This document shows, in pieces, positions 1-52,218 of a stretch of 52,218 bases of DNA. The stretch spans positions 1 through 52,218 of the IMG/VR virus record IMGVR_UViG_3300033142_001318. One strand, 5' to 3'. A program made the translations under genes and the position numbers. The notes under the pieces are model-generated. The model saw only the letters and a list, made by a program, of their open reading frames with translations. It did no database searches and had not been told where the DNA came from. Source of the stretch: a virus (lineage: Duplodnaviria; Caudoviricetes). How positions within the stretch are numbered: the stretch's first letter is position 1; each line of letters begins with the position of its first letter.

Positions 1-1
1 A

Positions 2-157
2 ACTGTGTGGGATTCTAAAACTAAGAAGAAGAAAAAGAAGGAAGCAGAAGACGAGGAAGAAACCACAAAGAGGGAACTTGATAAGTGGTCTATCGATGCC
101 CGGAACAAGATTCTTGGTGAACTGGAACAGATTTATGTTACAGGAAATATGAAATGA
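2..157 (+). CDS. 3' end of an upstream gene (possibly the portal protein, by position)
   Basis: Open frame TVWDSKTKKKKKKEAEDEEE...IYVTGNMK*, whose TGA overlaps the ATG at 154; identity inferred only from gene order. Confidence 0.45.
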   Translation, partial: TVWDSKTKKKKKKEAEDEEETTKRELDKWSIDARNKILGELEQIYVTGNMK

Positions 158-728
158 TTGAAATAAATTTGCACAAACTTGGATCTGAAATTGGTACGCA
201 TAAAGGACCAGTACAGGTTACCCGTGGTGGTAAAACGTTTACACAGATGAGACGGTTAGGAACGAAGAAAAAAGATATATATCCAGTGAGACAACCAGAA
301 AAAGATATAACACAGGTTGTGGCAGGTAAAACTTATACTGGAAAATTATATCACTCCACATCATTAAAAAATGCTGAAAAGATATCGAAAGAAGGATTCA
401 AGACAAAAGGGAAATTAACAGATAGGTATACCCCCGAACAAAGACAAGGTGCACAGACGTGGTCCAAGTACGGATTTATCTATTTTAATAATGATATGGA
501 AGATACAAGTAGATATGGTGATGCTACTTTTGGGCTATTGATAAACACGGATTTAGTAGTCCCGAAGTTGAAAAACTATATGCGGAACGAGAAGGAAAGC
601 ATGATGAAACAATGACGAATCTCGTTGTTAAAGAATTCAATAAGAAATATGATGGTATGATTGGACTGCCTGGTGATATTGTAATAACTAATCCAAATAT
701 AATAAAAAATATTAAAAGGATTAAATAA
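154..728 (+). pseudogene. Tagged ADP-ribosyltransferase-like protein, split by a -1 frameshift near 522-535
   Basis: N-terminal IEINLHKL and GTHKGPVQVTRGGKTF modules; ART-like LYHSTS..GF..IYF..A/TxxYG motifs in 154-615; the -1 frame (open 522-728) supplies KKYDGMIGLPGDIVITNPNIIK*, a typical ART C-terminal strand. Confidence 0.6.
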
Positions 729-732
729 AAAT

Positions 733-1308
733 ATGACCATAGAAATAAATCTCCACAAGCTCGAACGTGGCACACACGAAGGTGTGGTCACCGTCCGTCG
801 TGGTGGTAAAGTGTTCCAACGTAAACAACGTGTAGGTAAGAAAGAACCTGATGTGAAACCGGTACCATCAACGGAACTCACGATGGATTGTCTAGAGGAT
901 ATAAAATCTAAAGATGTGAAAGCGATAGATTTCGTGGTAGACCATGGGTGGAACGCAGAAAAATCACGATTATTTAGTAATTTTGTATCAAATGATAGTT
1001 TTGTATTTATGGAAAATGATAAAATCTCTGGTATAAGTGATCTCAGGATGAGATATGACAAAACGCTAATGTTATCACTTCTTGAAATTAATCCGGATAC
1101 ACAACGTCAAGGGAAAGGCGTGTCAGCGATGCGACAAATCGTTAGATATGCAATGGAGAATGACGCTAAAGAGATATCATTACAATCAATGGACGCAGAT
1201 TCCGATAAATTCTATGAAGCTATCGGGATGGAAAATAAAGGAAAAATCTTTATGACAAGTTTTGTCGGGAGTAAAGAATGGATGAAAGAGTTTATAAAGG
1301 CAAAATAG
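733..1308 (+). CDS. Tagged GNAT-family acetyltransferase
   Basis: N-terminal shared tag; acetyl-CoA motif A QRQGKG; motif B SDKFYEAIGM. Confidence 0.8.
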   Translation: MTIEINLHKLERGTHEGVVTVRRGGKVFQRKQRVGKKEPDVKPVPSTELTMDCLEDIKSKDVKAIDFVVDHGWNAEKSRLFSNFVSNDSFVFMENDKISGISDLRMRYDKTLMLSLLEINPDTQRQGKGVSAMRQIVRYAMENDAKEISLQSMDADSDKFYEAIGMENKGKIFMTSFVGSKEWMKEFIKAK

Positions 1309-1917
1309 ATCTTAAGGACACCCGAAATATGATTGAAATAGACATCAATAAATTAGAAGTCGGTACACATAAGGGGCCGGTGAAGGTTACCCGTGGTGGT
1401 AAAACGTTTATCCAACAACGACGTTTAGGTCAAAAGGAGAAAGTAAAAGAGAGTTCCGGTATCGAAATGAAAGCCTTGAAGGAAGCAAACGTTAAAGGTA
1501 TGGAACCCATGAATTTTATAAAATCTTTAGGATGGGATTATAAACATTCGTATTTCTTTGCTGGTAGTGTCCCGGATTATGTAAATATATGTACAGATAA
1601 TGATAAAATCGTTGGTATTACTAGTTATAATGTAGATGACGATAATAATTTTCACATTAATATTATTGAAGTAAATGGTTATAATCGCCGGCAGGGGGTC
1701 GGTGTAAAAATTATGGGTGAGTTGATCAAAGAAGCGATGAAAGCCGGTGCGGAGACTGTAAAATTGGAATCACTGGATGAAGACAGTGATAAGTTCTATG
1801 ACGCGATCGGGATGACAAAGTTAGTAATACCAAAAGCAACACAATCAGACATGAGTAGATATGAAGGTGATAAAGAATGGATGAAAGCGTTTATAAAGGC
1901 AAAATAGATCTTAAGGA
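1272..1917 (+). repeat. 47-bp direct repeat (1272-1318 and 1871-1917) spanning the ends of both GNAT genes
   Basis: taaagaatggatgaaag(a/c)gtttataaaggcaaaatagatcttaagga, one mismatch. Confidence 0.9.
1329..1907 (+). CDS. Tagged GNAT-family acetyltransferase (paralogue of 733-1308)
   Basis: Start reassigned to ATG 1329 (MIEIDINKL); RRQGVG motif A; SDKFYDAIGM; same C-terminus KEWMKxFIKAK. Confidence 0.8.
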   Translation: MIEIDINKLEVGTHKGPVKVTRGGKTFIQQRRLGQKEKVKESSGIEMKALKEANVKGMEPMNFIKSLGWDYKHSYFFAGSVPDYVNICTDNDKIVGITSYNVDDDNNFHINIIEVNGYNRRQGVGVKIMGELIKEAMKAGAETVKLESLDEDSDKFYDAIGMTKLVIPKATQSDMSRYEGDKEWMKAFIKAK

Positions 1918-1967
1918 AGCGAGGAAGTACGATCCACTTGTAGGATCAGAAAAAGAGGATGTAACTA

Positions 1968-2402
1968 ATGGTAGTAGAGAAACGAGGTAATAAGTGGTGT
2001 ACAATTTCGTGTCATCATGACCCTGGGGCTATTATTGCTTGTTTTCCTACGAAAGAAGCTGCAATGGCACAACATCGTGCTATCGAAGCGAGTAAACACG
2101 CTACAAAACTTGAAATAGACGTAGATGAACTTACAAAGTCGTCTAAACATTACGAATCTATCTCAGTAACCCGGGGTGGACGACAATTTAACCGGAGACA
2201 ACTCGTAGGATCCGACCTAAAACCACAGTGGAACAAAAAGATCAATCAAACCTGCACAGATATGGACACACAAGCGAAAAAGGGGATGTATTCCGTAACG
2301 TTAGCATCCGGACTTCGTCAGATGGCTAAACAGGCAGGACGACTATTAGAAATCGAGAAATTTCTATATGATGTGAAGAAACAGGCAGAATCTAATAAGT
2401 GA
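1968..2402 (+). CDS. Head-associated hypothetical protein with internal tag
   Basis: N-terminal KRGNKWC..CFPTKEAAMAQHRAIE module, then LEIDVDELTKS and SVTRGGRQFNRRQLVG. Confidence 0.65.
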   Translation: MVVEKRGNKWCTISCHHDPGAIIACFPTKEAAMAQHRAIEASKHATKLEIDVDELTKSSKHYESISVTRGGRQFNRRQLVGSDLKPQWNKKINQTCTDMDTQAKKGMYSVTLASGLRQMAKQAGRLLEIEKFLYDVKKQAESNK

Positions 2403-2454
2403 TTAAATGTTAAAGATGATAATTAATTATAATAATATAAATGGAGGGAAATAA

Positions 2455-2808
2455 ATGGCATTTGAAACTATTGATAACAGACAGTGGCGTATGCAGGTCG
2501 CCCAAAGAAAGGTTGAGGTCACGATCGTGACCGGGAAGACCGGATCGACTGATGTAGCGGTTAATGGGGAATTACTTAATTACGTAATCGTAGCACCTGA
2601 TCTTGCAACCGATGCAGATTTTACATTATCCTTCGTTAATGAAGATAGCGAAACGACATATTCCAAGAGTAGTATCAGTGATAACACAACTACGGCAGTA
2701 TTAGTATCAGCAACACCGGTACCGATGTCCGGTACGATTACAGTTACGTGTTCATGTACGACGGACCAGACGGATAAATCATTTACAATATATCTTTATT
2801 ATAAATAA
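2455..2808 (+). CDS. Small beta-rich putative virion protein
   Basis: GGAGG RBS; T/S/V-rich composition with alternating beta-strand pattern. Confidence 0.55.
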   Translation: MAFETIDNRQWRMQVAQRKVEVTIVTGKTGSTDVAVNGELLNYVIVAPDLATDADFTLSFVNEDSETTYSKSSISDNTTTAVLVSATPVPMSGTITVTCSCTTDQTDKSFTIYLYYK

Positions 2809-2823
2809 ATGTGGTGTTATTGA

Positions 2824-3186
2824 ATGTCCGAATGGAATCAGAAGGAATTATTAGGTAGTCCACGGTATAGCGCGAAGTCTACCGACCCGATTACGGGTAC
2901 GACTGTTAACACTTCTACTGCGGTGGTCGATTTGGATACCCGGGCATTTAACGACAGTGTACACATAATTGCTAACACCGGATCCAATACACTAAATTAT
3001 AGTGTGGAAGTCCGGAGTGATTATGCTAATGGGGATAATTTTGTTCTGTATTCTAACGCTGTTGTAGCAGGTGATGAGGACGAACTTATATTAGTACATC
3101 ATGCAAGAGTTTTTATATTTATACAGTCCGATTTAACAGATCACCACACGACATTCTCTATAACTTCAATCGGGAGTACAACATAA
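2824..3186 (+). CDS. Small beta-rich putative virion protein
   Basis: Operon-coupled ORF, beta-sandwich-like composition. Confidence 0.55.
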   Translation: MSEWNQKELLGSPRYSAKSTDPITGTTVNTSTAVVDLDTRAFNDSVHIIANTGSNTLNYSVEVRSDYANGDNFVLYSNAVVAGDEDELILVHHARVFIFIQSDLTDHHTTFSITSIGSTT

Positions 3187-3590
3187 TGGTAAAAATAAAA
3201 ATAGAATTAGATTTAGAGGATCTTATAAATGTGAATCAGGCATCTGATATTACACGATCACATCTTCCAACCGTTCCGGCTGATTATGACACACAACACG
3301 GTCTTAATAATCAAAAGATTTGGTATAAGACGTACGAAAAGGGTATGCGATGGGTTACGATGGAAGGTAGAGGTGAAACACCCTTAGATTGTACAGACAT
3401 AATTATACGGATGTCACCCGGGAATACGGATGTATTGGAAGACGAGATGACGTGTCAACACCCCGAATATGGCGAAGTTTCTTACGAAGATTACCCGGAA
3501 AATATGTACATTCAAACCGAGAGACTCCGACAATTAGAGGACGTGGGTTATGTGGAAGGTGGGGATAATCTCGTACCGATGGTGGTTTGA
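3186..3590 (+). CDS. Hypothetical protein with N-terminal IELDLEDL tag
   Basis: Start overlaps the previous stop; tag-like motif at residues 6-13. Confidence 0.6.
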   Translation: MVKIKIELDLEDLINVNQASDITRSHLPTVPADYDTQHGLNNQKIWYKTYEKGMRWVTMEGRGETPLDCTDIIIRMSPGNTDVLEDEMTCQHPEYGEVSYEDYPENMYIQTERLRQLEDVGYVEGGDNLVPMVV

Positions 3591-3968
3591 ATGGACCCCG
3601 GAATGATGGCATATCCGCCTAATATAGAGATAAAGAGATTTATAGTTACGACGTCTGCTGAGACGGATAGTCTAACACCCAAAGCAGGTAAAAGAATCCA
3701 CGTAATAGGACACACGACGTCTCAAGTCGTAGGGAGTAAAGTTACGGCTACGGTAAAAGCGACTTTAGCGTTTGGTAGAGATGGTGCCGATGTACCAGAT
3801 AAAATATTAGATAGTAATAATCAAATTCATATTAGTAGTCATACGAGTTCTCATGTAGATGATGTAAATATATTAGGTGATGTGGACGAGATTATACAAT
3901 TAAAAAATACTACATTCAGTTCCGGAAGTGTTACCACCCGAGCAACAATTTATTATCTTGAAGAATAA
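3591..3968 (+). CDS. Small beta-rich putative virion protein
   Basis: Abuts the previous gene; beta-strand-rich. Confidence 0.55.
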   Translation: MDPGMMAYPPNIEIKRFIVTTSAETDSLTPKAGKRIHVIGHTTSQVVGSKVTATVKATLAFGRDGADVPDKILDSNNQIHISSHTSSHVDDVNILGDVDEIIQLKNTTFSSGSVTTRATIYYLEE

Positions 3969-3990
3969 TTATAATTATAAGGAGTTATAA

Positions 3991-4329
3991 ATGGGAAAAA
4001 GGTTTGTCGAGCTTTCAGGTCGAGGTAGTGGTATACCCGATTACGCCCCCGAGACGATAGGTTCCGGGCGTCAGGTTATACCTACTGCCGGAACTGCGGT
4101 ACAACTTGCGAGCACATTGACGATAGGTGGAATAATCATTGTGGCAGAGTTTACTAACACCGGCATTGTCTGTGTGGGAGATCTCAATGTTGTTGCGGCG
4201 GAACTTACACGGCAGGGTGTTCCACTGAATGCCGGTGATGGCGTGATAATATGTATCGACAATATTTCCAAAATATGGATAGATTCTACATCTGATGGTG
4301 ATGGTGTGACTTATACGATGGTGGGTTAG
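3991..4329 (+). CDS. Small beta-sandwich putative virion protein
   Basis: AGGAG RBS; pattern A..TN.G.VCVGD...GVPLNAGD.....IDNISKIWID. Confidence 0.6.
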   Translation: MGKRFVELSGRGSGIPDYAPETIGSGRQVIPTAGTAVQLASTLTIGGIIIVAEFTNTGIVCVGDLNVVAAELTRQGVPLNAGDGVIICIDNISKIWIDSTSDGDGVTYTMVG

Positions 4330-4332
4330 ATT

Positions 4333-5982
4333 ATGGATCTAGATTACATAAAAGCACCGGATGCACCACCCGAATATGTGGCTGAGGTGAGTCCGAGTTT
4401 CCATTATAATTCGTTTAAACGGCAATTCCCGACCATACAGGAAGCCATAGACTTCATGCATGGAAAATACGGTGCACATACAGGTGTTATTATAAATGTA
4501 CACAGTGGTTATTATACAGAACAAATCCACAGTTACCCGGGGTATTTTATAAGGGGGATTGCACGACACGCCCCAACCAACGAATTACGTCCGGTAACAC
4601 TTTATAATACCGGTCTTGACCCGGCGCATTATCCGATGCGGGCAGAAGCTAATGATTTTTATCTTATGCAGAATATAAATATTATAACCGATGCAGGTGG
4701 TACATTTGGTAAACTCGGACAAGATAGGTACGACGGGGTCTATTTCGGTGGTGGATCATTTACAGAATCAACTTTTGACACGGTTGTATATAATACGTGG
4801 ATGGATTGTTCATTCGTAAACTCTAAAGCTTTTAATCTTACAGGTACGAACGTAGCTAATGCCCGTTATTTAGTGTTACTCAATTGTTGGTTCGGGTGGT
4901 GGCAAAACCCGGTACTCACATCGACACACACCGGTGGTTATGCAGTTTTTGATATGGACGGCGGGCACCTTGCGTTTACTAATTTGACGTTAGGTGGCGA
5001 TTGGTACCATTTTGCCAAAAATTATCATAGTTTCGGTGCTTATAGGCACGTATATGATACTACAGCCGGGATTGCATACAGAGGTGTGACGGTATCAAAC
5101 GGAATTCATTTCGTGTCTGACCCGGGAGTATTCCAGATGGCGAACTGTGATATGTTGGACTCCGCCGAAATGCCTTTACCTGCGGATCAGTGTGATATTA
5201 CGGCTGATGTCCCAATTACAGATGCCATATTGGTAGGAAATCAAATGTTTAATGGTATCTGTGGCGAGATCCAGATAACAGATCATGTGAAGAACGTTGG
5301 TGGAGACGCTTCAAATAAATATTTTGATCTTGTGGAAGCTGTTAAATCTGTAACAGGTGAAGATATCATAATGTTAGGTGAAGACCAGATAGATGTACCG
5401 AAACTCACAATGCCGGCATCAGGGACGGTTCAGATCAGGGGACGTTCACTGTACGGAATTACATTCACAGGTGATATTGCAGATTTGACAGCGAATGATA
5501 TATTAATATTTGATGCGTGTGGAGCGATTACGGGAGGAACCGTAAACGTGAACGGGAATAATGCTGAACTTCACATGCATGGGTGTATATGTTCAGAAAA
5601 TGCATTCGAGATTCTTGTGACTTCCGGTACGGATGCTATTGTACATATACGTGATTCTTCACTTACAGGGAGTGCGGGAAAATCTGCTCTTCAGATTAAT
5701 AGTATAGATCCATCGTATAAGGTTTCGTTCTCACGTCTTACAGGTGCAACTGGAGAGCCAGCTGTGGAATTTACCGTGGAAGCAGACGACAAGTTTAAAG
5801 CGAAATTTTCAACGTTATTACATGGGGATGGTGGGGCGAATTATCCGGTTATTTATACTGGTGCAGGAAAAATTTCAATCGCCGTATATAATTCGGGACT
5901 TAATTCTCCGTGGAATGCAGCTGAATTTGCAAATAGTATCGGAGGGGCTAATAATGCCACAGATATAGCTATCGATTTCTAA
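4333..5982 (+). CDS. Parallel beta-helix (pectin-lyase-like) spike/adhesin
   Basis: FPTIQEAID..IINVHSGYYTEQI cap motif and a second YFDLVEAVKS..DIIML cap, suggesting two beta-helix units. Confidence 0.6.
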   Translation: MDLDYIKAPDAPPEYVAEVSPSFHYNSFKRQFPTIQEAIDFMHGKYGAHTGVIINVHSGYYTEQIHSYPGYFIRGIARHAPTNELRPVTLYNTGLDPAHYPMRAEANDFYLMQNINIITDAGGTFGKLGQDRYDGVYFGGGSFTESTFDTVVYNTWMDCSFVNSKAFNLTGTNVANARYLVLLNCWFGWWQNPVLTSTHTGGYAVFDMDGGHLAFTNLTLGGDWYHFAKNYHSFGAYRHVYDTTAGIAYRGVTVSNGIHFVSDPGVFQMANCDMLDSAEMPLPADQCDITADVPITDAILVGNQMFNGICGEIQITDHVKNVGGDASNKYFDLVEAVKSVTGEDIIMLGEDQIDVPKLTMPASGTVQIRGRSLYGITFTGDIADLTANDILIFDACGAITGGTVNVNGNNAELHMHGCICSENAFEILVTSGTDAIVHIRDSSLTGSAGKSALQINSIDPSYKVSFSRLTGATGEPAVEFTVEADDKFKAKFSTLLHGDGGANYPVIYTGAGKISIAVYNSGLNSPWNAAEFANSIGGANNATDIAIDF

Positions 5983-5999
5983 TAAAATAGAAGGTAATA

Positions 6000-6161
6000 A
6001 TGATAAATATAAATGAAATAAGGATTAGATCACTTGTGGGTATCGTAAGTATGTCCATAGTAATGATTATATTGAATATCCAACAAGTAGAGGTCTTACT
6101 CGGATACATGGGCGCGTGTACAGCAGCAATCTTACTGGATAAACCAGATACAGACGTTTAA
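6000..6161 (+). CDS. 53-aa protein with two hydrophobic segments (holin-like candidate)
   Basis: Not in the ORF track; GAAGGT RBS; MININEIRIRSLVGIVSMSIVMIILNIQQVEVLLGYMGACTAAILLDKPDTDV. Confidence 0.5.
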   Translation: MININEIRIRSLVGIVSMSIVMIILNIQQVEVLLGYMGACTAAILLDKPDTDV

Positions 6162-6298
6162 GGTGTTAAATTGTTATCACAAGCACTCATAATAATGGAA
6201 TCAATAATACTGACCACAAGTACAAAAGATCCACGACGTACAGAATTGATTACAATTAGAGATATTATAATAAATTATATGGAGAGTGAGGATATAGA

Positions 6299-6703
6299 AT
6301 GAAAGATTTTAGTAATTATATATTAATAGTAGATGACAGTGTGGCGTATATGCGTCTATTATTAGAATCTATGGTCGATAATGGCAATGGGAAACTCTCC
6401 GGGCATATTCTTTTTGCAGAGGATGCCGACAAAGGTTTTGAATTGTACGTATTATATCGTCCTATGATTGTTCTTATGGATGTTCGAATGCCCGGGAAAT
6501 CCGGGATCGATGCAGCTAAGATGATTGTGGATTATGATAAATCTGCAAATATAATGCTGGTTACGAATTATAGTAATGATCCTGGAATTAGTAAGGCTAT
6601 ATCAGACAAATTAGTTAATGGAAAGATTGATAAAGGAGTTGGGGTTGGTATTATCGCCGCTATGGTAACAATAATACTTAAAACTGCTGGTAAATTGTTA
6701 TGA
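6299..6703 (+). CDS. Response regulator receiver (CheY-like) with C-terminal hydrophobic helix
   Basis: ILIVDDS, phosphoacceptor LMDVRMPG, conserved T (LVTN) and K (IDKG); tail VGVGIIAAMVTIILK. Confidence 0.9.
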   Translation: MKDFSNYILIVDDSVAYMRLLLESMVDNGNGKLSGHILFAEDADKGFELYVLYRPMIVLMDVRMPGKSGIDAAKMIVDYDKSANIMLVTNYSNDPGISKAISDKLVNGKIDKGVGVGIIAAMVTIILKTAGKLL

Positions 6704-6817
6704 TGGGTAATGTTAGAAAGGGATTGGATGATATCTATGGCTATGGAGTACTTTTAGATATTTCCAAATTTATGGAAGAACAATATAAAAATAGATATAA
6801 GATTAGGGATGATATAA

Positions 6818-7555
6818 GTGGACGGTATATTAAATAAAGAATTCGTAACAAATTTACAGGTATTCCAGAACCGATTTTCAGATTTCTTCGGTGTTGCATC
6901 GGCGATCTTTGATGACACGGGAAAAATGATTACAGAACCTTCCGGATTTACAGATTTTTGTAAAACGATACGTGCTACGAAGGACGGGGGTAGGGCGTGC
7001 CGGGATTCCAAGAAAGGACTTTTCGATATAGTAGCAAACGGTGAACCTGCAACATACCACTGTGCGATCTTTTCACAATTGGCAGATTCGATTGTTCCGG
7101 TCATGTGGAATGGTAAAGTTATTGCTGCATGGGCGATAGGACAGAAACGTGTTGAGGATATTCCAAGATCAGAAATCAATAAGACGGCAGAAAGGATCGG
7201 TGCGAAACCGGATGACTTGTGGGCTGGTTACGAAAAACTACCACTTACCACGATGGATGAGTTTGAGAAGGCTGTGTTTTTCCTTCATACCACGATTTCA
7301 ACGATCATGAAGATGCGGGAACAAGATATTGAATTAAAAGAAACCTTGGATAAATTTACAACTATAAATGGTATTGTGGCACATGATATGCGTGAATCAT
7401 TATCAACTATATTAGGATTTATAAAATTACTCGATAATAGATATGGTGCTACCGAAAATGATGAATTCAGGGATTTCGTGTCCTATATCGTTACCTACGG
7501 TGAAAAACTTAAAAATACGGCAAGCTTACTAATCGATGCCTGTGAAAAGAGGTGA
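6818..7555 (+). CDS. PocR sensor domain plus HisKA/DHp domain, no HATPase domain
   Basis: PocR pattern LQ.FQ..FS..FG.A..I.D..G..IT..S.FT.FC..IR...G...C..S...YHC...L.D...P.....IGQ; H-box AHDMRESLSTILGF; ends shortly after the DHp helices. Confidence 0.85.
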   Translation: MDGILNKEFVTNLQVFQNRFSDFFGVASAIFDDTGKMITEPSGFTDFCKTIRATKDGGRACRDSKKGLFDIVANGEPATYHCAIFSQLADSIVPVMWNGKVIAAWAIGQKRVEDIPRSEINKTAERIGAKPDDLWAGYEKLPLTTMDEFEKAVFFLHTTISTIMKMREQDIELKETLDKFTTINGIVAHDMRESLSTILGFIKLLDNRYGATENDEFRDFVSYIVTYGEKLKNTASLLIDACEKR

Positions 7556-7559
7556 TTAC

Positions 7560-7763
7560 ATGATTGAAATAGACACTGATGAACTGAATAAATTTCGATT
7601 ACCGGGTTCAAAAGATAAAAAGAAACGGAAAAAGAAAGCTAAATCCAAATCTGTGAAGGAGGTTATAAGTGATGCGTATGAGGAGAAGGAAGATGAGAAG
7701 AAATTCCCATGGGAATCCACGTTACCAAAACATGGTGTTCAAAGTATATATACTGTAAAGTAA
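7560..7763 (+). CDS. Small basic tagged protein
   Basis: GAGGTGA RBS before ATG 7560; MIEIDTDELNK followed by RLPGSKDKKKRKKK. Confidence 0.65.
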   Translation: MIEIDTDELNKFRLPGSKDKKKRKKKAKSKSVKEVISDAYEEKEDEKKFPWESTLPKHGVQSIYTVK

Positions 7764-7769
7764 TTATCG

Positions 7770-8561
7770 GTGAATTTAATGGATGATATATTAGAAAAAG
7801 GTGCTGTGATAGACTTTATAGCGAAATTATTAAAGTCTATAGACATACCGGGTTTCCGGGTACTACTTACGAGTAGGGTCATAAACGCCTTCACGTCGTC
7901 ACACGAGGACACCAACGAAGAATACAACCTCGGTAGGACAAAAGCAGATCCCTTAGCACTTGATTATCTCCGTGAGCGTGAATTAATTCTTTCAGATAAA
8001 ACTAAATCGAAATTGGATGGTGATCTTAAGTTTGAGATTCTGGAGGCAATGAAGGCTAATGAATCGATCTCAGAGATTACAAACCGTTTAGATGGGATAT
8101 TTACAGATATGTTACCGTGGCAACTCGAGAGAATCGCCCGGTCGGAGGTTGTAAATGCCCAGAACGCCGGTCGTCAATCGGCATACGAAAAATCCAGTGT
8201 GGTTAAATATAAAATGGTAGTCGGTGCAAAGGATAAACGACTATGCGCATTATGCCGACGAATGCAAGGTCAAATTCAACCTGTAGATAAACCATTCCGA
8301 GACCCGGAAAATCCGACTAAGACGTGGATGTATCCTATATTCCATGCGAATGGACGGTGTTCAACAGTACCTCTGATACGACTTCCGGACAATGTGATTA
8401 CTGTGGGTGGACAGATGTATGCTGGAGATAAGAAACTCGGGAAGATCGAAATTAATATTGAAAAATTATTAAAGTCCGAAGATCCACAGACACATGAAGT
8501 TTGGGTCAAGCAAACAGCGAAACGAAAAGGGCATTGGCGAACTATTAAAAATAAAATATAA
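7770..8561 (+). CDS. Head morphogenesis protein (MuF / SPP1 gp7 family)
   Basis: RIARSEVVNAQNAG, CALC and PIFHANGRCS motifs; C-terminal IEINIEKLLKSE tag. Confidence 0.85.
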   Translation: MNLMDDILEKGAVIDFIAKLLKSIDIPGFRVLLTSRVINAFTSSHEDTNEEYNLGRTKADPLALDYLRERELILSDKTKSKLDGDLKFEILEAMKANESISEITNRLDGIFTDMLPWQLERIARSEVVNAQNAGRQSAYEKSSVVKYKMVVGAKDKRLCALCRRMQGQIQPVDKPFRDPENPTKTWMYPIFHANGRCSTVPLIRLPDNVITVGGQMYAGDKKLGKIEINIEKLLKSEDPQTHEVWVKQTAKRKGHWRTIKNKI

Positions 8562-8573
8562 AGGTGATTAAAT

Positions 8574-8732
8574 ATGACAGAAAAAGGTGAACCGAAACGA
8601 GATGGTTCCGGTGGTGGAACGCGCGCTAACTATAACCGTGGTGGGTGTCAGGATGGCGAGACGTGTGATGTCCTGGGAAATGTAATAAGAGAGCAATATC
8701 CGAGACGAGGTAATAGGAATAATGGCAGGTGA
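8574..8732 (+). CDS. 52-aa Gly/Arg-rich protein
   Basis: AGGTGA RBS; PKRDGSGGGTRANYNRGGC; not in the ORF track. Confidence 0.45.
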   Translation: MTEKGEPKRDGSGGGTRANYNRGGCQDGETCDVLGNVIREQYPRRGNRNNGR

Positions 8733-8919
8733 AGGTAGGAAAGAACCGGAAAGTATTGAAACGTTTTCGGTTGATGATTATAAAGATAAATTGATCTCGG
8801 AAGGATATTCGGATTCTACGGCATTGATGCTTGCAGAGAAAAAACGAGATAAATTATCGGAACAAGCAATGAAAATGGAAAAATCAGAATTGATAGAAAT
8901 TGATTTATCAAAACTTTAA
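8722..8919 (+). CDS. Small protein ending in the tag (MEKSELIEIDLSKL)
   Basis: GAGGT RBS; C-terminus matches that of the prohead protease. Confidence 0.65.
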   Translation: MAGEGRKEPESIETFSVDDYKDKLISEGYSDSTALMLAEKKRDKLSEQAMKMEKSELIEIDLSKL

Positions 8920-8945
8920 AAGTTTATGACCAAAAGGTTTATATA
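8910..8945 (+). promoter_or_regulatory. Palindrome + BRE + TATA promoter upstream of the HNH gene
   Basis: AAAACTTT-A-AAAGTTTA then tgaccaaaagg then TTTATATA. Confidence 0.75.
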
Positions 8946-8978
8946 GGATGAGAGCTAATGTACTTATGGTAAGTATAT

Positions 8979-9917
8979 ATGATAGGTAGACCTCCAGATA
9001 AAATGAAGAAAATAATAAAACCATGTAAACAATGTGGTGAATTATTTGAATCTTATATATCTAGTAATAGAAAGTTCTGTTCACTTAAATGTAGATCAGA
9101 TTATTATACTGGTGAGAATCATCCTATGAAGAAAGAAGAATCAGAACTTATAAGATACACAAAAAAGTGTCGAAATTGTGGTATAGAATTTACAAGTTGT
9201 GATTATAAGGCTATTTTTTGTTCACAAGAATGTTCACATGTATGGCATAATAGTGACAAAAACCCTAATCGTACGAGTAAAATATTTATAAATTGTAAAC
9301 AATGTAATAAATTATTTACTATTTATCCAAGTGAAAAAGATAATAGGAAATTCTGTTCACATGAATGTGCGGATACTTGGAGGAGAGAATCTGGATTATA
9401 CAAAGGTGAAAATTCTGTACATTGGAAAGGTGGTAAGGTAACAGTTATTTGTAAACAGTGTGGTTGTGAATTTAAAGTAGATCCACATCAAAAAGATATA
9501 AAGAAATTTTGTTCTAATACTTGTTATTATATGTGGATGTCAGAAAATAAATGTGGGAAAAATAGTCCAGTATGGAAAGGTGGAATTTCATTTGAACCAT
9601 ATTGTGAAGATTTTAATAATGCTAAAAGATTGGAGATTCGTGAAAAATATAATAATTGTGATTATTTAACTGGAATCCATCGTGATATCTGTAATGTTAC
9701 GAAGAGTGGTAAAGTTAGAGAATTGACAGTCCATCATGTGGATTATGATAAACGACAAGGTTGTGACGGTATTAAATGGAAATTGATTCCTGTATCAGGT
9801 AGGCACAATTCTATGTTTAATAAAAATAGATCATTTTGGGAACGATTAATATTATACGCATTAGAATATGATGAAGAATATTATGAAAATAAAGAATTTA
9901 ATATATTAGATATTTAA
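8979..9917 (+). CDS. HNH homing-endonuclease-like protein with four zinc-ribbon repeats
   Basis: Repeated CxxC...FCSxxC units, WKGG motifs, C-terminal LTVHHVDYDK...HN; AT-rich; own promoter. Confidence 0.8.
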   Translation: MIGRPPDKMKKIIKPCKQCGELFESYISSNRKFCSLKCRSDYYTGENHPMKKEESELIRYTKKCRNCGIEFTSCDYKAIFCSQECSHVWHNSDKNPNRTSKIFINCKQCNKLFTIYPSEKDNRKFCSHECADTWRRESGLYKGENSVHWKGGKVTVICKQCGCEFKVDPHQKDIKKFCSNTCYYMWMSENKCGKNSPVWKGGISFEPYCEDFNNAKRLEIREKYNNCDYLTGIHRDICNVTKSGKVRELTVHHVDYDKRQGCDGIKWKLIPVSGRHNSMFNKNRSFWERLILYALEYDEEYYENKEFNILDI

Positions 9918-10001
9918 TTCTGATTAATTTTGATATTTTTTGGTAGATTAACTATTAGTCTATCTTATTTAATTTTTTTAGATATTTGGAGGTAAATATA
10001 G

Positions 10002-10943
10002 ATGGAGGAACAAGAAGAAAATAAAATCACAGATAACGAATTCAATTATCATGGTGAATTGACTAAAATAGAGAAATCAAATGATGGTAATATCTATATC
10101 GCCGGAATTTGTACAACAGAAAAAATGGATCATGACGGTGAAATCGTAGATCTGAACGAGGTCCGGAAGGTGTGGGATGATTACATGACCAACCCCGTAC
10201 TAAAATACATGCACGGTAAGGACACATCGAACATGGCTGCTATTGGGGTTGTGGTGCCTTCTTATACAGATTCGACAGGTAAGATGTGGAAGACCGAATT
10301 TACTGATGAGGGACCGTTTATTGTATGTAAGATATCAAATGCCCCGGATACGGAAAGTATCCGAACAAAAGTTGAAGAGGGGATCGTGAAGGGCTTTTCA
10401 ATTGGTGGGAGAGCAAAAAGAGTAAAAACATTCGATCCTACACTACAAAAAGACGTAAATCGTGTTATAACAACCCGGATCTCAGAAATAAGTCTCGTAG
10501 ATCTACCAGCAAATCCTGACTCGTTCTTTTCAGTACTAAAAGCAGCATGTGTGGGAGATAACTGTCCCATGAATGACGACACAGAAACCATCGAGAAGGG
10601 TGAAGGCAAAGCCCCTAAAACGTGGTGGGACAACTGTATGGGAACCGCAAAGGGGATCCCGGGTATGAAAGATGCATCAGCATTCTGTGGTTGGATGTGG
10701 GCACACGGTAAGGAAGATTTCGGACCACAACGGAGCGAAATTGGTAAGATTGAGGACGATCCGATTGTAGACCAAGCGGTGGCAAAATTTGAAGAGTTAA
10801 TTGTGGAAAATGCCACATTGAAAGACAGATTAGAGAAACTCGAAACGGGTTTGGATAACATGGTAAAGATCGAAGAGGAAGATCTCACCGTCCAAAAATC
10901 TGAAAACAGTAATCTAATCGAAATTAATTTACAGGAACTATAA
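10002..10943 (+). CDS. HK97-type prohead protease with C-terminal coiled coil and tag
   Basis: DHDGEIV, catalytic H (YMHG), GFSIGG, EISLVDLPANP; ends QKSENSNLIEINLQEL*. Confidence 0.9.
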   Translation: MEEQEENKITDNEFNYHGELTKIEKSNDGNIYIAGICTTEKMDHDGEIVDLNEVRKVWDDYMTNPVLKYMHGKDTSNMAAIGVVVPSYTDSTGKMWKTEFTDEGPFIVCKISNAPDTESIRTKVEEGIVKGFSIGGRAKRVKTFDPTLQKDVNRVITTRISEISLVDLPANPDSFFSVLKAACVGDNCPMNDDTETIEKGEGKAPKTWWDNCMGTAKGIPGMKDASAFCGWMWAHGKEDFGPQRSEIGKIEDDPIVDQAVAKFEELIVENATLKDRLEKLETGLDNMVKIEEEDLTVQKSENSNLIEINLQEL

Positions 10944-11042
10944 ATATTGAACGGGTAGATCGATTGACCTACCGCCAATGACCTATACAGCGAGGCACAA
11001 AAAATAATAATTACTCCATAATAAATAAAATATGGAGGTAAA

Positions 11043-11567
11043 ATGATAGGAGGAAAAACTATGGAACAAGAAGAAGGAATTGTTCGGCTAGAAGTAGACG
11101 AACTTACGAAATATATCGAAGATACCGTTACTAATATGGTCGAGAAGCAGGAGACAGTTGAAAAACTCGAGGATTACGACAGACTCGTAGCTGAGCTCAA
11201 GGATATGCGAAAGAAGATCGAAGATCTTGAAGCAGCGGCAAAGGCTAACGTGAAGAGTATGAAGACAGGTACCGAGACATCATATAAGTCAGAGGGTGAT
11301 GTAGAAGATCCTGATACTGTGGAGAAGGCTAAAAAGAAGGAAAAGGAACCAAAGAAGAAGTATGATGACGAGGGTAACGAAATCACTGAAGAGGCGGATA
11401 TGACCGTCAAAAAGATGGAAGAGTTAGAGGCTGAGATTGCGGAACTAAAGGCGAGCCCTCTATATAAGGCACAGCAGGACGAGGGTACAGTCGAGAAGAC
11501 TGAGTCTACCGAGACACCGACGGGTATACTGTCAGGTGTAATCGCAGCACATTACGGAGGTAATTAA
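11043..11567 (+). CDS. Capsid scaffolding protein (start could be 11061)
   Basis: Highly charged coiled coil lying between the protease and the capsid gene. Confidence 0.75.
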   Translation: MIGGKTMEQEEGIVRLEVDELTKYIEDTVTNMVEKQETVEKLEDYDRLVAELKDMRKKIEDLEAAAKANVKSMKTGTETSYKSEGDVEDPDTVEKAKKKEKEPKKKYDDEGNEITEEADMTVKKMEELEAEIAELKASPLYKAQQDEGTVEKTESTETPTGILSGVIAAHYGGN

Positions 11568-11568
11568 T

Positions 11569-12618
11569 ATGGCAAAAGATGGGTGGGGAAATGGTGGAGA
11601 AATCGACCATGAATCCCTTTATAAGATGAGTTTCGGTGAACTCCCGGATGAGAGTATCTTCGAAGATGCAATGAATGGTGTACACACGTTCGCAAAGGGT
11701 GAGAAACTTGTGACACAAACCGGAGAAGGCGAACTAGCGAAGGCTGTTAATGTGGGTGCCGCATCCGGTGCCGCAGGGTATGCGTATACCCCGATTGTGT
11801 GGGATCAGGCAGTAATTGATATCACACGGAGAATGACCCCTCTAATTGGTCTAATCCCGAAGGTGACCAATAAGGGTAAAGTTGCGCAGTATTATCGTGT
11901 TACCGCAAGAGGAGCTGCAACGTGGGGCGCCGAGGATCCAGCACTTAATGAGACGGATGATACGAAGGAAGAGGCGAGTGAAGCAATCAGATATCTACGT
12001 GTCACCGGGCGTGTAACTGGTGTTGCACAGATCGCGGGCGCTCACTTCGAGAGTTCAATGCAGAGAGAAGTTCTTAATAAGACACAATCAATGAATGAAG
12101 CACTTGAGGCTGCTATTCTGACAGGAAACAACGCTACGGACCAGTACCAGCATGATGGACTTCAACAACTTCTAACGTCTAATTCATCAAGTCAGGGTGG
12201 AGCTATCACTCTATCTGCTGTAAGAAAGCTTGTAAGTGATTGTTTTGTTGCAAAAGGTGCACCAAATTTGATCGTAACAGATCCTTACACAGCAGATGAT
12301 CTTGTTGAGCAGATTATGGACTACACAAGATATGTTGATCCTAATGTAACACTTGCATGGGGACTTCAACTACCATCTGTTCAGACAGTAGTTGGTAGGG
12401 TTCCAATTCTGGCAAGTCAGTTTATGCCGAATACGAGCACAGAAAGACGTCTGTTCTGTATTAACACCAACTTTATCCAGCAGAGAATTCTGAAGGATAT
12501 CACGTTCGAAAGACTGGCGAAGACAGGAGATTCTGAGAAGTTCTTCCTATCAACGTACAGGACGATGGTTAACAAATTCCCTGAAGGTATGGGCCAACTT
12601 TACGAAATATCGGACTAA
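11569..12618 (+). CDS. Major capsid protein, HK97 fold
   Basis: Follows protease and scaffold; AKA.. GYAYTPIVWD..I, TPLIGLIP, E.AILTG, DGL, GRVPILASQFMP patterns. Confidence 0.85.
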   Translation: MAKDGWGNGGEIDHESLYKMSFGELPDESIFEDAMNGVHTFAKGEKLVTQTGEGELAKAVNVGAASGAAGYAYTPIVWDQAVIDITRRMTPLIGLIPKVTNKGKVAQYYRVTARGAATWGAEDPALNETDDTKEEASEAIRYLRVTGRVTGVAQIAGAHFESSMQREVLNKTQSMNEALEAAILTGNNATDQYQHDGLQQLLTSNSSSQGGAITLSAVRKLVSDCFVAKGAPNLIVTDPYTADDLVEQIMDYTRYVDPNVTLAWGLQLPSVQTVVGRVPILASQFMPNTSTERRLFCINTNFIQQRILKDITFERLAKTGDSEKFFLSTYRTMVNKFPEGMGQLYEISD

Positions 12619-12641
12619 TTAACTATATTTAGTTAAGTTTT

Positions 12642-12680
12642 ATATTAGACGGTTTCATTATAAGTGAAACCGTCTAATAT
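12642..12680. terminator. Perfect 16-bp stem-loop after the capsid gene
   Basis: atattagacggtttca-ttataag-tgaaaccgtctaatat; a 7-bp hairpin also lies at 12619-12636. Confidence 0.6.
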
Positions 12681-12723
12681 GTAACAAATAAGAACAAGAT
12701 AATTATATAATGGAGGAAAAAAT

Positions 12724-13218
12724 ATGGCAGTAATAGTAACAGAAACGACTTATAACGTCTCACCGAATCTCGGTGGAAAGGTCATTAAGTTTAAGGGAAC
12801 GAAAGCGACACAACTTGATTGGATTGTTTTCGCAGATCCGGTTGGAGTTGTAGTTCTGATTGATTCAACTGGTGTAATAGATGGTGCGGTGGCGTACGCG
12901 AATTGTGATTCAACAGACGATGCAGATGGTGTTCTAACTGATGATGCAACAGATGACACCTACACATACGATAATGTAGGCGACGCAACTGAATTACCAT
13001 CAACTCTCGGGTATATCATGATGGATAATGAGATTATGCAATATACCGCCGGTGGTGCGGCAACATCAGGTACATTTACAGGACTAAAGAGAGGACTTTT
13101 TGGTACGACTGTGGCAGCACACGCTAAGAATACTACAGGTTATATCCTAAATACGATAATGCTTGGTAGTGCAACAACAGGACTCGTACGAGGAATCGCA
13201 GACGTGATCGAGGAATGA
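12724..13218 (+). CDS. Putative capsid decoration / structural protein
   Basis: Directly follows the capsid gene; contains GYIMMDNEIMQY..RGLFGTTVAAH, a motif typical of virion fibre proteins. Confidence 0.55.
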   Translation: MAVIVTETTYNVSPNLGGKVIKFKGTKATQLDWIVFADPVGVVVLIDSTGVIDGAVAYANCDSTDDADGVLTDDATDDTYTYDNVGDATELPSTLGYIMMDNEIMQYTAGGAATSGTFTGLKRGLFGTTVAAHAKNTTGYILNTIMLGSATTGLVRGIADVIEE

Positions 13219-13263
13219 GGGATTTAATCCCACATTCTTCTATTTTTATGGAGGTATAAAAAT

Positions 13264-13971
13264 ATGGATACGATGAAATTGAACCCGAGACATACAACGG
13301 AACTTGCGAATATGTCATTCCCGTTAACTATGGTGAATGGACAAACGGCCGGGTGTATGATCGGTGCAGGAACTTCAGCCGCACCGGTAGATTGTTCTAC
13401 CACGGCAAGTATGAAGTTTAATAGCATTTACACAAAATCGTCTGCGGTATCAGGTGATTCAAGGAATACATATCTACGTCACTATCTCGCTGGTGCGTCA
13501 GGTGGTGGTGAATGTCTTAGAGCATATACTGAGATTTCCGGTGTCGCCGCAAGTACAGCACACGGTGCACATCTATCACTTGGAATGGGTGAGAGTACCA
13601 CCGGTGGTGCAGTCACAGGTCTTGGTGTGGCTGTAAGATGTACCCTTGGACTTCCGGACGTCGCACTGGCATCCGGTGGAACATACGCGGCAGTTATGGC
13701 GGAGATATATTCTTTTGGTGATGCCAGTGATGCAGGAGCGGTAACAGAGTTGTCGTTTATACGAGTTGTGAATGCCGGTACCACGGATGGTAAAGCTGAT
13801 GTGGATGATGACGCTTTCGCGTTGAGTTTCCAGGGTTTTACTGCGGCAACTGGTAATATGATTCAAACAGGTAATACCCAGGCCGGTGCTGTGGCAGGAA
13901 CTGTGAAAGTAAAGGTTGGATCTACTACAGGATATCTGACATACTACGACGCAGAAGCAACAACGACGTAG
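13264..13971 (+). CDS. Gly/Ala/Thr-rich virion fibre-like protein
   Basis: Composition; C-terminal VKVKVGSTTGYL. Confidence 0.55.
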   Translation: MDTMKLNPRHTTELANMSFPLTMVNGQTAGCMIGAGTSAAPVDCSTTASMKFNSIYTKSSAVSGDSRNTYLRHYLAGASGGGECLRAYTEISGVAASTAHGAHLSLGMGESTTGGAVTGLGVAVRCTLGLPDVALASGGTYAAVMAEIYSFGDASDAGAVTELSFIRVVNAGTTDGKADVDDDAFALSFQGFTAATGNMIQTGNTQAGAVAGTVKVKVGSTTGYLTYYDAEATTT

Positions 13972-13981
13972 GTGAAGACAC

Positions 13982-14314
13982 ATGATGAAAATTGATCTGC
14001 GGAACTATTCCGTAGAGGTACCCGGGATTGATGAAGAAGGAAAACCAAAAATATTTTATCAGGAATATGATGTTAAGACGTCGCTGATAACGTGTATAAT
14101 GCATCCGGATTTAGAACTTAAGGCCGTGGAATTGCTACAACGTGATGAGATTGCACGTAAAATAAGGGATTCCACAGACGAGGTCCTAATCGAGGACGCA
14201 GAATTCGGGATATTAAAGAGTTCCTTTGATATAATCAAGGGTCTAACACAGAACGATGTGGAACTGGTAAAGCGGGTATTTAACGCAGATCAGGTTGAGG
14301 TTATTGAGAAATAA
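13982..14314 (+). CDS. Hypothetical protein (possible fibre chaperone)
   Basis: GGTGA RBS; acidic helical protein following a fibre-like gene. Confidence 0.5.
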   Translation: MMKIDLRNYSVEVPGIDEEGKPKIFYQEYDVKTSLITCIMHPDLELKAVELLQRDEIARKIRDSTDEVLIEDAEFGILKSSFDIIKGLTQNDVELVKRVFNADQVEVIEK

Positions 14315-14359
14315 TCTCACATTTATTTTTTAAAATTAATATAAAGGAAGATTACAATT

Positions 14360-14536
14360 ATGAATAATGAAGAAGTTAAACTTATAGAGCGATTCGTAAA
14401 GAACGCTCGCCCGGCAGACCGGGTACCTTATATCCTACAGCAGGAAATCGTAAATCTGCTTACCGAGATCCGGAATGAACTAAAGGGTAAGGCACCAAAG
14501 ACTACCACAAAGAAGCCAACGAAGACCGGTGAGTAA
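14360..14536 (+). CDS. 58-aa hypothetical protein
   Basis: AGGAAG RBS; MNNEEVKLIERFVKNARP...KKPTKTGE*. Confidence 0.45.
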   Translation: MNNEEVKLIERFVKNARPADRVPYILQQEIVNLLTEIRNELKGKAPKTTTKKPTKTGE

Positions 14537-14715
14537 TGTGAAAGATACACCCGAAGGATTAATCGAAGATGCTATACTTGAGGGTAGACTTTTGTTGAAA
14601 GGGTTAGACCCGGACGATCCGATTCGGGAGTCTCTGATGTACATGTTGGAAATGTGTGAAGAGGCGATGGGTGTTTTGAAGAAGAATAATTAGAATAATA
14701 AAGGTGGAATTATAA

Positions 14716-14937
14716 ATGACAATAAATTTTACAGAATTAAATGATACACAGAAAATGGAAGCTGCTGATTTAATACAGAAAATAGAATCACTGGACGGTG
14801 CTCTCGCTGATGTGCAGACGGAAAGAGCAACGGCGGAAGTTGACTGGGTAGTAAAAGAAGAAGAAATCAAAGCTGAGAAAAATAAGATGAAGGAAAATAT
14901 GCGTAATATTCGAAAGGCGACTGTAGAAAAAGTATAG
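14716..14937 (+). CDS. Small coiled-coil protein
   Basis: AGGTGG RBS; heptad pattern. Confidence 0.55.
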   Translation: MTINFTELNDTQKMEAADLIQKIESLDGALADVQTERATAEVDWVVKEEEIKAEKNKMKENMRNIRKATVEKV

Positions 14938-14945
14938 GTATATAA

Positions 14946-15889
14946 ATGGCGTGGTATAATAGTAGTTGGTCGAGGCGGAAGGCAATCACCCTAACCGGAG
15001 GTAGTTCTGGCGCTCAAACCGATTATCAACTCAAATTAACGGTAGCATGGGATTCCGACATGAAATCGGACTTCTCAGACCTGAGATTCACGAAAGCGGA
15101 TGGCACAACCCTCCTCGATGCCTGGATGGAATCGCATACTGCGTCCACATCTGCCGTTGTATGGGTTGAAACTGATACCCCGGCAAACACTGTGGAAGCC
15201 GATATTTATATGTATTACGGGAATTCCGGTGCTTCGAGTGATTGGGATGGAGACGCTACATTTAAATTTTTCGATGATTTTGAGGGCGATCTAAGTAAAT
15301 GGACAAATGAATCAGGTGGCGCATTAGCTATTGTTACCGATCCGACAGTACTTCGACTCAAGAATCTTATGCTTCATTTACAAACCAAACAAGTGACTTT
15401 GTAATGGAATTTTATGCGAGAGTCCATAATAGTGGTGCAAGATATCGTTATATTATGATCGAGAAAGTTGGTGGATCAGAAAACGATTCCGTTAAACTTC
15501 AATGGTTCCAAGACACAAAACTTCGATATCAAAGTGATAGTGGTGATGTCGAAATCATGAATGTTAGTATGGACACGTGGTATCGCTTCAAGATAGCTGT
15601 TCACCCATCAACCGATACGTTTGATATGTGGGTAGATGGTGTTTCTAAAGTTACCGGTGGCGATGTGTCGGGAAGTATAACGAGTGGGTGTTCAGCGATA
15701 TCAATGTATGGATATGTTACTTCCGCCGATTATCCGCAATACATAGATTCTGTATTAATGTATAAATACGTAGCAAACCCAGCGACATACGCATTCGGTA
15801 GTGAGGAAGGTGCACCGACAGGTAGATTTATGTGGAAAGTAAATGGCGGAACAATGAGAGGATTAGTTAACGGAGGATTAGCAAGATGA
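14946..15889 (+). pseudogene. DUF2341 plus ConA/LamG-like virion protein, split by a frameshift near 15345
   Basis: W..RKAITL...DYQLKL....DFSDLRFT...WME...VWV...IYMYYGN...FFDDFE (DUF2341); the frame of ORF 15404 extends upstream as DSTSTQESYASFTNQTSDFVMEF. Confidence 0.65.
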
Positions 15890-17121
15890 TGTATTTAGGA
15901 GATTATGCTGAGGATCAACCTGTATACTTCGCATGGAATACAAGTGATTCTGACGGAGCATCGATAACACGAAGTGGAGATGGAACGATTTCAGTATACA
16001 AAGATGCATCCAACGGGACTGCGTTTGACACAACACAGGTTACAACCGGGATTACAAACGATGAAGATTTCGATGGATTGACTGGTGTGCATACATGCTC
16101 AATCACAACCACAGATGCGTGGTATGAAACGGGCCATGATTACATGGTGGTGCTTTCAGGATCAACTATAGACACACAGACAGTAAATGTTGTGCTCGCT
16201 CATTTCTCGATAGAAAATAGATTTATGAGGGGAACAGACTCAGCTGCAACAGCGGCAGCACTTACAACACACGACGGAAAGCTCGATACTGTAGATACCA
16301 ATGTCGATAGTATACTGACCGACACAGGAACGACCCTACCAGCCAGATTTACCGGAATCGAGGGAGCAACGTTCGATACTGGAACGGATAGTTTGGAAGC
16401 AGTTCGTAATAGGGGTGACGCCGAGTGGGTTACAGCAACTGGATTCTCAACACATACAGCAGGCGATATATGGTCTGTAGCGACACGTATACTCACAGCA
16501 AGTACTAATTTCAATGATATATCGGCAGCAGACGTCAACACGCAGGTGGATACAGCATTGTCGGACATAAACCTTGACCATCTCATGAAAATCGGGGTAG
16601 ATACCAATTGGGCGACAACCGTGCATCTTGATAGTGCTCTTGGACATATTGCCGACGTAGGTACAACCGCAACATTTGATAGGACTTCAGATGCACTTGA
16701 AGCAATCAGAAACCGTGGTGATAGTGAGTGGATTACAGCCACTGGATTCAATACGGTTGTCCCGGATGCTGCTGGTGTTGCACCTACGGCAGTTGAAATT
16801 CGACAAGAAATGGACGCTAATTCCACAAGATTAGATGCCGATATATCGAGTAGATCAACCGTCACTACAGCACAAGTAAACGCGGAGGTTGTGGATGTGT
16901 TGAGGACCGATACATCAGTTGAACCAACACAAGGTGCACCAACGGCGACACCGACGATGGAGGAAATGATAAAATATCTGTATTTCAAATTGAGGAATAA
17001 AGGAGAAACCACATCAACAGAAGATACGATGTATGCGGATAATGGATCAACAAAGATAATGAAGGCAACTATTAGTGATAATGGAACTACGTTTACAAAG
17101 TCAGAGTATATAAGTGGTTAA
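15886..17121 (+). CDS. Thr/Asp/Ala-rich virion fibre protein with an internal duplication
   Basis: TFDTGTDSLEAVRNRGDAEWVTATGF and TFDRTSDALEAIRNRGDSEWITATGF. Confidence 0.65.
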   Translation: MMYLGDYAEDQPVYFAWNTSDSDGASITRSGDGTISVYKDASNGTAFDTTQVTTGITNDEDFDGLTGVHTCSITTTDAWYETGHDYMVVLSGSTIDTQTVNVVLAHFSIENRFMRGTDSAATAAALTTHDGKLDTVDTNVDSILTDTGTTLPARFTGIEGATFDTGTDSLEAVRNRGDAEWVTATGFSTHTAGDIWSVATRILTASTNFNDISAADVNTQVDTALSDINLDHLMKIGVDTNWATTVHLDSALGHIADVGTTATFDRTSDALEAIRNRGDSEWITATGFNTVVPDAAGVAPTAVEIRQEMDANSTRLDADISSRSTVTTAQVNAEVVDVLRTDTSVEPTQGAPTATPTMEEMIKYLYFKLRNKGETTSTEDTMYADNGSTKIMKATISDNGTTFTKSEYISG

Positions 17122-17133
17122 GTAGGGGTTTAA

Positions 17134-18801
17134 ATGGCAATAGATAGTGCGGATAAGCGAAAGTCGGCGGTAAATTGGCTCCTTCGGATTTTGCCTATCC
17201 CAGATAGTGTGATAAGTAGTATAGATAGAAAGCATGTAGGTGGATTTTATCGTATATTTGTAGGATTAGTAACTGAGACTATTACACTATCTTCTGATTT
17301 ATTAATCAAAAAGTTAAATGTTGTTGTTGACTTTAGTTCTGATTTATTAATATACACAAGAACTATTAAATCATTAACGTCTGATTTATTAATCAAAAAG
17401 TTAAATGATGTTGTTGACTTTAGTTCTGATTTATTAATCAAAAAATTAAATGTTGTTGTTGACTTTAGTTCTGATTTATTAATATACACAAGAACTATTA
17501 AATCATTAACGTCTGATTTATTAATCAAAAAGTTAAATGTTGTTGTTGACTTTAGTTCTGATTTATTAATCAAAAAGTTAAATGTTGTTGTTGACTTTAG
17601 TTCTGATTTATTAATATACACAAGAACTATTAAATTATTAACGTCTGATTTATTAATTAAGAAATTAGATATACCCGTACCAACGACTTCCGATCTGATT
17701 ATAGTTTTTAAGAGATACGAACTAATATTGTCCGATCTGTTAATCAAGAAGTTAGGTATCATAAAAGCAATAACTATAGATACGCTAATCAGAAGGGTAG
17801 ACAATGTTACAACCTTAATATCAGATATACTGATTAAGAAACTAGATATAGTACGAGATTTAACTACAGATCTGTTGATATATGTAAGAATCATCAATAA
17901 CTTTTCAGCCGACATCCTAATACGTGGTGAGATACTTGTATCAGCAACTATCGATGTACTGGTTGGTGTAAATAATAATGTTAAATCTGTAACATCAGAT
18001 CTATTAACATGTATTACAGACATTAGAAAAAGTACATCATCCGATCTATTGACACAAATCCAATTTTCAGTATCAACTGTGTCTAATATACTGATTAGGA
18101 AGTCGGAAATTGTAGATTACACGTCGGATTTCCTTATTCGTATCACGGATAGAATCAAGAGTATATCTACAGATTTGTTAATGATTGCTGTGATACCTAT
18201 AGTTATGATTTCTGATACACTAATCAGAAAGTTGAAAATACTAGTTCATACAACATCAGATATATTAATCAGTATTACAGATCTGGTAAGAACGACGACT
18301 ACAGATTTATTATTGAAGGGTACATTACCGATATCTATAATTTCTGATACATTATTTAGAGCAGTAGATATTATTAGGTCTGTGACTTCAGATTTGTTGA
18401 TATATACTAGGTATGACATAAATACGACATGTAATATATTATTTAGAAAAACAAATATAATACTATCGAATACGATCGATATATTATTAAGAAAAGTAGA
18501 TACGATAATATCATTTACTACAAATTTATTGTTATATACTAGAACTATCAAAGATGTAATATGTGATTCTCTTATAAGAAAATGTCACCTTGTGGCGGAC
18601 GTAATTGCTGATGTTGTGATTACAATTGAAGAGAGAATAAGATTAAGGTCATATATTAATATATCAGAAGACATAAAATCATATATAACTACTACGATAT
18701 ATAAAGATTCTGGTGTAACAACAACCATATCAGGATATTCAGAGACGGATAGTGGTATATCGATATCAAGATATTCGAAGATAGACCTGAATAATGTATA
18801 A
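17134..18801 (+). CDS. 14/15-aa repeat (SDLLI) beta-fibre protein
   Basis: About 30 repeats of [ST]DxLIxx over the length of the protein. Confidence 0.7.
   Translation: MAIDSADKRKSAVNWLLRILPIPDSVISSIDRKHVGGFYRIFVGLVTETITLSSDLLIKKLNVVVDFSSDLLIYTRTIKSLTSDLLIKKLNDVVDFSSDLLIKKLNVVVDFSSDLLIYTRTIKSLTSDLLIKKLNVVVDFSSDLLIKKLNVVVDFSSDLLIYTRTIKLLTSDLLIKKLDIPVPTTSDLIIVFKRYELILSDLLIKKLGIIKAITIDTLIRRVDNVTTLISDILIKKLDIVRDLTTDLLIYVRIINNFSADILIRGEILVSATIDVLVGVNNNVKSVTSDLLTCITDIRKSTSSDLLTQIQFSVSTVSNILIRKSEIVDYTSDFLIRITDRIKSISTDLLMIAVIPIVMISDTLIRKLKILVHTTSDILISITDLVRTTTTDLLLKGTLPISIISDTLFRAVDIIRSVTSDLLIYTRYDINTTCNILFRKTNIILSNTIDILLRKVDTIISFTTNLLLYTRTIKDVICDSLIRKCHLVADVIADVVITIEERIRLRSYINISEDIKSYITTTIYKDSGVTTTISGYSETDSGISISRYSKIDLNNV
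17293..17643 (+). repeat. Coding tandem array of 45-bp (A) and 42-bp (B) units in the order ABAABAAB
   Basis: A=tctgatttattaatcaaaaagttaaatgttgttgttgactttagt; B=tctgatttattaatatacacaagaactattaaatcattaacg; copies nearly identical. Confidence 0.9.
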
Positions 18802-18812
18802 GGAGACAAGAG

Positions 18813-19097
18813 ATGGGAAATAAAATTTACGTAGGTGATATCGGGACCGTTATTACCCTTGATACAAATGAAGATATTTCGTCTGCCACGACCACCGAAA
18901 TTAGAGTTAAGAAAGGTGATGGTACGACAACAACGTGGACGGGTGAATTATCTGGTTCCGATAGTGTGACATATACGATTGTGGACGGTGATTTTAGCTG
19001 TTCAGGTGTATATAAAGTACAGGTATACATTGTAATGACGAGTTGGTCCGGTCTGGGCGAAACGGCAGAATTTCAGGTATATGATGTATTTGAATAG
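18813..19097 (+). CDS. BppU-N-like Ig-fold structural protein
   Basis: GDIGT.I...DISSAT...V.K.DG...V.YT...GD....G.Y..QV pattern. Confidence 0.6.
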   Translation: MGNKIYVGDIGTVITLDTNEDISSATTTEIRVKKGDGTTTTWTGELSGSDSVTYTIVDGDFSCSGVYKVQVYIVMTSWSGLGETAEFQVYDVFE

Positions 19098-19126
19098 AAA
19101 TTTAAATATAATGGAGGAATAATAAT

Positions 19127-19747
19127 ATGGCAGCAACAGTAACAATATATGAAGCGAACGGTGGATCAGATGGTGCGCCGGGATCAAAGACCCGTGTAGA
19201 CGGACAGAATTTAGGTAATGGTGTAGATGTAGATGTAAGGTTTTGTACAGAGGATGCATACAATGATGTGGCAGCACATCCATGTATCATACCGGCGGCA
19301 GGGAGTAATTATTCGTATTGGAAACATCTATATCTGAATATAGCCACAGGTACGGGTTTCACGACAGTCAATAATATCAGGTTTTACACCGACGGTACGG
19401 TAGGATGGACTTGTGGAACCGGTGGGGGATTGTATGTAGGTCTCCGTGATACTGGTGATAATGGTGCTCCGATGGACGCGAGTTATGAAATCGCGACGGG
19501 TGTATCAGGTACAAGCGGACATGCTATCGATGATGTGACGAACGGTCATACATATTATAAAGATCAGACACCGGCAACCGCACTCGCGAGTAACTATACA
19601 TCAGGTGCAAGTCTGTTGATAGACAGTGCGGATTATAGTGTTGCGGACGAGTCTGATGCCGTCGTACTTAATGTCAAGATTGCTACAGACGCAACACAGG
19701 GTACACAAGCGGCAGAGACACTTACATTCCTATATGATGAGATTTAG
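19127..19747 (+). CDS. Putative virion structural protein
   Basis: GGAGG RBS; NYSYWK motif; ends ETLTFLYDEI. Confidence 0.6.
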   Translation: MAATVTIYEANGGSDGAPGSKTRVDGQNLGNGVDVDVRFCTEDAYNDVAAHPCIIPAAGSNYSYWKHLYLNIATGTGFTTVNNIRFYTDGTVGWTCGTGGGLYVGLRDTGDNGAPMDASYEIATGVSGTSGHAIDDVTNGHTYYKDQTPATALASNYTSGASLLIDSADYSVADESDAVVLNVKIATDATQGTQAAETLTFLYDEI

Positions 19748-19811
19748 ATGACCAAAAGGTTTATATACTATTAGTACCAATGTCATATTACATAGTAGGA
19801 AATACTATGTA
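19748..19811 (+). promoter_or_regulatory. BRE-TATA promoter with a downstream inverted repeat
   Basis: atgaccaaaaggtttatata is identical to 8926-8945; tacatagta-ggaaa-tactatgta at 19789-19811. Confidence 0.65.
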
Positions 19812-19834
19812 TAATATTTAGAAGGTTAAACAAA

Positions 19835-20176
19835 ATGAACCCCCCACTTAAATACTATTGGATTGTAACATACACAGACGGTACAGAACTATCACAATTT
19901 GAGGATACCGGGAAAGAGAATATGTGGAAAGAAGTACGACAAGATGATGTAATTCGTGTTTCATGGCGTCAATTTTCACGTAAGATGGCAAAACGTATTG
20001 AGACACCGGTGAAATGGGTATTATTCCCAACCAGTCACACATTAGATTATAAACCTGGAGAGAAAATAATTATATGCCGAAGGAATCATATTGACTTTAG
20101 TACTGGGAATGGTGAAAAAGGTAGACGTACCGAATATATACTCGGAAAAGATAAAGAAGAAATTATAAAATTATGA
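19835..20176 (+). CDS. Hypothetical protein
   Basis: W...Y.DGT.LSQF...G.E pattern; lies behind its own promoter. Confidence 0.6.
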   Translation: MNPPLKYYWIVTYTDGTELSQFEDTGKENMWKEVRQDDVIRVSWRQFSRKMAKRIETPVKWVLFPTSHTLDYKPGEKIIICRRNHIDFSTGNGEKGRRTEYILGKDKEEIIKL

Positions 20177-20188
20177 ATGGAGTAATAT

Positions 20189-21886
20189 ATGGTATTTAAA
20201 TTTGAGAATAATGCGTCATCTAGTGTGAATAATACTCCACTCTCTGCCGGTGATCTTACACTGAACCTCCCGGCAGGTGAGGGGGCTAATTTTCCGACGG
20301 TTGGTAATTTTAGATTGACAATCTGGAATGCCACTGTGTACGCTAATCCTGGTGATGATTCCGAAATGGAAATCGTGGAGTGCACATCTCGTACAGATGA
20401 TGTACTCACGATCATCAGAGCACGGGAAGGAACATCGGATGTAGAACATGCACATGGACGTAAAGTAGCATTATTATTAACTTCTGGGGTGTTCAATGAT
20501 CCGACACAAGGTATCTATAATACGTTTGTCGAAGATTCCGACTTCAATGAACAAACTATCCTCGTGGCAGTAACAGATGACACACCAGTAGCCGTAACAG
20601 TCGATGAAGATACCATCGTCGGTAGGATCACGGCAGGAAACGTATCCGCACTTTCTCCGAGTGATGCAAGGACTATCCTCAACATTGAGGATGGTGCAGA
20701 TGTGACGGATGCCGTTAATGTGGATGATGCCGGTGCCATTATGGATACCGACATCGTTGAAGATGAAGGTTTTGTCCGGAAGACCGGATCGGAGACTTAT
20801 GAAGCCATAAAATCAAACCTGAATGCATCTACAGTACCAACAGTAGATGAAGATTCAGGTGATGGTTATGCTGTAGGTAGTCGTTGGATTGACACGAGTG
20901 GAAACGCTGAATATGTATGTATAGATGCATCTTCTGGTGCAGCGGTATGGATGAATACGACCATATCTACAAATACTACACAAGGTCTCACAGATTTATT
21001 TAGGCATTATTGTTCACAGGTCTATGGATGGTGTGGTGGTGGTAGTACGGGTGCAAATTCCGACGTTATAGACAGAATAACACTTACTGCCGATACGACC
21101 AATGCAATCGATAGATGTAATCTATCTATTGCACGGTATGGTGTGAGTTCTTTCACAAATAATGTTTATGGTTGGTTTGGTGGTGGTGATGATGGTTCAA
21201 TTTCCGATACGGTAGATCGGATTACAATAGAGGTGGATACAACTAATGCCTCTGATAGGTGTAGTTTATCTTCATCTAGAAGATATCTCAGTGCATTCAC
21301 AGATAATATACATGGATGGTTCTGTGGTGGGTATGGAACTACTTATTCTAATGTGATAGATAGTATAACTCTAGCTTCAGATACCAATAATGCTGATGAT
21401 AAGTGTGATTTGAGTGTTGCAAGATATGGAATAGGGTGTTTTACTGACAATACTTATGGATTCTTTGGTGGGGGTGACACAGGTGCAATTTCTGATGTTA
21501 TAGATAGAATGACTCTAAGTGATGATATCATAAATGCAATAGATCGTTCTAATTTATCATCGGCACGGAGAAATCTAACGGCATTTACGGACTATATTTC
21601 TGGTTGGTTCTGTGGTGGATATACAACTTCAAACTCTGATATAGTAGATAAGATAGATTTAGCAATTGATATGAATAATGCTGTGGATCGTTGTAATATA
21701 AGTGTTGCAAGATATGCACCATGTTCATTTTCGGATCACTCATACGGGTGGATTTGTGGTGGTTATACTACCGAGGAATCTGATATAGTGGATAGAATTA
21801 CAGTAGCAAACGATACGGTAAATGCTGTAGATAGATGTGATTTAACCGTAGCGAGACATGGATTATCCGGATTTACAGGTAAATAA
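20189..21886 (+). CDS. Tail fibre / receptor-binding protein with a C-terminal six-repeat kelch-like beta-propeller
   Basis: N-terminal EIV.CT.R..D.LTI.RA.EGT fibre-attachment motif; six GWxGGG..DRI....D..NA.DRC.L..AR repeats. Confidence 0.75.
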   Translation: MVFKFENNASSSVNNTPLSAGDLTLNLPAGEGANFPTVGNFRLTIWNATVYANPGDDSEMEIVECTSRTDDVLTIIRAREGTSDVEHAHGRKVALLLTSGVFNDPTQGIYNTFVEDSDFNEQTILVAVTDDTPVAVTVDEDTIVGRITAGNVSALSPSDARTILNIEDGADVTDAVNVDDAGAIMDTDIVEDEGFVRKTGSETYEAIKSNLNASTVPTVDEDSGDGYAVGSRWIDTSGNAEYVCIDASSGAAVWMNTTISTNTTQGLTDLFRHYCSQVYGWCGGGSTGANSDVIDRITLTADTTNAIDRCNLSIARYGVSSFTNNVYGWFGGGDDGSISDTVDRITIEVDTTNASDRCSLSSSRRYLSAFTDNIHGWFCGGYGTTYSNVIDSITLASDTNNADDKCDLSVARYGIGCFTDNTYGFFGGGDTGAISDVIDRMTLSDDIINAIDRSNLSSARRNLTAFTDYISGWFCGGYTTSNSDIVDKIDLAIDMNNAVDRCNISVARYAPCSFSDHSYGWICGGYTTEESDIVDRITVANDTVNAVDRCDLTVARHGLSGFTGK

Positions 21887-21887
21887 T

Positions 21888-22541
21888 ATGACAAATATAG
21901 ATATAGAAAACTATGAAACTTATCATAGTAATTTAAAAGAACAATTTCATGAATTTGCACAGAGAAAATCAGACTTTCAAGTCGAAAAGTTTACAGCGTG
22001 TTCTGATGGTACGATACCATCACATCAATATCGGCATACACTTGTCCAGATTCGTGTTGCACTTACTGAACTAAAAAGGCGGATTGTTGATCGAGAACGT
22101 CAAATCCGGGTTCGGGATCGTGCAATAGAAAATAAATCTGAAGACTGGGATTTAGATGTAGCAGGAGCGGAGACTGAAATTGAATCTCTCACCTATGATA
22201 TTGAATCAAAACTTATTGAGGTTAACGGTTACGCTGCAATTTTGGAACAACTTGAGAAAGAAAATGGTAAACCCTTTACGAATGCCGACTTTCAGGCGGA
22301 TGAACCAGAATATTGGAAACGTAGATTTGCTAGACAAATGCATGATTCCGTAATAGACAGACAGACCGGGTGTGGTCAAGGTAACCTTATTGCACTTCGT
22401 GAAGCATGTATAGATCCAATAATTCCTGGATCTCCGAATCAATTGGAGGTACTACCTATGGATGTTAGAGTTTTGGCATTAATAGCAGAAGGTGTCGATC
22501 TAAAAATGCTTGAGGAAGGCGAAGAGGAAGATGGTATATAA
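21888..22541 (+). CDS. Coiled-coil protein, likely partner/chaperone of the propeller fibre
   Basis: Start reassigned to ATG 21888; coiled coil followed by EPEYWKRRFARQ. Confidence 0.6.
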   Translation: MTNIDIENYETYHSNLKEQFHEFAQRKSDFQVEKFTACSDGTIPSHQYRHTLVQIRVALTELKRRIVDRERQIRVRDRAIENKSEDWDLDVAGAETEIESLTYDIESKLIEVNGYAAILEQLEKENGKPFTNADFQADEPEYWKRRFARQMHDSVIDRQTGCGQGNLIALREACIDPIIPGSPNQLEVLPMDVRVLALIAEGVDLKMLEEGEEEDGI

Positions 22542-23502
22542 GAGATATACATCAAAATATGTCTCAGATATGTTACGGGTGTGTCGAGCAAATAGATTTG
22601 TTGGTGTAATTATGTTACCTGTTGATGTTATTGTCTATGGAAACTTTTATGGTTGGTTTGGTGGAGGAACAACTGGAGCATATCACGATATCATTGATCG
22701 TATTACCCTTACAGATGATACAACAAATGCAATAGATAGATGTGATTTGACAGTGGGAAGATCACATCTTGCAGCATTCGCAGACAATACGTATGGTTGG
22801 TTCGGTGGTGGAACAATTGGAGCATATCTTAATATCGTTGATCGTATTATCCTTGCAAATGATACAGCAAATGCAATAGATAGATGTGATCTGAGTACAT
22901 CGAGATATGGTCTTGCAGCATTCACAGACGATACTTATGGTTGGTTCGGTGGTGGAGTAGTAGCGAATAATGTTGATCGTATTATCCTTGCAAATGATAC
23001 CGTAAATGCAATAGATAGATGTGATCTGATTGGATATAGATATAATATTGCAGCATTCACAGACAATACGTATGGTTGGTTCGGTGGTGGTATTATTTAT
23101 GCTGGTACTGCAAAATATGATGTAATAGATCGTATTACCCTTGCAGATGATACCACAAATGCAATAGATAGATGTGATTTGACAGTGGCAAGAGATGGTC
23201 TTGCAGCATTCACAGATTTAACTTACGGGTGGTTTGGTGGTGGTCTTGCAGCAGTATATAGGACCAAATGTGTTGATCGTATTACCCTTGCAAATGATAC
23301 CGTAAATGCAATATATAGATGTGATCGGAGTATAGCGAGGGAGGGAGTTGCCGCATTCACAGATGATACTTATGGTTGGTTTGGTGGTGGAAATGGGGAT
23401 GATGATACCATTGATCGTATTACCCTTGCAGATGATACCACAAATGCAATAGATAGATGTAATCTGACTGTAGGAAGAGAAGCAACAGCAGCATTCCATT
23501 AG
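22531..23502 (+). CDS. Kelch-like beta-propeller paralogue 2
   Basis: Six YGWFGGG...DRITLADDTTNAIDRCDL repeats; start at ATG 22531. Confidence 0.8.
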   Translation: MVYKRYTSKYVSDMLRVCRANRFVGVIMLPVDVIVYGNFYGWFGGGTTGAYHDIIDRITLTDDTTNAIDRCDLTVGRSHLAAFADNTYGWFGGGTIGAYLNIVDRIILANDTANAIDRCDLSTSRYGLAAFTDDTYGWFGGGVVANNVDRIILANDTVNAIDRCDLIGYRYNIAAFTDNTYGWFGGGIIYAGTAKYDVIDRITLADDTTNAIDRCDLTVARDGLAAFTDLTYGWFGGGLAAVYRTKCVDRITLANDTVNAIYRCDRSIAREGVAAFTDDTYGWFGGGNGDDDTIDRITLADDTTNAIDRCNLTVGREATAAFH

Positions 23503-23516
23503 GAAATGTATAAAAT

Positions 23517-23627
23517 ATGAATAAAATCACAATCGATAAGATGAAGTCCCGGTTTAGTGAGTTCATTCAAAGAAAGTCCGATTTTCAGATTAAGAAGTTT
23601 GTTGGATGGAGTATAAATGGTATTTAG
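23517..23627 (+). pseudogene. Truncated copy of the 21888-22541 gene
   Basis: MKSRFSEFIQRKSDFQIKKF compared with LKEQFHEFAQRKSDFQVEKF. Confidence 0.7.
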
Positions 23628-24648
23628 AAAATTAACCCCGGCACGGGTATATGAGTTGTATTATGCCGGATATTATAGTCCTACTGTATTATTATCTGTG
23701 AATCTTATACTTGAGAAATATTGGGGTACCTCTTTTCTAACAGTGGATATGATGGTGAGGTTGCCACCTGGTATTTATGGTTGGTTTACCGGAGGGTATA
23801 TAGGTAGTGGTACAATCGTGAATATAATAGATCGTATAACGTTAGCTGATGATACAACTAATGCAATCGACAGATGTGATCTAACTACTGAAAAATCGTC
23901 GATGGCAGATTTTACAAATGGTATTCATGGTTGGATAGGTGGTGGAAATATTTCTAGTGGTATTTCAGATACGGTAGAGAGGATAACGTTAACTGATGAT
24001 ACAACTAATGCAATCGACAGATGTAATTTAGTGGCATCTCGTAGTGCGTTAGCAGGTGTTACAGATAATATCCATGGTTGGTTTGCTGGTGGTGATTATG
24101 GTTTACCGTGTGATATAGTAGATCGTATTACATTAGCAGATGATACGACTGATGCACTTGATAGATGTAACTTGAGTACTGGCAGATGGGCATTAGCAGG
24201 CTTTACAGATTCTACTCATGGGTGGTTCATGGGCGGAGTGGGATACCAACCGGAGGATATAGTAGATCGAATAACATTTGCAGATGATACAACTAATGCG
24301 ATTGATAGATGCAATTTAACTATACAAAAATATTGGCACGCCGCCTTTGCAGATTCAACTTATGGGTGGTCTGTTGGTGGGATGGGGATGGCTGGTGTAG
24401 TTGATATAATAGATCGTATAATGTTAGCTGATGATACAACTAATGCAATCGACAGATGTGATCTAACTATTGCTCGATATGGCACTTCCGCTTTTACAGA
24501 TTTAACTTACGGGTGGTTTGGTGGTGGATACGCTACAATATCCTACGATATAGTAGATCGAATTACATTAGCAGATGATACGACTAATGCTATCGATAGA
24601 TGTGATTTAACTGTTGGAAGATCAAGATTAGCAGGATTCACGGGGTAA
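23617..24648 (+). CDS. Kelch-like beta-propeller paralogue 3
   Basis: Six repeats of the same family. Confidence 0.8.
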   Translation: MVFRKLTPARVYELYYAGYYSPTVLLSVNLILEKYWGTSFLTVDMMVRLPPGIYGWFTGGYIGSGTIVNIIDRITLADDTTNAIDRCDLTTEKSSMADFTNGIHGWIGGGNISSGISDTVERITLTDDTTNAIDRCNLVASRSALAGVTDNIHGWFAGGDYGLPCDIVDRITLADDTTDALDRCNLSTGRWALAGFTDSTHGWFMGGVGYQPEDIVDRITFADDTTNAIDRCNLTIQKYWHAAFADSTYGWSVGGMGMAGVVDIIDRIMLADDTTNAIDRCDLTIARYGTSAFTDLTYGWFGGGYATISYDIVDRITLADDTTNAIDRCDLTVGRSRLAGFTG

Positions 24649-24650
24649 TC

Positions 24651-25595
24651 ATGGTATATAGAAAATTAACACTATATCAAATGTGTGGGATGTTTGGGAA
24701 TGGTGAAATGGTAGAAAATTACTATGGTTGGTTTTGTGGTGGTACAACTGGATCACCGTCCAGTACAGTAGACCGAATCACATTAGCAGACGATACCGCA
24801 GCTGCAATAGATAGATGTACGATATCTGTTGCGAGGTATCAAGTCTCTGGTTTCACAGATTTGGTACACGGTTGGATAGCCGGAGGTATAAGTGAGGGTG
24901 GATCTCATTCTAACATAATAGATCGGATCGAATTAGCACAGGATACTACAAACGCTATAGATAGATGTAATTTATCTCTTGGGAGATATGGCACTTCCGC
25001 TTTTACAGATTTAACTTACGGGTGGTTTGGTGCTGGATTCGCTACAATATACTACGATATAGTAGATCGAATTACATTAGCAGATGATACAACGGATGCA
25101 ATAGATAGATGTAATCTAACTACCGCAAGAAGATATGCTAGCGCATTCTGTGATGATACGTATGGTTGGTTCGGTGGCGGATATAATGGTTCTATATTAG
25201 GTGTGATAGATCGTATTACATTAGCAGATGATACGACTGATGCACTTGATAGATGTGATTTGAATGTACCGAGGTACGGTTTAACGGGTTTTACAGATGA
25301 TATCTATGGTTGGTTTGCTGGTGGTGATTATGGTCTACCGTGTGATATAGTAGATCGGATGACATTAGCAGATGATACGAATAATGCTATCGATAGATGT
25401 GATCTGAGTACGATTAGATATCACATGACGTCATTCACGGATCTGAATTATGGTTGGTTCGGTGGCGGATATTGGAGTACATATTCTGATACTGTGGATA
25501 GAATCACGTTGAATAACGATACCGTGAATGCAATGGATAGATGTGATCTAACTGTCGCGAGATATGGACTTACTGGATTTGCAAATCGGGAGTAA
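24651..25595 (+). CDS. Kelch-like beta-propeller paralogue 4
   Basis: Six repeats of the same family. Confidence 0.8.
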   Translation: MVYRKLTLYQMCGMFGNGEMVENYYGWFCGGTTGSPSSTVDRITLADDTAAAIDRCTISVARYQVSGFTDLVHGWIAGGISEGGSHSNIIDRIELAQDTTNAIDRCNLSLGRYGTSAFTDLTYGWFGAGFATIYYDIVDRITLADDTTDAIDRCNLTTARRYASAFCDDTYGWFGGGYNGSILGVIDRITLADDTTDALDRCDLNVPRYGLTGFTDDIYGWFAGGDYGLPCDIVDRMTLADDTNNAIDRCDLSTIRYHMTSFTDLNYGWFGGGYWSTYSDTVDRITLNNDTVNAMDRCDLTVARYGLTGFANRE

Positions 25596-25598
25596 TAA

Positions 25599-26303
25599 AT
25601 GAATACATCAGAATTGAATACAACAGAATTAAATACACCCGGTGTCGAAGGTGTAAAATCTAAGGGTATAACAGTAGATGTTAAATTAGTATTACTCTTG
25701 GGCGTAAGTGTTGTATCTGATGTGATAATAAAATTGACAGGGGCGGATATATCTACAAATATCGATATAATCATAAAGAAATTACGTTTATTATTACATG
25801 TGAATACGGATATGATAATGATGTCACGGAGTTATATATATCCAACTATAGATACACTAATTAGAAAGAGTATAGATAAATCATTAATTATAGATGTATT
25901 AATAAGATTAAACGACACTGTGAAGGATATTACTACTGATGTAAATATATTTAGTCGTGGTTATGAAAATTTCAGCGTAGATGTAGTTATAGGGAGAAGA
26001 TACGATATAATAATACAAACATCATCAGATATACTTATGAAGATGCTTAATCAATTAACTACATTGACAAGTGATGTCTTTATATTTGCAAGACATGTGA
26101 CGAGTATAACTACAGATGTGATGATGAAAAAGTTTGGTGATATTGTATATACAAATGCAGATATTATAATAGGCATGGGAGGTATGATACACGGAGATCC
26201 TACATTTGTAGATCCGAGGGATTCAAACATAGATACGGTAGATATGATTCATGGAACTCCAACGTTTGTAGATCCGATGGATACAGATATCGAATATATA
26301 TAA
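25599..26303 (+). CDS. Degenerate 14/15-aa repeat fibre protein (related to 17134-18801)
   Basis: [ST]DxxI periodicity; C-terminal duplicated MIHGxPTFVDPxD. Confidence 0.65.
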   Translation: MNTSELNTTELNTPGVEGVKSKGITVDVKLVLLLGVSVVSDVIIKLTGADISTNIDIIIKKLRLLLHVNTDMIMMSRSYIYPTIDTLIRKSIDKSLIIDVLIRLNDTVKDITTDVNIFSRGYENFSVDVVIGRRYDIIIQTSSDILMKMLNQLTTLTSDVFIFARHVTSITTDVMMKKFGDIVYTNADIIIGMGGMIHGDPTFVDPRDSNIDTVDMIHGTPTFVDPMDTDIEYI

Positions 26304-26316
26304 GAGGTTATAAAAT

Positions 26317-27267
26317 ATGGTAAATATTTCAGATAATATAAAGGAATGGGATCGTAATGAGACTATCCGGGTGACTAATACATTTAGAGATGAGAACGAT
26401 GAATTATATAATCCGGATACTATAGAATTACATATATATGATCCCAGAGATGCTTTATACTTAGTCGTAAATACTACTGATGGAGATATTGGAAAATTAT
26501 CTCTCGGTGTTTGGGCTTATGATTTTGACATTCCAGCAGATGGTGCTACGGGTTGGTGGATTGTAAAATGGACGGCTATGGTAACAGGTAGTCAGAATGA
26601 TGTTACAAAGGCACAATTTAAGGTTCGTGATCCTGAGCGGAAACTCTACACAGAACCCGAGTATGTGTATAGTCGTGCCGGACAGGATGAGAATTTCGTT
26701 AGTAGGAATGACGTTGGTTATTTTATAACGGAAGCAATGAAAGAAGTGGATGATTTAATGGGTAAGGTTTTCGATTATTCAACAAAGGTAACGGAATGGT
26801 TTGATACTACACAACCAAACCCCAATACGAAGGTTACGAAGTTATTTTTACGGTTTACACCGATGCGGACAGTGACGTCTGTGGAAGAATATGATACGTA
26901 CGGTGATTTAGAGAAGACTTACACAGATAGTGATTACTATGTAGATTTGGACACCGGGATGTTAGGACTTCGTACGTTAGATTTCGGTCATCAGGAACGC
27001 CGGGTCAAGGTCGTTTATAATTACGGATTTGATACCGTTCCTGCTGATATACAGCAATTAACGACTGTCATAGCGGCTATAAAAGTGTATTTAAATCACA
27101 TAGGAAACTCGGTTGATGATGTAACGTCATTTAGTGCTTGTGGAATTAGTATGGGTGTCGGAGAACCATATACTGCTTCAGAAAGAGCGTTACAAGATCT
27201 TACAAAGGAAATGACACGAATTATAGGTTCCATTGGACGTGTTCGTCAATCAATTTTTATAGTATGA
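26317..27267 (+). CDS. Head-tail adaptor with N-terminal Ig-like domain
   Basis: C-terminal L...P...VTSV...DYYVD...G.L...VKVVYNYGF..VPADI pattern. Confidence 0.7.
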   Translation: MVNISDNIKEWDRNETIRVTNTFRDENDELYNPDTIELHIYDPRDALYLVVNTTDGDIGKLSLGVWAYDFDIPADGATGWWIVKWTAMVTGSQNDVTKAQFKVRDPERKLYTEPEYVYSRAGQDENFVSRNDVGYFITEAMKEVDDLMGKVFDYSTKVTEWFDTTQPNPNTKVTKLFLRFTPMRTVTSVEEYDTYGDLEKTYTDSDYYVDLDTGMLGLRTLDFGHQERRVKVVYNYGFDTVPADIQQLTTVIAAIKVYLNHIGNSVDDVTSFSACGISMGVGEPYTASERALQDLTKEMTRIIGSIGRVRQSIFIV

Positions 27268-27289
27268 AATTTAATAATGGTAAAGTATA

Positions 27290-27688
27290 ATGGCACGAAT
27301 AAATTTTGGTCTTACATCTAAGTTCACACAGATGCTCAAAGATTGGGCTGGACGTACAGCAACGAAAATCACCGTAACGGAAACTATAGACGAACAAGGT
27401 AACGTCATCGACCGCTCAGAAGATGAAACCGAAATTACAGCACTAATCGGTAATCCATCTACGAACACATCACTAAATCCTCCCGGAAACTTCCAGACCG
27501 GAGATCTCTGTGCTTACACGAAAGTGGCAGACAATTTTATAGCGTTTGAACAGGTAACGCCGACGACATCTCAATATGACATCGTTCGTTACCAAGGAAC
27601 AACGTATCGTACGGAATTGATAGATTCGATTTACGATGTGGATGAGGAAAGTATCAGGGTTTTCAAACTTAAAAAGATAGCAATATAG
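27290..27688 (+). CDS. Head closure / stopper protein
   Basis: Position, size and the D.QGN...D.V.YQG..YR pattern. Confidence 0.55.
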   Translation: MARINFGLTSKFTQMLKDWAGRTATKITVTETIDEQGNVIDRSEDETEITALIGNPSTNTSLNPPGNFQTGDLCAYTKVADNFIAFEQVTPTTSQYDIVRYQGTTYRTELIDSIYDVDEESIRVFKLKKIAI

Positions 27689-27706
27689 ATAGGTGATTAT
27701 AATTAT

Positions 27707-28411
27707 ATGACAATAGAAATCAAAATAAAAGACTTACGAAAAGCCGAACGTGGTACCCATACAGGACCGGTGCAGGTAACACGTGAAGGAAAGACGTTCG
27801 TACAACAACGTCGGGTTGGTCGAAAGGACACCGGTAAGATAGCATCCCTTCCACAAGAACTTAAAGATGAGATCCTTACTTTGAGAAGACAGAATGATTC
27901 TGGTGCTAAGATCAAGACTGCGATTGAAACTATGATAAAGAATAGAATGGGTAAGTTATCATTAGGTAAGGAATTTGAAGCTAAAAGACATGAATTGACG
28001 AACAAATATGATACGGCAACCAAAGCTGGTGATAAAGAAGAAATGAAGAGATTGTGGTCAGAAATCAAATCAATGACGGATAAAGAAGAGAAATTTACTG
28101 ACTCACCAGAATTCAAATCCGGTGCCGTAACTAAAGATGGTAAACTGACAATTACAGGTCAGGCATTGGTTTCATGGGCACAAAGTAGGGGTGTCACAGG
28201 TAAAACCAGAAAAACTGTGGCACAAGTGGCAGCAGAAAAGGATAAAGAGTGGACGGAACGGTGGAATAAGCTTAATAAAGAGAAGGCAAGACTTGAAATC
28301 GAATTGAAAGAGTCGGAGAATAATGCCAGTGCGCAAAGGACGCAAAAACTCCGAATACAGGATCGGTTAGAAAATTGCCAAAATAGATTATCTCAGGCTA
28401 AGAATAAGTAG
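27707..28411 (+). CDS. Tagged basic helical protein inserted in the neck module
   Basis: MTIEIKIKDLRKAERGTHTGPVQVTREGKTFVQQRRVG, then KIASLPQELKDEI and a coiled coil. Confidence 0.75.
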   Translation: MTIEIKIKDLRKAERGTHTGPVQVTREGKTFVQQRRVGRKDTGKIASLPQELKDEILTLRRQNDSGAKIKTAIETMIKNRMGKLSLGKEFEAKRHELTNKYDTATKAGDKEEMKRLWSEIKSMTDKEEKFTDSPEFKSGAVTKDGKLTITGQALVSWAQSRGVTGKTRKTVAQVAAEKDKEWTERWNKLNKEKARLEIELKESENNASAQRTQKLRIQDRLENCQNRLSQAKNK

Positions 28412-28524
28412 ATTGTATGGAGTTTACCGGGATCTCCTCCAAAACCCGGTATCGGACAAGAGTCTGGTGTGTAAAATGTGCCCAAGTGGGCTTTATTTTT
28501 ATCACGGAGGTGGTATTATTGGAG

Positions 28525-28983
28525 ATGGAAGTTGACTTCTCGGGGATGATGAAAGGTCTATCAGAGAAGGAAATCAAGGATAAAATAAGGCGATCAGTGG
28601 AAACTATGGCTTTTGAATGTGAATCTGAGGCAAAACAGATTGTGGCAACTACTTCTATGGATACAGGACAGTTTTTGAACTCTATTTTTACTGAAACAAG
28701 TGAAGAAGGGGATGAATTCAGTTTCACGATGTATGATGGGGTAGAATATGGAATATACCACGAATACGGTACTGTTTCTCATTGGGTTCCGTTTTATTAT
28801 CGTGGTGACACGAGTCAACCGATCCTCGCAGAATGGGCACATCGTGTACTCGGAATGGACGAGGAAGAGATGTTGGAGAAGGGTGGTATGATGGTACAAA
28901 TAGATGAGACTATGCCGTTCCGGAAGGCACTTACACACGTGGAAAATATGACACAAGAAATATTTAATAAAGAATTTAAATAA
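28525..28983 (+). CDS. HK97 gp10-like neck/tail completion protein
   Basis: DTGQFLNSI, VEYGIYHEYGT, PFRKAL; start reassigned after GGAGGTG RBS. Confidence 0.75.
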   Translation: MEVDFSGMMKGLSEKEIKDKIRRSVETMAFECESEAKQIVATTSMDTGQFLNSIFTETSEEGDEFSFTMYDGVEYGIYHEYGTVSHWVPFYYRGDTSQPILAEWAHRVLGMDEEEMLEKGGMMVQIDETMPFRKALTHVENMTQEIFNKEFK

Positions 28984-29000
28984 TATAATAAAGGGTAAAT

Positions 29001-29738
29001 ATGACATTAGAAAACGTATCAATAGCAAGTTATATCACAGACAAACTTAGAAACAATATAACGGATCCTAATTCAGCTAATCGTCAATCACAGTTCGGTC
29101 AATGGATATATCCAGATATGCCGAAAATTGTAAAATTATTGAATGATAAAAATAATTTTCCGCGTATATCCGTTGAAACCGTAACATCTAACACCGATTC
29201 CGAGATGGGGATGGCATGTACCGAACACGTGGAAAATGTGAATCTACGAATCTCAGTGTGGACCGTCCGGGATCTTGTCTGTACGGCAGCATCAACGACG
29301 TCGGAAGCGCATACTTATATGACTGGGACGACTGAGTATGAACTCGATAATCTGCCACTTTCAACTATTTCACTGATTACGGGTATCGTGACAACTTTAC
29401 CACATACATTCACGAATGGGACGGATTATCAACTTATAGATGGTGATTCCGACGGATATCTCGATACTGTTGAATGGTTAGGTGTGGATCTCCCGGACAA
29501 CGGGACCGACTTTAATGTTAGTTATCAACGGAAAATGTCGGCTGACGAACTTTGCCGGTTTATTGCGCAGGAAATAAATGCTTATTTACGGGATAATTGG
29601 CGATTATGGCAGGAAAGAGTAATGTGGGGATATAAAAAGACAGGTGGGAACCATGTGAATTTTGATAATGATTTAGGTGTACACAAATATGAATTAACAT
29701 GTTCATTTCAAGGAATAAATATCGGTGATGATATATAA
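29001..29738 (+). CDS. Tail terminator with an inserted beta domain
   Basis: Position before the tail tube; FPRISV...LRISVW pattern. Confidence 0.55.
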   Translation: MTLENVSIASYITDKLRNNITDPNSANRQSQFGQWIYPDMPKIVKLLNDKNNFPRISVETVTSNTDSEMGMACTEHVENVNLRISVWTVRDLVCTAASTTSEAHTYMTGTTEYELDNLPLSTISLITGIVTTLPHTFTNGTDYQLIDGDSDGYLDTVEWLGVDLPDNGTDFNVSYQRKMSADELCRFIAQEINAYLRDNWRLWQERVMWGYKKTGGNHVNFDNDLGVHKYELTCSFQGINIGDDI

Positions 29739-29767
29739 TTAAATTAATAAAGGAGGAATCATAAAAT

Positions 29768-30757
29768 ATGACAGAATACTACATAGGAAAGAGGACCCGT
29801 GCGTCTTACGCAAAAGAAAGTACGTACGGAACAGCAAATACAGCCAGTACTTACGGGTGGCCCGGTATCATACAGACAGTGACACCGTCATCAAAAAGTG
29901 ATATCATTCAGATAAATGCAATGGATGATTCGGATACGAGGAATGTGAGTGATTATTTTGAGAATTTACGGACTTACGGATTCAGTACAGAATTCTTACT
30001 ACAACATGCAAGACCACTGTATTTTGCATGGGGAAATGACAGTCTAGTCTCGGGTGCTCATGATGTTCATACAATTACAGGGACGAATACACTACCGTCG
30101 TTCACATTTCAGGTCGGTTACGAAGGTGCTACTGATCATGTTATAACTTATACTGGATGTATGATAAATAAACTTGACATATCATGCACGAAAAACGAGT
30201 TTGTGAAGTGTACGGCAGAAGTTGTGGCACAGAAAGCGACAGACGGTACGACATTCAAGAATTATCAATCGTCGAATGTAGTGATGAAAAAATATCCATC
30301 GATAGGATCCGGATCGATACTTCCATATCACTATTCACATTCCGATATCAGTATAGGTGGTACAGATTATTGTGAAATAGATACTATAAAATTATCTATT
30401 AATAATAATCTACTCTCGGAACCTGTATTGTGTTCGGATAACGGAAAGAGGATATCAGAACCCATTCCACAATTAAGAGAATATGACGCATCGGCAACGA
30501 TCAGAATGAGTTCTGCGGATTTCTATACGATGTGGGAGACTGGTACTTACATTACCGATCCGACTATCACGTTTGCGAGAATAACTAGTTCAAATCAGAT
30601 CGTATTTACATTGGAAGACGCAATAATCGAATCGGCGATCAGTCCGTTTAACATCTCAGAAGGTATGGTACTAGTGGAAGTACCGTTTAAGGTTAAATCA
30701 ATCGTTGTAAAAGAAACCAACGATTTAGGTATCCAATATAGTGCAACGGAGACGTAG
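29768..30757 (+). CDS. Tail tube (major tail) protein
   Basis: KESTYGT, HTITG..TLPSFT.QVG, YTGC.IN.L.I and L.INNNL motifs. Confidence 0.8.
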   Translation: MTEYYIGKRTRASYAKESTYGTANTASTYGWPGIIQTVTPSSKSDIIQINAMDDSDTRNVSDYFENLRTYGFSTEFLLQHARPLYFAWGNDSLVSGAHDVHTITGTNTLPSFTFQVGYEGATDHVITYTGCMINKLDISCTKNEFVKCTAEVVAQKATDGTTFKNYQSSNVVMKKYPSIGSGSILPYHYSHSDISIGGTDYCEIDTIKLSINNNLLSEPVLCSDNGKRISEPIPQLREYDASATIRMSSADFYTMWETGTYITDPTITFARITSSNQIVFTLEDAIIESAISPFNISEGMVLVEVPFKVKSIVVKETNDLGIQYSATET

Positions 30758-30759
30758 GA

Positions 30760-31146
30760 ATGGCGAAAGCAAACAAGTATTTTACAAAACGTGGTGAACG
30801 GGACATCACAATTAAGTTAGGCGACGAAAATATAGATATCAGAGTAGTTGTACCCACTAACAGACAACACGATGAAATGATGGAACGTTATACGGAATTG
30901 ACACCGGAGGGGTTGGTCGATATCCATGGTACTGATCTACTTGAAGACCGTCTAACCAGTTATATTATATCACTTCCGTTTGATGTTCCGTATGATGAAG
31001 AAATGGGTACATACGGTCCATGGGACGATGCTACTATAGATCAGAAAAAAGTAGCATTGAGTATGATGGATTCGAAACTTCGTGATGCAATCAATGATGC
31101 AATATCGGGTGAAGAGGGACTTTCAAGTGATGAGGTGGGAAATTGA
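30760..31146 (+). CDS. Tail assembly chaperone (gpG-like)
   Basis: Lies between tube and tape measure; ends in slippery G GGA AAT. Confidence 0.75.
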   Translation: MAKANKYFTKRGERDITIKLGDENIDIRVVVPTNRQHDEMMERYTELTPEGLVDIHGTDLLEDRLTSYIISLPFDVPYDEEMGTYGPWDDATIDQKKVALSMMDSKLRDAINDAISGEEGLSSDEVGN

Positions 31147-31355
31147 GAATTGCGGTTTTTACAGATAACGTAGAACGTGAGATTTCTGCATTGTGGAATC
31201 GCATAAATTTAGCACTTATTTTACATGTTTTACCATCTCAGATTGATGGTGAATCGTATAAAGATATACAAGCGTTTAAAGTGATTTTATCAGCAAGAGA
31301 AGAATATAAGGAAATGGAAAATAATAGAGGTGATAATACATGCCAGCTCCAGTGA
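31137..31355 (+). CDS. Tail assembly chaperone -1 frameshift extension (gpT-like)
   Basis: GGGAAAT at 31137-31143 leads directly into the -1 frame ORF 31143-31355. Confidence 0.75.
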   Translation, partial: GKLRIAVFTDNVEREISALWNRINLALILHVLPSQIDGESYKDIQAFKVILSAREEYKEMENNRGDNTCQLQ

Positions 31356-32368
31356 TTGCAAGTATGGCTGTGAAGGGAATCTTCAAAGCGGGAAGTCTAT
31401 TAGGTGGTCTAAGTAAGATGGGAGCAAAACTGAAAGAAGCCGGAGCCCGTAGTAAATCTACAACCACAGAAATGAAGAGAATGACCGGACACGCGAGAAT
31501 GTTAGCTGGTGCGCTTACCGGGATAAGTGTTGCCGCATTTACAGCACTTATGATGCAAGCCCCTCAACTTGCGGGTTCGTTGGCGAAGATTAAGACAGAA
31601 ATGATGCTAATGGCGTATGCCGTGGGAGCAAAACTGAAACCGGCACTAGACGCCGTAGGTACGATATTGAGAGGTATTCGTACCGGTGACTGGACGGTAA
31701 TAAAACAAGGTATTAAAGATCTTACGGATGCGATTATTAAATTAGCGGCCGAAGCCGGAAGTGTTGTGATGGATTTTATATTCGGTGAAGGATCAGCAGC
31801 AAAAGTGAAAACAGATTTTAACAATTGGATCGAAGAATTAAAGACGGCTTGGGAAGAAGGGGATCTAATAGGATTGATAAAAGGCCTATTGTGGGACCCG
31901 GCAGAGTGGTTACTTACAAACGCCTATGAGTGGGGATATAATCATTTAGGACCAGCTATAGCCGACGTCGTAAAGGGTGCTTGGGATGCTGCTAAAGATC
32001 TATATGGTGGTGCGTTTAAATTCGGTGGAAGAGTGGCTGAACGTTACGCTGGAGCGGAAGGAATATGGGGACATCTACCAGATTGGGCTCATCCAGGGTA
32101 TGATAAGGAATCCGGACAGTTCTATCGTGGTTCACGTCAAACCGGTGGTTATATCGGACAAACAGGTATGTATCGACTTCATGCAGGTGAGAGTGTGACT
32201 ATGAAAGGTTCGTCGGGATGGGATGATAGTTATGGTAGAGGATCATCTAATATTACGATTAACTTTTCTGGTGCTACCATTAATGCAAGTACTGATGAAC
32301 AAGTTCGAGATCTGGCGAGTAGAGTAGGGAATGAGATCGCTATAAGACAACAATCGTTGATAATATAA
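31340..32368 (+). CDS. Tape measure protein (short)
   Basis: Ala/Gly/Leu-rich helical protein with Trp periodicity; C-terminal GGYI..TG...LHAGE.V and ITINF. Confidence 0.8.
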   Translation: MPAPVIASMAVKGIFKAGSLLGGLSKMGAKLKEAGARSKSTTTEMKRMTGHARMLAGALTGISVAAFTALMMQAPQLAGSLAKIKTEMMLMAYAVGAKLKPALDAVGTILRGIRTGDWTVIKQGIKDLTDAIIKLAAEAGSVVMDFIFGEGSAAKVKTDFNNWIEELKTAWEEGDLIGLIKGLLWDPAEWLLTNAYEWGYNHLGPAIADVVKGAWDAAKDLYGGAFKFGGRVAERYAGAEGIWGHLPDWAHPGYDKESGQFYRGSRQTGGYIGQTGMYRLHAGESVTMKGSSGWDDSYGRGSSNITINFSGATINASTDEQVRDLASRVGNEIAIRQQSLII

Positions 32369-32378
32369 GGTAATTATC

Positions 32379-33197
32379 ATGGGAAACTGGAAAATAGGAT
32401 ATATAGATGGGTTAAGTGATATTGGTTCCACTTACGAACTCGGAATGGAAGCATATCATGGGTTCGGGGCGAAAACACTCAATTTGGATCCTACAAAGAT
32501 GTGTCGTGCAAGTGGTATGATAGTCACGACATACCCGCCAGACCGTTTAGAATGTTCAATGATTAAGAACTATCCCAATGTAGCCAATACGGCAGTCACC
32601 TCATTCTTTGAGAATAATGAGTTTAATAATGGTTTTGTTAGGATATTATCTGGTCCAGAAAAAGATAAGGTATATAAAGTAACAAACACTACGGATTCAA
32701 TATTAACCATAAGTGGATCTATAGGAGATGTAACAAATGGTGATGCATTCGAAGTTGTGACAGGAGCATGTACATTTGAGTTCCCGGACGGTCGGAATCC
32801 TACACGACAAGATTTTAAAAGAATGGTGGCAAACTATCCCCTACGATATCCGTATTACGGTGGTGGGATAGTAATTCCGAAGGGGTGGCAACCTGATGAT
32901 TTCATGATTAGATCCCATCTTACAGACGTTCGAGACGCTGATAGATTGGAAGTTATGCTTAATCACATTTTAGACTATAAGGGATTTGATGGTTTATATT
33001 CGATAGGGAAACTGAATGATAATCCGAATGGTTTTGCACCTATGATAATCGAAACCGGATCACATTATGCTCAATATCAACATTTAGGAAATGTGGTGGA
33101 TTATAATATTACAAGGAGTGCCAGAAAATCAGATAATTTCTTTGATGTATCGATACACTTTGAAGGATATAATACTCCAATATATAGAGGATTATAA
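32379..33197 (+). CDS. Distal tail (Dit)-like protein, paralogue 1
   Basis: Follows the tape measure gene; aligned end to end with 33200-34033. Confidence 0.55.
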   Translation: MGNWKIGYIDGLSDIGSTYELGMEAYHGFGAKTLNLDPTKMCRASGMIVTTYPPDRLECSMIKNYPNVANTAVTSFFENNEFNNGFVRILSGPEKDKVYKVTNTTDSILTISGSIGDVTNGDAFEVVTGACTFEFPDGRNPTRQDFKRMVANYPLRYPYYGGGIVIPKGWQPDDFMIRSHLTDVRDADRLEVMLNHILDYKGFDGLYSIGKLNDNPNGFAPMIIETGSHYAQYQHLGNVVDYNITRSARKSDNFFDVSIHFEGYNTPIYRGL

Positions 33198-33199
33198 AT

Positions 33200-34033
33200 A
33201 TGGGTATATATAAGTTAGGATATATAAAAGACATGGATAATACATCGTCATGGGACGTCGGAAAAGATAGATATGAAAGGTTTGGTGCTTATACGTTACC
33301 ATTAGATCCAAAGAAGATGTGTCGTGCGATCGGGTATGTCTCTTCTATCAGTGGTGATCGTATTAATTGTAGTGGTATTATAAATTATCCTAATCTCGCT
33401 GATAGTACATTCCAAGGGGCTTTATATCCAACATCACGTAAATTTGAAACTAATGAATTCAATCGGGGTTTCATTAGATTTTTATCGGGTTCTGCCAGGA
33501 ATAAAGTATATCGAGTGATTGGAACGACTACCACACAATTACGTACTAGTGAGACCGTATTAGGTGTTGTAACTAAAGATTATTTTGAAGTTGTATCAGG
33601 ATCATGTACGTTCGATTTTCCGACAGGTCGTAATCCAACTGACCGAGTATTCAAACGGAGTGTCGTAAATAAGGCACTACGGTTCCCGTTCTCTCAGGGT
33701 AGTCTCGTCATGTTTGAAGGTTATCAACCTGATGATTTTGTATTGTTGGTACATCTAACACGTAGAGTAGATGCCGACAGATTAGAACTCATGCTTAATC
33801 ATAATCTCGATTATAGAGGATTTGATGGTCCCTATTCGTACGATACGATACCCGGGAGTGACGAAGGATTGGCGCCAATGATTCTCGAGACAGGATCACA
33901 TGATACCAAAAATCAATATCTCGTGTATATGAATGACTATAAAATTGTGAGGGATGCAAAGTATAACAGTGAATTCTCTGAATTAATGATTCATTTCTTG
34001 AATTATTCTGGTGTAATATATAGAGGTGTATAA
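33200..34033 (+). CDS. Distal tail (Dit)-like protein, paralogue 2
   Basis: Shares LDPxKMCRA, NEFNxGF, GRNPT, QPDDF, DADRLE and ETGSH with 32379-33197. Confidence 0.55.
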   Translation: MGIYKLGYIKDMDNTSSWDVGKDRYERFGAYTLPLDPKKMCRAIGYVSSISGDRINCSGIINYPNLADSTFQGALYPTSRKFETNEFNRGFIRFLSGSARNKVYRVIGTTTTQLRTSETVLGVVTKDYFEVVSGSCTFDFPTGRNPTDRVFKRSVVNKALRFPFSQGSLVMFEGYQPDDFVLLVHLTRRVDADRLELMLNHNLDYRGFDGPYSYDTIPGSDEGLAPMILETGSHDTKNQYLVYMNDYKIVRDAKYNSEFSELMIHFLNYSGVIYRGV

Positions 34034-34035
34034 AA

Positions 34036-35955
34036 ATGTGGACGGTAAAAATTGGACAGTTCAATGATCCAACTGGTGTTAGGACACAAGAACGAGTAAC
34101 AGACATAAGAGTAACACAATCCTCCACTACGTTGGATTTTTCTGTTACAGTTAAGAACCCTACCGCAGACGAAAGAGCACAGGCGAAAGGTAGGATAGAT
34201 TCCGCTATTATTCGTATAGAACGGCGTTCAGAAGTTTTAGTAGAAGGTTTTATTGAAGATGTGGAATTCGGAGCAAATTATGTCAGGTACACCGGTAGGT
34301 CTTTTATCGTTCTAACTGGTTATTCAACATCATCATTAACAGATAGTAGTGGTAAAACAGAGGGTGAATACAATAATGATATTGGTGAAGAGATCATAGA
34401 AAGTCTTATATCGAAGTATTGTAGACCTAAAGATAATGAAATCAATTATGCGATATCATTAAAAGACGTTGACGGTATGGATGTAAGATATGGAGGTGAT
34501 GTAAAACTTCACGGTAAAAAAGTCTATCAGATCGTAAGGGAAATGTGTCAGTCGTATGGCCATGACTTGTGGTCAAGTACGAAACTAGATAGTAATGGTG
34601 ATGTAACATCAAAAATCATAAACGTCGGTATAAAAGAACGTGGATCTACAGTAAATCCACACAAAACCTTCCGGGGTGGTATTGAACTTAAGAATATACC
34701 AGTAATGCAATACAGGTCATCGAAAACGGTTAACCGTATCCGTGTGATTGGTGCTGGAACTGGAAAGGATAAGGTATCAGAGGTTGTAGAGGATACTGAT
34801 TCTATAGCATGTATTGGAACCATCGAAGGTGAACCTTATCACAATAATATGATTAGATCGGTAGATACTGCAAGATCGATTGGTGAAGCTATAATAAGGG
34901 ATAAAAAAAATCCCATCGAAGAACTTCATGTAGAACTTGCGATGTACATAAGTGATGTTCAGTATGGTGACTGGGTTAATATTATAGATGAATACAGTAA
35001 TATAAATATTACAAAAAGAATAAAGAATATAACTTATACATATTCCGCTGGTGCTGCGGATATGATGTCGATCGAACTCGGCGACAAATTTGATAATTAT
35101 CAAAGTATTATACGGGATCTTACACAGAATGACGTGGACGCAGAACCTGATATGACAGTCGCTGGAGGTTCACTACGTATCACAGCAAACGATCCACCAT
35201 CTACTTATGTCCGGGTGGATCCCGGTGATTGGTACGGTACTGATGGCATTTTGTATCATTTCGGTAAGTCTACATGTGTATTTTGGGCATCACCAGCAGA
35301 CCCACCATATAATCCAAATGTAGTCGGGAACTATGCTAAAGCTTTAGTACAAATAAAGGATGGTGCAGCATCAGCGAAAGATATCACGTATAAGACTAAT
35401 CTGACTATTGATAGTATGAGTGGATATTCGAAAGAGATGGCAGAACTGGAATCGATATCCGCGGAGCCCGGGTATACTCCGATTGGAGAAGTAATATTAA
35501 AGTGCGAGAAAAGTTTTACTTTTTTTAATCCCCCACATAAGATCGGTATCATACATAATGTTTCTGCTATTGATGAAGGAGAATCGTATATATATCGGGA
35601 TGCCAGACCAATAGTTGGAAGTTCGGGTGGTTCAGGTGGTGGAAAGTGGGCACTCATATCTCGGATAGCAGCTAAAAATATATGGACGGCAAGTACAGCG
35701 TACGAAGTCGGAAGTTGGGTGAAACCTATCACTGAACCTCTGGATAGATTCTTTGTATGTATATCTTCAGAAGAACCGTGGGAGAGTGGTACGTTAGAAC
35801 CTGTGTGGCCTACCGTATTGGGAACAACTGTCACCGATAATAATCTGATATGGCAATGTAATAGTGATGGTATTATACCGGAAGAGATACTCGGTATCCC
35901 GAATATGAACATCCATGTAACTCCGGTAGGAAACGGTATTGTATATTTAGGGTAA
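34036..35955 (+). CDS. Baseplate hub / Tal-like protein with a C-terminal CBM5/12-like module
   Basis: NRIRVIGAG, GDWVNIID..IELG; WTASTAYEVG...SGTLEPVWPT..G.TVTD..LIW. Confidence 0.7.
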   Translation: MWTVKIGQFNDPTGVRTQERVTDIRVTQSSTTLDFSVTVKNPTADERAQAKGRIDSAIIRIERRSEVLVEGFIEDVEFGANYVRYTGRSFIVLTGYSTSSLTDSSGKTEGEYNNDIGEEIIESLISKYCRPKDNEINYAISLKDVDGMDVRYGGDVKLHGKKVYQIVREMCQSYGHDLWSSTKLDSNGDVTSKIINVGIKERGSTVNPHKTFRGGIELKNIPVMQYRSSKTVNRIRVIGAGTGKDKVSEVVEDTDSIACIGTIEGEPYHNNMIRSVDTARSIGEAIIRDKKNPIEELHVELAMYISDVQYGDWVNIIDEYSNINITKRIKNITYTYSAGAADMMSIELGDKFDNYQSIIRDLTQNDVDAEPDMTVAGGSLRITANDPPSTYVRVDPGDWYGTDGILYHFGKSTCVFWASPADPPYNPNVVGNYAKALVQIKDGAASAKDITYKTNLTIDSMSGYSKEMAELESISAEPGYTPIGEVILKCEKSFTFFNPPHKIGIIHNVSAIDEGESYIYRDARPIVGSSGGSGGGKWALISRIAAKNIWTASTAYEVGSWVKPITEPLDRFFVCISSEEPWESGTLEPVWPTVLGTTVTDNNLIWQCNSDGIIPEEILGIPNMNIHVTPVGNGIVYLG

Positions 35956-35960
35956 TATAA

Positions 35961-36704
35961 ATGACGACTACTATAGCAGCATACGTACAAAATGCAGCGG
36001 GTCAAGGTATTGGGAATGCCCATGTTTCCGGTGGTGGTGGAAGTTGTGATACAAACTCCAGTGGGAATTGTTCTTATGATATACCTTATGGTGGTCATCG
36101 TACTATCACTGCGAGTCATGCTGGGTATGTAACAGAATCACAACAGGTATATATACAGTCTGACCATCATGTGAATGTTTATTTTCAAACTTTTAATGGT
36201 CATGCTCTAGCAGCAAGTATCGAAGGTACGGTTTATGACCAAGATGGTGTACCATTCCCAAATATAATGGTGTGGTGTTCCGGGACGTTAGGGACCACGA
36301 AGATGTGGGGGGCGACAACGAATTCCGCTGGATACTATTCATTGGCAGTGATTACGGCTGGTGATTACATAATATATTGTGGAAAAAATAATTATAAAAT
36401 AGTTGGTACCCAGAATTATTCACAAGCCACGGAGTATCCTACAACCACAACAACCATAAATTTCACTGGTAGTAATTCACCGCAACGTGTGGAGACATCT
36501 GATACAAAATTAGCTGTTTATAATAGATCATTTATAGTTAAAGATGATTTAAGTGAGAGTTATTACAATGTTGCTGATGTACCATCTAACGATACTGTAT
36601 TTGCGAAAGTGAGGAAGTGGAATGGCAAATTTCTAAATGTTTACGAATGGGTAGCGGATGATTATTGGGTAGGAGACGGATATGGTGGCGATTATTATGA
36701 ATGA
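35961..36704 (+). CDS. Tail-associated protein with two carboxypeptidase-regulatory-like beta domains
   Basis: G.GI.NA.V..TNSSG...ITAS..GY and GTVYDQDG.P...TTNSAGYY. Confidence 0.65.
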   Translation: MTTTIAAYVQNAAGQGIGNAHVSGGGGSCDTNSSGNCSYDIPYGGHRTITASHAGYVTESQQVYIQSDHHVNVYFQTFNGHALAASIEGTVYDQDGVPFPNIMVWCSGTLGTTKMWGATTNSAGYYSLAVITAGDYIIYCGKNNYKIVGTQNYSQATEYPTTTTTINFTGSNSPQRVETSDTKLAVYNRSFIVKDDLSESYYNVADVPSNDTVFAKVRKWNGKFLNVYEWVADDYWVGDGYGGDYYE

Positions 36705-36714
36705 GGTATTATAA

Positions 36715-38559
36715 ATGGCTAGTTATGACTGTTATGATGATTGTGGATATCGATGGTTGGAAGTGGGGGCTACAACGGAGTGTACAAGAGATATAGATGA
36801 TGGTACTGTAGATTTTGCACGTTTGATATTAGAGGTCATCGAAATTCAAGTAGATCCAGATTCGGAATGTGAAATATGTACACATGAAGCTAGATGTTTA
36901 ATTAATATATATGAACACTATACTGGAGATGTTAGTGAAACACATGTATTCGAAGGTGTATATACTGTATATCATAATACAAATAGGAATTTCTTTAAAT
37001 ATAATGCATGGAAAGTCGATCTTGCCGACGCCCGTTCTGGTCCACCTGTTGAAGCACAATTAAGGATAGCACATAAGCCATTATGTCCGGGATGTACATA
37101 TAATTATCTTTGTGATTGTGAGGAGGACGTTTACATCAATGGATGGACAGATACACAAGCAATGACTCCGGACGATCCTAGTATCATATATGAACAGATG
37201 CAGGTAAAATTATTAAGTGTTGCTTACGATTTATCGTATGTAATAGTCAATGTTAGGGTATGGGATGTTTATAGTGGAGGATCTTCAATATTATATGATA
37301 ATGATGTGAATGTATCAGAAGATAGTTTTTATGATATTTCACAGAGTAATATGATATTTGATTGGCGGGTGTGTTGTAATGATATCGATATGGCTAATGC
37401 AGAAATCCAATTGTGTTATGCTTATGAAGATGGTAATAATGATAGTGGCGGAGGGAATGGATCCGGAGGTCTAGATGGTTTAGTAGCAGCACAATATTTT
37501 GATACACGTGATTTTGGGTATACCGGTGGATCTATGGTGTATGCCAGGACAAAAAATCCTAAACATCACAGTGGTACAAATAATGTACCAACCGAGGTTA
37601 GAATGAATCTCTACGAATGGCAAGGTGATTATACATCTACTAAAAACAGTACTTCGTTGGCAACACAAACTTTGATAATACCATCGGAAGATATGGAATA
37701 TCATGATGTGGTTATACCTTTTATCTGGGATTATGACGCCCCACCAGGTGAATATATGTGGATGTTAACGTGTTTACGGGGACCACGTAATGGTAGTTTT
37801 CAATTATGGTTTATAAGTTATGCTCCAGCTCAGAAATTTCCGGCATGGGTGAATGGTTCTCCAAATCAAAATTTCAACAGTCGGATTCTAGGGATAGAAA
37901 CCGAGAAATCATGGGGAAATGTTATATCTGTTGATGACACATTTGGTAATTATTACTATACTGGTATTACTGGATGGTCAAATGTAAAAGTTAAGTCAGG
38001 AGGAGAATATAAGGACGTATTATTACCGAAAACTAATTGTAATCTTGTGAAAAGGGGTCCAGGATCTGTCGAGGTGACAAATCCCTCATTCGAAACCGGG
38101 GATTTTACAGGTTGGACGAAAGGAGGTATGGGGACGAAATTTTCTGTAGAAATTACGGACGAATGGAGTTCTGATGGTACATATTCTTGTAAAATGTGTT
38201 CTGTGGATGCATTTAATATATATTGGGATGATTTCATATATATATACCAGATATTACCTTCACATTCTACTTATCCTGGATGGATGGTATATTTTGATTT
38301 ATATATTCCTTCTTCTGGTCGTAGTTTAATATTTAATGAATATCATAGTGGATATACTCATAGTATAACAGCTGGTACATATTTGAATGAATCATTTACA
38401 TTAACAAATAATAAATTACTCTTCAAATTGGTGTGCACAGGTGACTGGCCGAGTGTATCATCCGTGTACATAGATAATGTCAGATCTGTCCCACCAACCA
38501 TACCTAATACACCGATAGGACGTATGATAGGTGGTGCGAGTGATATTAGGGTTGTTTAA
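36715..38559 (+). CDS. Cys-rich putative tail tip / adhesin with a C-terminal galactose-binding-like domain
   Basis: NPSFETGDFTGW...DG.YS...YIDNVR at the C-terminus. Confidence 0.6.
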   Translation: MASYDCYDDCGYRWLEVGATTECTRDIDDGTVDFARLILEVIEIQVDPDSECEICTHEARCLINIYEHYTGDVSETHVFEGVYTVYHNTNRNFFKYNAWKVDLADARSGPPVEAQLRIAHKPLCPGCTYNYLCDCEEDVYINGWTDTQAMTPDDPSIIYEQMQVKLLSVAYDLSYVIVNVRVWDVYSGGSSILYDNDVNVSEDSFYDISQSNMIFDWRVCCNDIDMANAEIQLCYAYEDGNNDSGGGNGSGGLDGLVAAQYFDTRDFGYTGGSMVYARTKNPKHHSGTNNVPTEVRMNLYEWQGDYTSTKNSTSLATQTLIIPSEDMEYHDVVIPFIWDYDAPPGEYMWMLTCLRGPRNGSFQLWFISYAPAQKFPAWVNGSPNQNFNSRILGIETEKSWGNVISVDDTFGNYYYTGITGWSNVKVKSGGEYKDVLLPKTNCNLVKRGPGSVEVTNPSFETGDFTGWTKGGMGTKFSVEITDEWSSDGTYSCKMCSVDAFNIYWDDFIYIYQILPSHSTYPGWMVYFDLYIPSSGRSLIFNEYHSGYTHSITAGTYLNESFTLTNNKLLFKLVCTGDWPSVSSVYIDNVRSVPPTIPNTPIGRMIGGASDIRVV

Positions 38560-38578
38560 TGGACGTTATTATAAAAAG

Positions 38579-38605
38579 TGGTATGTTGGATGACCCAACA
38601 TACCA
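38579..38605. terminator. Hairpin between convergent operons
   Basis: tggtatgttgg-atgac-ccaacatacca, 11-bp perfect stem. Confidence 0.7.
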
Positions 38606-38612
38606 TTATACT

Positions 38613-39656
38613 TTACTTACCGTGGTATATCCCATCACAGGTCGGGTAATCGTAGATATACTCATAACCTTGCATTCTACTTAGGGACATTCTACGTAGA
38701 TTTGTATGTATCGTATATTCACCATCTACATAATCACCACCCAGATTGATAAATGACCCTACTATTTTTATATCGCCTAATTGGTCCGTAGGTAACTTGA
38801 TTCTTACAGAATCATTCATTATACGGTGTCCACCGTTCGGATTATCTATGATCGTAGGTTTGAAGGATGCTATCATTTCATCATCTACGAATATTTCTAC
38901 ATGTTCTATCTGATCATAGGAATCTCCTTTTCTCCATCCACCGTAACGTGTAGAGATACACCCAAATATGATCTCATCGGGGTATTCCTTTATGTACTTG
39001 AAGTTACCTTGATATGTCAAACTAATATGACTTCCGGTTAATCCGACTTGATAATCTAGTGTTGATGTTGGTATTGGTGTTGGTGTCGGAGTGATTACGG
39101 GTGTCGGTGTTGATAATATCGTTGGTGTCGGTGTCGGTTCAACGTATCGTTCCGGTACTATTGTTGTGTCCAGTTTCGGGTTTGGTATCCCATTGAATCT
39201 CGTGTTGATTAATTCTTGGACTTTACCGTCTTCGAATGTACCTTCACAGGTTACTTTCCAGTCACCGATTATCGTACATCCAATTTTTCGTGGTACTTGA
39301 CATTCCGGTGAATAAAGATCTATGGTCTCACCATTTACCAGGACACGAAGTTCCTTAAGGAGGTGGAAATCCCTACCACCATTTACTGATATGATAAGTG
39401 TATCATATTCTTGTTGAGCACATATTTGAACATGATATGATCTCTGAATTGGTGCCGGTGTAGTCTGGAGTGATGTTAATACAGGTTCTTCGTATTCGGT
39501 ATTATCTGTGGCGATTCTGGATTTCTGTATGGATGCTATTGAGGCGTCTTCTATGGTACTTGTCGTTATCGATCCTATACACCCGGACATTAGTATGCTG
39601 ACAATTAAGACAGCAAGCAAAGCGATTTTGGTTCGGTTTTGTGTCATGTTGTTCAC
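38613..39656 (-). CDS. Lipoprotein with Pro/Thr linker and a pilin-like beta domain
   Basis: Signal peptide with lipobox-like LMSGC; PTPTP linker; VNGG.D...L..L.V.VNG...GTFEDG..Q.LI.T. Confidence 0.7.
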   Translation of the reverse strand: MNNMTQNRTKIALLAVLIVSILMSGCIGSITTSTIEDASIASIQKSRIATDNTEYEEPVLTSLQTTPAPIQRSYHVQICAQQEYDTLIISVNGGRDFHLLKELRVLVNGETIDLYSPECQVPRKIGCTIIGDWKVTCEGTFEDGKVQELINTRFNGIPNPKLDTTIVPERYVEPTPTPTILSTPTPVITPTPTPIPTSTLDYQVGLTGSHISLTYQGNFKYIKEYPDEIIFGCISTRYGGWRKGDSYDQIEHVEIFVDDEMIASFKPTIIDNPNGGHRIMNDSVRIKLPTDQLGDIKIVGSFINLGGDYVDGEYTIHTNLRRMSLSRMQGYEYIYDYPTCDGIYHGK

Positions 39657-39700
39657 ATCCTTATAGACTTTTGCCTATAATGTATTATTGGGCGTGATCC

Positions 39701-39736
39701 TATATAAAGATTGTGGTTTAAAACTTTAAAAGTTTT
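39701..39736 (-). promoter_or_regulatory. Palindrome + BRE + TATA promoter
   Basis: Minus strand reads AAAACTTT-T-AAAGTTTT aaaccacaatc TTTATATA. Confidence 0.75.
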
Positions 39737-40139
39737 AAATCGTATCCCTTAATATTTTTCTTACCACTGTTTCTTCCCCCCACAGATTAAATGACAATAT
39801 CAGACACCTCTTCTCATTGACTACTTTTACAGCTTTTTCTTCATTGTCCGTATTCACTTTATAGATCATAAATTCCCCAGATTCCCAAGGGTAAAATCCG
39901 TAAAAACCACTTTCATCTGTTGGTTTAACCATGTGCCTTACATTTTTAGTTGTACCATCTTTTGTCATCCATACTTGGATTATATCGATGGGTTGCGTGG
40001 AAGGGTCGAGTTCAAACTCTTCGACATTACCGTACTTAAAATTCATACGGTACTTTTCTGCTTCATCTTCATCTGTGAAGACGGCATTAATGTGATAATC
40101 CGAATAAGTACCACTCGTTACAACGAAAACTTTTTTCAT
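39735..40139 (-). CDS. Hypothetical viral protein
   Basis: KVFVVTSGTYSDYHINAVFTDEDEAEKY motif; GGAGG RBS. Confidence 0.65.
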   Translation of the reverse strand: MKKVFVVTSGTYSDYHINAVFTDEDEAEKYRMNFKYGNVEEFELDPSTQPIDIIQVWMTKDGTTKNVRHMVKPTDESGFYGFYPWESGEFMIYKVNTDNEEKAVKVVNEKRCLILSFNLWGEETVVRKILRDTI

Positions 40140-40721
40140 TTATTTCCTCCTATTTATGATCTTAACTTTTTTACGCGTGGAAAACTTATCGCAGAAAGTC
40201 GGGATACTGAAATTCTTACGGTACCGAGTATATTTCAACCCAAAATCATTTATCATCTTCGATATCCGGGTGTCAATGTCCTTCGCAAAGTCCGGATCCG
40301 TTGACCGCGTACCGTCTTCTTTTAGCCATTTAAGATTTAATGGCATATAGATTATGTAATCATATTTTTGTGACCAGTAGCGGGCTATCTCGACCATCTG
40401 TAGGTATTCTACGACCGGGAACGGTTTATGATTTTCACTGATCCTTTCCATATAACATAGATTATCCAATATAGCACGATTATATAGAATTATATCAGGA
40501 TCTTTATATTCAGCCTCTAATTCTTTTGTTAATTGTTCATGGAAAATCCATCGTTGTGATAAAAAGGTTCCTTGTTCGTTAATCCCGAACGGACACGAAC
40601 GAGCAACCTCTTCCACGACGTTAACTGTCTTACCACGCCGGTGAAGTTCTTTCTGAAGTTTTGACACCAGCGTTTTCTTCCCAGTTCCCTGAGATCCTAT
40701 GATGGCTATTTTTACATTCAT
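40140..40721 (-). CDS. P-loop nucleotide kinase-like protein (AAA_28 type)
   Basis: IAIIGSQGTGKKT, EVAR, NRAILD..Y, DGTR. Confidence 0.8.
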   Translation of the reverse strand: MNVKIAIIGSQGTGKKTLVSKLQKELHRRGKTVNVVEEVARSCPFGINEQGTFLSQRWIFHEQLTKELEAEYKDPDIILYNRAILDNLCYMERISENHKPFPVVEYLQMVEIARYWSQKYDYIIYMPLNLKWLKEDGTRSTDPDFAKDIDTRISKMINDFGLKYTRYRKNFSIPTFCDKFSTRKKVKIINRRK

Positions 40722-41035
40722 CCGTAATAGTTCCTACAATCGGATTCGTCCTCTGATTCCGGTTCTGGTTCTGGTTCTTGCATTTCAGCCATTCGTGCTA
40801 TCTGTTCTTTGAGTGCATTATCAGAAGCCGCATGGATTTCCTGCATGATCTCTTCATCATAGTCCGAACGTCTCCATAGGACATCATGTGGTACTATGGT
40901 AAGAAAATGTGTCGGTTTTCCTTCTTTATTAATTTCTATCATTCGTAGATAGAATATTCCATTTTCGATGAAAGGATATACCATTTCCTGGACATCGAAA
41001 TCATCTTTCGTTCCTCTAATTCTTATTGTCTGCAT
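40718..41035 (-). CDS. Hypothetical protein
   Basis: Operon-coupled ORF with GGTGA RBS. Confidence 0.55.
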   Translation of the reverse strand: MQTIRIRGTKDDFDVQEMVYPFIENGIFYLRMIEINKEGKPTHFLTIVPHDVLWRRSDYDEEIMQEIHAASDNALKEQIARMAEMQEPEPEPESEDESDCRNYYG

Positions 41036-41420
41036 TTATATCACCTTCTTTATCTAATGACATTAATTTAATTCTGTCTATCTCTGAAAGATAATGCATC
41101 ATCTGTTCTTCCAGAATTTTGTCGATAGCACCTATTCGTACCAGCATCTCTTCATTGTTACTATGCCCTTCCTTTATAGCACGGTTTGTAAGTCGGTCAC
41201 CATCAGCGAAGAGTAATCGCATCATTCTGTGGACGAATTCCACTGTGTTCTCTGTTTTAATCTCATTCATCCGTCCGGGTAAGATCTGATCTCGCCAGAT
41301 CCGGAATCTACGACTAAAATGTACATCGATCTTATACGCAGCCTTTTTATTAACTACTGTTACAGATTCGAATAGGCCGAAAAATTCACTTTCTGTTAAA
41401 ACATCTCCTATATCTTCCAT
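41016..41420 (-). CDS. Hypothetical protein
   Basis: GGTGA RBS; upstream BRE/TATA-like sequence near 41457-41474. Confidence 0.55.
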   Translation of the reverse strand: MEDIGDVLTESEFFGLFESVTVVNKKAAYKIDVHFSRRFRIWRDQILPGRMNEIKTENTVEFVHRMMRLLFADGDRLTNRAIKEGHSNNEEMLVRIGAIDKILEEQMMHYLSEIDRIKLMSLDKEGDINADNKN

Positions 41421-41479
41421 ATTATCACCTTATCTATATACTATTGTACTTAATCATATTTAAACTTTGTGATTATACT

Positions 41480-42322
41480 TTAAATATCTATCATAAAATA
41501 TCTATTAGGATATAAATAATACATTATTGAATCCTCCCAGTATTTTCGATTGGTGTTAGTTTTACTATGACAGGAACTACATAAAGGTACGAATTCACAT
41601 CTTAATCCACATAAACAGTTTTTATCATAATTTACATGGTGTACTGATAATCTTTTACCATTTTCTTTTTCTGTTTTACCACATAAGAAACATCTACGAT
41701 TGTAGAAATTACGTATTTGTTCTTTGAATTTTGTATTGAATAATGAACAATATTTCTGTTCCGTCATAAAACATCCCCATACGTTGTGTGGTAATCCTTG
41801 TTTTGTAGCTGACATATCTCGTTTACTTTCTTCTGTATGATGTCTATCCCAAAACGGATTACTTTCCCCTTTTAAGTTTCTAACTTGCCATTTTGCTTTA
41901 CAATCTTGATTACAGAAATTATGATTATAGATCTGTGTTCTCTTTTTATAGATTATAGAACCGCACCAATCACAGATAAGTTTGATATCTCCACCTTTCC
42001 AACCAGGATGATTCTCTTTATTTAAATTCTCTGATTGCCATTTCGCTTTACAATTTATATTACAAAAATTATGATTCCTGATACCACTTTTTATTCTATA
42101 AATCGTTGCACCACACTGATTACAAATAATTTTGATTCTCGAACTATATGAACATTTTCTACAAATATCACTATATCCTCTAAATTCAAGTATCTTTATA
42201 TCATTACAATTATCACATATACGTACTATTTTTCTATGTGATCCTGGATATTTCAAGAAAAAATTCTTACATTCATCTATATTCCAATTATGTAAATCTG
42301 CACTCTGTTTCCAGTCAATCAT
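41480..42322 (-). CDS. HNH homing-endonuclease-like protein with zinc ribbons
   Basis: CxxC/FCNxxC repeats, HTEESK, CFLCG...LSVHHVNYDK...LCSSCHSKTN. Confidence 0.85.
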   Translation of the reverse strand: MIDWKQSADLHNWNIDECKNFFLKYPGSHRKIVRICDNCNDIKILEFRGYSDICRKCSYSSRIKIICNQCGATIYRIKSGIRNHNFCNINCKAKWQSENLNKENHPGWKGGDIKLICDWCGSIIYKKRTQIYNHNFCNQDCKAKWQVRNLKGESNPFWDRHHTEESKRDMSATKQGLPHNVWGCFMTEQKYCSLFNTKFKEQIRNFYNRRCFLCGKTEKENGKRLSVHHVNYDKNCLCGLRCEFVPLCSSCHSKTNTNRKYWEDSIMYYLYPNRYFMIDI

Positions 42323-42333
42323 CTAATTATCCT

Positions 42334-43479
42334 CTAAATAATACGAACAAATACGGGAAATCTTAATTTTTTCATTTTAGTTATCTCTTGATATCGAATT
42401 ACACAATTCAAGTGTTCTCCAGTATTTATTCGTTGTGTAATTTCTATTAATTGATTATCACTGAAACCTGTACCCACTTTTGTCTGTACACCACTTAGAC
42501 CTTCAGGCTCAACTATGATTGCACCGAGTACATTACTACGTTTACCGGTACCTGTAGTCATTCCCACAATCCGGGCATTCAAATCCTGCATAAGTTTTCT
42601 CTTAATCCAACCTCGATTTTTCGGTTTATAGACAGCACTGGGATCTTTCGCTATAACACCTTCCGCGCCGGTTTCCCGGATCCAATCATCCACATCGTCC
42701 AATGTGGAAAGATCAAGAATTTCCGGGATACTTACACGACCGGAAAGGTCAAGTCCTTCGAGCTTTGTACGCCTGTGCGTAAGGGATTGATCCATGATGT
42801 TTTGACCATCAACATAAAGGGCATCAAAAACCTGATACTGGACATCGTTTCCGTGACGTCTAAGAGACTCGAAGACACCGTCCATAGCCAGGATCTCTCC
42901 ATCAACGACTGAACCTTCCGGTAGACACCGTTCAAGTTCCTGTGTAATCCGTTCAGACACAAGGGGTTTACCATTTCTACTGTGGAGTATCACTTCTCCG
43001 TCTACCTTTCGGGCTACTAATCTGTAACCATCTAGTTTTGGTTCGATTTGGTACTCTGATGGGTTGAATTCTTTCGCTTTAGCTAACATCGGAGATATTA
43101 TATCACCAATCCCACTATTAACCCGGTGAATTGTCACACCGAGTCCGAGGTTACCACCGAGACCATATAAGGCTTGACCCACGAAATCCTTCTCGTCCTG
43201 TGTAAGTGTGATCCCATGGACGATATTCCGTTTTTCTGTACTGGAACCTATCTTCGATGCCACATCGAAGGCATCAATAAGGTATTCTAATGTGGAAGAC
43301 CGATGTCCCATATTGATCTCCTGATAAATTTCAGTACCGATTCCTACCATGGGAATATTAGCACCCAATAAGTCCTGGATTTGTGGGGACAAAGTGGCGA
43401 TGTATGCTAACTTTTCTTTTTTCGTACCTAAATTCCGGATAGCGTTAGCTTTATCCATCACTGTGGATATTGTTGTCAT
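42334..43479 (-). CDS. lig: ATP-dependent DNA ligase
   Basis: Motif I EPKLDGYR, III VDGEI, IIIa VFD, IV EGVIAK, V WIKRK, VI LRFPVF. Confidence 0.92.
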   Translation of the reverse strand: MTTISTVMDKANAIRNLGTKKEKLAYIATLSPQIQDLLGANIPMVGIGTEIYQEINMGHRSSTLEYLIDAFDVASKIGSSTEKRNIVHGITLTQDEKDFVGQALYGLGGNLGLGVTIHRVNSGIGDIISPMLAKAKEFNPSEYQIEPKLDGYRLVARKVDGEVILHSRNGKPLVSERITQELERCLPEGSVVDGEILAMDGVFESLRRHGNDVQYQVFDALYVDGQNIMDQSLTHRRTKLEGLDLSGRVSIPEILDLSTLDDVDDWIRETGAEGVIAKDPSAVYKPKNRGWIKRKLMQDLNARIVGMTTGTGKRSNVLGAIIVEPEGLSGVQTKVGTGFSDNQLIEITQRINTGEHLNCVIRYQEITKMKKLRFPVFVRII

Positions 43480-43675
43480 GATTGGATCTCCAGTATCTGT
43501 TTGTCTATGATTAATCTGTCACATCGGTATAATACGAGACATTTACTATGATGTGTTATCGAAAATGATGTAATAATCTCGTCATCGTAGACATCGATAA
43601 TCCCATATTCCATTTCTACTCTATTCAGTTCCATCATAATATGTCATTAACCTTAATCCTATATAAAGTTTGTGG

Positions 43676-44395
43676 TTATATCGATCGCATCATAATCAGA
43701 AATTCGTTAGCTTTTTCGAATGCACCCGGACGTGGACGTTCCGGTAACGAGTCTTTTTCTACCTTCCTCGATTCTTCTACCAGATCATCATATATTCTTA
43801 GATTTGTGGCTCTCATCATATCTGATACCTTACGATTTCCCCTATATAGATCTATAAGGGTATCTACGTGATCCGTTAGATCAAATCGATTAGATATCTT
43901 TGTAATGTCCGATTCGAATTCTCCTGTCTCACAGAGGTTTATATAAACCATCAGGGGACGGATTGCATAAATACATTTTTTCGGATCATTCCAGTTCATC
44001 TTATAGATAGAATATGCCCATCCCCGGACGTGGTGTCCAAGTATCTGTGATAGTGAAAGATCAGCGATTTCCATGAATATTGGTGGGTAGTCCACATACT
44101 GATATGGTGTGTAGACCCATTCCATTATGTTGAAGTTCGGTTTTATCAGTAATCTAAGAAATTTTTCGAGTTCGAAAATCTGCCAGTCAACCATCCTGTC
44201 AGATGAAAATCCTTCGATGGTATTTCTTGGCTTTCTCAGACCTAAGACTAGTGAGTTGTCTTCAATGAATACACCTCGAATGTCTGTGTCACTGGTTTCG
44301 GACTTAAAACCGTAAGTACCACTTCCGGACTCACAGAGTAATATAAGTTTTTTATTAAAATTCTCTATAAATTCTTCTATTTCTATATTAGTCAT
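43676..44395 (-). CDS. Pol-beta-superfamily nucleotidyltransferase (YcgL/RlaP-like)
   Basis: ESGSGTYGF.SETSDTDIRGVF; ELEKFLRLL.K.N.N..EW; start reassigned to 44395. Confidence 0.8.
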   Translation of the reverse strand: MTNIEIEEFIENFNKKLILLCESGSGTYGFKSETSDTDIRGVFIEDNSLVLGLRKPRNTIEGFSSDRMVDWQIFELEKFLRLLIKPNFNIMEWVYTPYQYVDYPPIFMEIADLSLSQILGHHVRGWAYSIYKMNWNDPKKCIYAIRPLMVYINLCETGEFESDITKISNRFDLTDHVDTLIDLYRGNRKVSDMMRATNLRIYDDLVEESRKVEKDSLPERPRPGAFEKANEFLIMMRSI

Positions 44396-44693
44396 CTTCA
44401 TCATCTTCGTCATCCTCGAATTCAAATAATTCAAATTTACTACAAACACATTCCAGACTTATGTCGTCACCGCGTAGATTACATGCCGGACGGTATAAGT
44501 CTACGTGTTTACAGCGCTCTACTAATCCAGTCCGATTGGATGTGAAACGGTTGGTCTTTAAGCTGTGTATATCCCTTATCAGGGAAATTCATATCGAATA
44601 GCTTCGATGCGAAATCCATGAGTTGTTCTTTCGTTAATTCTAATTCCATCATATTATATCACCTTATATATTTTGATTACTTGGTCTCATTTC

Positions 44694-45566
44694 TTAACCC
44701 CTATAACTGCAATGTGCTGTGTGTATCAAGGCGTAAGTTCTAGGATAATCGAGTTTAACCTTCTTTGCTCGGATTGCGTTTAAACACGCGCCACAGATGT
44801 TTTTCCCGTACTTATAACCGTGCTCATATCTTGATAGCCACACGTCGGCATCAGATATGAGCATTGGTGATTTAACGTTGTCATTGATGATAACTATGAT
44901 ATTACGTAGGTCGGTAGGCTTGAATTCGGTAAATTTTCCGTGTAATGCGTTTAGAATATGTTCATTTTGTGAAACCGGGATTTCCATTTCATCACTATAT
45001 CCGTACTCGAGAAGGTGTATAAGGCACCTATAAGACCTACACCTGTCTACAAACTCATTAATCTGTGTAGAAGTCAATCCAAGGTTTTCTTTATCATTAA
45101 CCCGTTTAGCAAACGCTAACATAGAAAAATGATTGACTTTTATCTCTTTTTCCATGCACTGTTTACGAATTTTATCTGGAATCTTGGATATATTATTTGC
45201 TATTAATATAATCGGGATTTTATTATTAATATTGGATATTTCTTCTATTTTCTTCCACGTTGTCTTTGGGAGACCGTCGCATTCATCGAGGACAACACAA
45301 ACATTCTCATTTTTAATTCCGGATGATAAATAATCTCCGATTTTGATATCGCCGGTTTTCCGGGTGTCCGAGGCGTTACTTCTGCGCATCGTGACGTGTT
45401 CTGAGTGTTCTATCACATCGATTAGTGTTGTCTTACCACACCCGGGAGGTCCGTGTAGAAGGAAAAATCTCCGGGTAGCCTTACCCATGGTAGTTTTGTT
45501 TAGGTAGTTGACTACGTCGGCCGCATTGTAGCCGATATAGTCTTTTGGATCTATGGGTGATATCAT
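44694..45566 (-). CDS. RFC-like clamp-loader AAA+ ATPase
   Basis: GPPGCGKTT, NASD, LDECD, PIILIAN. Confidence 0.85.
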   Translation of the reverse strand: MISPIDPKDYIGYNAADVVNYLNKTTMGKATRRFFLLHGPPGCGKTTLIDVIEHSEHVTMRRSNASDTRKTGDIKIGDYLSSGIKNENVCVVLDECDGLPKTTWKKIEEISNINNKIPIILIANNISKIPDKIRKQCMEKEIKVNHFSMLAFAKRVNDKENLGLTSTQINEFVDRCRSYRCLIHLLEYGYSDEMEIPVSQNEHILNALHGKFTEFKPTDLRNIIVIINDNVKSPMLISDADVWLSRYEHGYKYGKNICGACLNAIRAKKVKLDYPRTYALIHTAHCSYRG

Positions 45567-45781
45567 TCTTTAACCTTTCTGAATTGTATATTATAAATTC
45601 CATACAATGCGATAATCTCGTAGACTATAAAGAGAAATGCTATCTCATATTCATTTATCATTATATTATGCGCTATGAGACCGATGTTTGATACACTCCA
45701 AATATAGTTTGCTGTCAATGCACGATTCTGTGAAACACATATCGCACCTGCGATTGACATAAGGGTGATTATTAATATCAT
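45563..45781 (-). CDS. Small three-helix membrane protein
   Basis: Three hydrophobic segments; SI.GA...W.VSN motif. Confidence 0.6.
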   Translation of the reverse strand: MILIITLMSIAGAICVSQNRALTANYIWSVSNIGLIAHNIMINEYEIAFLFIVYEIIALYGIYNIQFRKVKE

Positions 45782-45791
45782 AAATTAAAAG

Positions 45792-45813
45792 ATAATGGTG
45801 TAAACACCATTAT
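45792..45813. terminator. 9-bp hairpin
   Basis: ataatggtg-taaa-caccattat at the end of gene 45810-46193. Confidence 0.45.
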
Positions 45814-46193
45814 TTTAGGACTTCGGTATTATCTCGGTATGTATGGTATGCCTCTTGTGTAATGAACCAGTCATTCCGTCCGGTCTCCTGATATGGGTTA
45901 TTTCCGGCAATGTACTTCGCTATGTCCATCGACATGATGTAGACCTTCTTTGAACATCGATATCTCAGTCTTGTCACGGCTACGACATAGTCTGCTTTTA
46001 GTGTGTCCAGTGATCCATTCATTAGTGCGATCGCAGGCTCTTCATTCATCCCGCGTACGAGAATAGTCTTTCCGCTGTCAAGTATAAGGTCTATTCCACG
46101 TCCTGGACCCGCTCGCGTGGAGATTCCGTTCTCGATAAGGTAGCAAGCTGCATGTTCAACAGCTTTTTTGTGGGTTTCGTTGTTATTCGCCAT
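45810..46193 (-). CDS. Hypothetical protein, possibly a degenerate PD-(D/E)XK fold
   Basis: A..YL..NG....GIDLI...K.ILVRG; catalytic ExK absent. Confidence 0.5.
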   Translation of the reverse strand: MANNNETHKKAVEHAACYLIENGISTRAGPGRGIDLILDSGKTILVRGMNEEPAIALMNGSLDTLKADYVVAVTRLRYRCSKKVYIMSMDIAKYIAGNNPYQETGRNDWFITQEAYHTYRDNTEVLK

Positions 46194-46234
46194 TATAGTT
46201 CACCTTTGTGTAATATTACATCTGTACGTGATAG

Positions 46235-46270
46235 TATATAAAGGTTGTGGTCTAAAACTTTAAAAGTTTT
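46235..46270 (-). promoter_or_regulatory. Palindrome + BRE + TATA promoter
   Basis: Minus strand reads AAAACTTT-T-AAAGTTTT agaccacaacc TTTATATA. Confidence 0.75.
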
Positions 46271-46279
46271 AATTGTTTA

Positions 46280-46846
46280 TCAACAGTAGTCACTTAGGTT
46301 CATAGTTCTACCCACGGGCTTTTCCTTTTTCAGACCATCTAGATATTTTAATTTCAAATAATTATCTTCTGATATCTTTGCATAGAAATCATCACTCCCT
46401 TGATCCAATAGATCACAGATTCTTTGTGATTCTTCGATACCGAAGATTAGATCGAGTGATGCCCGGAATGTTTTATATGCCGGTTCCCCCACACCATGAC
46501 ACTTAAATTTGATGTATCTATGTCGGATTATTAAAGTATCATTACCGTTAAGTGTAAACGGTGATGCAATACAACCGAATGGTTTCAGTGTGGTCCCATG
46601 TACATTACAAAGACCACTCGGTAATTGATGTGGACACATCTTAGTATCCGGGTCCGCTTGGAGTAGCCCATCAACTACATCGAACCCGTTATTACGTTGT
46701 GTGATTTCTTCTTCCGGGAGTAGACTTACTATGATCTTCCCGGTTCCCCTGCAACACCTACCGTTGCAGGTCGTCGTGATGTATTCGACGTTACAATTAA
46801 ATAGGTGGTTAGCCCATTTACTCGATATTTTTATTGTCTTATTCAT
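46280..46846 (-). CDS. YkgJ-like Cys-cluster (Zn/Fe-chelating) protein
   Basis: C..CNGRCC...CPHQ...LCNVH...KPFGCIASPF. Confidence 0.7.
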   Translation of the reverse strand: MNKTIKISSKWANHLFNCNVEYITTTCNGRCCRGTGKIIVSLLPEEEITQRNNGFDVVDGLLQADPDTKMCPHQLPSGLCNVHGTTLKPFGCIASPFTLNGNDTLIIRHRYIKFKCHGVGEPAYKTFRASLDLIFGIEESQRICDLLDQGSDDFYAKISEDNYLKLKYLDGLKKEKPVGRTMNLSDYC

Positions 46847-47739
46847 GAATTATCAAAACTCCTCACCAGTATAGGTTTCGCCTTCTCGAGGTCGGCGGGC
46901 GTCCTTATAGTAATATGTAGGGGCCCGTCATTACCATGGATATCACGAGCATCTTCCGTGAATCCATCTTCTAATGTGATCATATCCGGGTTGATGTTAG
47001 CACCGATTCGGATGTTACCATCCTTCGAAAAGATCTTTACGACGGCGAAATTCCGACCCGTTCTGAATGCCGTATAATTCTTCGTTTCCTTGACCTTTAC
47101 TGTAGTATCCAGATTCACCAGGAATTGTTTAAGATCACCGTATACTTCTCTGATGGTATCATTACATCTTTTGAGTCTTTCATCCGTTGTAGAACTGTAT
47201 AGGATATCTGATTTTGACGTCCCGGTATTATTAGTGTTCCGAGTGTATACATCCTCTATTATCAACATTCCATTATTAAACAGTCGATATTGCATCAGTT
47301 CGATATTAGGTCCCATGTATCCGATCGCACCGATGACGTATTTCTTGAAATCGTTTGCGATACAGATTACCCTAGGTTCCGACCAATCGATATTCTCACT
47401 CACGTCTTTACCGAGTTTTTCCTGTACAGCGAGTTTGAATTCTGACTTGTGATCCATTAACCACGAAAGGTAAAACAATCCCTGTATAGCAGCACCACTA
47501 TCTATATTACGTTTGTACTCAATGATCACGGGAACGTTGTTTTCATCGATACCGAGTGAATCTATTATCCCACCGTGTATCTTTCCTGTTTGGTACTCTG
47601 TAGCAAGGAATCTGACACCGAGGTATGTTTCCATATCTTTCTCAATGATGGTCTGGACATCCTTTTCAAGGATATCCGTTTTCTCCTGGATCTTCTGTAT
47701 GTTCTCTCCGGTTTGGTATAGGTGTGTCGTGTTTGTCAT
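46843..47739 (-). CDS. NucS-like PD-(D/E)XK domain plus DUF5655-like domain
   Basis: EKD.Q..IE, IDSLGID....VIIEYKR, QGLFYL.W; C-terminal K.Y.AF, DARDIHG.G; start reassigned to 47739. Confidence 0.8.
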   Translation of the reverse strand: MTNTTHLYQTGENIQKIQEKTDILEKDVQTIIEKDMETYLGVRFLATEYQTGKIHGGIIDSLGIDENNVPVIIEYKRNIDSGAAIQGLFYLSWLMDHKSEFKLAVQEKLGKDVSENIDWSEPRVICIANDFKKYVIGAIGYMGPNIELMQYRLFNNGMLIIEDVYTRNTNNTGTSKSDILYSSTTDERLKRCNDTIREVYGDLKQFLVNLDTTVKVKETKNYTAFRTGRNFAVVKIFSKDGNIRIGANINPDMITLEDGFTEDARDIHGNDGPLHITIRTPADLEKAKPILVRSFDNS

Positions 47740-47778
47740 TATGTTCACTTCCTGTAAGTCTATATCTCTCACCGGAGG

Positions 47779-47814
47779 TATATAAAGTTTACGGTTTAAA
47801 ACTTTAAAAGTTTT
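47779..47814 (-). promoter_or_regulatory. Palindrome + BRE + TATA promoter
   Basis: Minus strand reads AAAACTTT-T-AAAGTTTT aaaccgtaaac TTTATATA. Confidence 0.75.
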
Positions 47815-47819
47815 AACAC

Positions 47820-48671
47820 TCATAGTTTCTTGAATATCAGTGCATATTCGTGTATCCGGACGGATTTTTTATTTGCCTCAAAACGTCCTACACGTTGGAC
47901 TGCATTTCCAGCGGCGGAATGTATTACAATATCATCATGGAAAATAAATCCAGCTTTCCCGGCTGATCGTACCACATCACCACGGAAATCTATGAGATAT
48001 GTATTATTGTGTCTAAGGTTACCTACCACCCAAATACAATATGAATCTGGTTTTAGTGATGCATACACATTTTCCATGACTTTATCTATATCTTCCATGA
48101 ATCTTTCGTACGTTGGTGCCATAGACAGATCATTTTCACCACCGTGATATTGCTCCATATCGTAATATGGTGGACACGTTAATGAAAAATCAAAGGCTTC
48201 CTTATCTACGAAATCCCGGGAGTCCTTGTGTAGTAATGTAAAATCCAATCCTAATGTCTTACCACGTTTGTTAACATTATCCACTTCTTCCTTCCGGATT
48301 TCACATCCTGTGTATTTGTGGCCCATTGCGGTTGATATGATAGCGCGTGTGCCGCCGCCTGCGAAGGGGTCGTAGATATTCGCCGTCTTTGGTGCATAAC
48401 CACGAAGTAGCGATTTACACAAGTACGGATTAAAAATACTCCCTGCACTTTTCTGATACGCTATGACGGATGTGGTATCACTTCTACCTTGAGATATGTC
48501 GCCGACGTATTCTTTAAGTACCTTCGTCTGTTTCCAATCTATCTCAAAGATAGATAATGGTAGATAACCAAGTTTGGTTATCATCATCTTTTCTTCTTTT
48601 ACTTCACCCGAAAGAGTAAATTGTTGTACTTTAGTCTGTGGGTTTAGTATGTTTCTTATTTCTGAATTCAT
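47820..48671 (-). CDS. Amino (N4-C/N6-A) DNA methyltransferase
   Basis: SAM-binding DPFAGGG, catalytic TCPPY, HEYALIFKK. Confidence 0.85.
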   Translation of the reverse strand: MNSEIRNILNPQTKVQQFTLSGEVKEEKMMITKLGYLPLSIFEIDWKQTKVLKEYVGDISQGRSDTTSVIAYQKSAGSIFNPYLCKSLLRGYAPKTANIYDPFAGGGTRAIISTAMGHKYTGCEIRKEEVDNVNKRGKTLGLDFTLLHKDSRDFVDKEAFDFSLTCPPYYDMEQYHGGENDLSMAPTYERFMEDIDKVMENVYASLKPDSYCIWVVGNLRHNNTYLIDFRGDVVRSAGKAGFIFHDDIVIHSAAGNAVQRVGRFEANKKSVRIHEYALIFKKL

Positions 48672-48690
48672 GAATTATATCACCATTTAT

Positions 48691-48788
48691 TTAATTTAAC
48701 AGATCGGGGTTTTCGTATATGTTACCGATTACTTCTATCTGAAACCGGGAAAAATTCGTTCCCATGCTCTGAATTTATGTTCTATCAT
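48691..48788 (-). pseudogene. YopX-family gene remnant with an internal deletion
   Basis: Begins MIEHKFRAWE and, in another frame, ends IEVIGNIYENPDLLN*; only 98 nt long. Confidence 0.7.
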
Positions 48789-50597
48789 TTATTTCACCAA
48801 ATTTTTAAAGAAGTCGAAATTCATTCTTACTTCATCGTCCATTGCCGTATCTGCAATCTCACGCTTTGCCTCAAGCATTGCCGCAATTTCCACGTCTATA
48901 GTATCGATACCGATCAAGTAGTAAGCGTGTGTTGTCTTCCTACCTCGTCCGGATTGACGTAGTCCCTTGATACGACCTTCACATTGCTCATGGAGTTTCG
49001 GTGACCACCCGAGTTCAATAAATAGTACAGACTTTGACACCCCGAGATTGATAGCTTCCGATACAGCGATCATGTTACCAATGAAGATTTTTATCTCAGG
49101 ATCGTTCTCAAAACGATTCGTGATATCGAGGCTATCTTCTTTCGGTGTGGAACCATCTATCTTAATGGCAATCTTACCGAATTTCTTCATAAGTGCGTCC
49201 GTAATACTTTTATGATGTGTAAATACCACGATCTTTTCCTCGGACGTTAGGTAATCACTTATCCACTCGATTGTTGCCTTTACTTTACCTTCTGCTGCTA
49301 GTTGTTTTAGGTATTCGATCCGGGTTAGGTGTTCCGCACGTTTCGCTCTGTCAGCAGCCATTTTACCCTGTTCTTCCTGGATCCATGCTATGTGATCATC
49401 TTTAGCCTTATTATACGTGTGACGATTTGAAATAACTATCGGGATCGTCGTTCTGATCATTTCCGGGAGATCATCGAAGACTTCTTCTTCGGTTCTCCTG
49501 ATCATTATTGACTTTAATTGCTCAGCCAATCTATCTGTGTTTGAATTACCTGAAAAATCCCATCCATATTCATTCTGTTTAGAATCGCAGAACTCACGGT
49601 GCCATCGATGAAATGAACGTCTACTATATGTTATAGGGTCTATAATGGTTAAAGGTACCCAGAGTTCACTCGTGCGATTGAATAAGGGTGTACCAGACAG
49701 TAGAATCTTGTGTGGTATTTGACTTGCGAGATCCACAGCCGCAATCGTACGTTGCGCTTTATAGTTCTTTATCTTGTGGAATTCATCGAATATTATTACT
49801 TTCGGATCCAATTTCTTGAGTTCGAATGTATTTTTCTTCAAGATATCGTAATTTAGTATCAGAATATCTCCCACAAAGTCTTTTTTAGTACCGTTTATGA
49901 CTTCGACTATGTCCTCTGTCGTCATCCAGTCATAAACGTACTGATACCATTGACGTTTGACGGATGCCGGACACACGATTATTGCCGGTCGCAGTTCCGG
50001 GTGATTCTGTAGGTATGATAATGCCTGCGCAGATTTTCCGAGTCCGACAGTATCAGATATTATCGCACAACCATTCGTTCGTTCTAAAAATTCCGCACCG
50101 GCTACCTGATAAGGATATAACGTCTTATCATGCCCGAATTCGGGAGACATTGCGAAGTCCGATGTGGGAGTTGTGGCGGAACTTAATTTTATAATTTTAC
50201 TTTTATTTTTCTCTTTTTCTATTATCTCTTCGGGATTGTCATTTACAATAGCTTGAGCTATCGCCTTGACGTCATGCATGTAAGATTCCCGGGCTAACCA
50301 CTTTACGTATTGTGGATCATCAACCCACACATCACTCATAGTTTTTCCGGAATGTTTACCGAATGTAATCTTAAAGCGCCCCAATATACTATCAATCGGG
50401 GCTGTGGGTTCAGGTTTCTTAATCGGTTTACCTGCTATAACACATTTAGCAGCAAATCCCACATCGGTTGACAATTCTCCCGCCATCCACTTTACGTAAC
50501 CGCGATCTTCCTGCCAGATTTGGGCTATCGATTTTGATTTATACTTACCAAAACCTATAATGTAGTCTTCCCACGTCGGATCTGTTTGTCGTGTCAT
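48789..50597 (-). CDS. SNF2-family helicase with two N-terminal FGK[YH] (DUF3820-like) repeats
   Basis: LYPYQ, DTVGLGKS, DEFH, LSGTP, Q.EGR; FGKYKSK and FGKHSGK repeats. Confidence 0.88.
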   Translation of the reverse strand: MTRQTDPTWEDYIIGFGKYKSKSIAQIWQEDRGYVKWMAGELSTDVGFAAKCVIAGKPIKKPEPTAPIDSILGRFKITFGKHSGKTMSDVWVDDPQYVKWLARESYMHDVKAIAQAIVNDNPEEIIEKEKNKSKIIKLSSATTPTSDFAMSPEFGHDKTLYPYQVAGAEFLERTNGCAIISDTVGLGKSAQALSYLQNHPELRPAIIVCPASVKRQWYQYVYDWMTTEDIVEVINGTKKDFVGDILILNYDILKKNTFELKKLDPKVIIFDEFHKIKNYKAQRTIAAVDLASQIPHKILLSGTPLFNRTSELWVPLTIIDPITYSRRSFHRWHREFCDSKQNEYGWDFSGNSNTDRLAEQLKSIMIRRTEEEVFDDLPEMIRTTIPIVISNRHTYNKAKDDHIAWIQEEQGKMAADRAKRAEHLTRIEYLKQLAAEGKVKATIEWISDYLTSEEKIVVFTHHKSITDALMKKFGKIAIKIDGSTPKEDSLDITNRFENDPEIKIFIGNMIAVSEAINLGVSKSVLFIELGWSPKLHEQCEGRIKGLRQSGRGRKTTHAYYLIGIDTIDVEIAAMLEAKREIADTAMDDEVRMNFDFFKNLVK

Positions 50598-50619
50598 AGT
50601 ATACTATCAGTTTTGATAC

Positions 50620-50638
50620 TATATAAAGGTTCCGGTCA
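50620..50638 (-). promoter_or_regulatory. BRE-TATA promoter upstream of the helicase (probably leaderless)
   Basis: Minus strand reads gaccggaacc TTTATATA about 23 nt before the ATG. Confidence 0.6.
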
Positions 50639-50917
50639 CCGTATCTGTTGTAGAAGGACAGCACATGCCATATCTATACGATCCAAACTTTCTCCGATCT
50701 CAACGAGTTCATCTTCTGCGATTAGGATAAACCCTTCTCTAACTGGTACTGGACCTTCTCTTTTAGGAAGTGCAACTGGTTCCCCTAAAAGACCTTCATT
50801 GATATCTAATATTTTTTCTAATACTATACCTGTCTTTTCATTCAAATTACGTAATTCATTGAGTATATTCTGAAATTCTGGTTTACTTTCCATTGTTGGT
50901 TTGTCGTCTGTTTCCAT
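50636..50917 (-). CDS. Hypothetical helical protein
   Basis: GGTGA RBS. Confidence 0.55.
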   Translation of the reverse strand: METDDKPTMESKPEFQNILNELRNLNEKTGIVLEKILDINEGLLGEPVALPKREGPVPVREGFILIAEDELVEIGESLDRIDMACAVLLQQIR

Positions 50918-50936
50918 TTATATCACCTACTGTGAA

Positions 50937-51007
50937 TGGACATGGAAGGATTTGTACCCTCATCTACCAGTTTTGGAGACTGGTGCTCTACATTAAGCTA
51001 CATGCCC
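50937..51007 (-). tRNA. tRNA-Trp(CCA), intronless, 3' CCA not encoded
   Basis: GGGCATG/CATGTCC acceptor stem; GCTT/GAGC D stem; CCAGT-CTCCAAA-ACTGG anticodon arm; GAGGG-TACAAAT-CCTTC T arm. Confidence 0.85.
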
Positions 51008-51025
51008 TCAGTTATGTGTTAGTCT

Positions 51026-51271
51026 TCATTCCTTATTAATCTTTTGGTCTAAACTTTCCATGTATTCTTCGTATGTCTGTTCACCAAGTATCCTACCACA
51101 TCCACCACAGACGTACTGATATTTTTCGTAAAAGAAACTTGCGACTTGACCACCATCGCCGCCGATCGGTCTCTCGTAGCCACAATCACATAGGATCGGG
51201 TGAGTTATGATGGAATCTGTGGTACCACGTTTTAGTTCTACAGTCCACTTACTAAGTCCACTATTTACCAT
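51026..51271 (-). CDS. Small zinc-ribbon protein
   Basis: CDCG...CGGCG. Confidence 0.55.
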   Translation of the reverse strand: MVNSGLSKWTVELKRGTTDSIITHPILCDCGYERPIGGDGGQVASFFYEKYQYVCGGCGRILGEQTYEEYMESLDQKINKE

Positions 51272-52218
51272 TTAGAACCACTCACCAAGCGTCTTATTCT
51301 GTCGTGTCTTATATTCTGATGAAAAATTAAATACACCACATAGTTTTTCAATTATCTTTTCATAATATTTATAATCAATTTTATTAATATCAGCAAATTG
51401 AATTATCTTCCATCCGTCCACCTCTTTCACATATTCGTACTGTACACCAGGCACGGGTTTAATACCAATTGTCTTACCTTGTTTCCCGAGTTTCTTCTGG
51501 AGGGAACCCTTACTATAACTTGTGAAGTCTTTATGTATAGTCGTCCTAAGTGAAAATTCCGAAAGTGTATATTGTTCCATTTTTGCTATCCTATTTATCA
51601 TTTTCTTCACATCTACGTCACCTTCACTAAAGATCGTATCTACGATGATGTCACGTGCCGAATCAAACATTTTGGGTTGTCTGGAACTTTTCAGACTCAC
51701 ACCATGGAAGATAAGTTCATCATTGAGTTCTTGGAGGACGTAATTCTTTTGTTTCAGGAAATATCCTGCCTTATATTCATCACAATCCACACTGATATCA
51801 CTGGTATCATCGATCCCGAATTTCTTATGTGCAAATTCCTGAATGAATAAGTTAATCTTTTCGGAATCTGGTTCCTTATCCATCATAATACCGTCTGTGT
51901 CAAGTTCTACGGATGCATTATCATAATTGTCGTCTATGTAGGTGTGTAATGTCTTAATAAGTTCCCTACCGACCCCGACGGTCACGATAGTAACCGGTAA
52001 ACTTCCATATCTGGAAATACCGTCACCGCAGTTTCCGGACACGATGTTCATCAGGATTTTTACGTTCCAGGACTGACTGGTAAGTAGATCCTTCTCTTCA
52101 TCGTTTGCCGTCTTTAATTTCTGTTTTATTAGGTTCCGCTGTTCCCGAAGGGCCCTTAGTTCCTTCCGGAGGAAACCATCTTTTTTGTTGTTAACGGCAA
52201 CTACGATTACTTTATTGA
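51272..52218 (-). CDS. polB: Family B DNA polymerase, C-terminal part (truncated by the window edge)
   Basis: Frame open to the window edge; R..IK, QSWNVKILMNIVSG (motif B), LDTDG (motif C), KNY. Confidence 0.85.
   Translation of the reverse strand, partial: NKVIVVAVNNKKDGFLRKELRALREQRNLIKQKLKTANDEEKDLLTSQSWNVKILMNIVSGNCGDGISRYGSLPVTIVTVGVGRELIKTLHTYIDDNYDNASVELDTDGIMMDKEPDSEKINLFIQEFAHKKFGIDDTSDISVDCDEYKAGYFLKQKNYVLQELNDELIFHGVSLKSSRQPKMFDSARDIIVDTIFSEGDVDVKKMINRIAKMEQYTLSEFSLRTTIHKDFTSYSKGSLQKKLGKQGKTIGIKPVPGVQYEYVKEVDGWKIIQFADINKIDYKYYEKIIEKLCGVFNFSSEYKTRQNKTLGEWF

Follow-up and report, generated by a model that had tools for sequence, protein, structure and literature searches.

The gp4 protease of phage HK97 ends in a C-terminal tail that is thought to bring the enzyme into the prohead; HK97 has no separate scaffold, and the tail binds the delta domain of the capsid protein. 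The cargo-loading peptides of encapsulins are terminal and rich in Gly, Ser and Leu, and in the staphylococcal phage 80alpha the capsid and scaffold proteins share an N-terminal motif at which they are cleaved by Prp, a host cysteine protease linked with ribosomal protein bL27. Phage T4 has a cleavage consensus common to its protease, scaffold and internal proteins. According to passages of PMC9024508, in which the T4 capsid targeting sequence (CTS) is cited alongside, the N-terminal 30 residues of P1 DarB suffice to load a reporter. In MuF polymorphic toxins and polyvalent proteins, effectors enter the head on the minor head protein MuF (sections of PMC5576092, PMC5512222 and PMC9503650). A linker or free-standing tag of the kind reported below is not described in those sections, and that of PMC5576092 makes no mention of a linker, cleavage, a junction, a conserved motif or archaea.

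Here we describe an uncultivated tailed virus in which one peptide recurs on the head protease, on the scaffold, on MuF and on many proteins that carry enzyme domains and, judging from sequence, most likely serves as a capsid-loading mark. The window analyzed comprises 52,218 nucleotides (IMG/VR record IMGVR_UViG_3300033142_001318), and all features located below lie on its plus strand. The likeness to T4 CTS and P1 DarB is one of position, sharing and cargo, and no similarity of sequence is claimed: different proteins encoded with head genes have a common short peptide at their very N-end, and the putative cargo, as in T4 with Alt, includes an ADP-ribosyltransferase. Unlike in these phages, the tag is in two parts (A, followed by a hairpin, B), is also found at the protease C-end and after MuF, links domains in natural polyproteins and heads more than 100 protein clusters. 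With the MuF toxins and polyvalent proteins the system shares MuF-module-effector fusions, present in related viruses, and, as far as the sections cited extend, the same repertoire (ADP-ribosyltransferases (ARTs), metallopeptidases, kinases, 2H), ART-PolyVal and Kinase-PolyVal matching module proteins. It differs in that the MuF of the window is without effector, and that the window effectors are separate genes headed by the very module that is a linker in the fusions.

Motif A and the module family

Motif A is an octapeptide with the consensus I-E-I-[D/N]-L-x-K-L, and each of the eleven strings originally listed for it translates as reported at its coordinate. In 78 greedily chosen open reading frames (ORFs) of the window (16,762 aa) there are 7 copies of the strict pattern IEI[DN]xxxL, whereas within-protein shuffles gave a mean of 0.053 and a maximum of 2, with 0/300 reaching 7; for a looser pattern, 10 copies were observed against 0.28 expected in the same ORFs. 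Much of the within-window enrichment is supplied by paralogous N-terminal modules. The minus-strand replication genes, for which the original prediction had noted no clear copy, indeed gave no copy in this analysis, and a different, looser expression picked out one poor string there (VELDTDGI).

In the ORFs open from 1278 and 7536, an ATG stands immediately before the motif, past the stop of the previous gene, and the likely starts are therefore 1329 and 7560. Motif A then begins at residue 2-3 in the proteins encoded from 154, 733, 1329, 7560 and 27707, and at residue 6 in that from 3186. The claim that the motif is nearly always at or near a protein end is correct for 8/10 copies, which lie within 5 residues of an end (binomial p ~2e-7, a value that includes two starts, 1329 and 7560, revised in view of the motif, and several paralogous copies), but does not extend to the internal copy in 1968-2402 (residue 48) or to that of MuF, 30 residues from the protein end.

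In many proteins A is the first part of a module of about 40 residues, in which it is followed by a basic beta-hairpin, B, with the consensus E-R-G-T-H-x-G-x-V-K-V-T-R-G-G-K-T-F-x-R-K-Q-R-V-G-x-K-E. A profile search with this module retrieved 129 protein clusters at E<=1e-3 (38 at E<=1e-10) among 1.84 billion representatives, and in the protein-family libraries searched this widespread module has no description. Among the 126 proteins examined, the module sets in at residue 4 or earlier in 92, follows directly on a Met in 14 more and is internal in 20; Lys is usual at position -1 of the internal copies. Over 128 module copies A is as conserved as B, with I in 99/103, E in 101/103, I in 106/111, D/N in 102/112 and L/I in 114/121. 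AlphaFold2 (AF2) models show B as a two-stranded, strongly basic hairpin (pLDDT ~95) and A at low to moderate confidence (pLDDT ~59-70) without strand pairing. Within the window the nucleotide identity between module copies is 0.41-0.73 with many synonymous differences, and identical residues are encoded by identical codons in only 4/11 to 19/29 cases; selection thus acts at the protein level.

The first ORF of the window, open at its 5' end (2-157), is probably the C-terminal end of a portal protein, to judge from a weak alignment of its residues 17-45 with residues 511-539 of the Phage_portal protein (543 aa) of a relative, G004 (E 0.087, a single comparison). It is followed by three genes with an N-terminal module. 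In the first (154-615; A 157-180), A and B occupy residues 2-41 and the C-terminal domain matched no Pfam or NCBIfam family; a YHSTS stretch of this protein recurs in the module protein P0113. The second (733-1308; A 739-762) continues into a GNAT acetyltransferase (Pfam Acetyltransf_1, E 9.5e-8), as does the third (1329-1907; A 1332-1355), in whose AF2 model the hairpin is confident and A is of low confidence. In 1968-2402, a 47-residue leader precedes A (2109-2132) and the B variant KHYESISVTRGGRQFNRRQLVG, and its relatives (P0159 and ORF L006:1965-2273) begin directly at A. Three further proteins carry A. That encoded at 3186-3590 has A only, near its N-end (IELDLEDL, 3201-3224), a region kept in L004 as MVKLKIEIDLDDL; the small basic protein at 7560-7763, which has a similar protein in L006, begins with it (7563-7586); and in the 65-residue protein at 8722-8919 it forms the exact C-end (8893-8916). 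The domain of the latter is found in relatives fused to the protease N-end or ahead of A-B modules. The prediction had spoken of about eight unrelated proteins; five of them (154, 733, 1329, 1968 and 27707) are joined by the homologous module, and 733 and 1329 are both GNATs. What the comparison supports is the portable tag as a discrete unit common to the protease C-end, MuF and a variable set of proteins and, as a variant, to the scaffold N-end.

Head proteins and natural fusions

The prohead protease (10002-10943) belongs to the S78 family, scoring above the curated cut-offs of both Peptidase_S78_2 (27.4 bits, cut-off 24) and S78 (23.3 bits, cut-off 21), and A is its exact C-end (10917-10940). 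A C-terminal A is present in 15/15 unfused proteases and in 0/57 protease-scaffold fusions, which hold a variant, A', at the junction. The unfused proteases all end in xEI[DN]LxxL (ExL in 13, KL in 2), with no residue after the last Leu in 8, one in 6 and three in 1; the linker ahead varies freely while A is invariant. In the AF2 monomer the protease tail is disordered (pLDDT <50) and does not dock on its own domain. In these models, A and the protease tail behave as a linear motif for binding in trans should. Like HK97 gp4, this enzyme is an S78-family protease with a conserved C-terminal tail, but the tail motif is here restricted to proteases split from a separate scaffold, and it is reused on cargo.

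The C-terminal halves of the protease-scaffold fusions align with the separate scaffold protein (11043-11567), which has a single A', VRLEVDEL (11082-11105), near its N-end. This string, previously taken as a weaker copy, is present and is a distinct, conserved variant: across 15 sequences V14, E20 and L21 never vary, and R15 and E17 hardly do. The scaffold C-end is conserved as well (GVIAAHYGGN). An analogy with encapsulin peptides would lie in the proposed addressing of varied cargo into an HK97-fold shell by a short terminal peptide; by eye, A does not resemble the encapsulin consensus, to which the C-end of this scaffold, GILSGVIAAHYGGN, looks closer. The 80alpha head proteins provide another parallel, a shared N-terminal leader of 9-14 residues with a similar hydrophobic/polar pattern, but no Prp-like gene was seen in this virus.

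The candidate receptor shell is built of the HK97-fold major capsid protein (11569-12618; Pfam SU10_MCP, E 7.4e-25). Its SU10_MCP match begins at residue 78 and the scaffold is separate, which makes a delta domain unlikely. Its best match among phage records is HHTV-2 (26% identity); together with the replication gene set, this match to a haloarchaeal virus makes an archaeal host plausible.

MuF (7770-8561; Phage_Mu_F, E 7.6e-10; TIGR01641) is an SPP1 gp7-like protein with A at 8445-8468, about 10 residues past the MuF core, and a degenerate B' in the tail that follows. The protein (263 aa) ends 30 residues past A, with no effector domain fused. Related viruses do have MuF-A-B-effector fusions, in ORFs of 661 aa (L004), 491 aa (L005) and 485 aa (L007), and in general their modules connect an effector with MuF, with the protease or with a small domain in one polypeptide, as in P0133 (MuF-A-B-metallopeptidase-like), P0138 (MuF-A-B-X-A-B-Y) and P0046 (protease-A-B-extension). 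Pfam domains behind the module, in the 126 proteins scanned, are ADPrib_exo_Tox (10), ART (7), DRAT (5), GNAT (4), ART-PolyVal (4), PI3_PI4_kinase (3), Kinase-PolyVal (1), Topoisom_I (2), 2_5_RNA_ligase2 (1) and ATLF (1). Such a repertoire is ascribed to head-packaged effectors and polyvalent proteins in the relevant parts of PMC5512222 and PMC9503650, and with their ART, GNAT, kinase, ART-PolyVal and Kinase-PolyVal domains the tagged proteins look like packaged effectors.

A candidate procapsid address and its alternatives

We consider it somewhat more probable than the contrary that the module is a portable procapsid-addressing tag for packaged effectors, comparable to the T4 CTS. It would mark proteins for uptake into the assembling procapsid and for ejection into the host with the DNA, the cargo being enzymes that modify the host, such as ADP-ribosyltransferases, acetyltransferases and kinases. 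Some relatives have the effectors fused through the module to a protein that enters the head unaided, be it MuF, the prohead protease or a domain of only 45 residues, and here they are separate genes, each headed by the module. A alone closes the protease whenever it is unfused to the scaffold, and a conserved A variant opens the scaffold. As a short flexible docking peptide, A would anchor protease and cargo to the scaffold core or to the interior surface of the shell while the procapsid is being assembled, analogous to the T4 CTS and the P1 DarB N-end, and after assembly it may be clipped by the S78 protease.

A related reading, to which we give distinctly less credence though it deserves consideration, makes the 8-residue strand a universal non-covalent connector by which a split polyvalent protein would be put together again within the procapsid, with all copies (on the protease end, the MuF tail, the small adaptor protein, the scaffold N-end and dozens of effector families) binding at a common site, or to one another, in the scaffold core. 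If so, any gene that gains the ~40-residue module would become head cargo injected into the host, and the connector would amount to a natural plug-and-play form of cargo loading in tailed viruses (probably archaeal ones), backed by more than 100 effector families and equivalent, on the viral side, to the loading peptides of encapsulins.

A module placed between the domains of polyproteins fits a processing site as well as an address, and A, with or without B, could be mainly a recognition and cleavage site of the S78 protease at head-polyprotein junctions (protease/scaffold, MuF/effector, effector/effector), the separate genes being fission products whose proteins enter the head by other means. 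We regard this as unlikely. The module does lie exactly at domain junctions in the natural fusions, twice in P0138; unfused proteases stop 0-3 residues past A and downstream genes begin exactly at A, as fission would give; the Lys common at -1 of internal copies could mark a cleavage position; and the shared cleavage consensus of T4 is a parallel. Yet an N-end peptide of 8-9 residues has no reason to exist just to be removed, A at the extreme protease C-end is invariant in 15/15 unfused homologs although no cut after A can be made there, the scaffold has one A' where a general cleavage motif would be expected several times, and, on the weak evidence of the AF2 monomer, the protease tail is not docked on its own domain. 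That the module acts only once delivered, or within the cytoplasm, B being for instance a nucleic-acid-binding or oligomerizing hairpin and the A of the protease end an unrelated convergent string, appears improbable. It would suit the confident, strongly basic B hairpin and the B variants that occur without A beside a topoisomerase IB domain (P0191, P0213), but A is conserved as well as B, stands without B on the 65-residue protein and at all unfused protease ends, and is tied to head assembly by its complementary pattern with the scaffold fusions.

Still less can be said for the module as a conserved junction for cassette exchange by recombination, comparable to polymorphic-toxin demarcation motifs, with the free-standing genes as stored MuF cassettes. 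The architecture is like that of MuF polymorphic toxins, with a constant carrier and a variable C-terminal effector (as set out in part of PMC5576092), and cassettes do stand in tandem upstream of MuF. Against this, window copies of 41-73% DNA identity offer no long identical tracts for recombination, 92/126 module proteins have their own Met right at the module and are therefore expressed on their own, and A on the protease and A' on the scaffold are left unexplained. The least credible reading, with a barely appreciable probability, is that the copies reflect chance or mere paralogy and have no function in common: five window copies do form one N-terminal paralog family, but no shuffle reaches the observed count, and MuF, the protease, the 65-residue protein and the products of 7560 and 3186 carry independent copies that are also kept in relatives. 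The shuffles, the conservation in relatives and the 15/15 protease ends contradict it.

Distribution and gene order in related viruses

Conservation of the tag extends over a clade of viral contigs related to this one. Among 162 loci the module is confined to the window, L005, L006 and L007, and motif A reaches 16.8 copies per 1e5 aa in close loci versus 0.82 in distant loci; related records hold 2, 3, 5 and 8 module copies. L003 and L004, in which protease and scaffold are fused, still encode A-tagged proteins, and the tag system is therefore independent of a protease that carries A. In G004 the gene order is TerL, portal, tagged ARTs, MuF fusion, protease, scaffold and major capsid protein; the head-module context of genes 154-7555 is drawn from this relative. 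Terminase and portal are not shown by the window itself. Several tagged cassettes stand in tandem upstream of MuF, and 19 kb with terminase, portal and primase genes contain only 3 motif copies, all in cargo genes adjoining the portal.

One tagged gene of the window lies among the tail genes (27707-28411). Behind its module, which has the A variant IEIKIKDL (27713-27736), come a TGKIASLP...SGAKIK domain and a coiled coil, and this domain recurs behind the module in P0129, P0155, P0180, P0195 and P0204. G004, too, has one isolated module copy far downstream of its protease.

Motif A and the module that contains it

On its plus strand the window, a linear IMG/VR record of 52,218 bases with an estimated completeness of 59%, carries head and tail genes, including the SPP1 gp7-like minor head protein MuF (7770-8561, +), an S78 prohead protease (10002-10943, +), the scaffold (11043-11567, +) and an HK97-fold, SU10-type capsid protein (11569-12618, +). 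All eleven strings that the original prediction had listed as copies of a shared eight-residue motif, hereafter motif A, were found at their reported positions. In its strict form, IEI[DN]...L, the motif occurs seven times in 78 ORFs (16,762 amino acids) against an expectation of 0.053 from 300 shuffles, none of which reached seven copies, and an origin by chance is excluded. The proposed location at or near protein ends was likewise borne out: eight of ten copies lie within five residues of an end (p about 2e-7), a count for which we revised two start codons and in which several copies are paralogs. In the ORFs called from 1278 and 7536 an ATG immediately precedes the motif, past the stop of the upstream gene, so that five proteins open with M(T)-IEI.... 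The motif stands at residue 6 of one further protein and forms the very C-terminus of both the protease and the 65-residue product of 8722-8919 (+). The codons for identical residues often differ, which indicates that the constraint acts on the protein.

The string GEIDHESL in the N-arm of the capsid protein (11596-11619, +) was considered as a further tag and rejected. The capsid proteins of loci L003-L010 keep it as xEID[HSE]xS[LVI], among them those of L009 and L010, two loci in which tags were not seen, and this weak likeness of the tag is probably structural.

Alignment of five window proteins (genes starting at 154, 733, 1329 and 27707, and the product of 1968 from residue 48) showed that motif A belongs to a module of about 40 residues, in which IEIxxxKL is followed by a short spacer and by a basic hairpin segment, B, with the pattern GTHxGPVxVTRGGKTFxQxRRxG. 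Two of the five are GNAT acetyltransferases, and in the MuF tail a degenerate B comes after A. When 1.84 billion representative proteins were searched with a profile built from the five sequences, 129 matched at E<=1e-3 (38 at E<=1e-10); two long repeat proteins (P0153, P0162), likely false matches, and P0046, which was inspected separately, were set aside to leave 126. The module starts at or before residue 4 in 92 of these, directly follows a methionine in 14 more and is internal in 20. Across 128 module copies A and B are equally conserved (for A, I 99/103, E 101/103, I 106/111, D/N 102/112, L/I 114/121). Most of the 126 proteins have no Pfam family; the domains found behind the module are ADPrib_exo_Tox (10), ADP-ribosyltransferase (ART, 7), DRAT (5), GNAT (4), ART-PolyVal (4), PI3_PI4_kinase (3), Topoisom_I (2), Phage_Mu_F (2), and one each of Kinase-PolyVal, a 2H-type ligase family and ATLF. 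The same repertoire is attributed to effectors packaged in phage heads in parts of two earlier studies (PMC5512222, PMC9503650).

Searches of the tagged proteins with Pfam, PHROGs and NCBIfam returned no family covering the module, the sole overlapping match being Tectonin at residues 6-33 of 733-1308 (E 0.067, under the cut-off). A 45-residue module query gave no tblastn match at E<=1 in 50,697 phage records, and the profile gave a single chance-level match (E 0.96) among PDB sequences. No description of such a module was found in the literature searched. In two database proteins, P0191 and P0213, a hairpin of the B type alone (KHYExVTVxKxGKTFQRxQxVG) stands between a eukaryotic-type topoisomerase IB domain and a region that by eye resembles ParB, showing that B can exist without A.

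Among 162 loci, the module HMM matched only the window and the related loci L005, L006 and L007, and whole related records hold 2, 3, 5 and 8 module copies. In six-frame ORFs a regular expression for A occurs at 16.8 copies per 1e5 amino acids in close loci versus 0.82 in distant ones, and all copies in relatives lie on the protease strand except for one chance string in L003. The 73-kb related record G004 has the order terminase (TerL), portal, two tagged ARTs, more tagged genes, a MuF-A-B-HExxH fusion, protease, scaffold and capsid protein. A 19-kb stretch of it that includes the terminase, portal and primase genes has just three copies of A, all in cargo genes adjoining the portal.

Protease, scaffold and fusion proteins

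The search for protease homologs returned 87 proteins. In all 15 unfused proteases the C-terminus reads xEI[DN]LxxL (ending ExL in 13, KL in 2), with no residue beyond the motif in eight, one in six and three in one, and the linker before it varies freely in length and sequence. The 57 protease-scaffold fusions end like the window scaffold (..AHYGGN or ..FGTGGK), and none has A at its end; the other 15 homologs are P0046, P0055, P0075, P0076 and eleven distant proteins (P0077-P0087) with other ends. The protease therefore bears the tag in precisely those cases where it is not covalently joined to the scaffold (15/15 unfused versus 0/57 fused), and this complementarity is the strongest argument that A serves head incorporation. 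At the fusion junction lies VR[LMF][EG][VP]xEL, which aligns with VRLEVDEL of the window scaffold and varies little or not at all across 15 scaffold sequences. Immediately ahead of this variant of A the fusions retain a conserved GGxTME, which points to a nested scaffold gene with its own internal start. The argument from complementarity is limited by loci L003 and L004, where A-tagged proteins persist although the protease is fused, so that cargo tagging is independent of the protease's own tag. At the other end of the scaffold, free and fused forms alike (window 11043-11567, +; P0003 and other fusions) share the sequence ..G[IV]LSGVIAAHYGGN, the likely capsid-binding end.

Several database proteins join these elements covalently. 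P0133 has the order MuF, A-B, HExxH domain; P0138 has MuF, A-B, a domain, a second A-B and a kinase-like domain; P0046 consists of protease, A-B and an extension; and in P0093 and others the small domain of 8722-8919 precedes A-B. In these architectures the module links an effector to a protein that reaches the head unaided. HExxH metallopeptidase motifs were absent from the window proteins. The small domain, of about 45 residues with the pattern FxxDDYKxxLIxxGY (window 8722-8919, +; L005:9875-10807; L007:9782-10723; P0012; P0093), occurs free with a C-terminal tag, on the protease N-terminus, in the protease linker and before A-B modules, an arrangement in which it appears to behave as a further carrier or adaptor.

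Proposed addressing of cargo to the procapsid and alternative readings

To our knowledge, the choice of proteins carried in tailed-virus heads is understood in only a few laboratory phages (T4 and P1, and MuF fusions by inference). On balance we lean towards A being a putative procapsid-addressing peptide and the module-bearing proteins putative head cargo. A would direct these proteins to the procapsid, and clipping by the S78 protease may come next, as for the T4 capsid targeting sequence. In an AlphaFold2 model of the 1278-1907 product (126-row alignment) B forms a two-stranded hairpin with pLDDT about 95, and A lies outside any sheet with pLDDT about 59-70. The last 24 residues of the whole protease are modelled at pLDDT <50, and no docking of this tail on the enzyme's own domain was seen in that weak model (15-row alignment, mean pLDDT 65). 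As modelled, the behaviour of A and the loose protease tail is compatible with a flexible linear motif whose partner would be bound in trans. When two copies of the scaffold were co-folded with the module, in a run without controls, the score was 0.00 and no verdict resulted, so that this counts neither for nor against binding.

The main rival, which we consider unlikely, casts A mainly as a site at which the protease processes polyproteins at their junctions. Such a site accounts for the location of A between domains and for the abrupt gene boundaries, but leaves unexplained both the invariant A at the extreme C-terminus of unfused proteases and a nine-residue leader with nothing to release. 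Less likely again is a basic hairpin with a role after delivery, which we regard as improbable, and a recombination junction has a slimmer chance still, the DNA identity between module copies being just 41-73%.

The capsid targeting sequence is an established concept for T4 and P1 in the portions of PMC9024508 that treat it, and effectors carried by MuF were established through comparative genomics in the relevant parts of PMC5576092 and PMC5512222. Three points are new here: a defined two-part module takes the place of a covalent MuF fusion; it is common to the protease end and, as a variant, the scaffold start; and it heads more than 100 protein clusters. An uncultivated clade appears to select head proteins through this sequence-defined, conserved and portable module, from which more than 100 candidate injected effectors could be catalogued (ARTs, acetyltransferases, kinases, topoisomerase IB and many uncharacterised domains). 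The split between protease and scaffold is a natural experiment that makes the addressing hypothesis directly testable; if it is true, the tag would also offer a compact means of bringing foreign proteins into HK97-fold shells.

Host and further features of the window

The minus strand carries replication genes of archaeal/eukaryotic type (ATP-dependent ligase, SNF2 helicase, methylase, RFC-like AAA+ protein, RlaP and a family B polymerase fragment), and among phage records the capsid protein matches a haloarchaeal virus alone, with 26% identity. Judged from these sequences, an archaeal host is plausible. The polymerase fragment had no tblastn match in the phage records, and a scan of genome contigs with the protease alignment returned bacterial loci only, at 24-46% identity.

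The first, 5'-open ORF is probably, on weak grounds, the end of the portal gene. The 549-residue protein 4333-5982 was unsupported as a portal, with no Pfam, PHROG or NCBIfam family and nothing useful from the Atlas search. Within the head gene block, a response-regulator receiver protein (6299-6703, +) and a PocR-sensor/HisKA protein (6818-7555, +), the sensor homologs of which are metagenome proteins, directly precede the tagged gene at 7560 and MuF and form a two-component-like pair, unusual for a virus. The gap between MuF and the protease holds an HNH endonuclease-like protein (8979-9917, +; phrog_1271, E 1.1e-22). Four consecutive proteins in 20189-25595 (+) close with a shared [DN]LTV[AG]R...GF string and may be paralogous tail-fibre proteins that share a C-terminal element, and an adjacent paralog pair (32379-34033, +; 272 and 277 amino acids) is alike at both ends. 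A tRNA-Trp (CCA) gene (50937-51007, -) lies amid the replication genes. On a second viral contig from IMG/VR, L002 (9,151 bases), the encoded protease and capsid protein match their window counterparts at 100% identity.

What the first reader, a model, noticed from the sequence alone, without database searches (positions are those of the whole stretch)
154..2402. Second module GTHxGPVxVTRGGKTFxQxRRxG fused to interchangeable payloads (ART, two GNATs, others)
Seen in sequence: directly after the tag, ORFs 154, 733, 1329 and 27707 share a ~25-aa basic, beta-hairpin-like module; ORF 1968 has a degenerate copy (HYESISVTRGGRQFNRRQLVG) and MuF ends in a loosely similar basic hairpin (THEVWVKQTAKRKGHWR). 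Downstream of a charged linker the proteins fall into unrelated families: an ART-like domain, two GNAT acetyltransferases and helical proteins. Established: a constant N-terminus with a variable enzymatic C-terminus is the polymorphic-effector layout; MuF-fused toxins and the virion-injected T4 ADP-ribosyltransferase Alt are precedents. Inference: these are stand-alone virion-delivered protein-modifying effectors, and the basic hairpin may bind the packaged DNA or act as an ejection signal.
Basis: partly seen in the sequence, partly recalled or inferred. Interest (0 to 1): 0.85.

Follow-up and report, generated by a model that had tools for sequence, protein, structure and literature searches.

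The report
Shared leader peptide on virus-packaged enzymes
Several small genes next to the head genes of this uncultured tailed virus begin with the same short, positively charged hairpin peptide followed by different enzymes, and the same peptide marks hundreds of similar proteins in other viruses, so it is probably an unrecognised address label for enzymes that are loaded into the virus head and delivered to the host.

Summary
A profile built only from other viruses finds the module in ORFs 154, 733, 1329 and 27707 (E 1e-15 to 2.5e-12). ORF1968 is borderline (E 0.017) and the MuF end is not detected.

The module is a ~24-residue basic beta-hairpin, VxVxRGGKTFxQ. No Pfam or PHROG match covers it, and it hits no PDB sequence. 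It matched 291 cluster representatives among 1.84 billion proteins. In 123 of the best 150 it lies within the first 60 residues. It also follows MuF or prohead-protease domains and separates domains in giant polyvalent proteins.

Payloads differ widely: ADP-ribosyltransferases, GNATs, kinases, peptidases, Nudix, InPase, RelA/SpoT, LPD1.

In six of six placeable records the genes lie between the portal and S78 protease genes.

Best reading (0.5): a portable capsid-loading leader for virion-delivered effectors. How the hairpin works (DNA binding, portal binding or a processing site) is untested.

Corrections:
- ORF154 is cut short by 94 bases missing from this record. The real protein has 222 aa, and its ART assignment is weak.
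- An archaeal host is not shown.

This is a new variant of a known kind.

The parts
2..157 (+). 3' end of the portal gene (C-terminal 51 residues); the record starts inside it
   Evidence: BLASTP to the C-terminus of L002:2065-3762 (E 4e-6). That protein is Phage_portal PF04860 at E 6.6e-31. The downstream gene order is the same.
154..728 (+). Leader gene 1 (ORF154). As written it reads 154-615; the real gene runs to 728, with 94 bases missing from this record between 532 and 533. The payload is possibly a PARP-like / ART-PolyVal-like ADP-ribosyltransferase.
   Evidence: the 94 letters are present in contigs of 4 of 4 runs. ART evidence is weak.
193..261 (+). Hairpin module copy 1 (GTHKGPVQVTRGGKTFTQMRRLG); the tag is at 157-180
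   Evidence: Independent profile, E 1.3e-15.
733..1308 (+). Leader gene 2: tag + module (769-837) + GNAT acetyltransferase
   Evidence: PF00583 E 9.5e-8; module E 2.5e-12.
1329..1907 (+). Leader gene 3: tag + module (1362-1430) + GNAT acetyltransferase. The start is at 1329, not 1278.
   Evidence: PF00583 E 9.3e-8; module E 1.6e-15. A population variant carries a 1-base insertion behind 1323, which lies upstream of 1329.
1968..2402 (+). Leader gene 4: small N-terminal domain (residues 1-45), internal tag (2109-2132), degenerate module (2142-2210) and a C-terminal part with no family match
   Evidence: module E 0.017; phrog_3684 for residues 2-49. The N-terminal domain is conserved in L002 and L003.
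27707..28411 (+). Leader gene 5, away from the cluster: tag + module (27752-27820) + payload with no family match
   Evidence: Module E 1.4e-14; no Pfam or PHROG family.
7770..8561 (+). MuF-family minor head protein. It ends in a tag (8445-8468) plus a different basic peptide (8490-8558), with no payload.
   Evidence: PF04233 E 7.6e-10. The variant peptide recurs after a tag in P0060. It is not detected by the module profile.
10002..10943 (+). S78-type prohead protease whose last residues are a tag (10917-10940)
   Evidence: PF14550 E 3.7e-6 and PF04586 E 8e-5; tag seen. The relative P0050 has protease + tag + module.
8722..8919 (+). Small ORF ending exactly in a tag. In the relative P0004 the same N-terminal part continues into module + payload.
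   Evidence: (E 7e-13).
11043..11567 (+). Scaffold-like protein with a tag-like N-terminal stretch (RLEVDEL)
   Evidence: Position between protease and capsid genes and its sequence. No family match. The resemblance to the tag is weak and fails the strict pattern.
11569..12618 (+). Major capsid protein (SU10_MCP / DUF5309 family)
   Evidence: PF17236 precomputed on 120 of 120 listed homologues; PHROG major head protein.

Best explanation
The module is the constant core of a short, portable leader that marks proteins for loading into the virus head.

Layout of the leader in this virus:
1. A virus-specific terminal tag (IEI[ND]LxKL). The prohead protease, a small head-module protein and MuF also carry it, and it most likely docks cargo to the assembling procapsid core.
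2. The widely conserved basic beta-hairpin (VxVxRGGKTFxQ). All its conserved side chains fall on one face, so it looks like a binding element.
3. A charged linker.
4. An interchangeable enzyme.

My preferred mechanism for the hairpin is that it holds the cargo to a component common to all these heads. That is most likely the packaged DNA, through its positive charge, or else the PF04860-type portal. The cargo would then stay in the head and leave with the genome at infection, when the GNATs, ADP-ribosyltransferases and other enzymes would act on host targets.

Shown: the module, its distribution, the payload diversity, the gene position, and the fusions to MuF and protease.

Inferred: packaging, the hairpin fold and its binding role, the binding partner, and delivery into the host.
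For: Reality and spread of the module:
- Four copies in the window at E 1e-15 to 2.5e-12 with a profile built from other viruses.
- 291 representatives at E <= 1e-3 among 1.84e9 proteins, 11 of them at <= 1e-10.
- 134 proteins for the window-type leader among 5.8e9 clusters.

Position in proteins:
- In 123 of the best 150 proteins the module starts within the first 60 residues; 11 of 150 have 2-3 copies.
- It follows MuF in L003/P0024, P0339 and L006 (the MuF part of L006 is read by eye only; no Pfam hit), and follows the protease in P0050.
- It lies between Nudix, HD-like and ART domains in the L007 giant ORFs (HD-like and ART read by eye) and on both sides of ART-PolyVal in P0003.

Payload diversity:
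- Of 135 proteins of 700 aa or fewer: ADPrib_exo_Tox 12, ART 8, GNAT 4, DRAT 4, ATLF-like peptidase 3, PI3/PI4-kinase 3, SAM lyase 2, and single cases of topoisomerase IB, 2H phosphoesterase and ART-PolyVal.
- Large proteins carry NUDIX, DNA ligase, InPase, RadC, an SNF2-like helicase, PARP and LPD1.
- A Treponema MAG copy carries RelA_SpoT.
- This repertoire matches that described for head-packaged polyvalent proteins and MuF toxins (passages of PMC5512222 and PMC9503650).

Gene position:
- Module genes lie downstream of the portal gene and upstream of the S78 protease gene in 6 of 6 records where both could be placed: the window, L002, L003/G006, G005, G002 and G003.

Tag:
- 10 matches in the window against 0.07 expected in shuffles. 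All 10 are on the + strand in ORFs, including the last residues of the protease.
- In the unrelated complete genome G005, a different short motif (MDL[IL]KA) occurs exactly twice: at the scaffold N-terminus and just upstream of a module.

Hairpin:
- The most conserved positions are V0 .89, V2 .98, R4 .96, G6 .97, K7 .91, T8 .85 and F9 .97. Most lie on one face of a two-residue-turn hairpin. Mean net charge is +5.3 over 24 residues.
- Both AlphaFold models place two strands there, but at low confidence.
- Other tagged proteins in the window have other basic peptides at the same place: the MuF end, and ORF7536 with a Lys/Arg run.

Selection acts on the protein: the copies differ at synonymous sites.

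Precedent: the N-terminal 30 residues of P1 DarB suffice to send a reporter into the capsid, and T4 has an N-terminal capsid targeting sequence (passages of PMC9024508).
Against: - There is no direct evidence that any of these proteins is in a virion. No cultured virus carries the module: four tblastn queries against 50,697 GenBank phage records found none.
- The hairpin fold rests on sequence pattern and low-confidence models (pLDDT 34 and 47).
- No resemblance to a known DNA-binding or portal-binding motif was detected. No Pfam match covers the module, and the PDB profile search gave nothing at E up to 10.
- The module's position between domains of giant proteins fits a processing site at least as well as a binding element.
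- Some proteins have the module with no recognisable tag: 98 of 162 modules lack the strict tag within 40 residues upstream. The two-part model may therefore hold only for the window's type.
- The G005 motif parallel was noticed after the fact and is only six residues long.
- A Pfam MuF match was absent from the 2 complete records that carry the module, so MuF cannot be the general partner.
Confidence: 0.5

Rival explanations
1. The module is mainly a processing junction. The S78 prohead protease would recognise or cut at or beside the hairpin. This would chop polyvalent proteins into single enzymes inside the head and remove the docking tag from stand-alone cargo, as the T4 and phiKZ-like head proteases do with propeptides. 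This reading is compatible with packaging and differs only in what the hairpin does.
For: - Modules sit between domains in L007, P0003, P0002 and P0034, and between MuF or protease and the payload.
- An S78 protease was found in 4 of 5 related records searched (the fifth is a 15% fragment) and in the window.
- The tag also lies at junctions: upstream ORF | protease and protease | scaffold in P0045.
- Head proteases removing N-terminal targeting peptides is established for T4 (recalled; mentioned in passages of PMC9024508).
Against: - The conservation pattern (alternating V.V.R / K.F.Q around a GG turn) is that of a folded hairpin with one conserved face, not an extended cleavage site.
- In many proteins the module begins within the first 10-20 residues with nothing upstream worth removing.
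- No cleavage data exist, and S78 site preferences are not known to me.
Confidence: 0.2
2. The hairpin acts after entry rather than in assembly. It would be a generic nucleic-acid-binding or host-target-binding handle that brings each enzyme to host DNA, RNA or the ribosome. Packaging, if it happens, would depend only on the tag or on MuF.
For: - Strong positive charge.
- The module is conserved across viruses whose capsid genes are unrelated, which argues for a partner that does not vary between them.
- Payloads are enzymes acting on macromolecules or nucleotides.
Against: - A prohead protease carries the module in P0050, and a protease has no business in the host.
- The module always sits in the head-gene block.
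- No known nucleic-acid-binding family matches.
Confidence: 0.12
3. These are classical polymorphic toxins used against competing cells, like MuF toxins of temperate phages. The constant leader would serve chiefly as a homology handle for swapping toxin cassettes.
For: - Constant N-terminus with a variable C-terminus.
- RelA_SpoT, ART and peptidase payloads also occur in MuF toxins (abstracts of PMC5576092 and PMC12226406 seen in the listing).
- The same payload is joined to different leader variants in P0151-P0154.
- Contigs in two runs match up to position 275, just after the leader, and then diverge.
Against: - There is no room for immunity genes: the four clustered genes are 3-60 bases apart (with the corrected end at 728).
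- GNATs, SAM lyase, Nudix and topoisomerase are not typical toxins.
- The copies differ at synonymous sites, so the DNA is not kept identical for recombination.
- No integrase or lysogeny gene was seen among the ORFs scanned, though only 59% of the genome is present.
Confidence: 0.08

Closest known systems
Polyvalent proteins of phages and conjugative elements (Iyer et al. 2017, PMC5512222; passages read)
   Same: - Head-packaged, presumably injected enzymes encoded beside portal, MuF and protease genes.
- The same domain repertoire occurs in module-bearing relatives: ART-PolyVal, InPase, RadC, LPD1, SNF2-like helicase, Nudix, PARP.
   Different: - The window's proteins carry one payload each and no MuF.
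- The short hairpin that precedes or separates the domains is not mentioned in the passages I saw: none of the passages shown for 'hairpin' (4 occurrences in the text) refers to it, and 'linker' has no hit.
- The paper's supplementary domain lists could not be opened.
MuF polymorphic toxins of temperate phages (Jamet et al. 2017, PMC5576092; abstract seen and a term search of the text)
   Same: - A constant head-associated N-terminal part with a variable C-terminal enzyme.
- Relatives L003/P0024 and P0339 have MuF + leader + payload.
- A RelA_SpoT payload occurs in L041.
   Different: - In the window the constant part is a ~40-residue leader, not the MuF domain.
- No immunity genes are present.
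- The text search for 'motif', 'linker' and 'cleav' in that paper gave 0 hits.
N-terminal capsid targeting sequences of T4 internal proteins/Alt and of P1 DarB (PMC9024508, passages read; T4 details recalled)
   Same: A short N-terminal peptide directs unrelated proteins into the head. The cargo includes an ADP-ribosyltransferase (T4 Alt) and an anti-restriction enzyme (P1 DarB).
   Different: - Those signals are specific to one phage and have no conserved sequence across viruses. Here one hairpin core is shared by at least 291 clusters.
- Function is proven for T4 and P1 and unproven here.
Encapsulin cargo-loading peptides and the C-terminal targeting tail of the HK97 protease
   Same: A short terminal peptide docks cargo inside an HK97-fold shell. 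Here the tag sits at the extreme C-terminus of the protease and at N-termini of the cargo.
   Different: No sequence similarity was tested or claimed. That comparison concerns the tag rather than the hairpin module.

Membership tests
GNAT acetyltransferases (PF00583) | Significant match to the family profile above its curated cut-off | tested here: met
   ORF733 scores 32.8 bits at E 9.5e-8 and ORF1329 scores 32.8 bits at E 9.3e-8, against a cut-off of 20.7.
GNAT acetyltransferases (PF00583) | Acetyl-CoA binding motif A, Q/R-x-x-G-x-G/A (motif recalled) | tested here: met
   Read: QRQGKG in ORF733 and RRQGVG in ORF1329.
ADP-ribosyltransferases (ART-PolyVal PF18760 / PARP-like) | Significant profile match for ORF154 or its full-length form P0151 | tested here: not met
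   No Pfam family for ORF154. For P0151 the only hit at E up to 5 is DUF7002, at E 0.28. The PDB searches gave nothing significant.
ADP-ribosyltransferases (ART-PolyVal PF18760 / PARP-like) | Remote homology of the payload to family members, with the His-containing motif | tested here: inconclusive
   - Payload-only hhalign against four leader proteins that match ART-PolyVal at E 6e-7 to 1e-5 (all below that family's cut-off): E 9.3e-4, probability 22%, 75 columns, including YH[ST]S and G.IY.
- The protein atlas gave ART-PolyVal on 24% of members of one cluster at score 0.92.
- Both structure models were too poor to search with.
MuF polymorphic toxins | N-terminal MuF domain (PF04233) in the same polypeptide as the variable C-terminal domain | tested here: not met
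   The five leader proteins of the window have no MuF match. The window's MuF (7770-8561) has no payload. The feature is met in the relatives L003:8516-9970 and P0339.
MuF polymorphic toxins | Cognate immunity gene downstream | tested here: not met
   The gaps between the four clustered genes are 3-60 bases, and no small ORF lies between them.
Polyvalent proteins | Two to fifteen effector domains in one polypeptide | tested here: not met
   Each window protein has one payload. The feature is met in the module-bearing relatives P0003, P0002, P0018, P0010 and L007.
Capsid targeting sequence (T4 / P1 type) | The peptide is sufficient to direct a reporter into the capsid | not testable with these tools
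   This needs an encapsidation experiment. Only gene context and fusions are available.
Capsid targeting sequence (T4 / P1 type) | Removal by the prohead protease after assembly (a T4 feature) | not testable with these tools
   No proteomic data are available.

The most novel reading that the evidence does not exclude
The VxVxRGGKTFxQ hairpin is a general, portable cargo address for tailed-virus heads. It would work in unrelated capsids because it binds something they all share, either the packaged DNA or the HK97-type portal. Any enzyme given this ~25-residue leader would then be loaded and injected. On this reading it is the first sequence-conserved capsid-loading signal known across virus lineages, and a ready-made tool for loading foreign proteins into phage heads.
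Probability: 0.3. Interest if true: 0.85.

Novelty: new variant of a known kind. Interest (0 to 1): 0.66.

Why it matters
Head-packaged, injected enzymes are known for T4 and P1 and are inferred for MuF toxins and polyvalent proteins. How cargo is selected is known only for those two phages, and their signals are not conserved.

A short leader shared by hundreds of otherwise unrelated proteins would do three things:
- Give a sequence rule for recognising virion-delivered effectors in metagenomes. Of the 120 listed window-type leader proteins, 97 have no Pfam domain.
- Turn the question of how cargo gets into and out of a phage head into a test with one peptide.
- Offer a candidate handle for loading foreign proteins into capsids.

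Tried and rejected
Binding test. A predicted complex of the leader (A7, residues 1-45) with the capsid protein (A8) and the scaffold-like protein gave no verdict (score 0.00, controls not run). It says nothing for or against binding.

Structure. The single-sequence AlphaFold model of ORF154 (pLDDT 34.3) and the five-sequence model of P0151 (pLDDT 47.5) were too poor for a fold search, so none was run.

Known domains:
- No Pfam or PHROG match covers the module in any scanned protein.
- The PDB profile search found nothing at E up to 10.
- hhalign of the P0151 family against P0003 aligned only the module, not the ART domain.

Cultured carriers. tblastn with P0035, ORF1329, the MuF C-terminal 64 residues and P0001 against GenBank phages found no module match. 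P0022 against plasmids found nothing.

Species genomes. A degenerate pattern for the eight core residues gave 115 stretches. My own estimate with equal base frequencies is about 138 by chance. Only 2 of the 115 loci scanned (L041 and L065, both Spirochaete MAGs) match the module profile clearly (E 6e-11 and 4e-11); the next best is 2.7e-5 over 14 residues.

MuF as the hairpin's partner. I rejected it as a general answer: a Pfam MuF match was found in 2 of 5 records and in 0 of the 2 complete ones.

Recent gene conversion or an RNA-level element. Rejected because of the synonymous differences between copies.

Literature:
- Searches found no description of the module; the listing led to the papers, and that to PMC9024508.
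- A full-text search for the seven-letter core returned 0 papers.
- The JBD30 paper turned out to be about a decoration protein and is irrelevant.
The supplementary domain lists of PMC5512222 might name this element.

Habitat. Sixteen runs were listed, 15 labelled hydrothermal vent metagenome and one marine. Seven runs from seven coded studies, all dated 2018, hold 0.81-0.95 of the sampled words. They may belong to one campaign and may include the source sample.


Full report
WHAT THE WINDOW IS

The window is a whole IMG/VR virus record of 52,218 bases, estimated 59% complete.

Its left third is a head-morphogenesis block on the + strand:
- The last 51 codons of a portal gene (2-157). The match to the C-terminus of the PF04860 portal of the close relative L002 has E 4e-6.
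- A run of small genes (154-4329).
- An unassigned 549-aa ORF (4333-5982).
- A response-regulator receiver (6299-6703) and a PocR/HisKA sensor (6818-7555).
- MuF (7770-8561, PF04233, E 7.6e-10).
- An HNH endonuclease (8979-9917).
- An S78-type prohead protease (10002-10943).
- A scaffold-like protein (11043-11567).
- A capsid protein of the SU10/DUF5309 family (11569-12618).

Yes. ORFs 154, 733, 1329 and 27707 begin with an IEI[ND/K]xxxL tag followed by GTHxGxVxVTRGGKTFxQxRRxG.

To avoid circularity I built a profile from the 13 non-window rows of alignment A3 and ran it, with filters off, over all 1055 six-frame segments of the window.
- The four ORFs score E 1.3e-15 to 2.5e-12.
- ORF1968 scores 0.017, the best sub-threshold hit.
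- The MuF end is not detected.

The DNA of the copies differs at synonymous sites, so the peptide itself is under selection and the copies are not recent conversions.

The MuF C-terminal peptide is a different basic element. It recurs, after a tag, at the N-terminus of P0060 in front of an HExxH domain.

The tag is far above chance: 10 matches against 0.07 in shuffles. All 10 are in + strand ORFs:
- Six are at N-termini: ORFs 154, 733, 1329, 27707, 3186 and the internal Met of ORF7536.
- Two are internal: ORF1968 and MuF.
- Two are the very last residues of a protein: ORF8722 and the prohead protease.

TWO CORRECTIONS

First, ORF154 as written (153 aa) is cut short.
- Its only homologues (5 proteins) are 215-222 aa long.
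- P0151 is 99% identical over the first three quarters of the query.
- The missing C-terminus is readable in the window in another frame at 534-725.
- Contigs from 4 of 4 public runs carry 94 extra letters between 532 and 533.
The record therefore has a 94-base gap, either an assembly fault or a minor variant. One of those runs may be the source sample.

Second, the third gene starts at 1329. A population variant has a 1-base insertion behind 1323, in the gap between the stop of ORF733 (1308) and 1329. It would shift the frame of an ORF begun at 1278.

WHAT THE MODULE IS

The spread:
- A scan of IMG/VR found 8 loci.
- A profile of 18 copies searched against 1.84 billion cluster representatives found 291 proteins at E <= 1e-3 and 11 at <= 1e-10.
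- A search with the window-type leader in 5.8 billion clusters found 134 proteins.

Among the best 150 proteins there are 162 modules.
- 123 proteins have a module within the first 60 residues.
- 11 proteins have two or three copies.
- 64 modules have a strict tag within 40 residues upstream.

The core is a predicted hairpin. Frequencies from 158 modules are V0 .89, V2 .98, R4 .96, G6 .97, K7 .91, T8 .85, F9 .97, Q/R11 .94 and V15 .74. Mean net charge is +5.3 over 24 residues.
- With a two-residue turn at positions 5-6, V0, V2, R4, K7, F9 and Q11 fall on one face (my inference).
- Both AlphaFold models place two strands there, but at low confidence.

No Pfam or PHROG match covers the module, and no PDB sequence matches it.

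Two main flavours exist. The window type is tag-ERGTHxGxVKVTRGGKTFxRKQRVG. A second type is GLVxKKVxVxRGGKTFxQxxWV, mostly without the tag.

WHERE IT SITS IN PROTEINS

- Mostly at the N-terminus.
- After a MuF domain: L003/P0024 and P0339 by Pfam; L006 by eye only.
- After a prohead-protease domain: P0050.
- After the N-terminal part that the window's ORF8722 shares with P0004.
- Between enzymatic domains of giant proteins: four copies in the two L007 ORFs around Nudix, HD-like and ART-like parts (HD-like and ART-like read by eye), and on both sides of ART-PolyVal in P0003.

PAYLOADS

In the window:
- Two GNATs are confirmed.
- Two payloads have no family match.
- P0151/ORF154 has only a weak link to PARP-like ART-PolyVal enzymes: a payload-only hhalign E of 9.3e-4 at 22% probability, an atlas lead and no Pfam hit.

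In relatives:
- Of 135 proteins of 700 aa or fewer: ADPrib_exo_Tox 12, ART 8, GNAT 4, DRAT 4, ATLF-like peptidase 3, PI3/PI4-kinase-like 3, SAM lyase 2, M90 peptidase 2, and single cases of topoisomerase IB, 2H phosphoesterase, ART-PolyVal and Fam20C-like kinase.
- Large proteins add NUDIX, DNA ligase, InPase, RadC, an SNF2-like helicase, PARP, LPD1, DUF5661 and DUF6582.
- Of the 120 listed window-type proteins, 23 have a precomputed Pfam domain: GNAT 6, ADPrib_exo_Tox/ART 6, ART-PolyVal 4, DRAT 3, PI3/PI4-kinase 3, MuF 1. The other 97 have none.
- The same payload can carry different leader variants: P0151-P0154 are 71-83% identical overall, with less similar leaders.

GENOMIC CONTEXT

Wherever portal and protease could both be placed, the module genes lie between them. 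This holds in 6 of 6 records:
- The window: portal end at 157, module genes 154-2402, protease at 10002.
- L002: portal 2065-3762, module genes 3743-5949.
- L003/G006: portal at about 3.9-4.8 kb, module genes 5.0-9.97 kb, protease at 11.4 kb.
- G005: portal at 49.6-50.5 kb, module ORFs at about 50.7-54.4 kb, protease at 66.1 kb.
- G002: portal at 47.8 kb, module ORF at 41.0-39.7 kb, protease at 33.0 kb, all on the minus strand.
- G003: a portal-MuF open frame at 20.9-22.4 kb, module ORFs at 25.6-31.8 kb, protease at 34.2 kb.
The fragment G004 had neither gene.

MuF itself was not found by Pfam in the two complete records.

In the window the four clustered genes are 3-60 bases apart, which leaves no room for immunity genes.

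MECHANISM

The evidence fits a capsid-loading leader.
- The tag looks virus-specific and is shared with assembly proteins. In this virus it is on the protease C-terminus, with a weak likeness at the scaffold N-terminus.
- In the unrelated complete genome G005 a different six-residue motif occurs exactly twice, at the scaffold N-terminus and just upstream of a module. That parallel was noticed after the fact.
- The hairpin is the conserved, portable part. One conserved face and a high positive charge suggest binding to a component common to all these heads.
- I favour the packaged DNA, with the PF04860-type portal as the alternative. Other basic peptides occupy the same place after the tag in MuF and ORF7536, which fits the DNA reading. 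None of this was tested.

The main rival is a protease processing junction, which the inter-domain position supports. The two roles are not exclusive, since the T4 targeting peptide is both. The single complex prediction gave no verdict.

COMPARISON WITH WHAT IS KNOWN

- Head-packaged ARTs, Nudix and other enzymes, their fusion to MuF, portal or the capsid protease, and their position beside head genes are described (passages of PMC5512222 and PMC9503650).
- MuF polymorphic toxins are described (PMC5576092, abstract seen).
- N-terminal capsid targeting is proven for T4 and for the first 30 residues of P1 DarB (PMC9024508, passages).
- What I did not find in print is this conserved hairpin. A full-text search for the core letters gave 0 papers. 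None of the passages shown for 'hairpin' in PMC5512222 refers to it, and 'motif', 'linker' and 'cleav' gave no hit in PMC5576092.
- The window's proteins fail the defining features of MuF toxins (no MuF, no immunity gene) and of polyvalent proteins (one payload each). They work like both and share their domain pool.

HOST AND HABITAT

- The record recurs in runs labelled hydrothermal vent metagenome.
- The capsid protein is 26% identical to that of the haloarchaeal virus HHTV-2.
- The only taxon-labelled relatives are a capsid homologue from a Dojkabacteria MAG (52% identity) and a leader protein from a Pacebacteria MAG.
- Two clear module copies lie in Spirochaete MAGs.

VERDICT

The polymorphic-payload reading is supported. 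Packaging is likely from context but unproven. The hairpin's action is open. I class it as a new variant of a known kind (virion-delivered effectors) carrying a previously unnamed, widely shared leader.

Noticed in passing
window 6299-7555: A response-regulator receiver gene (PF00072, E 4.4e-11) and a PocR + HisKA sensor gene (PF10114, E 1.7e-34) sit inside the head-gene block, between the unassigned ORF4333 and MuF. A two-component pair is unusual in a virus structural module.
   Followed up: no
window 532/533: Contigs from 4 of 4 public runs have 94 extra letters here, so the record's ORF154 is truncated and frameshifted. The intact protein (P0151) has 222 aa.
   Followed up: yes
window 8722-9917: ORF8722 ends exactly at a tag and is followed by an HNH endonuclease gene. 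In the relative P0004 the same N-terminal part continues into hairpin module + payload. The window's gene may therefore be a remnant cut off by the HNH insertion, or a distinct tag-only form.
   Followed up: partly
window 3186-3590: ORF3186 also starts with a tag (IELDLEDL). Its homologue forms the N-terminal part of a protein that continues into the prohead protease in P0050, and it lies next to the protease gene region in L003.
   Followed up: partly
window 275, 338, 1289-1406, 1885-2032: Population variation clusters around the leaders. Contigs in runs X3 and X4 match up to 275, just after leader 1, and then diverge, with others starting at 338. Two alleles span 1289-1406 in all four runs. 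A short-sided joint skipping 1886-2031 appears in three runs. This may reflect cassette exchange or related viruses.
   Followed up: no
L009 / L125 (record G005): In this complete 95.8-kb genome the motif MDL[IL]KA occurs exactly twice: at the scaffold N-terminus and just upstream of a hairpin module. This parallels the tag in the window.
   Followed up: partly
window 38613-52218, minus strand: The replication/repair block includes an ATP-dependent DNA ligase (42334-43479), an RlaP RNA-repair nucleotidyltransferase (43676-44449), an RFC/Rad17-like AAA ATPase (44694-45566), an N6/N4 DNA methylase (47820-48671), a large helicase (48789-50597) and tRNA-Trp (50937-51007).
   Followed up: no
window 4333-5982: A 549-aa ORF conserved in L002 (57% identity) has no Pfam or PHROG match. 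I first took it for the portal, but the portal is the gene ending at 157.
   Followed up: partly
P0045 (906 aa): One open frame joins a leader-bearing HD-like protein ending in a tag, the prohead protease and the scaffold. It is either a true polyprotein or a gene-calling run-on.
   Followed up: no

Follow-up and report, generated by a model that had tools for sequence, protein, structure and literature searches.

Archaeal signaling is dominated by stand-alone receivers, which are expected to act via protein contacts, and PocR is among the sensor domains of archaeal kinases (Galperin et al. 2018, PMC5847659). The same survey describes "HisKA, no HATPase" proteins that retain a conserved His, are found mainly in Archaeoglobi and Methanomicrobia, and have been proposed to act in phosphotransfer or as phosphatases. 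Sensor-HisKA proteins without HATPase have therefore already been described in archaea; none was found reported in a virus. A literature search did not return a virus-encoded PocR-DHp/receiver pair, and the ANME-1 virome paper does not describe such a pair in its main text or in five supplementary files. The sensor reported here has no relative in 50,697 deposited records of phages and archaeal viruses, only three of which gave receiver matches, all weak and partial. Two-component parts are rare in viruses, and kinase-less HisKA proteins, common in some archaea, have no known function. Here, we describe a conserved cassette, carried by a tailed virus from hydrothermal-vent metagenomes, in which a PocR-DHp sensor is paired with one stand-alone receiver.

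Layout of the cassette and its neighborhood

The cassette lies on the long plus-strand structural block of the window (the whole 52,218-nucleotide stretch analyzed here), directly upstream of the genes for MuF-like, protease, and capsid proteins. A sequence-only reading of this DNA had placed it among head genes, which agrees with this arrangement, and the position suggests that the cassette acts late in infection. The features are as follows:

6000..6161, plus strand: small protein of 53 aa, with a pair of hydrophobic segments ahead of a short charged tail, DKPDTDV (ORF, hydrophobicity)
6171..6302, plus strand: 43-aa ORF with a TTG start, its stop overlapping the receiver start at ATGA (ORF list)
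6299..6703, plus strand: stand-alone receiver (REC) of 134 aa, its alpha-5 unusually hydrophobic (Pfam Response_reg)
6700..6837, plus strand: 45-aa acidic ORF that overlaps the receiver gene on one side and the PocR-DHp gene on the other (ORF list)
6818..7555, plus strand: 245-aa PocR sensor with signaling helix and DHp hairpin, without a CA/HATPase domain (Pfam, AlphaFold2, hhalign)
7560..7763, plus strand: small Lys-rich protein of 67 aa, encoded immediately upstream of MuF (ORF list, homologue starts)
7770..8561, plus strand: MuF-like minor head protein, the fixed downstream neighbor of the cassette (Pfam Phage_Mu_F, PHROG)

All ORFs of the sequence-only reading were recovered in place, except that the start of the 45-aa ORF moved from 6703, the second ATG of ATGATG, to 6700. 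ATGA stop/start overlaps occur at 6299 and 6700, the starts of the receiver and of the 45-aa ORF, respectively. GAAGGT precedes the ATG of the 53-aa protein, and GAGGTGA precedes the ATG at 7560 of the Lys-rich protein, for which the ORF lister gave a start at 7536 and whose homologues begin MIEIE. Scans for sigma-70 promoters and for terminators gave site counts no higher than in shuffled sequence.

A total of six lineages, including the window, carry the sensor, the others being 42 to 50% identical to the window PocR-DHp (loci L003 to L005 were grouped with the window as near-identical, L006 and L012 with L001, L011 with L009, and L008 with L007). Synteny in relatives, a check that the sequence-only reading had proposed, was complete: wherever a locus has upstream DNA (8/8), the receiver precedes PocR-DHp, and wherever it is long enough (10/10), MuF comes after. 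The MuF-like protein itself matches Phage_Mu_F at 40 bits in Pfam and head morphogenesis families in PHROG. L001 (85% identity) and both L002 and L007 (25 to 31%) have a homologue of the 53-aa protein, alike in position and sequence, just ahead of the receiver gene. The 43-aa ORF is present in two of the four lineages with upstream DNA (50% over 38 aa in L001); in L002 and L007 it is missing, and a small membrane ORF is followed directly by the receiver. Between the receiver and PocR-DHp, a small ORF is found in 5/5 lineages: in L002, L010, and L007 it encodes 36 to 55 aa and shares an R/D-D-I-Y-G/S-Y-G/A-L-L motif with the 45-aa ORF, with a weaker version in L001/L006. A word-index search with the 45-aa ORF returned only its own cluster. 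The Lys-rich protein is kept in L001, L006, L009, L011, and L012 (43 to 48%), and its place in L002 and L007 is taken by a 73- to 77-aa hydrophobic protein with two segments.

The host of this virus is probably archaeal, an assignment drawn from weak similarities, and the tail tube protein also resembles Bacillus phages. The window covers about 59% of the genome, so that roughly 41% is missing, and the four related records are 12 to 28% complete (CheckV); the window and its relatives are thus all fragments, 12 to 59% complete. Scans of 185,579 species genomes for hosts returned no relative of the sensor family and no relative of the capsid protein family. Among viral contigs, the window PocR-DHp as a single query found no relative, the PocR-DHp alignment found two, and the capsid alignment found additional records, all short. 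The cassette region had no blastn match among phage records.

The receiver and its hydrophobic final helix

The receiver matches Response_reg (PF00072) at 43.4 bits, above the cut-off of 30.2, and the L002 homologue scores 48.5 bits. Thirteen of the 15 proteins in its family are exactly 134 aa long, and D12, D13, D61, T89, and K112 are invariant in all 15, which bears out the earlier observation of an intact DD/D/T/K set. The AlphaFold2 model shows a (beta-alpha)5 fold, with all five strands and helices in place (pLDDT 87.3), and matches LuxO-REC, Spo0F, VicR, and CheY with Z of 15 to 16 from residue 5 to residues 129 to 134. The best solved match is archaeal CheY 6er7 (E = 4.7e-14), while the best curated match, NCBIfam CheY_Halo (E = 8e-12), is far below the family cut-off. 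Its predicted fold and aligned residues mark the 134-aa protein as a complete receiver in which no phospho-chemistry residue is missing, and it is the only receiver encoded in the window.

The sequence-only reading had interpreted the hydrophobic C terminus of this protein as a membrane anchor, a view that the structural evidence does not favor. Residues 116 to 133 form alpha-5 of the fold in the AlphaFold2 model (pLDDT about 82) and superpose on alpha-5 of Spo0F, CheY, and DivK. Nothing follows alpha-5, so the receiver has no transmembrane segment outside its fold, and for alpha-5 to cross a membrane, the domain would have to unfold. An ordinary alpha-5 helix was a refutation that the sequence-only reading itself had listed; the helix is alpha-5 by position, but its composition is out of the ordinary: alpha-5 hydrophobicity is 1.19 to 2.01 across the family versus -0.19 ± 0.47 in 26 control receivers, far above the latter.

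These data bear on the model of that same reading, in which the receiver would be tail-anchored by its C-terminal helix and would time lysis with a "holin-like" 53-aa protein. The last 19 to 21 residues of the receiver have a Kyte-Doolittle mean of 1.65 to 1.85, above the classical threshold of 1.6, and a gene for a small protein that has two hydrophobic stretches always lies just ahead of it. Hydrophobicity confirmed both segments in the 53-aa protein (about 16 to 17 residues each; best 19-residue Kyte-Doolittle mean, 2.12), whose tail has only 7 residues. However, the unbroken hydrophobic run of the receiver is only 14 residues long and is followed by K-T-A-G-K-L-L, in addition to the alignment of the helix with alpha-5 of solved receivers. 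The holin label had been drawn from size and hydrophobicity only; Pfam and PHROG gave no family for the 53-aa protein, and annotation with them recognized no lysis enzyme nearby or elsewhere in the window. To our knowledge, little has been learned about the lysis systems of archaeal tailed viruses. On balance, we consider a tail-anchored lysis timer very unlikely.

A PocR sensor that ends after the DHp hairpin

The 245-aa protein consists of a PocR ligand-binding domain (residues ~7 to 140), a long helix, and a complete DHp hairpin with a phospho-acceptor His; the helices span residues 146 to 209 and 215 to 243, and His189 is on the first. PocR (PF10114) is matched at 119.4 bits against a cut-off of 23.9, over profile positions 7 to 160 of 162. 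HisKA (PF00512) scores 21.0 bits (E = 3.6e-4) in the window protein, under the Pfam cut-off of 26.9, and stays below that cut-off in all members scanned (L002, 19.6; L007, 17.9; P0017, 26.4 bits), with no HisKA match in P0016 at E = 1e-3. The DHp assignment is carried by profile comparison: hhalign aligned the protein with residues 369 to 618 of P0073, a 782-aa PocR-HisKA-HATPase kinase, at 99.6% and E = 8e-24 over 225 columns, running through the H-box and alpha-2. The family profile also matches the DHp of ThkA, 8f71, and 4jas/HK853-type chains (E = 1e-3 to 2e-2) with the His aligned. In the AlphaFold2 model, pLDDT is 82.3 overall and 63 to 76 in the DHp hairpin part, and Foldseek matches of this model were confined to ligand domains of the GAF/IclR type and were weak (TM-scores around 0.3).

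The AHDMRES motif reported earlier, residues 188 to 194, contains His189, which is invariant in 13/13 family members, and the PocR domain is conserved to the same degree as the DHp in the family alignment. The H-box is of the SHDLQEPL...RRY type, as in the nearest PocR kinases, P0073 and P0086. The Glu at His+4 was considered as an unusual phosphatase motif and rejected; the nearest full kinases have the same E in their SHDLQEPL H-box.

Also as reported earlier, the protein has no HATPase_c domain (Pfam). Two residues remain after DHp alpha-2 in the model, without a degenerate CA-like domain, and the end of the protein coincides with the start of the CA domain in related full-length kinases. 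By its domain content (a sensor and a C-terminal HisKA with a conserved His), the protein can be assigned to the "HisKA, no HATPase" class. The end point is also shared: all 15 PocR-DHp matches in the word-index search are 218 to 269 aa long, and among 1.84 billion representatives, searched exhaustively, the top four matches are 189 to 252 aa long (E = 1e-76 to 1e-46), while the fifth is a 676-aa kinase (E = 1e-32) aligned to residues 12 to 179 only. Truncation before the ATPase domain is, as far as these alignments show, a trait of the family. Outside it, the candidates without HATPase among 22 short PocR proteins were P0046 (393 aa, PocR+HisKA) and P0097 (278 aa, PocR+His_kinase). ESM Atlas look-ups gave general families only, along with bacterial clusters of short sensor+HisKA proteins, one of them a 323-aa PocR+HisKA, which are possibly gene fragments.

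The architecture resembles a truncated full kinase, as would be expected if the gene were a functionless passenger, a captured host fragment heading for loss. Selection argues strongly to the contrary. Based on unsaturated pairs, dN/dS is 0.10 for PocR-DHp (L001 versus L009, 199 codons), 0.10 for the DHp part alone (L001 versus L011, 103 codons), 0.14 for the window versus L004, and 0.10 for the receiver (L002 versus L010). Conserved length, His189, the catalytic residues of the receiver, and synteny across six lineages contradict decay as well, and we regard a passenger gene as highly improbable; the recent decaying host fragment that the sequence-only reading had raised as a refutation is ruled out by the pair's conservation in relatives and dN/dS of about 0.1. 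Comparative sequence evidence indicates that the receiver and PocR-DHp genes are co-inherited beside the MuF head gene under purifying selection.

Another explanation is that the CA domain (HATPase_c) is a separate protein encoded in the unsampled part of the genome, in which case the system would be a two-piece but otherwise normal autokinase. Roughly 41% of the genome lies beyond the window, and each of the four related records is a fragment. Nevertheless, no HATPase_c was found in six frames of the 52-kb window, a search that was positive in 14/14 control genomes, nor in 57 kb from the four relatives. In all lineages, the gene stops cleanly after DHp alpha-2 and is followed by conserved non-kinase genes, and archaea already have a recognized class of CA-less sensor-HisKA proteins (PMC5847659). 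A split kinase therefore seems quite unlikely to us, and the earlier description of a virus-borne two-component module without an ATPase domain is supported.

Proposed function and comparison with known systems

The reading that we lean toward, with modest confidence, is that of a conserved accessory cassette in which a ligand-gated DHp sets the phosphorylation of its cognate viral receiver via host phosphodonors. A cellular PocR histidine kinase would have supplied its sensor and phosphotransfer half, to be combined with a stand-alone receiver. A PocR-DHp dimer may dock the viral receiver and tune its phosphorylation in response to a small-molecule signal, acting as a phosphotransferase and/or a ligand-gated phosphatase. 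Since the cassette has no ATPase, phosphoryl groups would have to be host-derived, and routes that can be envisaged include the following: the CA domain of a host kinase might charge His189 in trans or in a heterodimer, a host receiver might transfer phosphate back, or small donors such as acetyl phosphate might act directly on the viral receiver. The phosphorylated receiver, without an output domain, would work through protein-protein contact, likely by its abnormally hydrophobic alpha4-beta5-alpha5 face, and its partners may be the co-encoded small proteins or another hydrophobic partner. A complex prediction for the receiver and two copies of DHp 140-245, with the 45-aa ORF as the partner, scored 0.00 (mark, 0.32) in a run without controls.

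It is also conceivable that the cassette sabotages host signaling, with the DHp forming dead heterodimers with host PocR kinases and/or the receiver draining phosphate from a host kinase (e.g., in a CheA/CheY-type pathway), thereby silencing a host response rather than informing the virus. The viral DHp shares its H-box subtype with cellular PocR kinases, the best solved and curated matches of the receiver are CheY proteins (6er7 and the sub-cut-off CheY_Halo), and stand-alone receivers are known phosphate sinks (PMC11784639). However, every lineage retains a matched DHp-receiver pair, more than a single decoy calls for; PocR and the DHp are equally conserved, a sign that ligand sensing matters; and the nearest cellular kinase is only 28 to 35% identical, poor for heterodimer mimicry. 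We judge sabotage unlikely. A bolder version of the host-fed cassette, that it is the first archaeal-virus two-component module, an ATPase-free phosphorelay in which PocR reads a host metabolite and alpha-5 engages co-encoded small membrane proteins to time a late step such as assembly or egress, is offered as a doubtful extension.

With its fixed partner and compact context, the viral PocR-DHp lends itself to direct assays that need only two small soluble proteins and would distinguish phosphotransfer, phosphatase, and decoy activity. The cassette would also reveal how the host's state is sensed by a virus that infects an uncultured vent organism. If true, an ATPase-free phosphorelay would provide a tractable model for the unexplained archaeal "HisKA, no HATPase" proteins.

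Spo0B and ChpT are His-bearing four-helix bundles in phosphorelays and, like the proposed viral DHp, merely pass phosphate on. They have a degenerate CA-like domain and no sensor, whereas the viral protein does have a sensor but no domain past the DHp. For the viral receiver, Spo0F ranks among the top structural matches (Z = 15.8). ThkA-TrrA of Thermotoga maritima (PDB 3a0r) likewise pairs a cytoplasmic sensor, in this case a PAS sensor kinase, with a single-domain receiver. ThkA is the best solved sequence match of the viral DHp (E = 1.1e-3) and TrrA is among the better matches of the receiver (E = 7.1e-11), but ThkA has a CA domain and autophosphorylates, and its likeness to the viral protein is distant. 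The PocR-HisKA-HATPase kinases P0073 (782 aa; identity about 28%) and P0086 (1,128 aa) are homologous to the viral protein over PocR, the linker, and the whole DHp, with the same H-box type. In comparison, they carry a C-terminal CA domain of ~160 residues and N-terminal PAS/GAF and transmembrane parts that the viral protein lacks. The archaeal "HisKA, no HATPase" proteins (PMC5847659) share with the viral PocR-DHp an N-terminal sensor, a C-terminal HisKA-type dimerization domain, a conserved His, and no HATPase. They are cellular and have no defined partner, whereas the viral protein has one fixed receiver and is encoded among head genes.

Cassette layout and conservation

Every ORF that the sequence-only reading had listed is present in the window, and its domain calls hold: the 134-aa protein matches Response_reg, and the 245-aa protein matches PocR and, below threshold, HisKA. 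The cassette comprises the following genes:

6000-6161, plus strand, 53-aa ORF
6171-6302, plus strand, 43-aa ORF
6299-6703, plus strand, stand-alone receiver, 134 aa
6700-6837, plus strand, 45-aa ORF
6818-7555, plus strand, PocR-DHp sensor, 245 aa

Gene packing is tight, with ATGA overlaps at 6299 and 6700. The sensor start (6818) lies in a 20-base overlap, the motif GAGGTGA contains the sensor stop codon shortly 5′ of the next gene's ATG at 7560, and the small ORFs are preceded by purine-rich, ribosome-binding-like motifs.

A word-index search with the sensor returned 15 proteins (218 to 269 aa; identity down to 45%). An exhaustive search returned four representatives (189 to 252 aa; E = 1e-76 to 1e-46) and, after a gap, long kinases from E = 1e-32 that matched in the PocR part only. 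Twelve contigs, two of them viral and ten from metagenomes, encode sensor members; these loci (L001 to L012) are not independent (L003 to L005 share 98 to 100% identity with the window, while L006 and L012 correspond to L001, L011 to L009, and L008 to L007), and the independent lineages number six: the window, L001, L009, L002, L010, and L007. In tblastn searches with the window's proteins, the receiver was immediately upstream of the sensor in all eight loci with upstream DNA (the remaining four begin within the sensor gene and were left out). A MuF-like minor head protein gene lay downstream in 10 of 10 loci reaching that far, a count that leaves out L004 and L010, whose sequences break off in the small Lys-rich gene and in the sensor gene, respectively. 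The capsid protein is 74 to 85% identical between genomes whose sensors are 46 to 50% identical, so the cassette is evolving more quickly than the capsid protein, yet is kept. At pairs with unsaturated synonymous sites, dN/dS was low; for the almost identical receivers of the window and L003, a value of 0.5 was obtained at a dS of 0.012, with too few changes for it to carry meaning.

Table. dN/dS between related loci (gene or part, pair, dN/dS, codons)
Sensor, L001/L009, 0.10, 199
DHp part alone, L001/L011, 0.10, 103
Sensor, window/L004, 0.14, 245
Receiver, L002/L010, 0.10, 134

A 53- to 57-aa protein with two hydrophobic segments is encoded 5′ of the receiver in all four lineages with enough upstream DNA, and these proteins share features including an I/V-R-S motif near the N terminus and D-K after the second segment. 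An acidic ORF of 36 to 55 aa lies between receiver and sensor in five of five lineages; the 43-aa ORF occurs in only two of four. The next gene after the sensor encodes a Lys-rich protein of about 67 to 71 aa, replaced in L002 and L007 by a hydrophobic protein of 73 to 77 aa. Neither the cassette's small proteins nor the product of this next gene has a Pfam or PHROG family, so the label "holin-like", earlier given to the 53-aa protein, amounts only to "small and hydrophobic". In the window, the Lys-rich gene (7536-7763) more likely starts at ATG 7560 (MIEID...), behind GAGGTGA, than at 7536, and the MuF-like gene (7770-8561) may start at ATG 7779 rather than GTG 7770.

Sensor, receiver, and proposed mechanism

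The AlphaFold2 model of the sensor (pLDDT 82.3) has a mixed alpha/beta domain (residues ~7 to 140), then a long helix (146 to 209) on which His189 sits, a turn, and a second helix (215 to 243); as modeled, the two C-terminal helices have the shape of a DHp hairpin. The sensor family profile matched residues 369 to 618 of P0073 (782 aa), one of the nearest full-length cellular PocR kinases, with 99.6% probability (E = 8e-24; 225 columns). That span covers the PocR domain, the linker, and the whole DHp, and the viral sensor ends seven residues past the aligned stretch, where the CA domain of P0073 starts. Its H-box (AHDMRESL...LLDNRY) belongs to the subtype that reads SHDLQEPL...LLARRY in P0073 and in P0086, a second such kinase (1128 aa), and the profile matched the DHp of three kinases of solved structure, the His being aligned in each (3a0r_A, E = 1.1e-3; 8f71_A, 1.8e-3; 4jas_A, 1.6e-2). 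Counting against a DHp assignment, the HisKA score was under the Pfam gathering score in all members scanned. His189, Glu193, Cys48, Cys82, and 25 further positions are invariant in an alignment of 13 sensor members.

Receiver family proteins are 134 aa long in 13 of 15 database clusters, and D12, D13, D61, T89, and K112 are invariant. In the AlphaFold2 model (pLDDT 87.3), the (beta-alpha)5 order is complete; beta-5 spans 108 to 111 and alpha-5 spans 116 to 133, and the model superposes on Spo0F, CheY, DivK, and other receivers (Z ~15) from residue 5 to residues 129 to 134. The C-terminal hydrophobic stretch, initially read as a membrane anchor, is therefore alpha-5 itself and not an added anchor. 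This helix is abnormal in hydrophobicity. Its Kyte-Doolittle mean, taken over a maximum of 19 residues starting at K112+2, was 1.19 to 2.01 in 13 of 13 full-length members, compared with −0.19 (SD, 0.47; maximum, 0.85) in 26 control receiver domains located by the same profile in hybrid kinases from the exhaustive search (26 of 28 matches, two that end before profile position 85 being dropped), in which the Lys was placed approximately and some tails had 15 to 18 residues. Positions 115, 120/121, 124, and 131 repeatedly carry small residues, with large aliphatics at the remaining positions. The alpha4-beta5-alpha5 side would thus be a permanent hydrophobic protein-protein surface.

A DHp domain that lacks a CA domain is incapable of phosphorylating itself, which leaves two roles: it could take up phosphate and hand it on, or it could dephosphorylate a receiver. 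No HATPase_c was found in six frames of the window or of four related viral records by a search that matched 14 of 14 control genomes; all five records are fragments, and absence from the virus is not proven thereby. Unless the portion of the genome that the window lacks encodes a CA domain, the phosphate would have to come from a foreign source. Since one DHp is strictly co-inherited with one receiver, the two would form a cognate pair, and since the PocR domain is conserved, a ligand would gate it. The receiver has no output domain and would therefore act by contacts, the prevailing mode of archaeal receivers (PMC5847659, PMC11784639). For cellular "HisKA, no HATPase" proteins, phosphotransfer and phosphatase activity are the two proposed roles (PMC5847659). 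Taken as a whole, we lean slightly toward a ligand-gated phosphotransfer/phosphatase pair running on host phosphodonors.

Genes around the cassette

The upstream flank of the cassette is variable, and the MuF side is fixed. The 549-aa protein encoded upstream (window 4333-5982) had no family match in Pfam or PHROGs. L002 (3906-7275) carries two copies related to it, of which the second is a 730-aa ORF with internal repetition, and in its place L001 has two 277- to 278-aa paralogues and a cohesin/dockerin protein. On the MuF side of L002, the head protein (10939-12924, plus strand; 661 aa) has a C-terminal stretch matching the catalytic loop of PI3_PI4_kinase (E = 2.2e-5; 24.9 bits, under the 27.1 cut-off), possibly a kinase-like cargo domain fused to MuF directly after the signaling cassette.

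Between the MuF-like gene and the protease, the window encodes an HNH endonuclease of 312 aa in which Cys-rich motifs are repeated (8979-9917). That site holds other genes in L001 and a different 257-aa gene in L002, and the HNH gene has the look of a mobile insertion; another HNH gene lies at 41480-42322. Four successive genes at 20189-25595 (565, 330, 343, and 314 aa) match phrog_19111 (E = 1e-36 to 1e-45), with a 227-aa ORF between the first two and a tail-fiber N terminus on the 565-aa product; this paralogous array probably encodes receptor-binding proteins. In the regions 733-1907 and 154-615, two GNAT acetyltransferase genes (191 and 209 aa) lie side by side with a 31-base overlap, and a shared N-terminal motif of ~40 to 50 aa is found again at several sites of L001 and L002.

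Virus genome, host, and known systems

The window, an entire IMG/VR virus record, is linear (52,218 bases), ~59% complete according to CheckV, and 34 to 44% G+C, with an organization that includes the following:

Genes 154 to 38,559, plus strand: MuF-like head protein, HNH endonuclease, prohead protease, SU10-type HK97 capsid protein, head-tail adaptor, tail tube protein, and fiber-like proteins
Genes 38,613 to 52,051, minus strand: ATP-dependent DNA ligase, RFC-like clamp loader, SNF2 helicase, DNA methylase, and nucleotidyltransferase
50,937-51,007: one tRNA-Trp

No terminase or portal protein was recognized among the 68 ORFs (Pfam, PHROGs; E = 1e-3); either they lie in the portion of the genome that the window lacks, or they have diverged too far, with candidates including the unassigned 411-aa and 555-aa ORFs at 15886-18801.

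Among 50,697 deposited phage/virus records, the capsid protein matched haloarchaeal tailed viruses only (four of four records; 22 to 26% identity), as did the clamp loader (three of three, haloarchaeal viruses). The best curated models for the clamp loader are archaeal replication factor C large subunits, with every score far under cut-off, and matches to the tail tube protein include Bacillus-type phages and one haloarchaeal virus. The host is probably an archaeon. Scans of 185,579 species genomes with the sensor and capsid families found no relative of either, and no host genome. Near-identical DNA for the stretch 4300-12700 occurs in at least eight hydrothermal vent metagenome runs, which may stem from one campaign and each contain at least half of the sampled words; the sequencing runs listed for this stretch include no RNA runs.

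A virus-borne conserved PocR-DHp and receiver cassette was not found in the 50,697 deposited phage/archaeal-virus records, and no description of one was found in the literature searched, including passages of PMC7824862, PMC11784639, PMC5847659, and PMC9894754 with its supplements. Its parts have precedents: viral receivers exist in PHROGs (phrog_731, phrog_5982, and phrog_8810), and a sensor with HisKA and no HATPase is an architecture already present in cellular archaea (PMC5847659). PMC9894754 describes head-tailed viruses of ANME-1 whose genes are divided between structural and enzymatic arms and whose capsid protein resembles haloarchaeal-virus ones; the window likewise has a two-arm split and a haloarchaeal-virus-like capsid protein.
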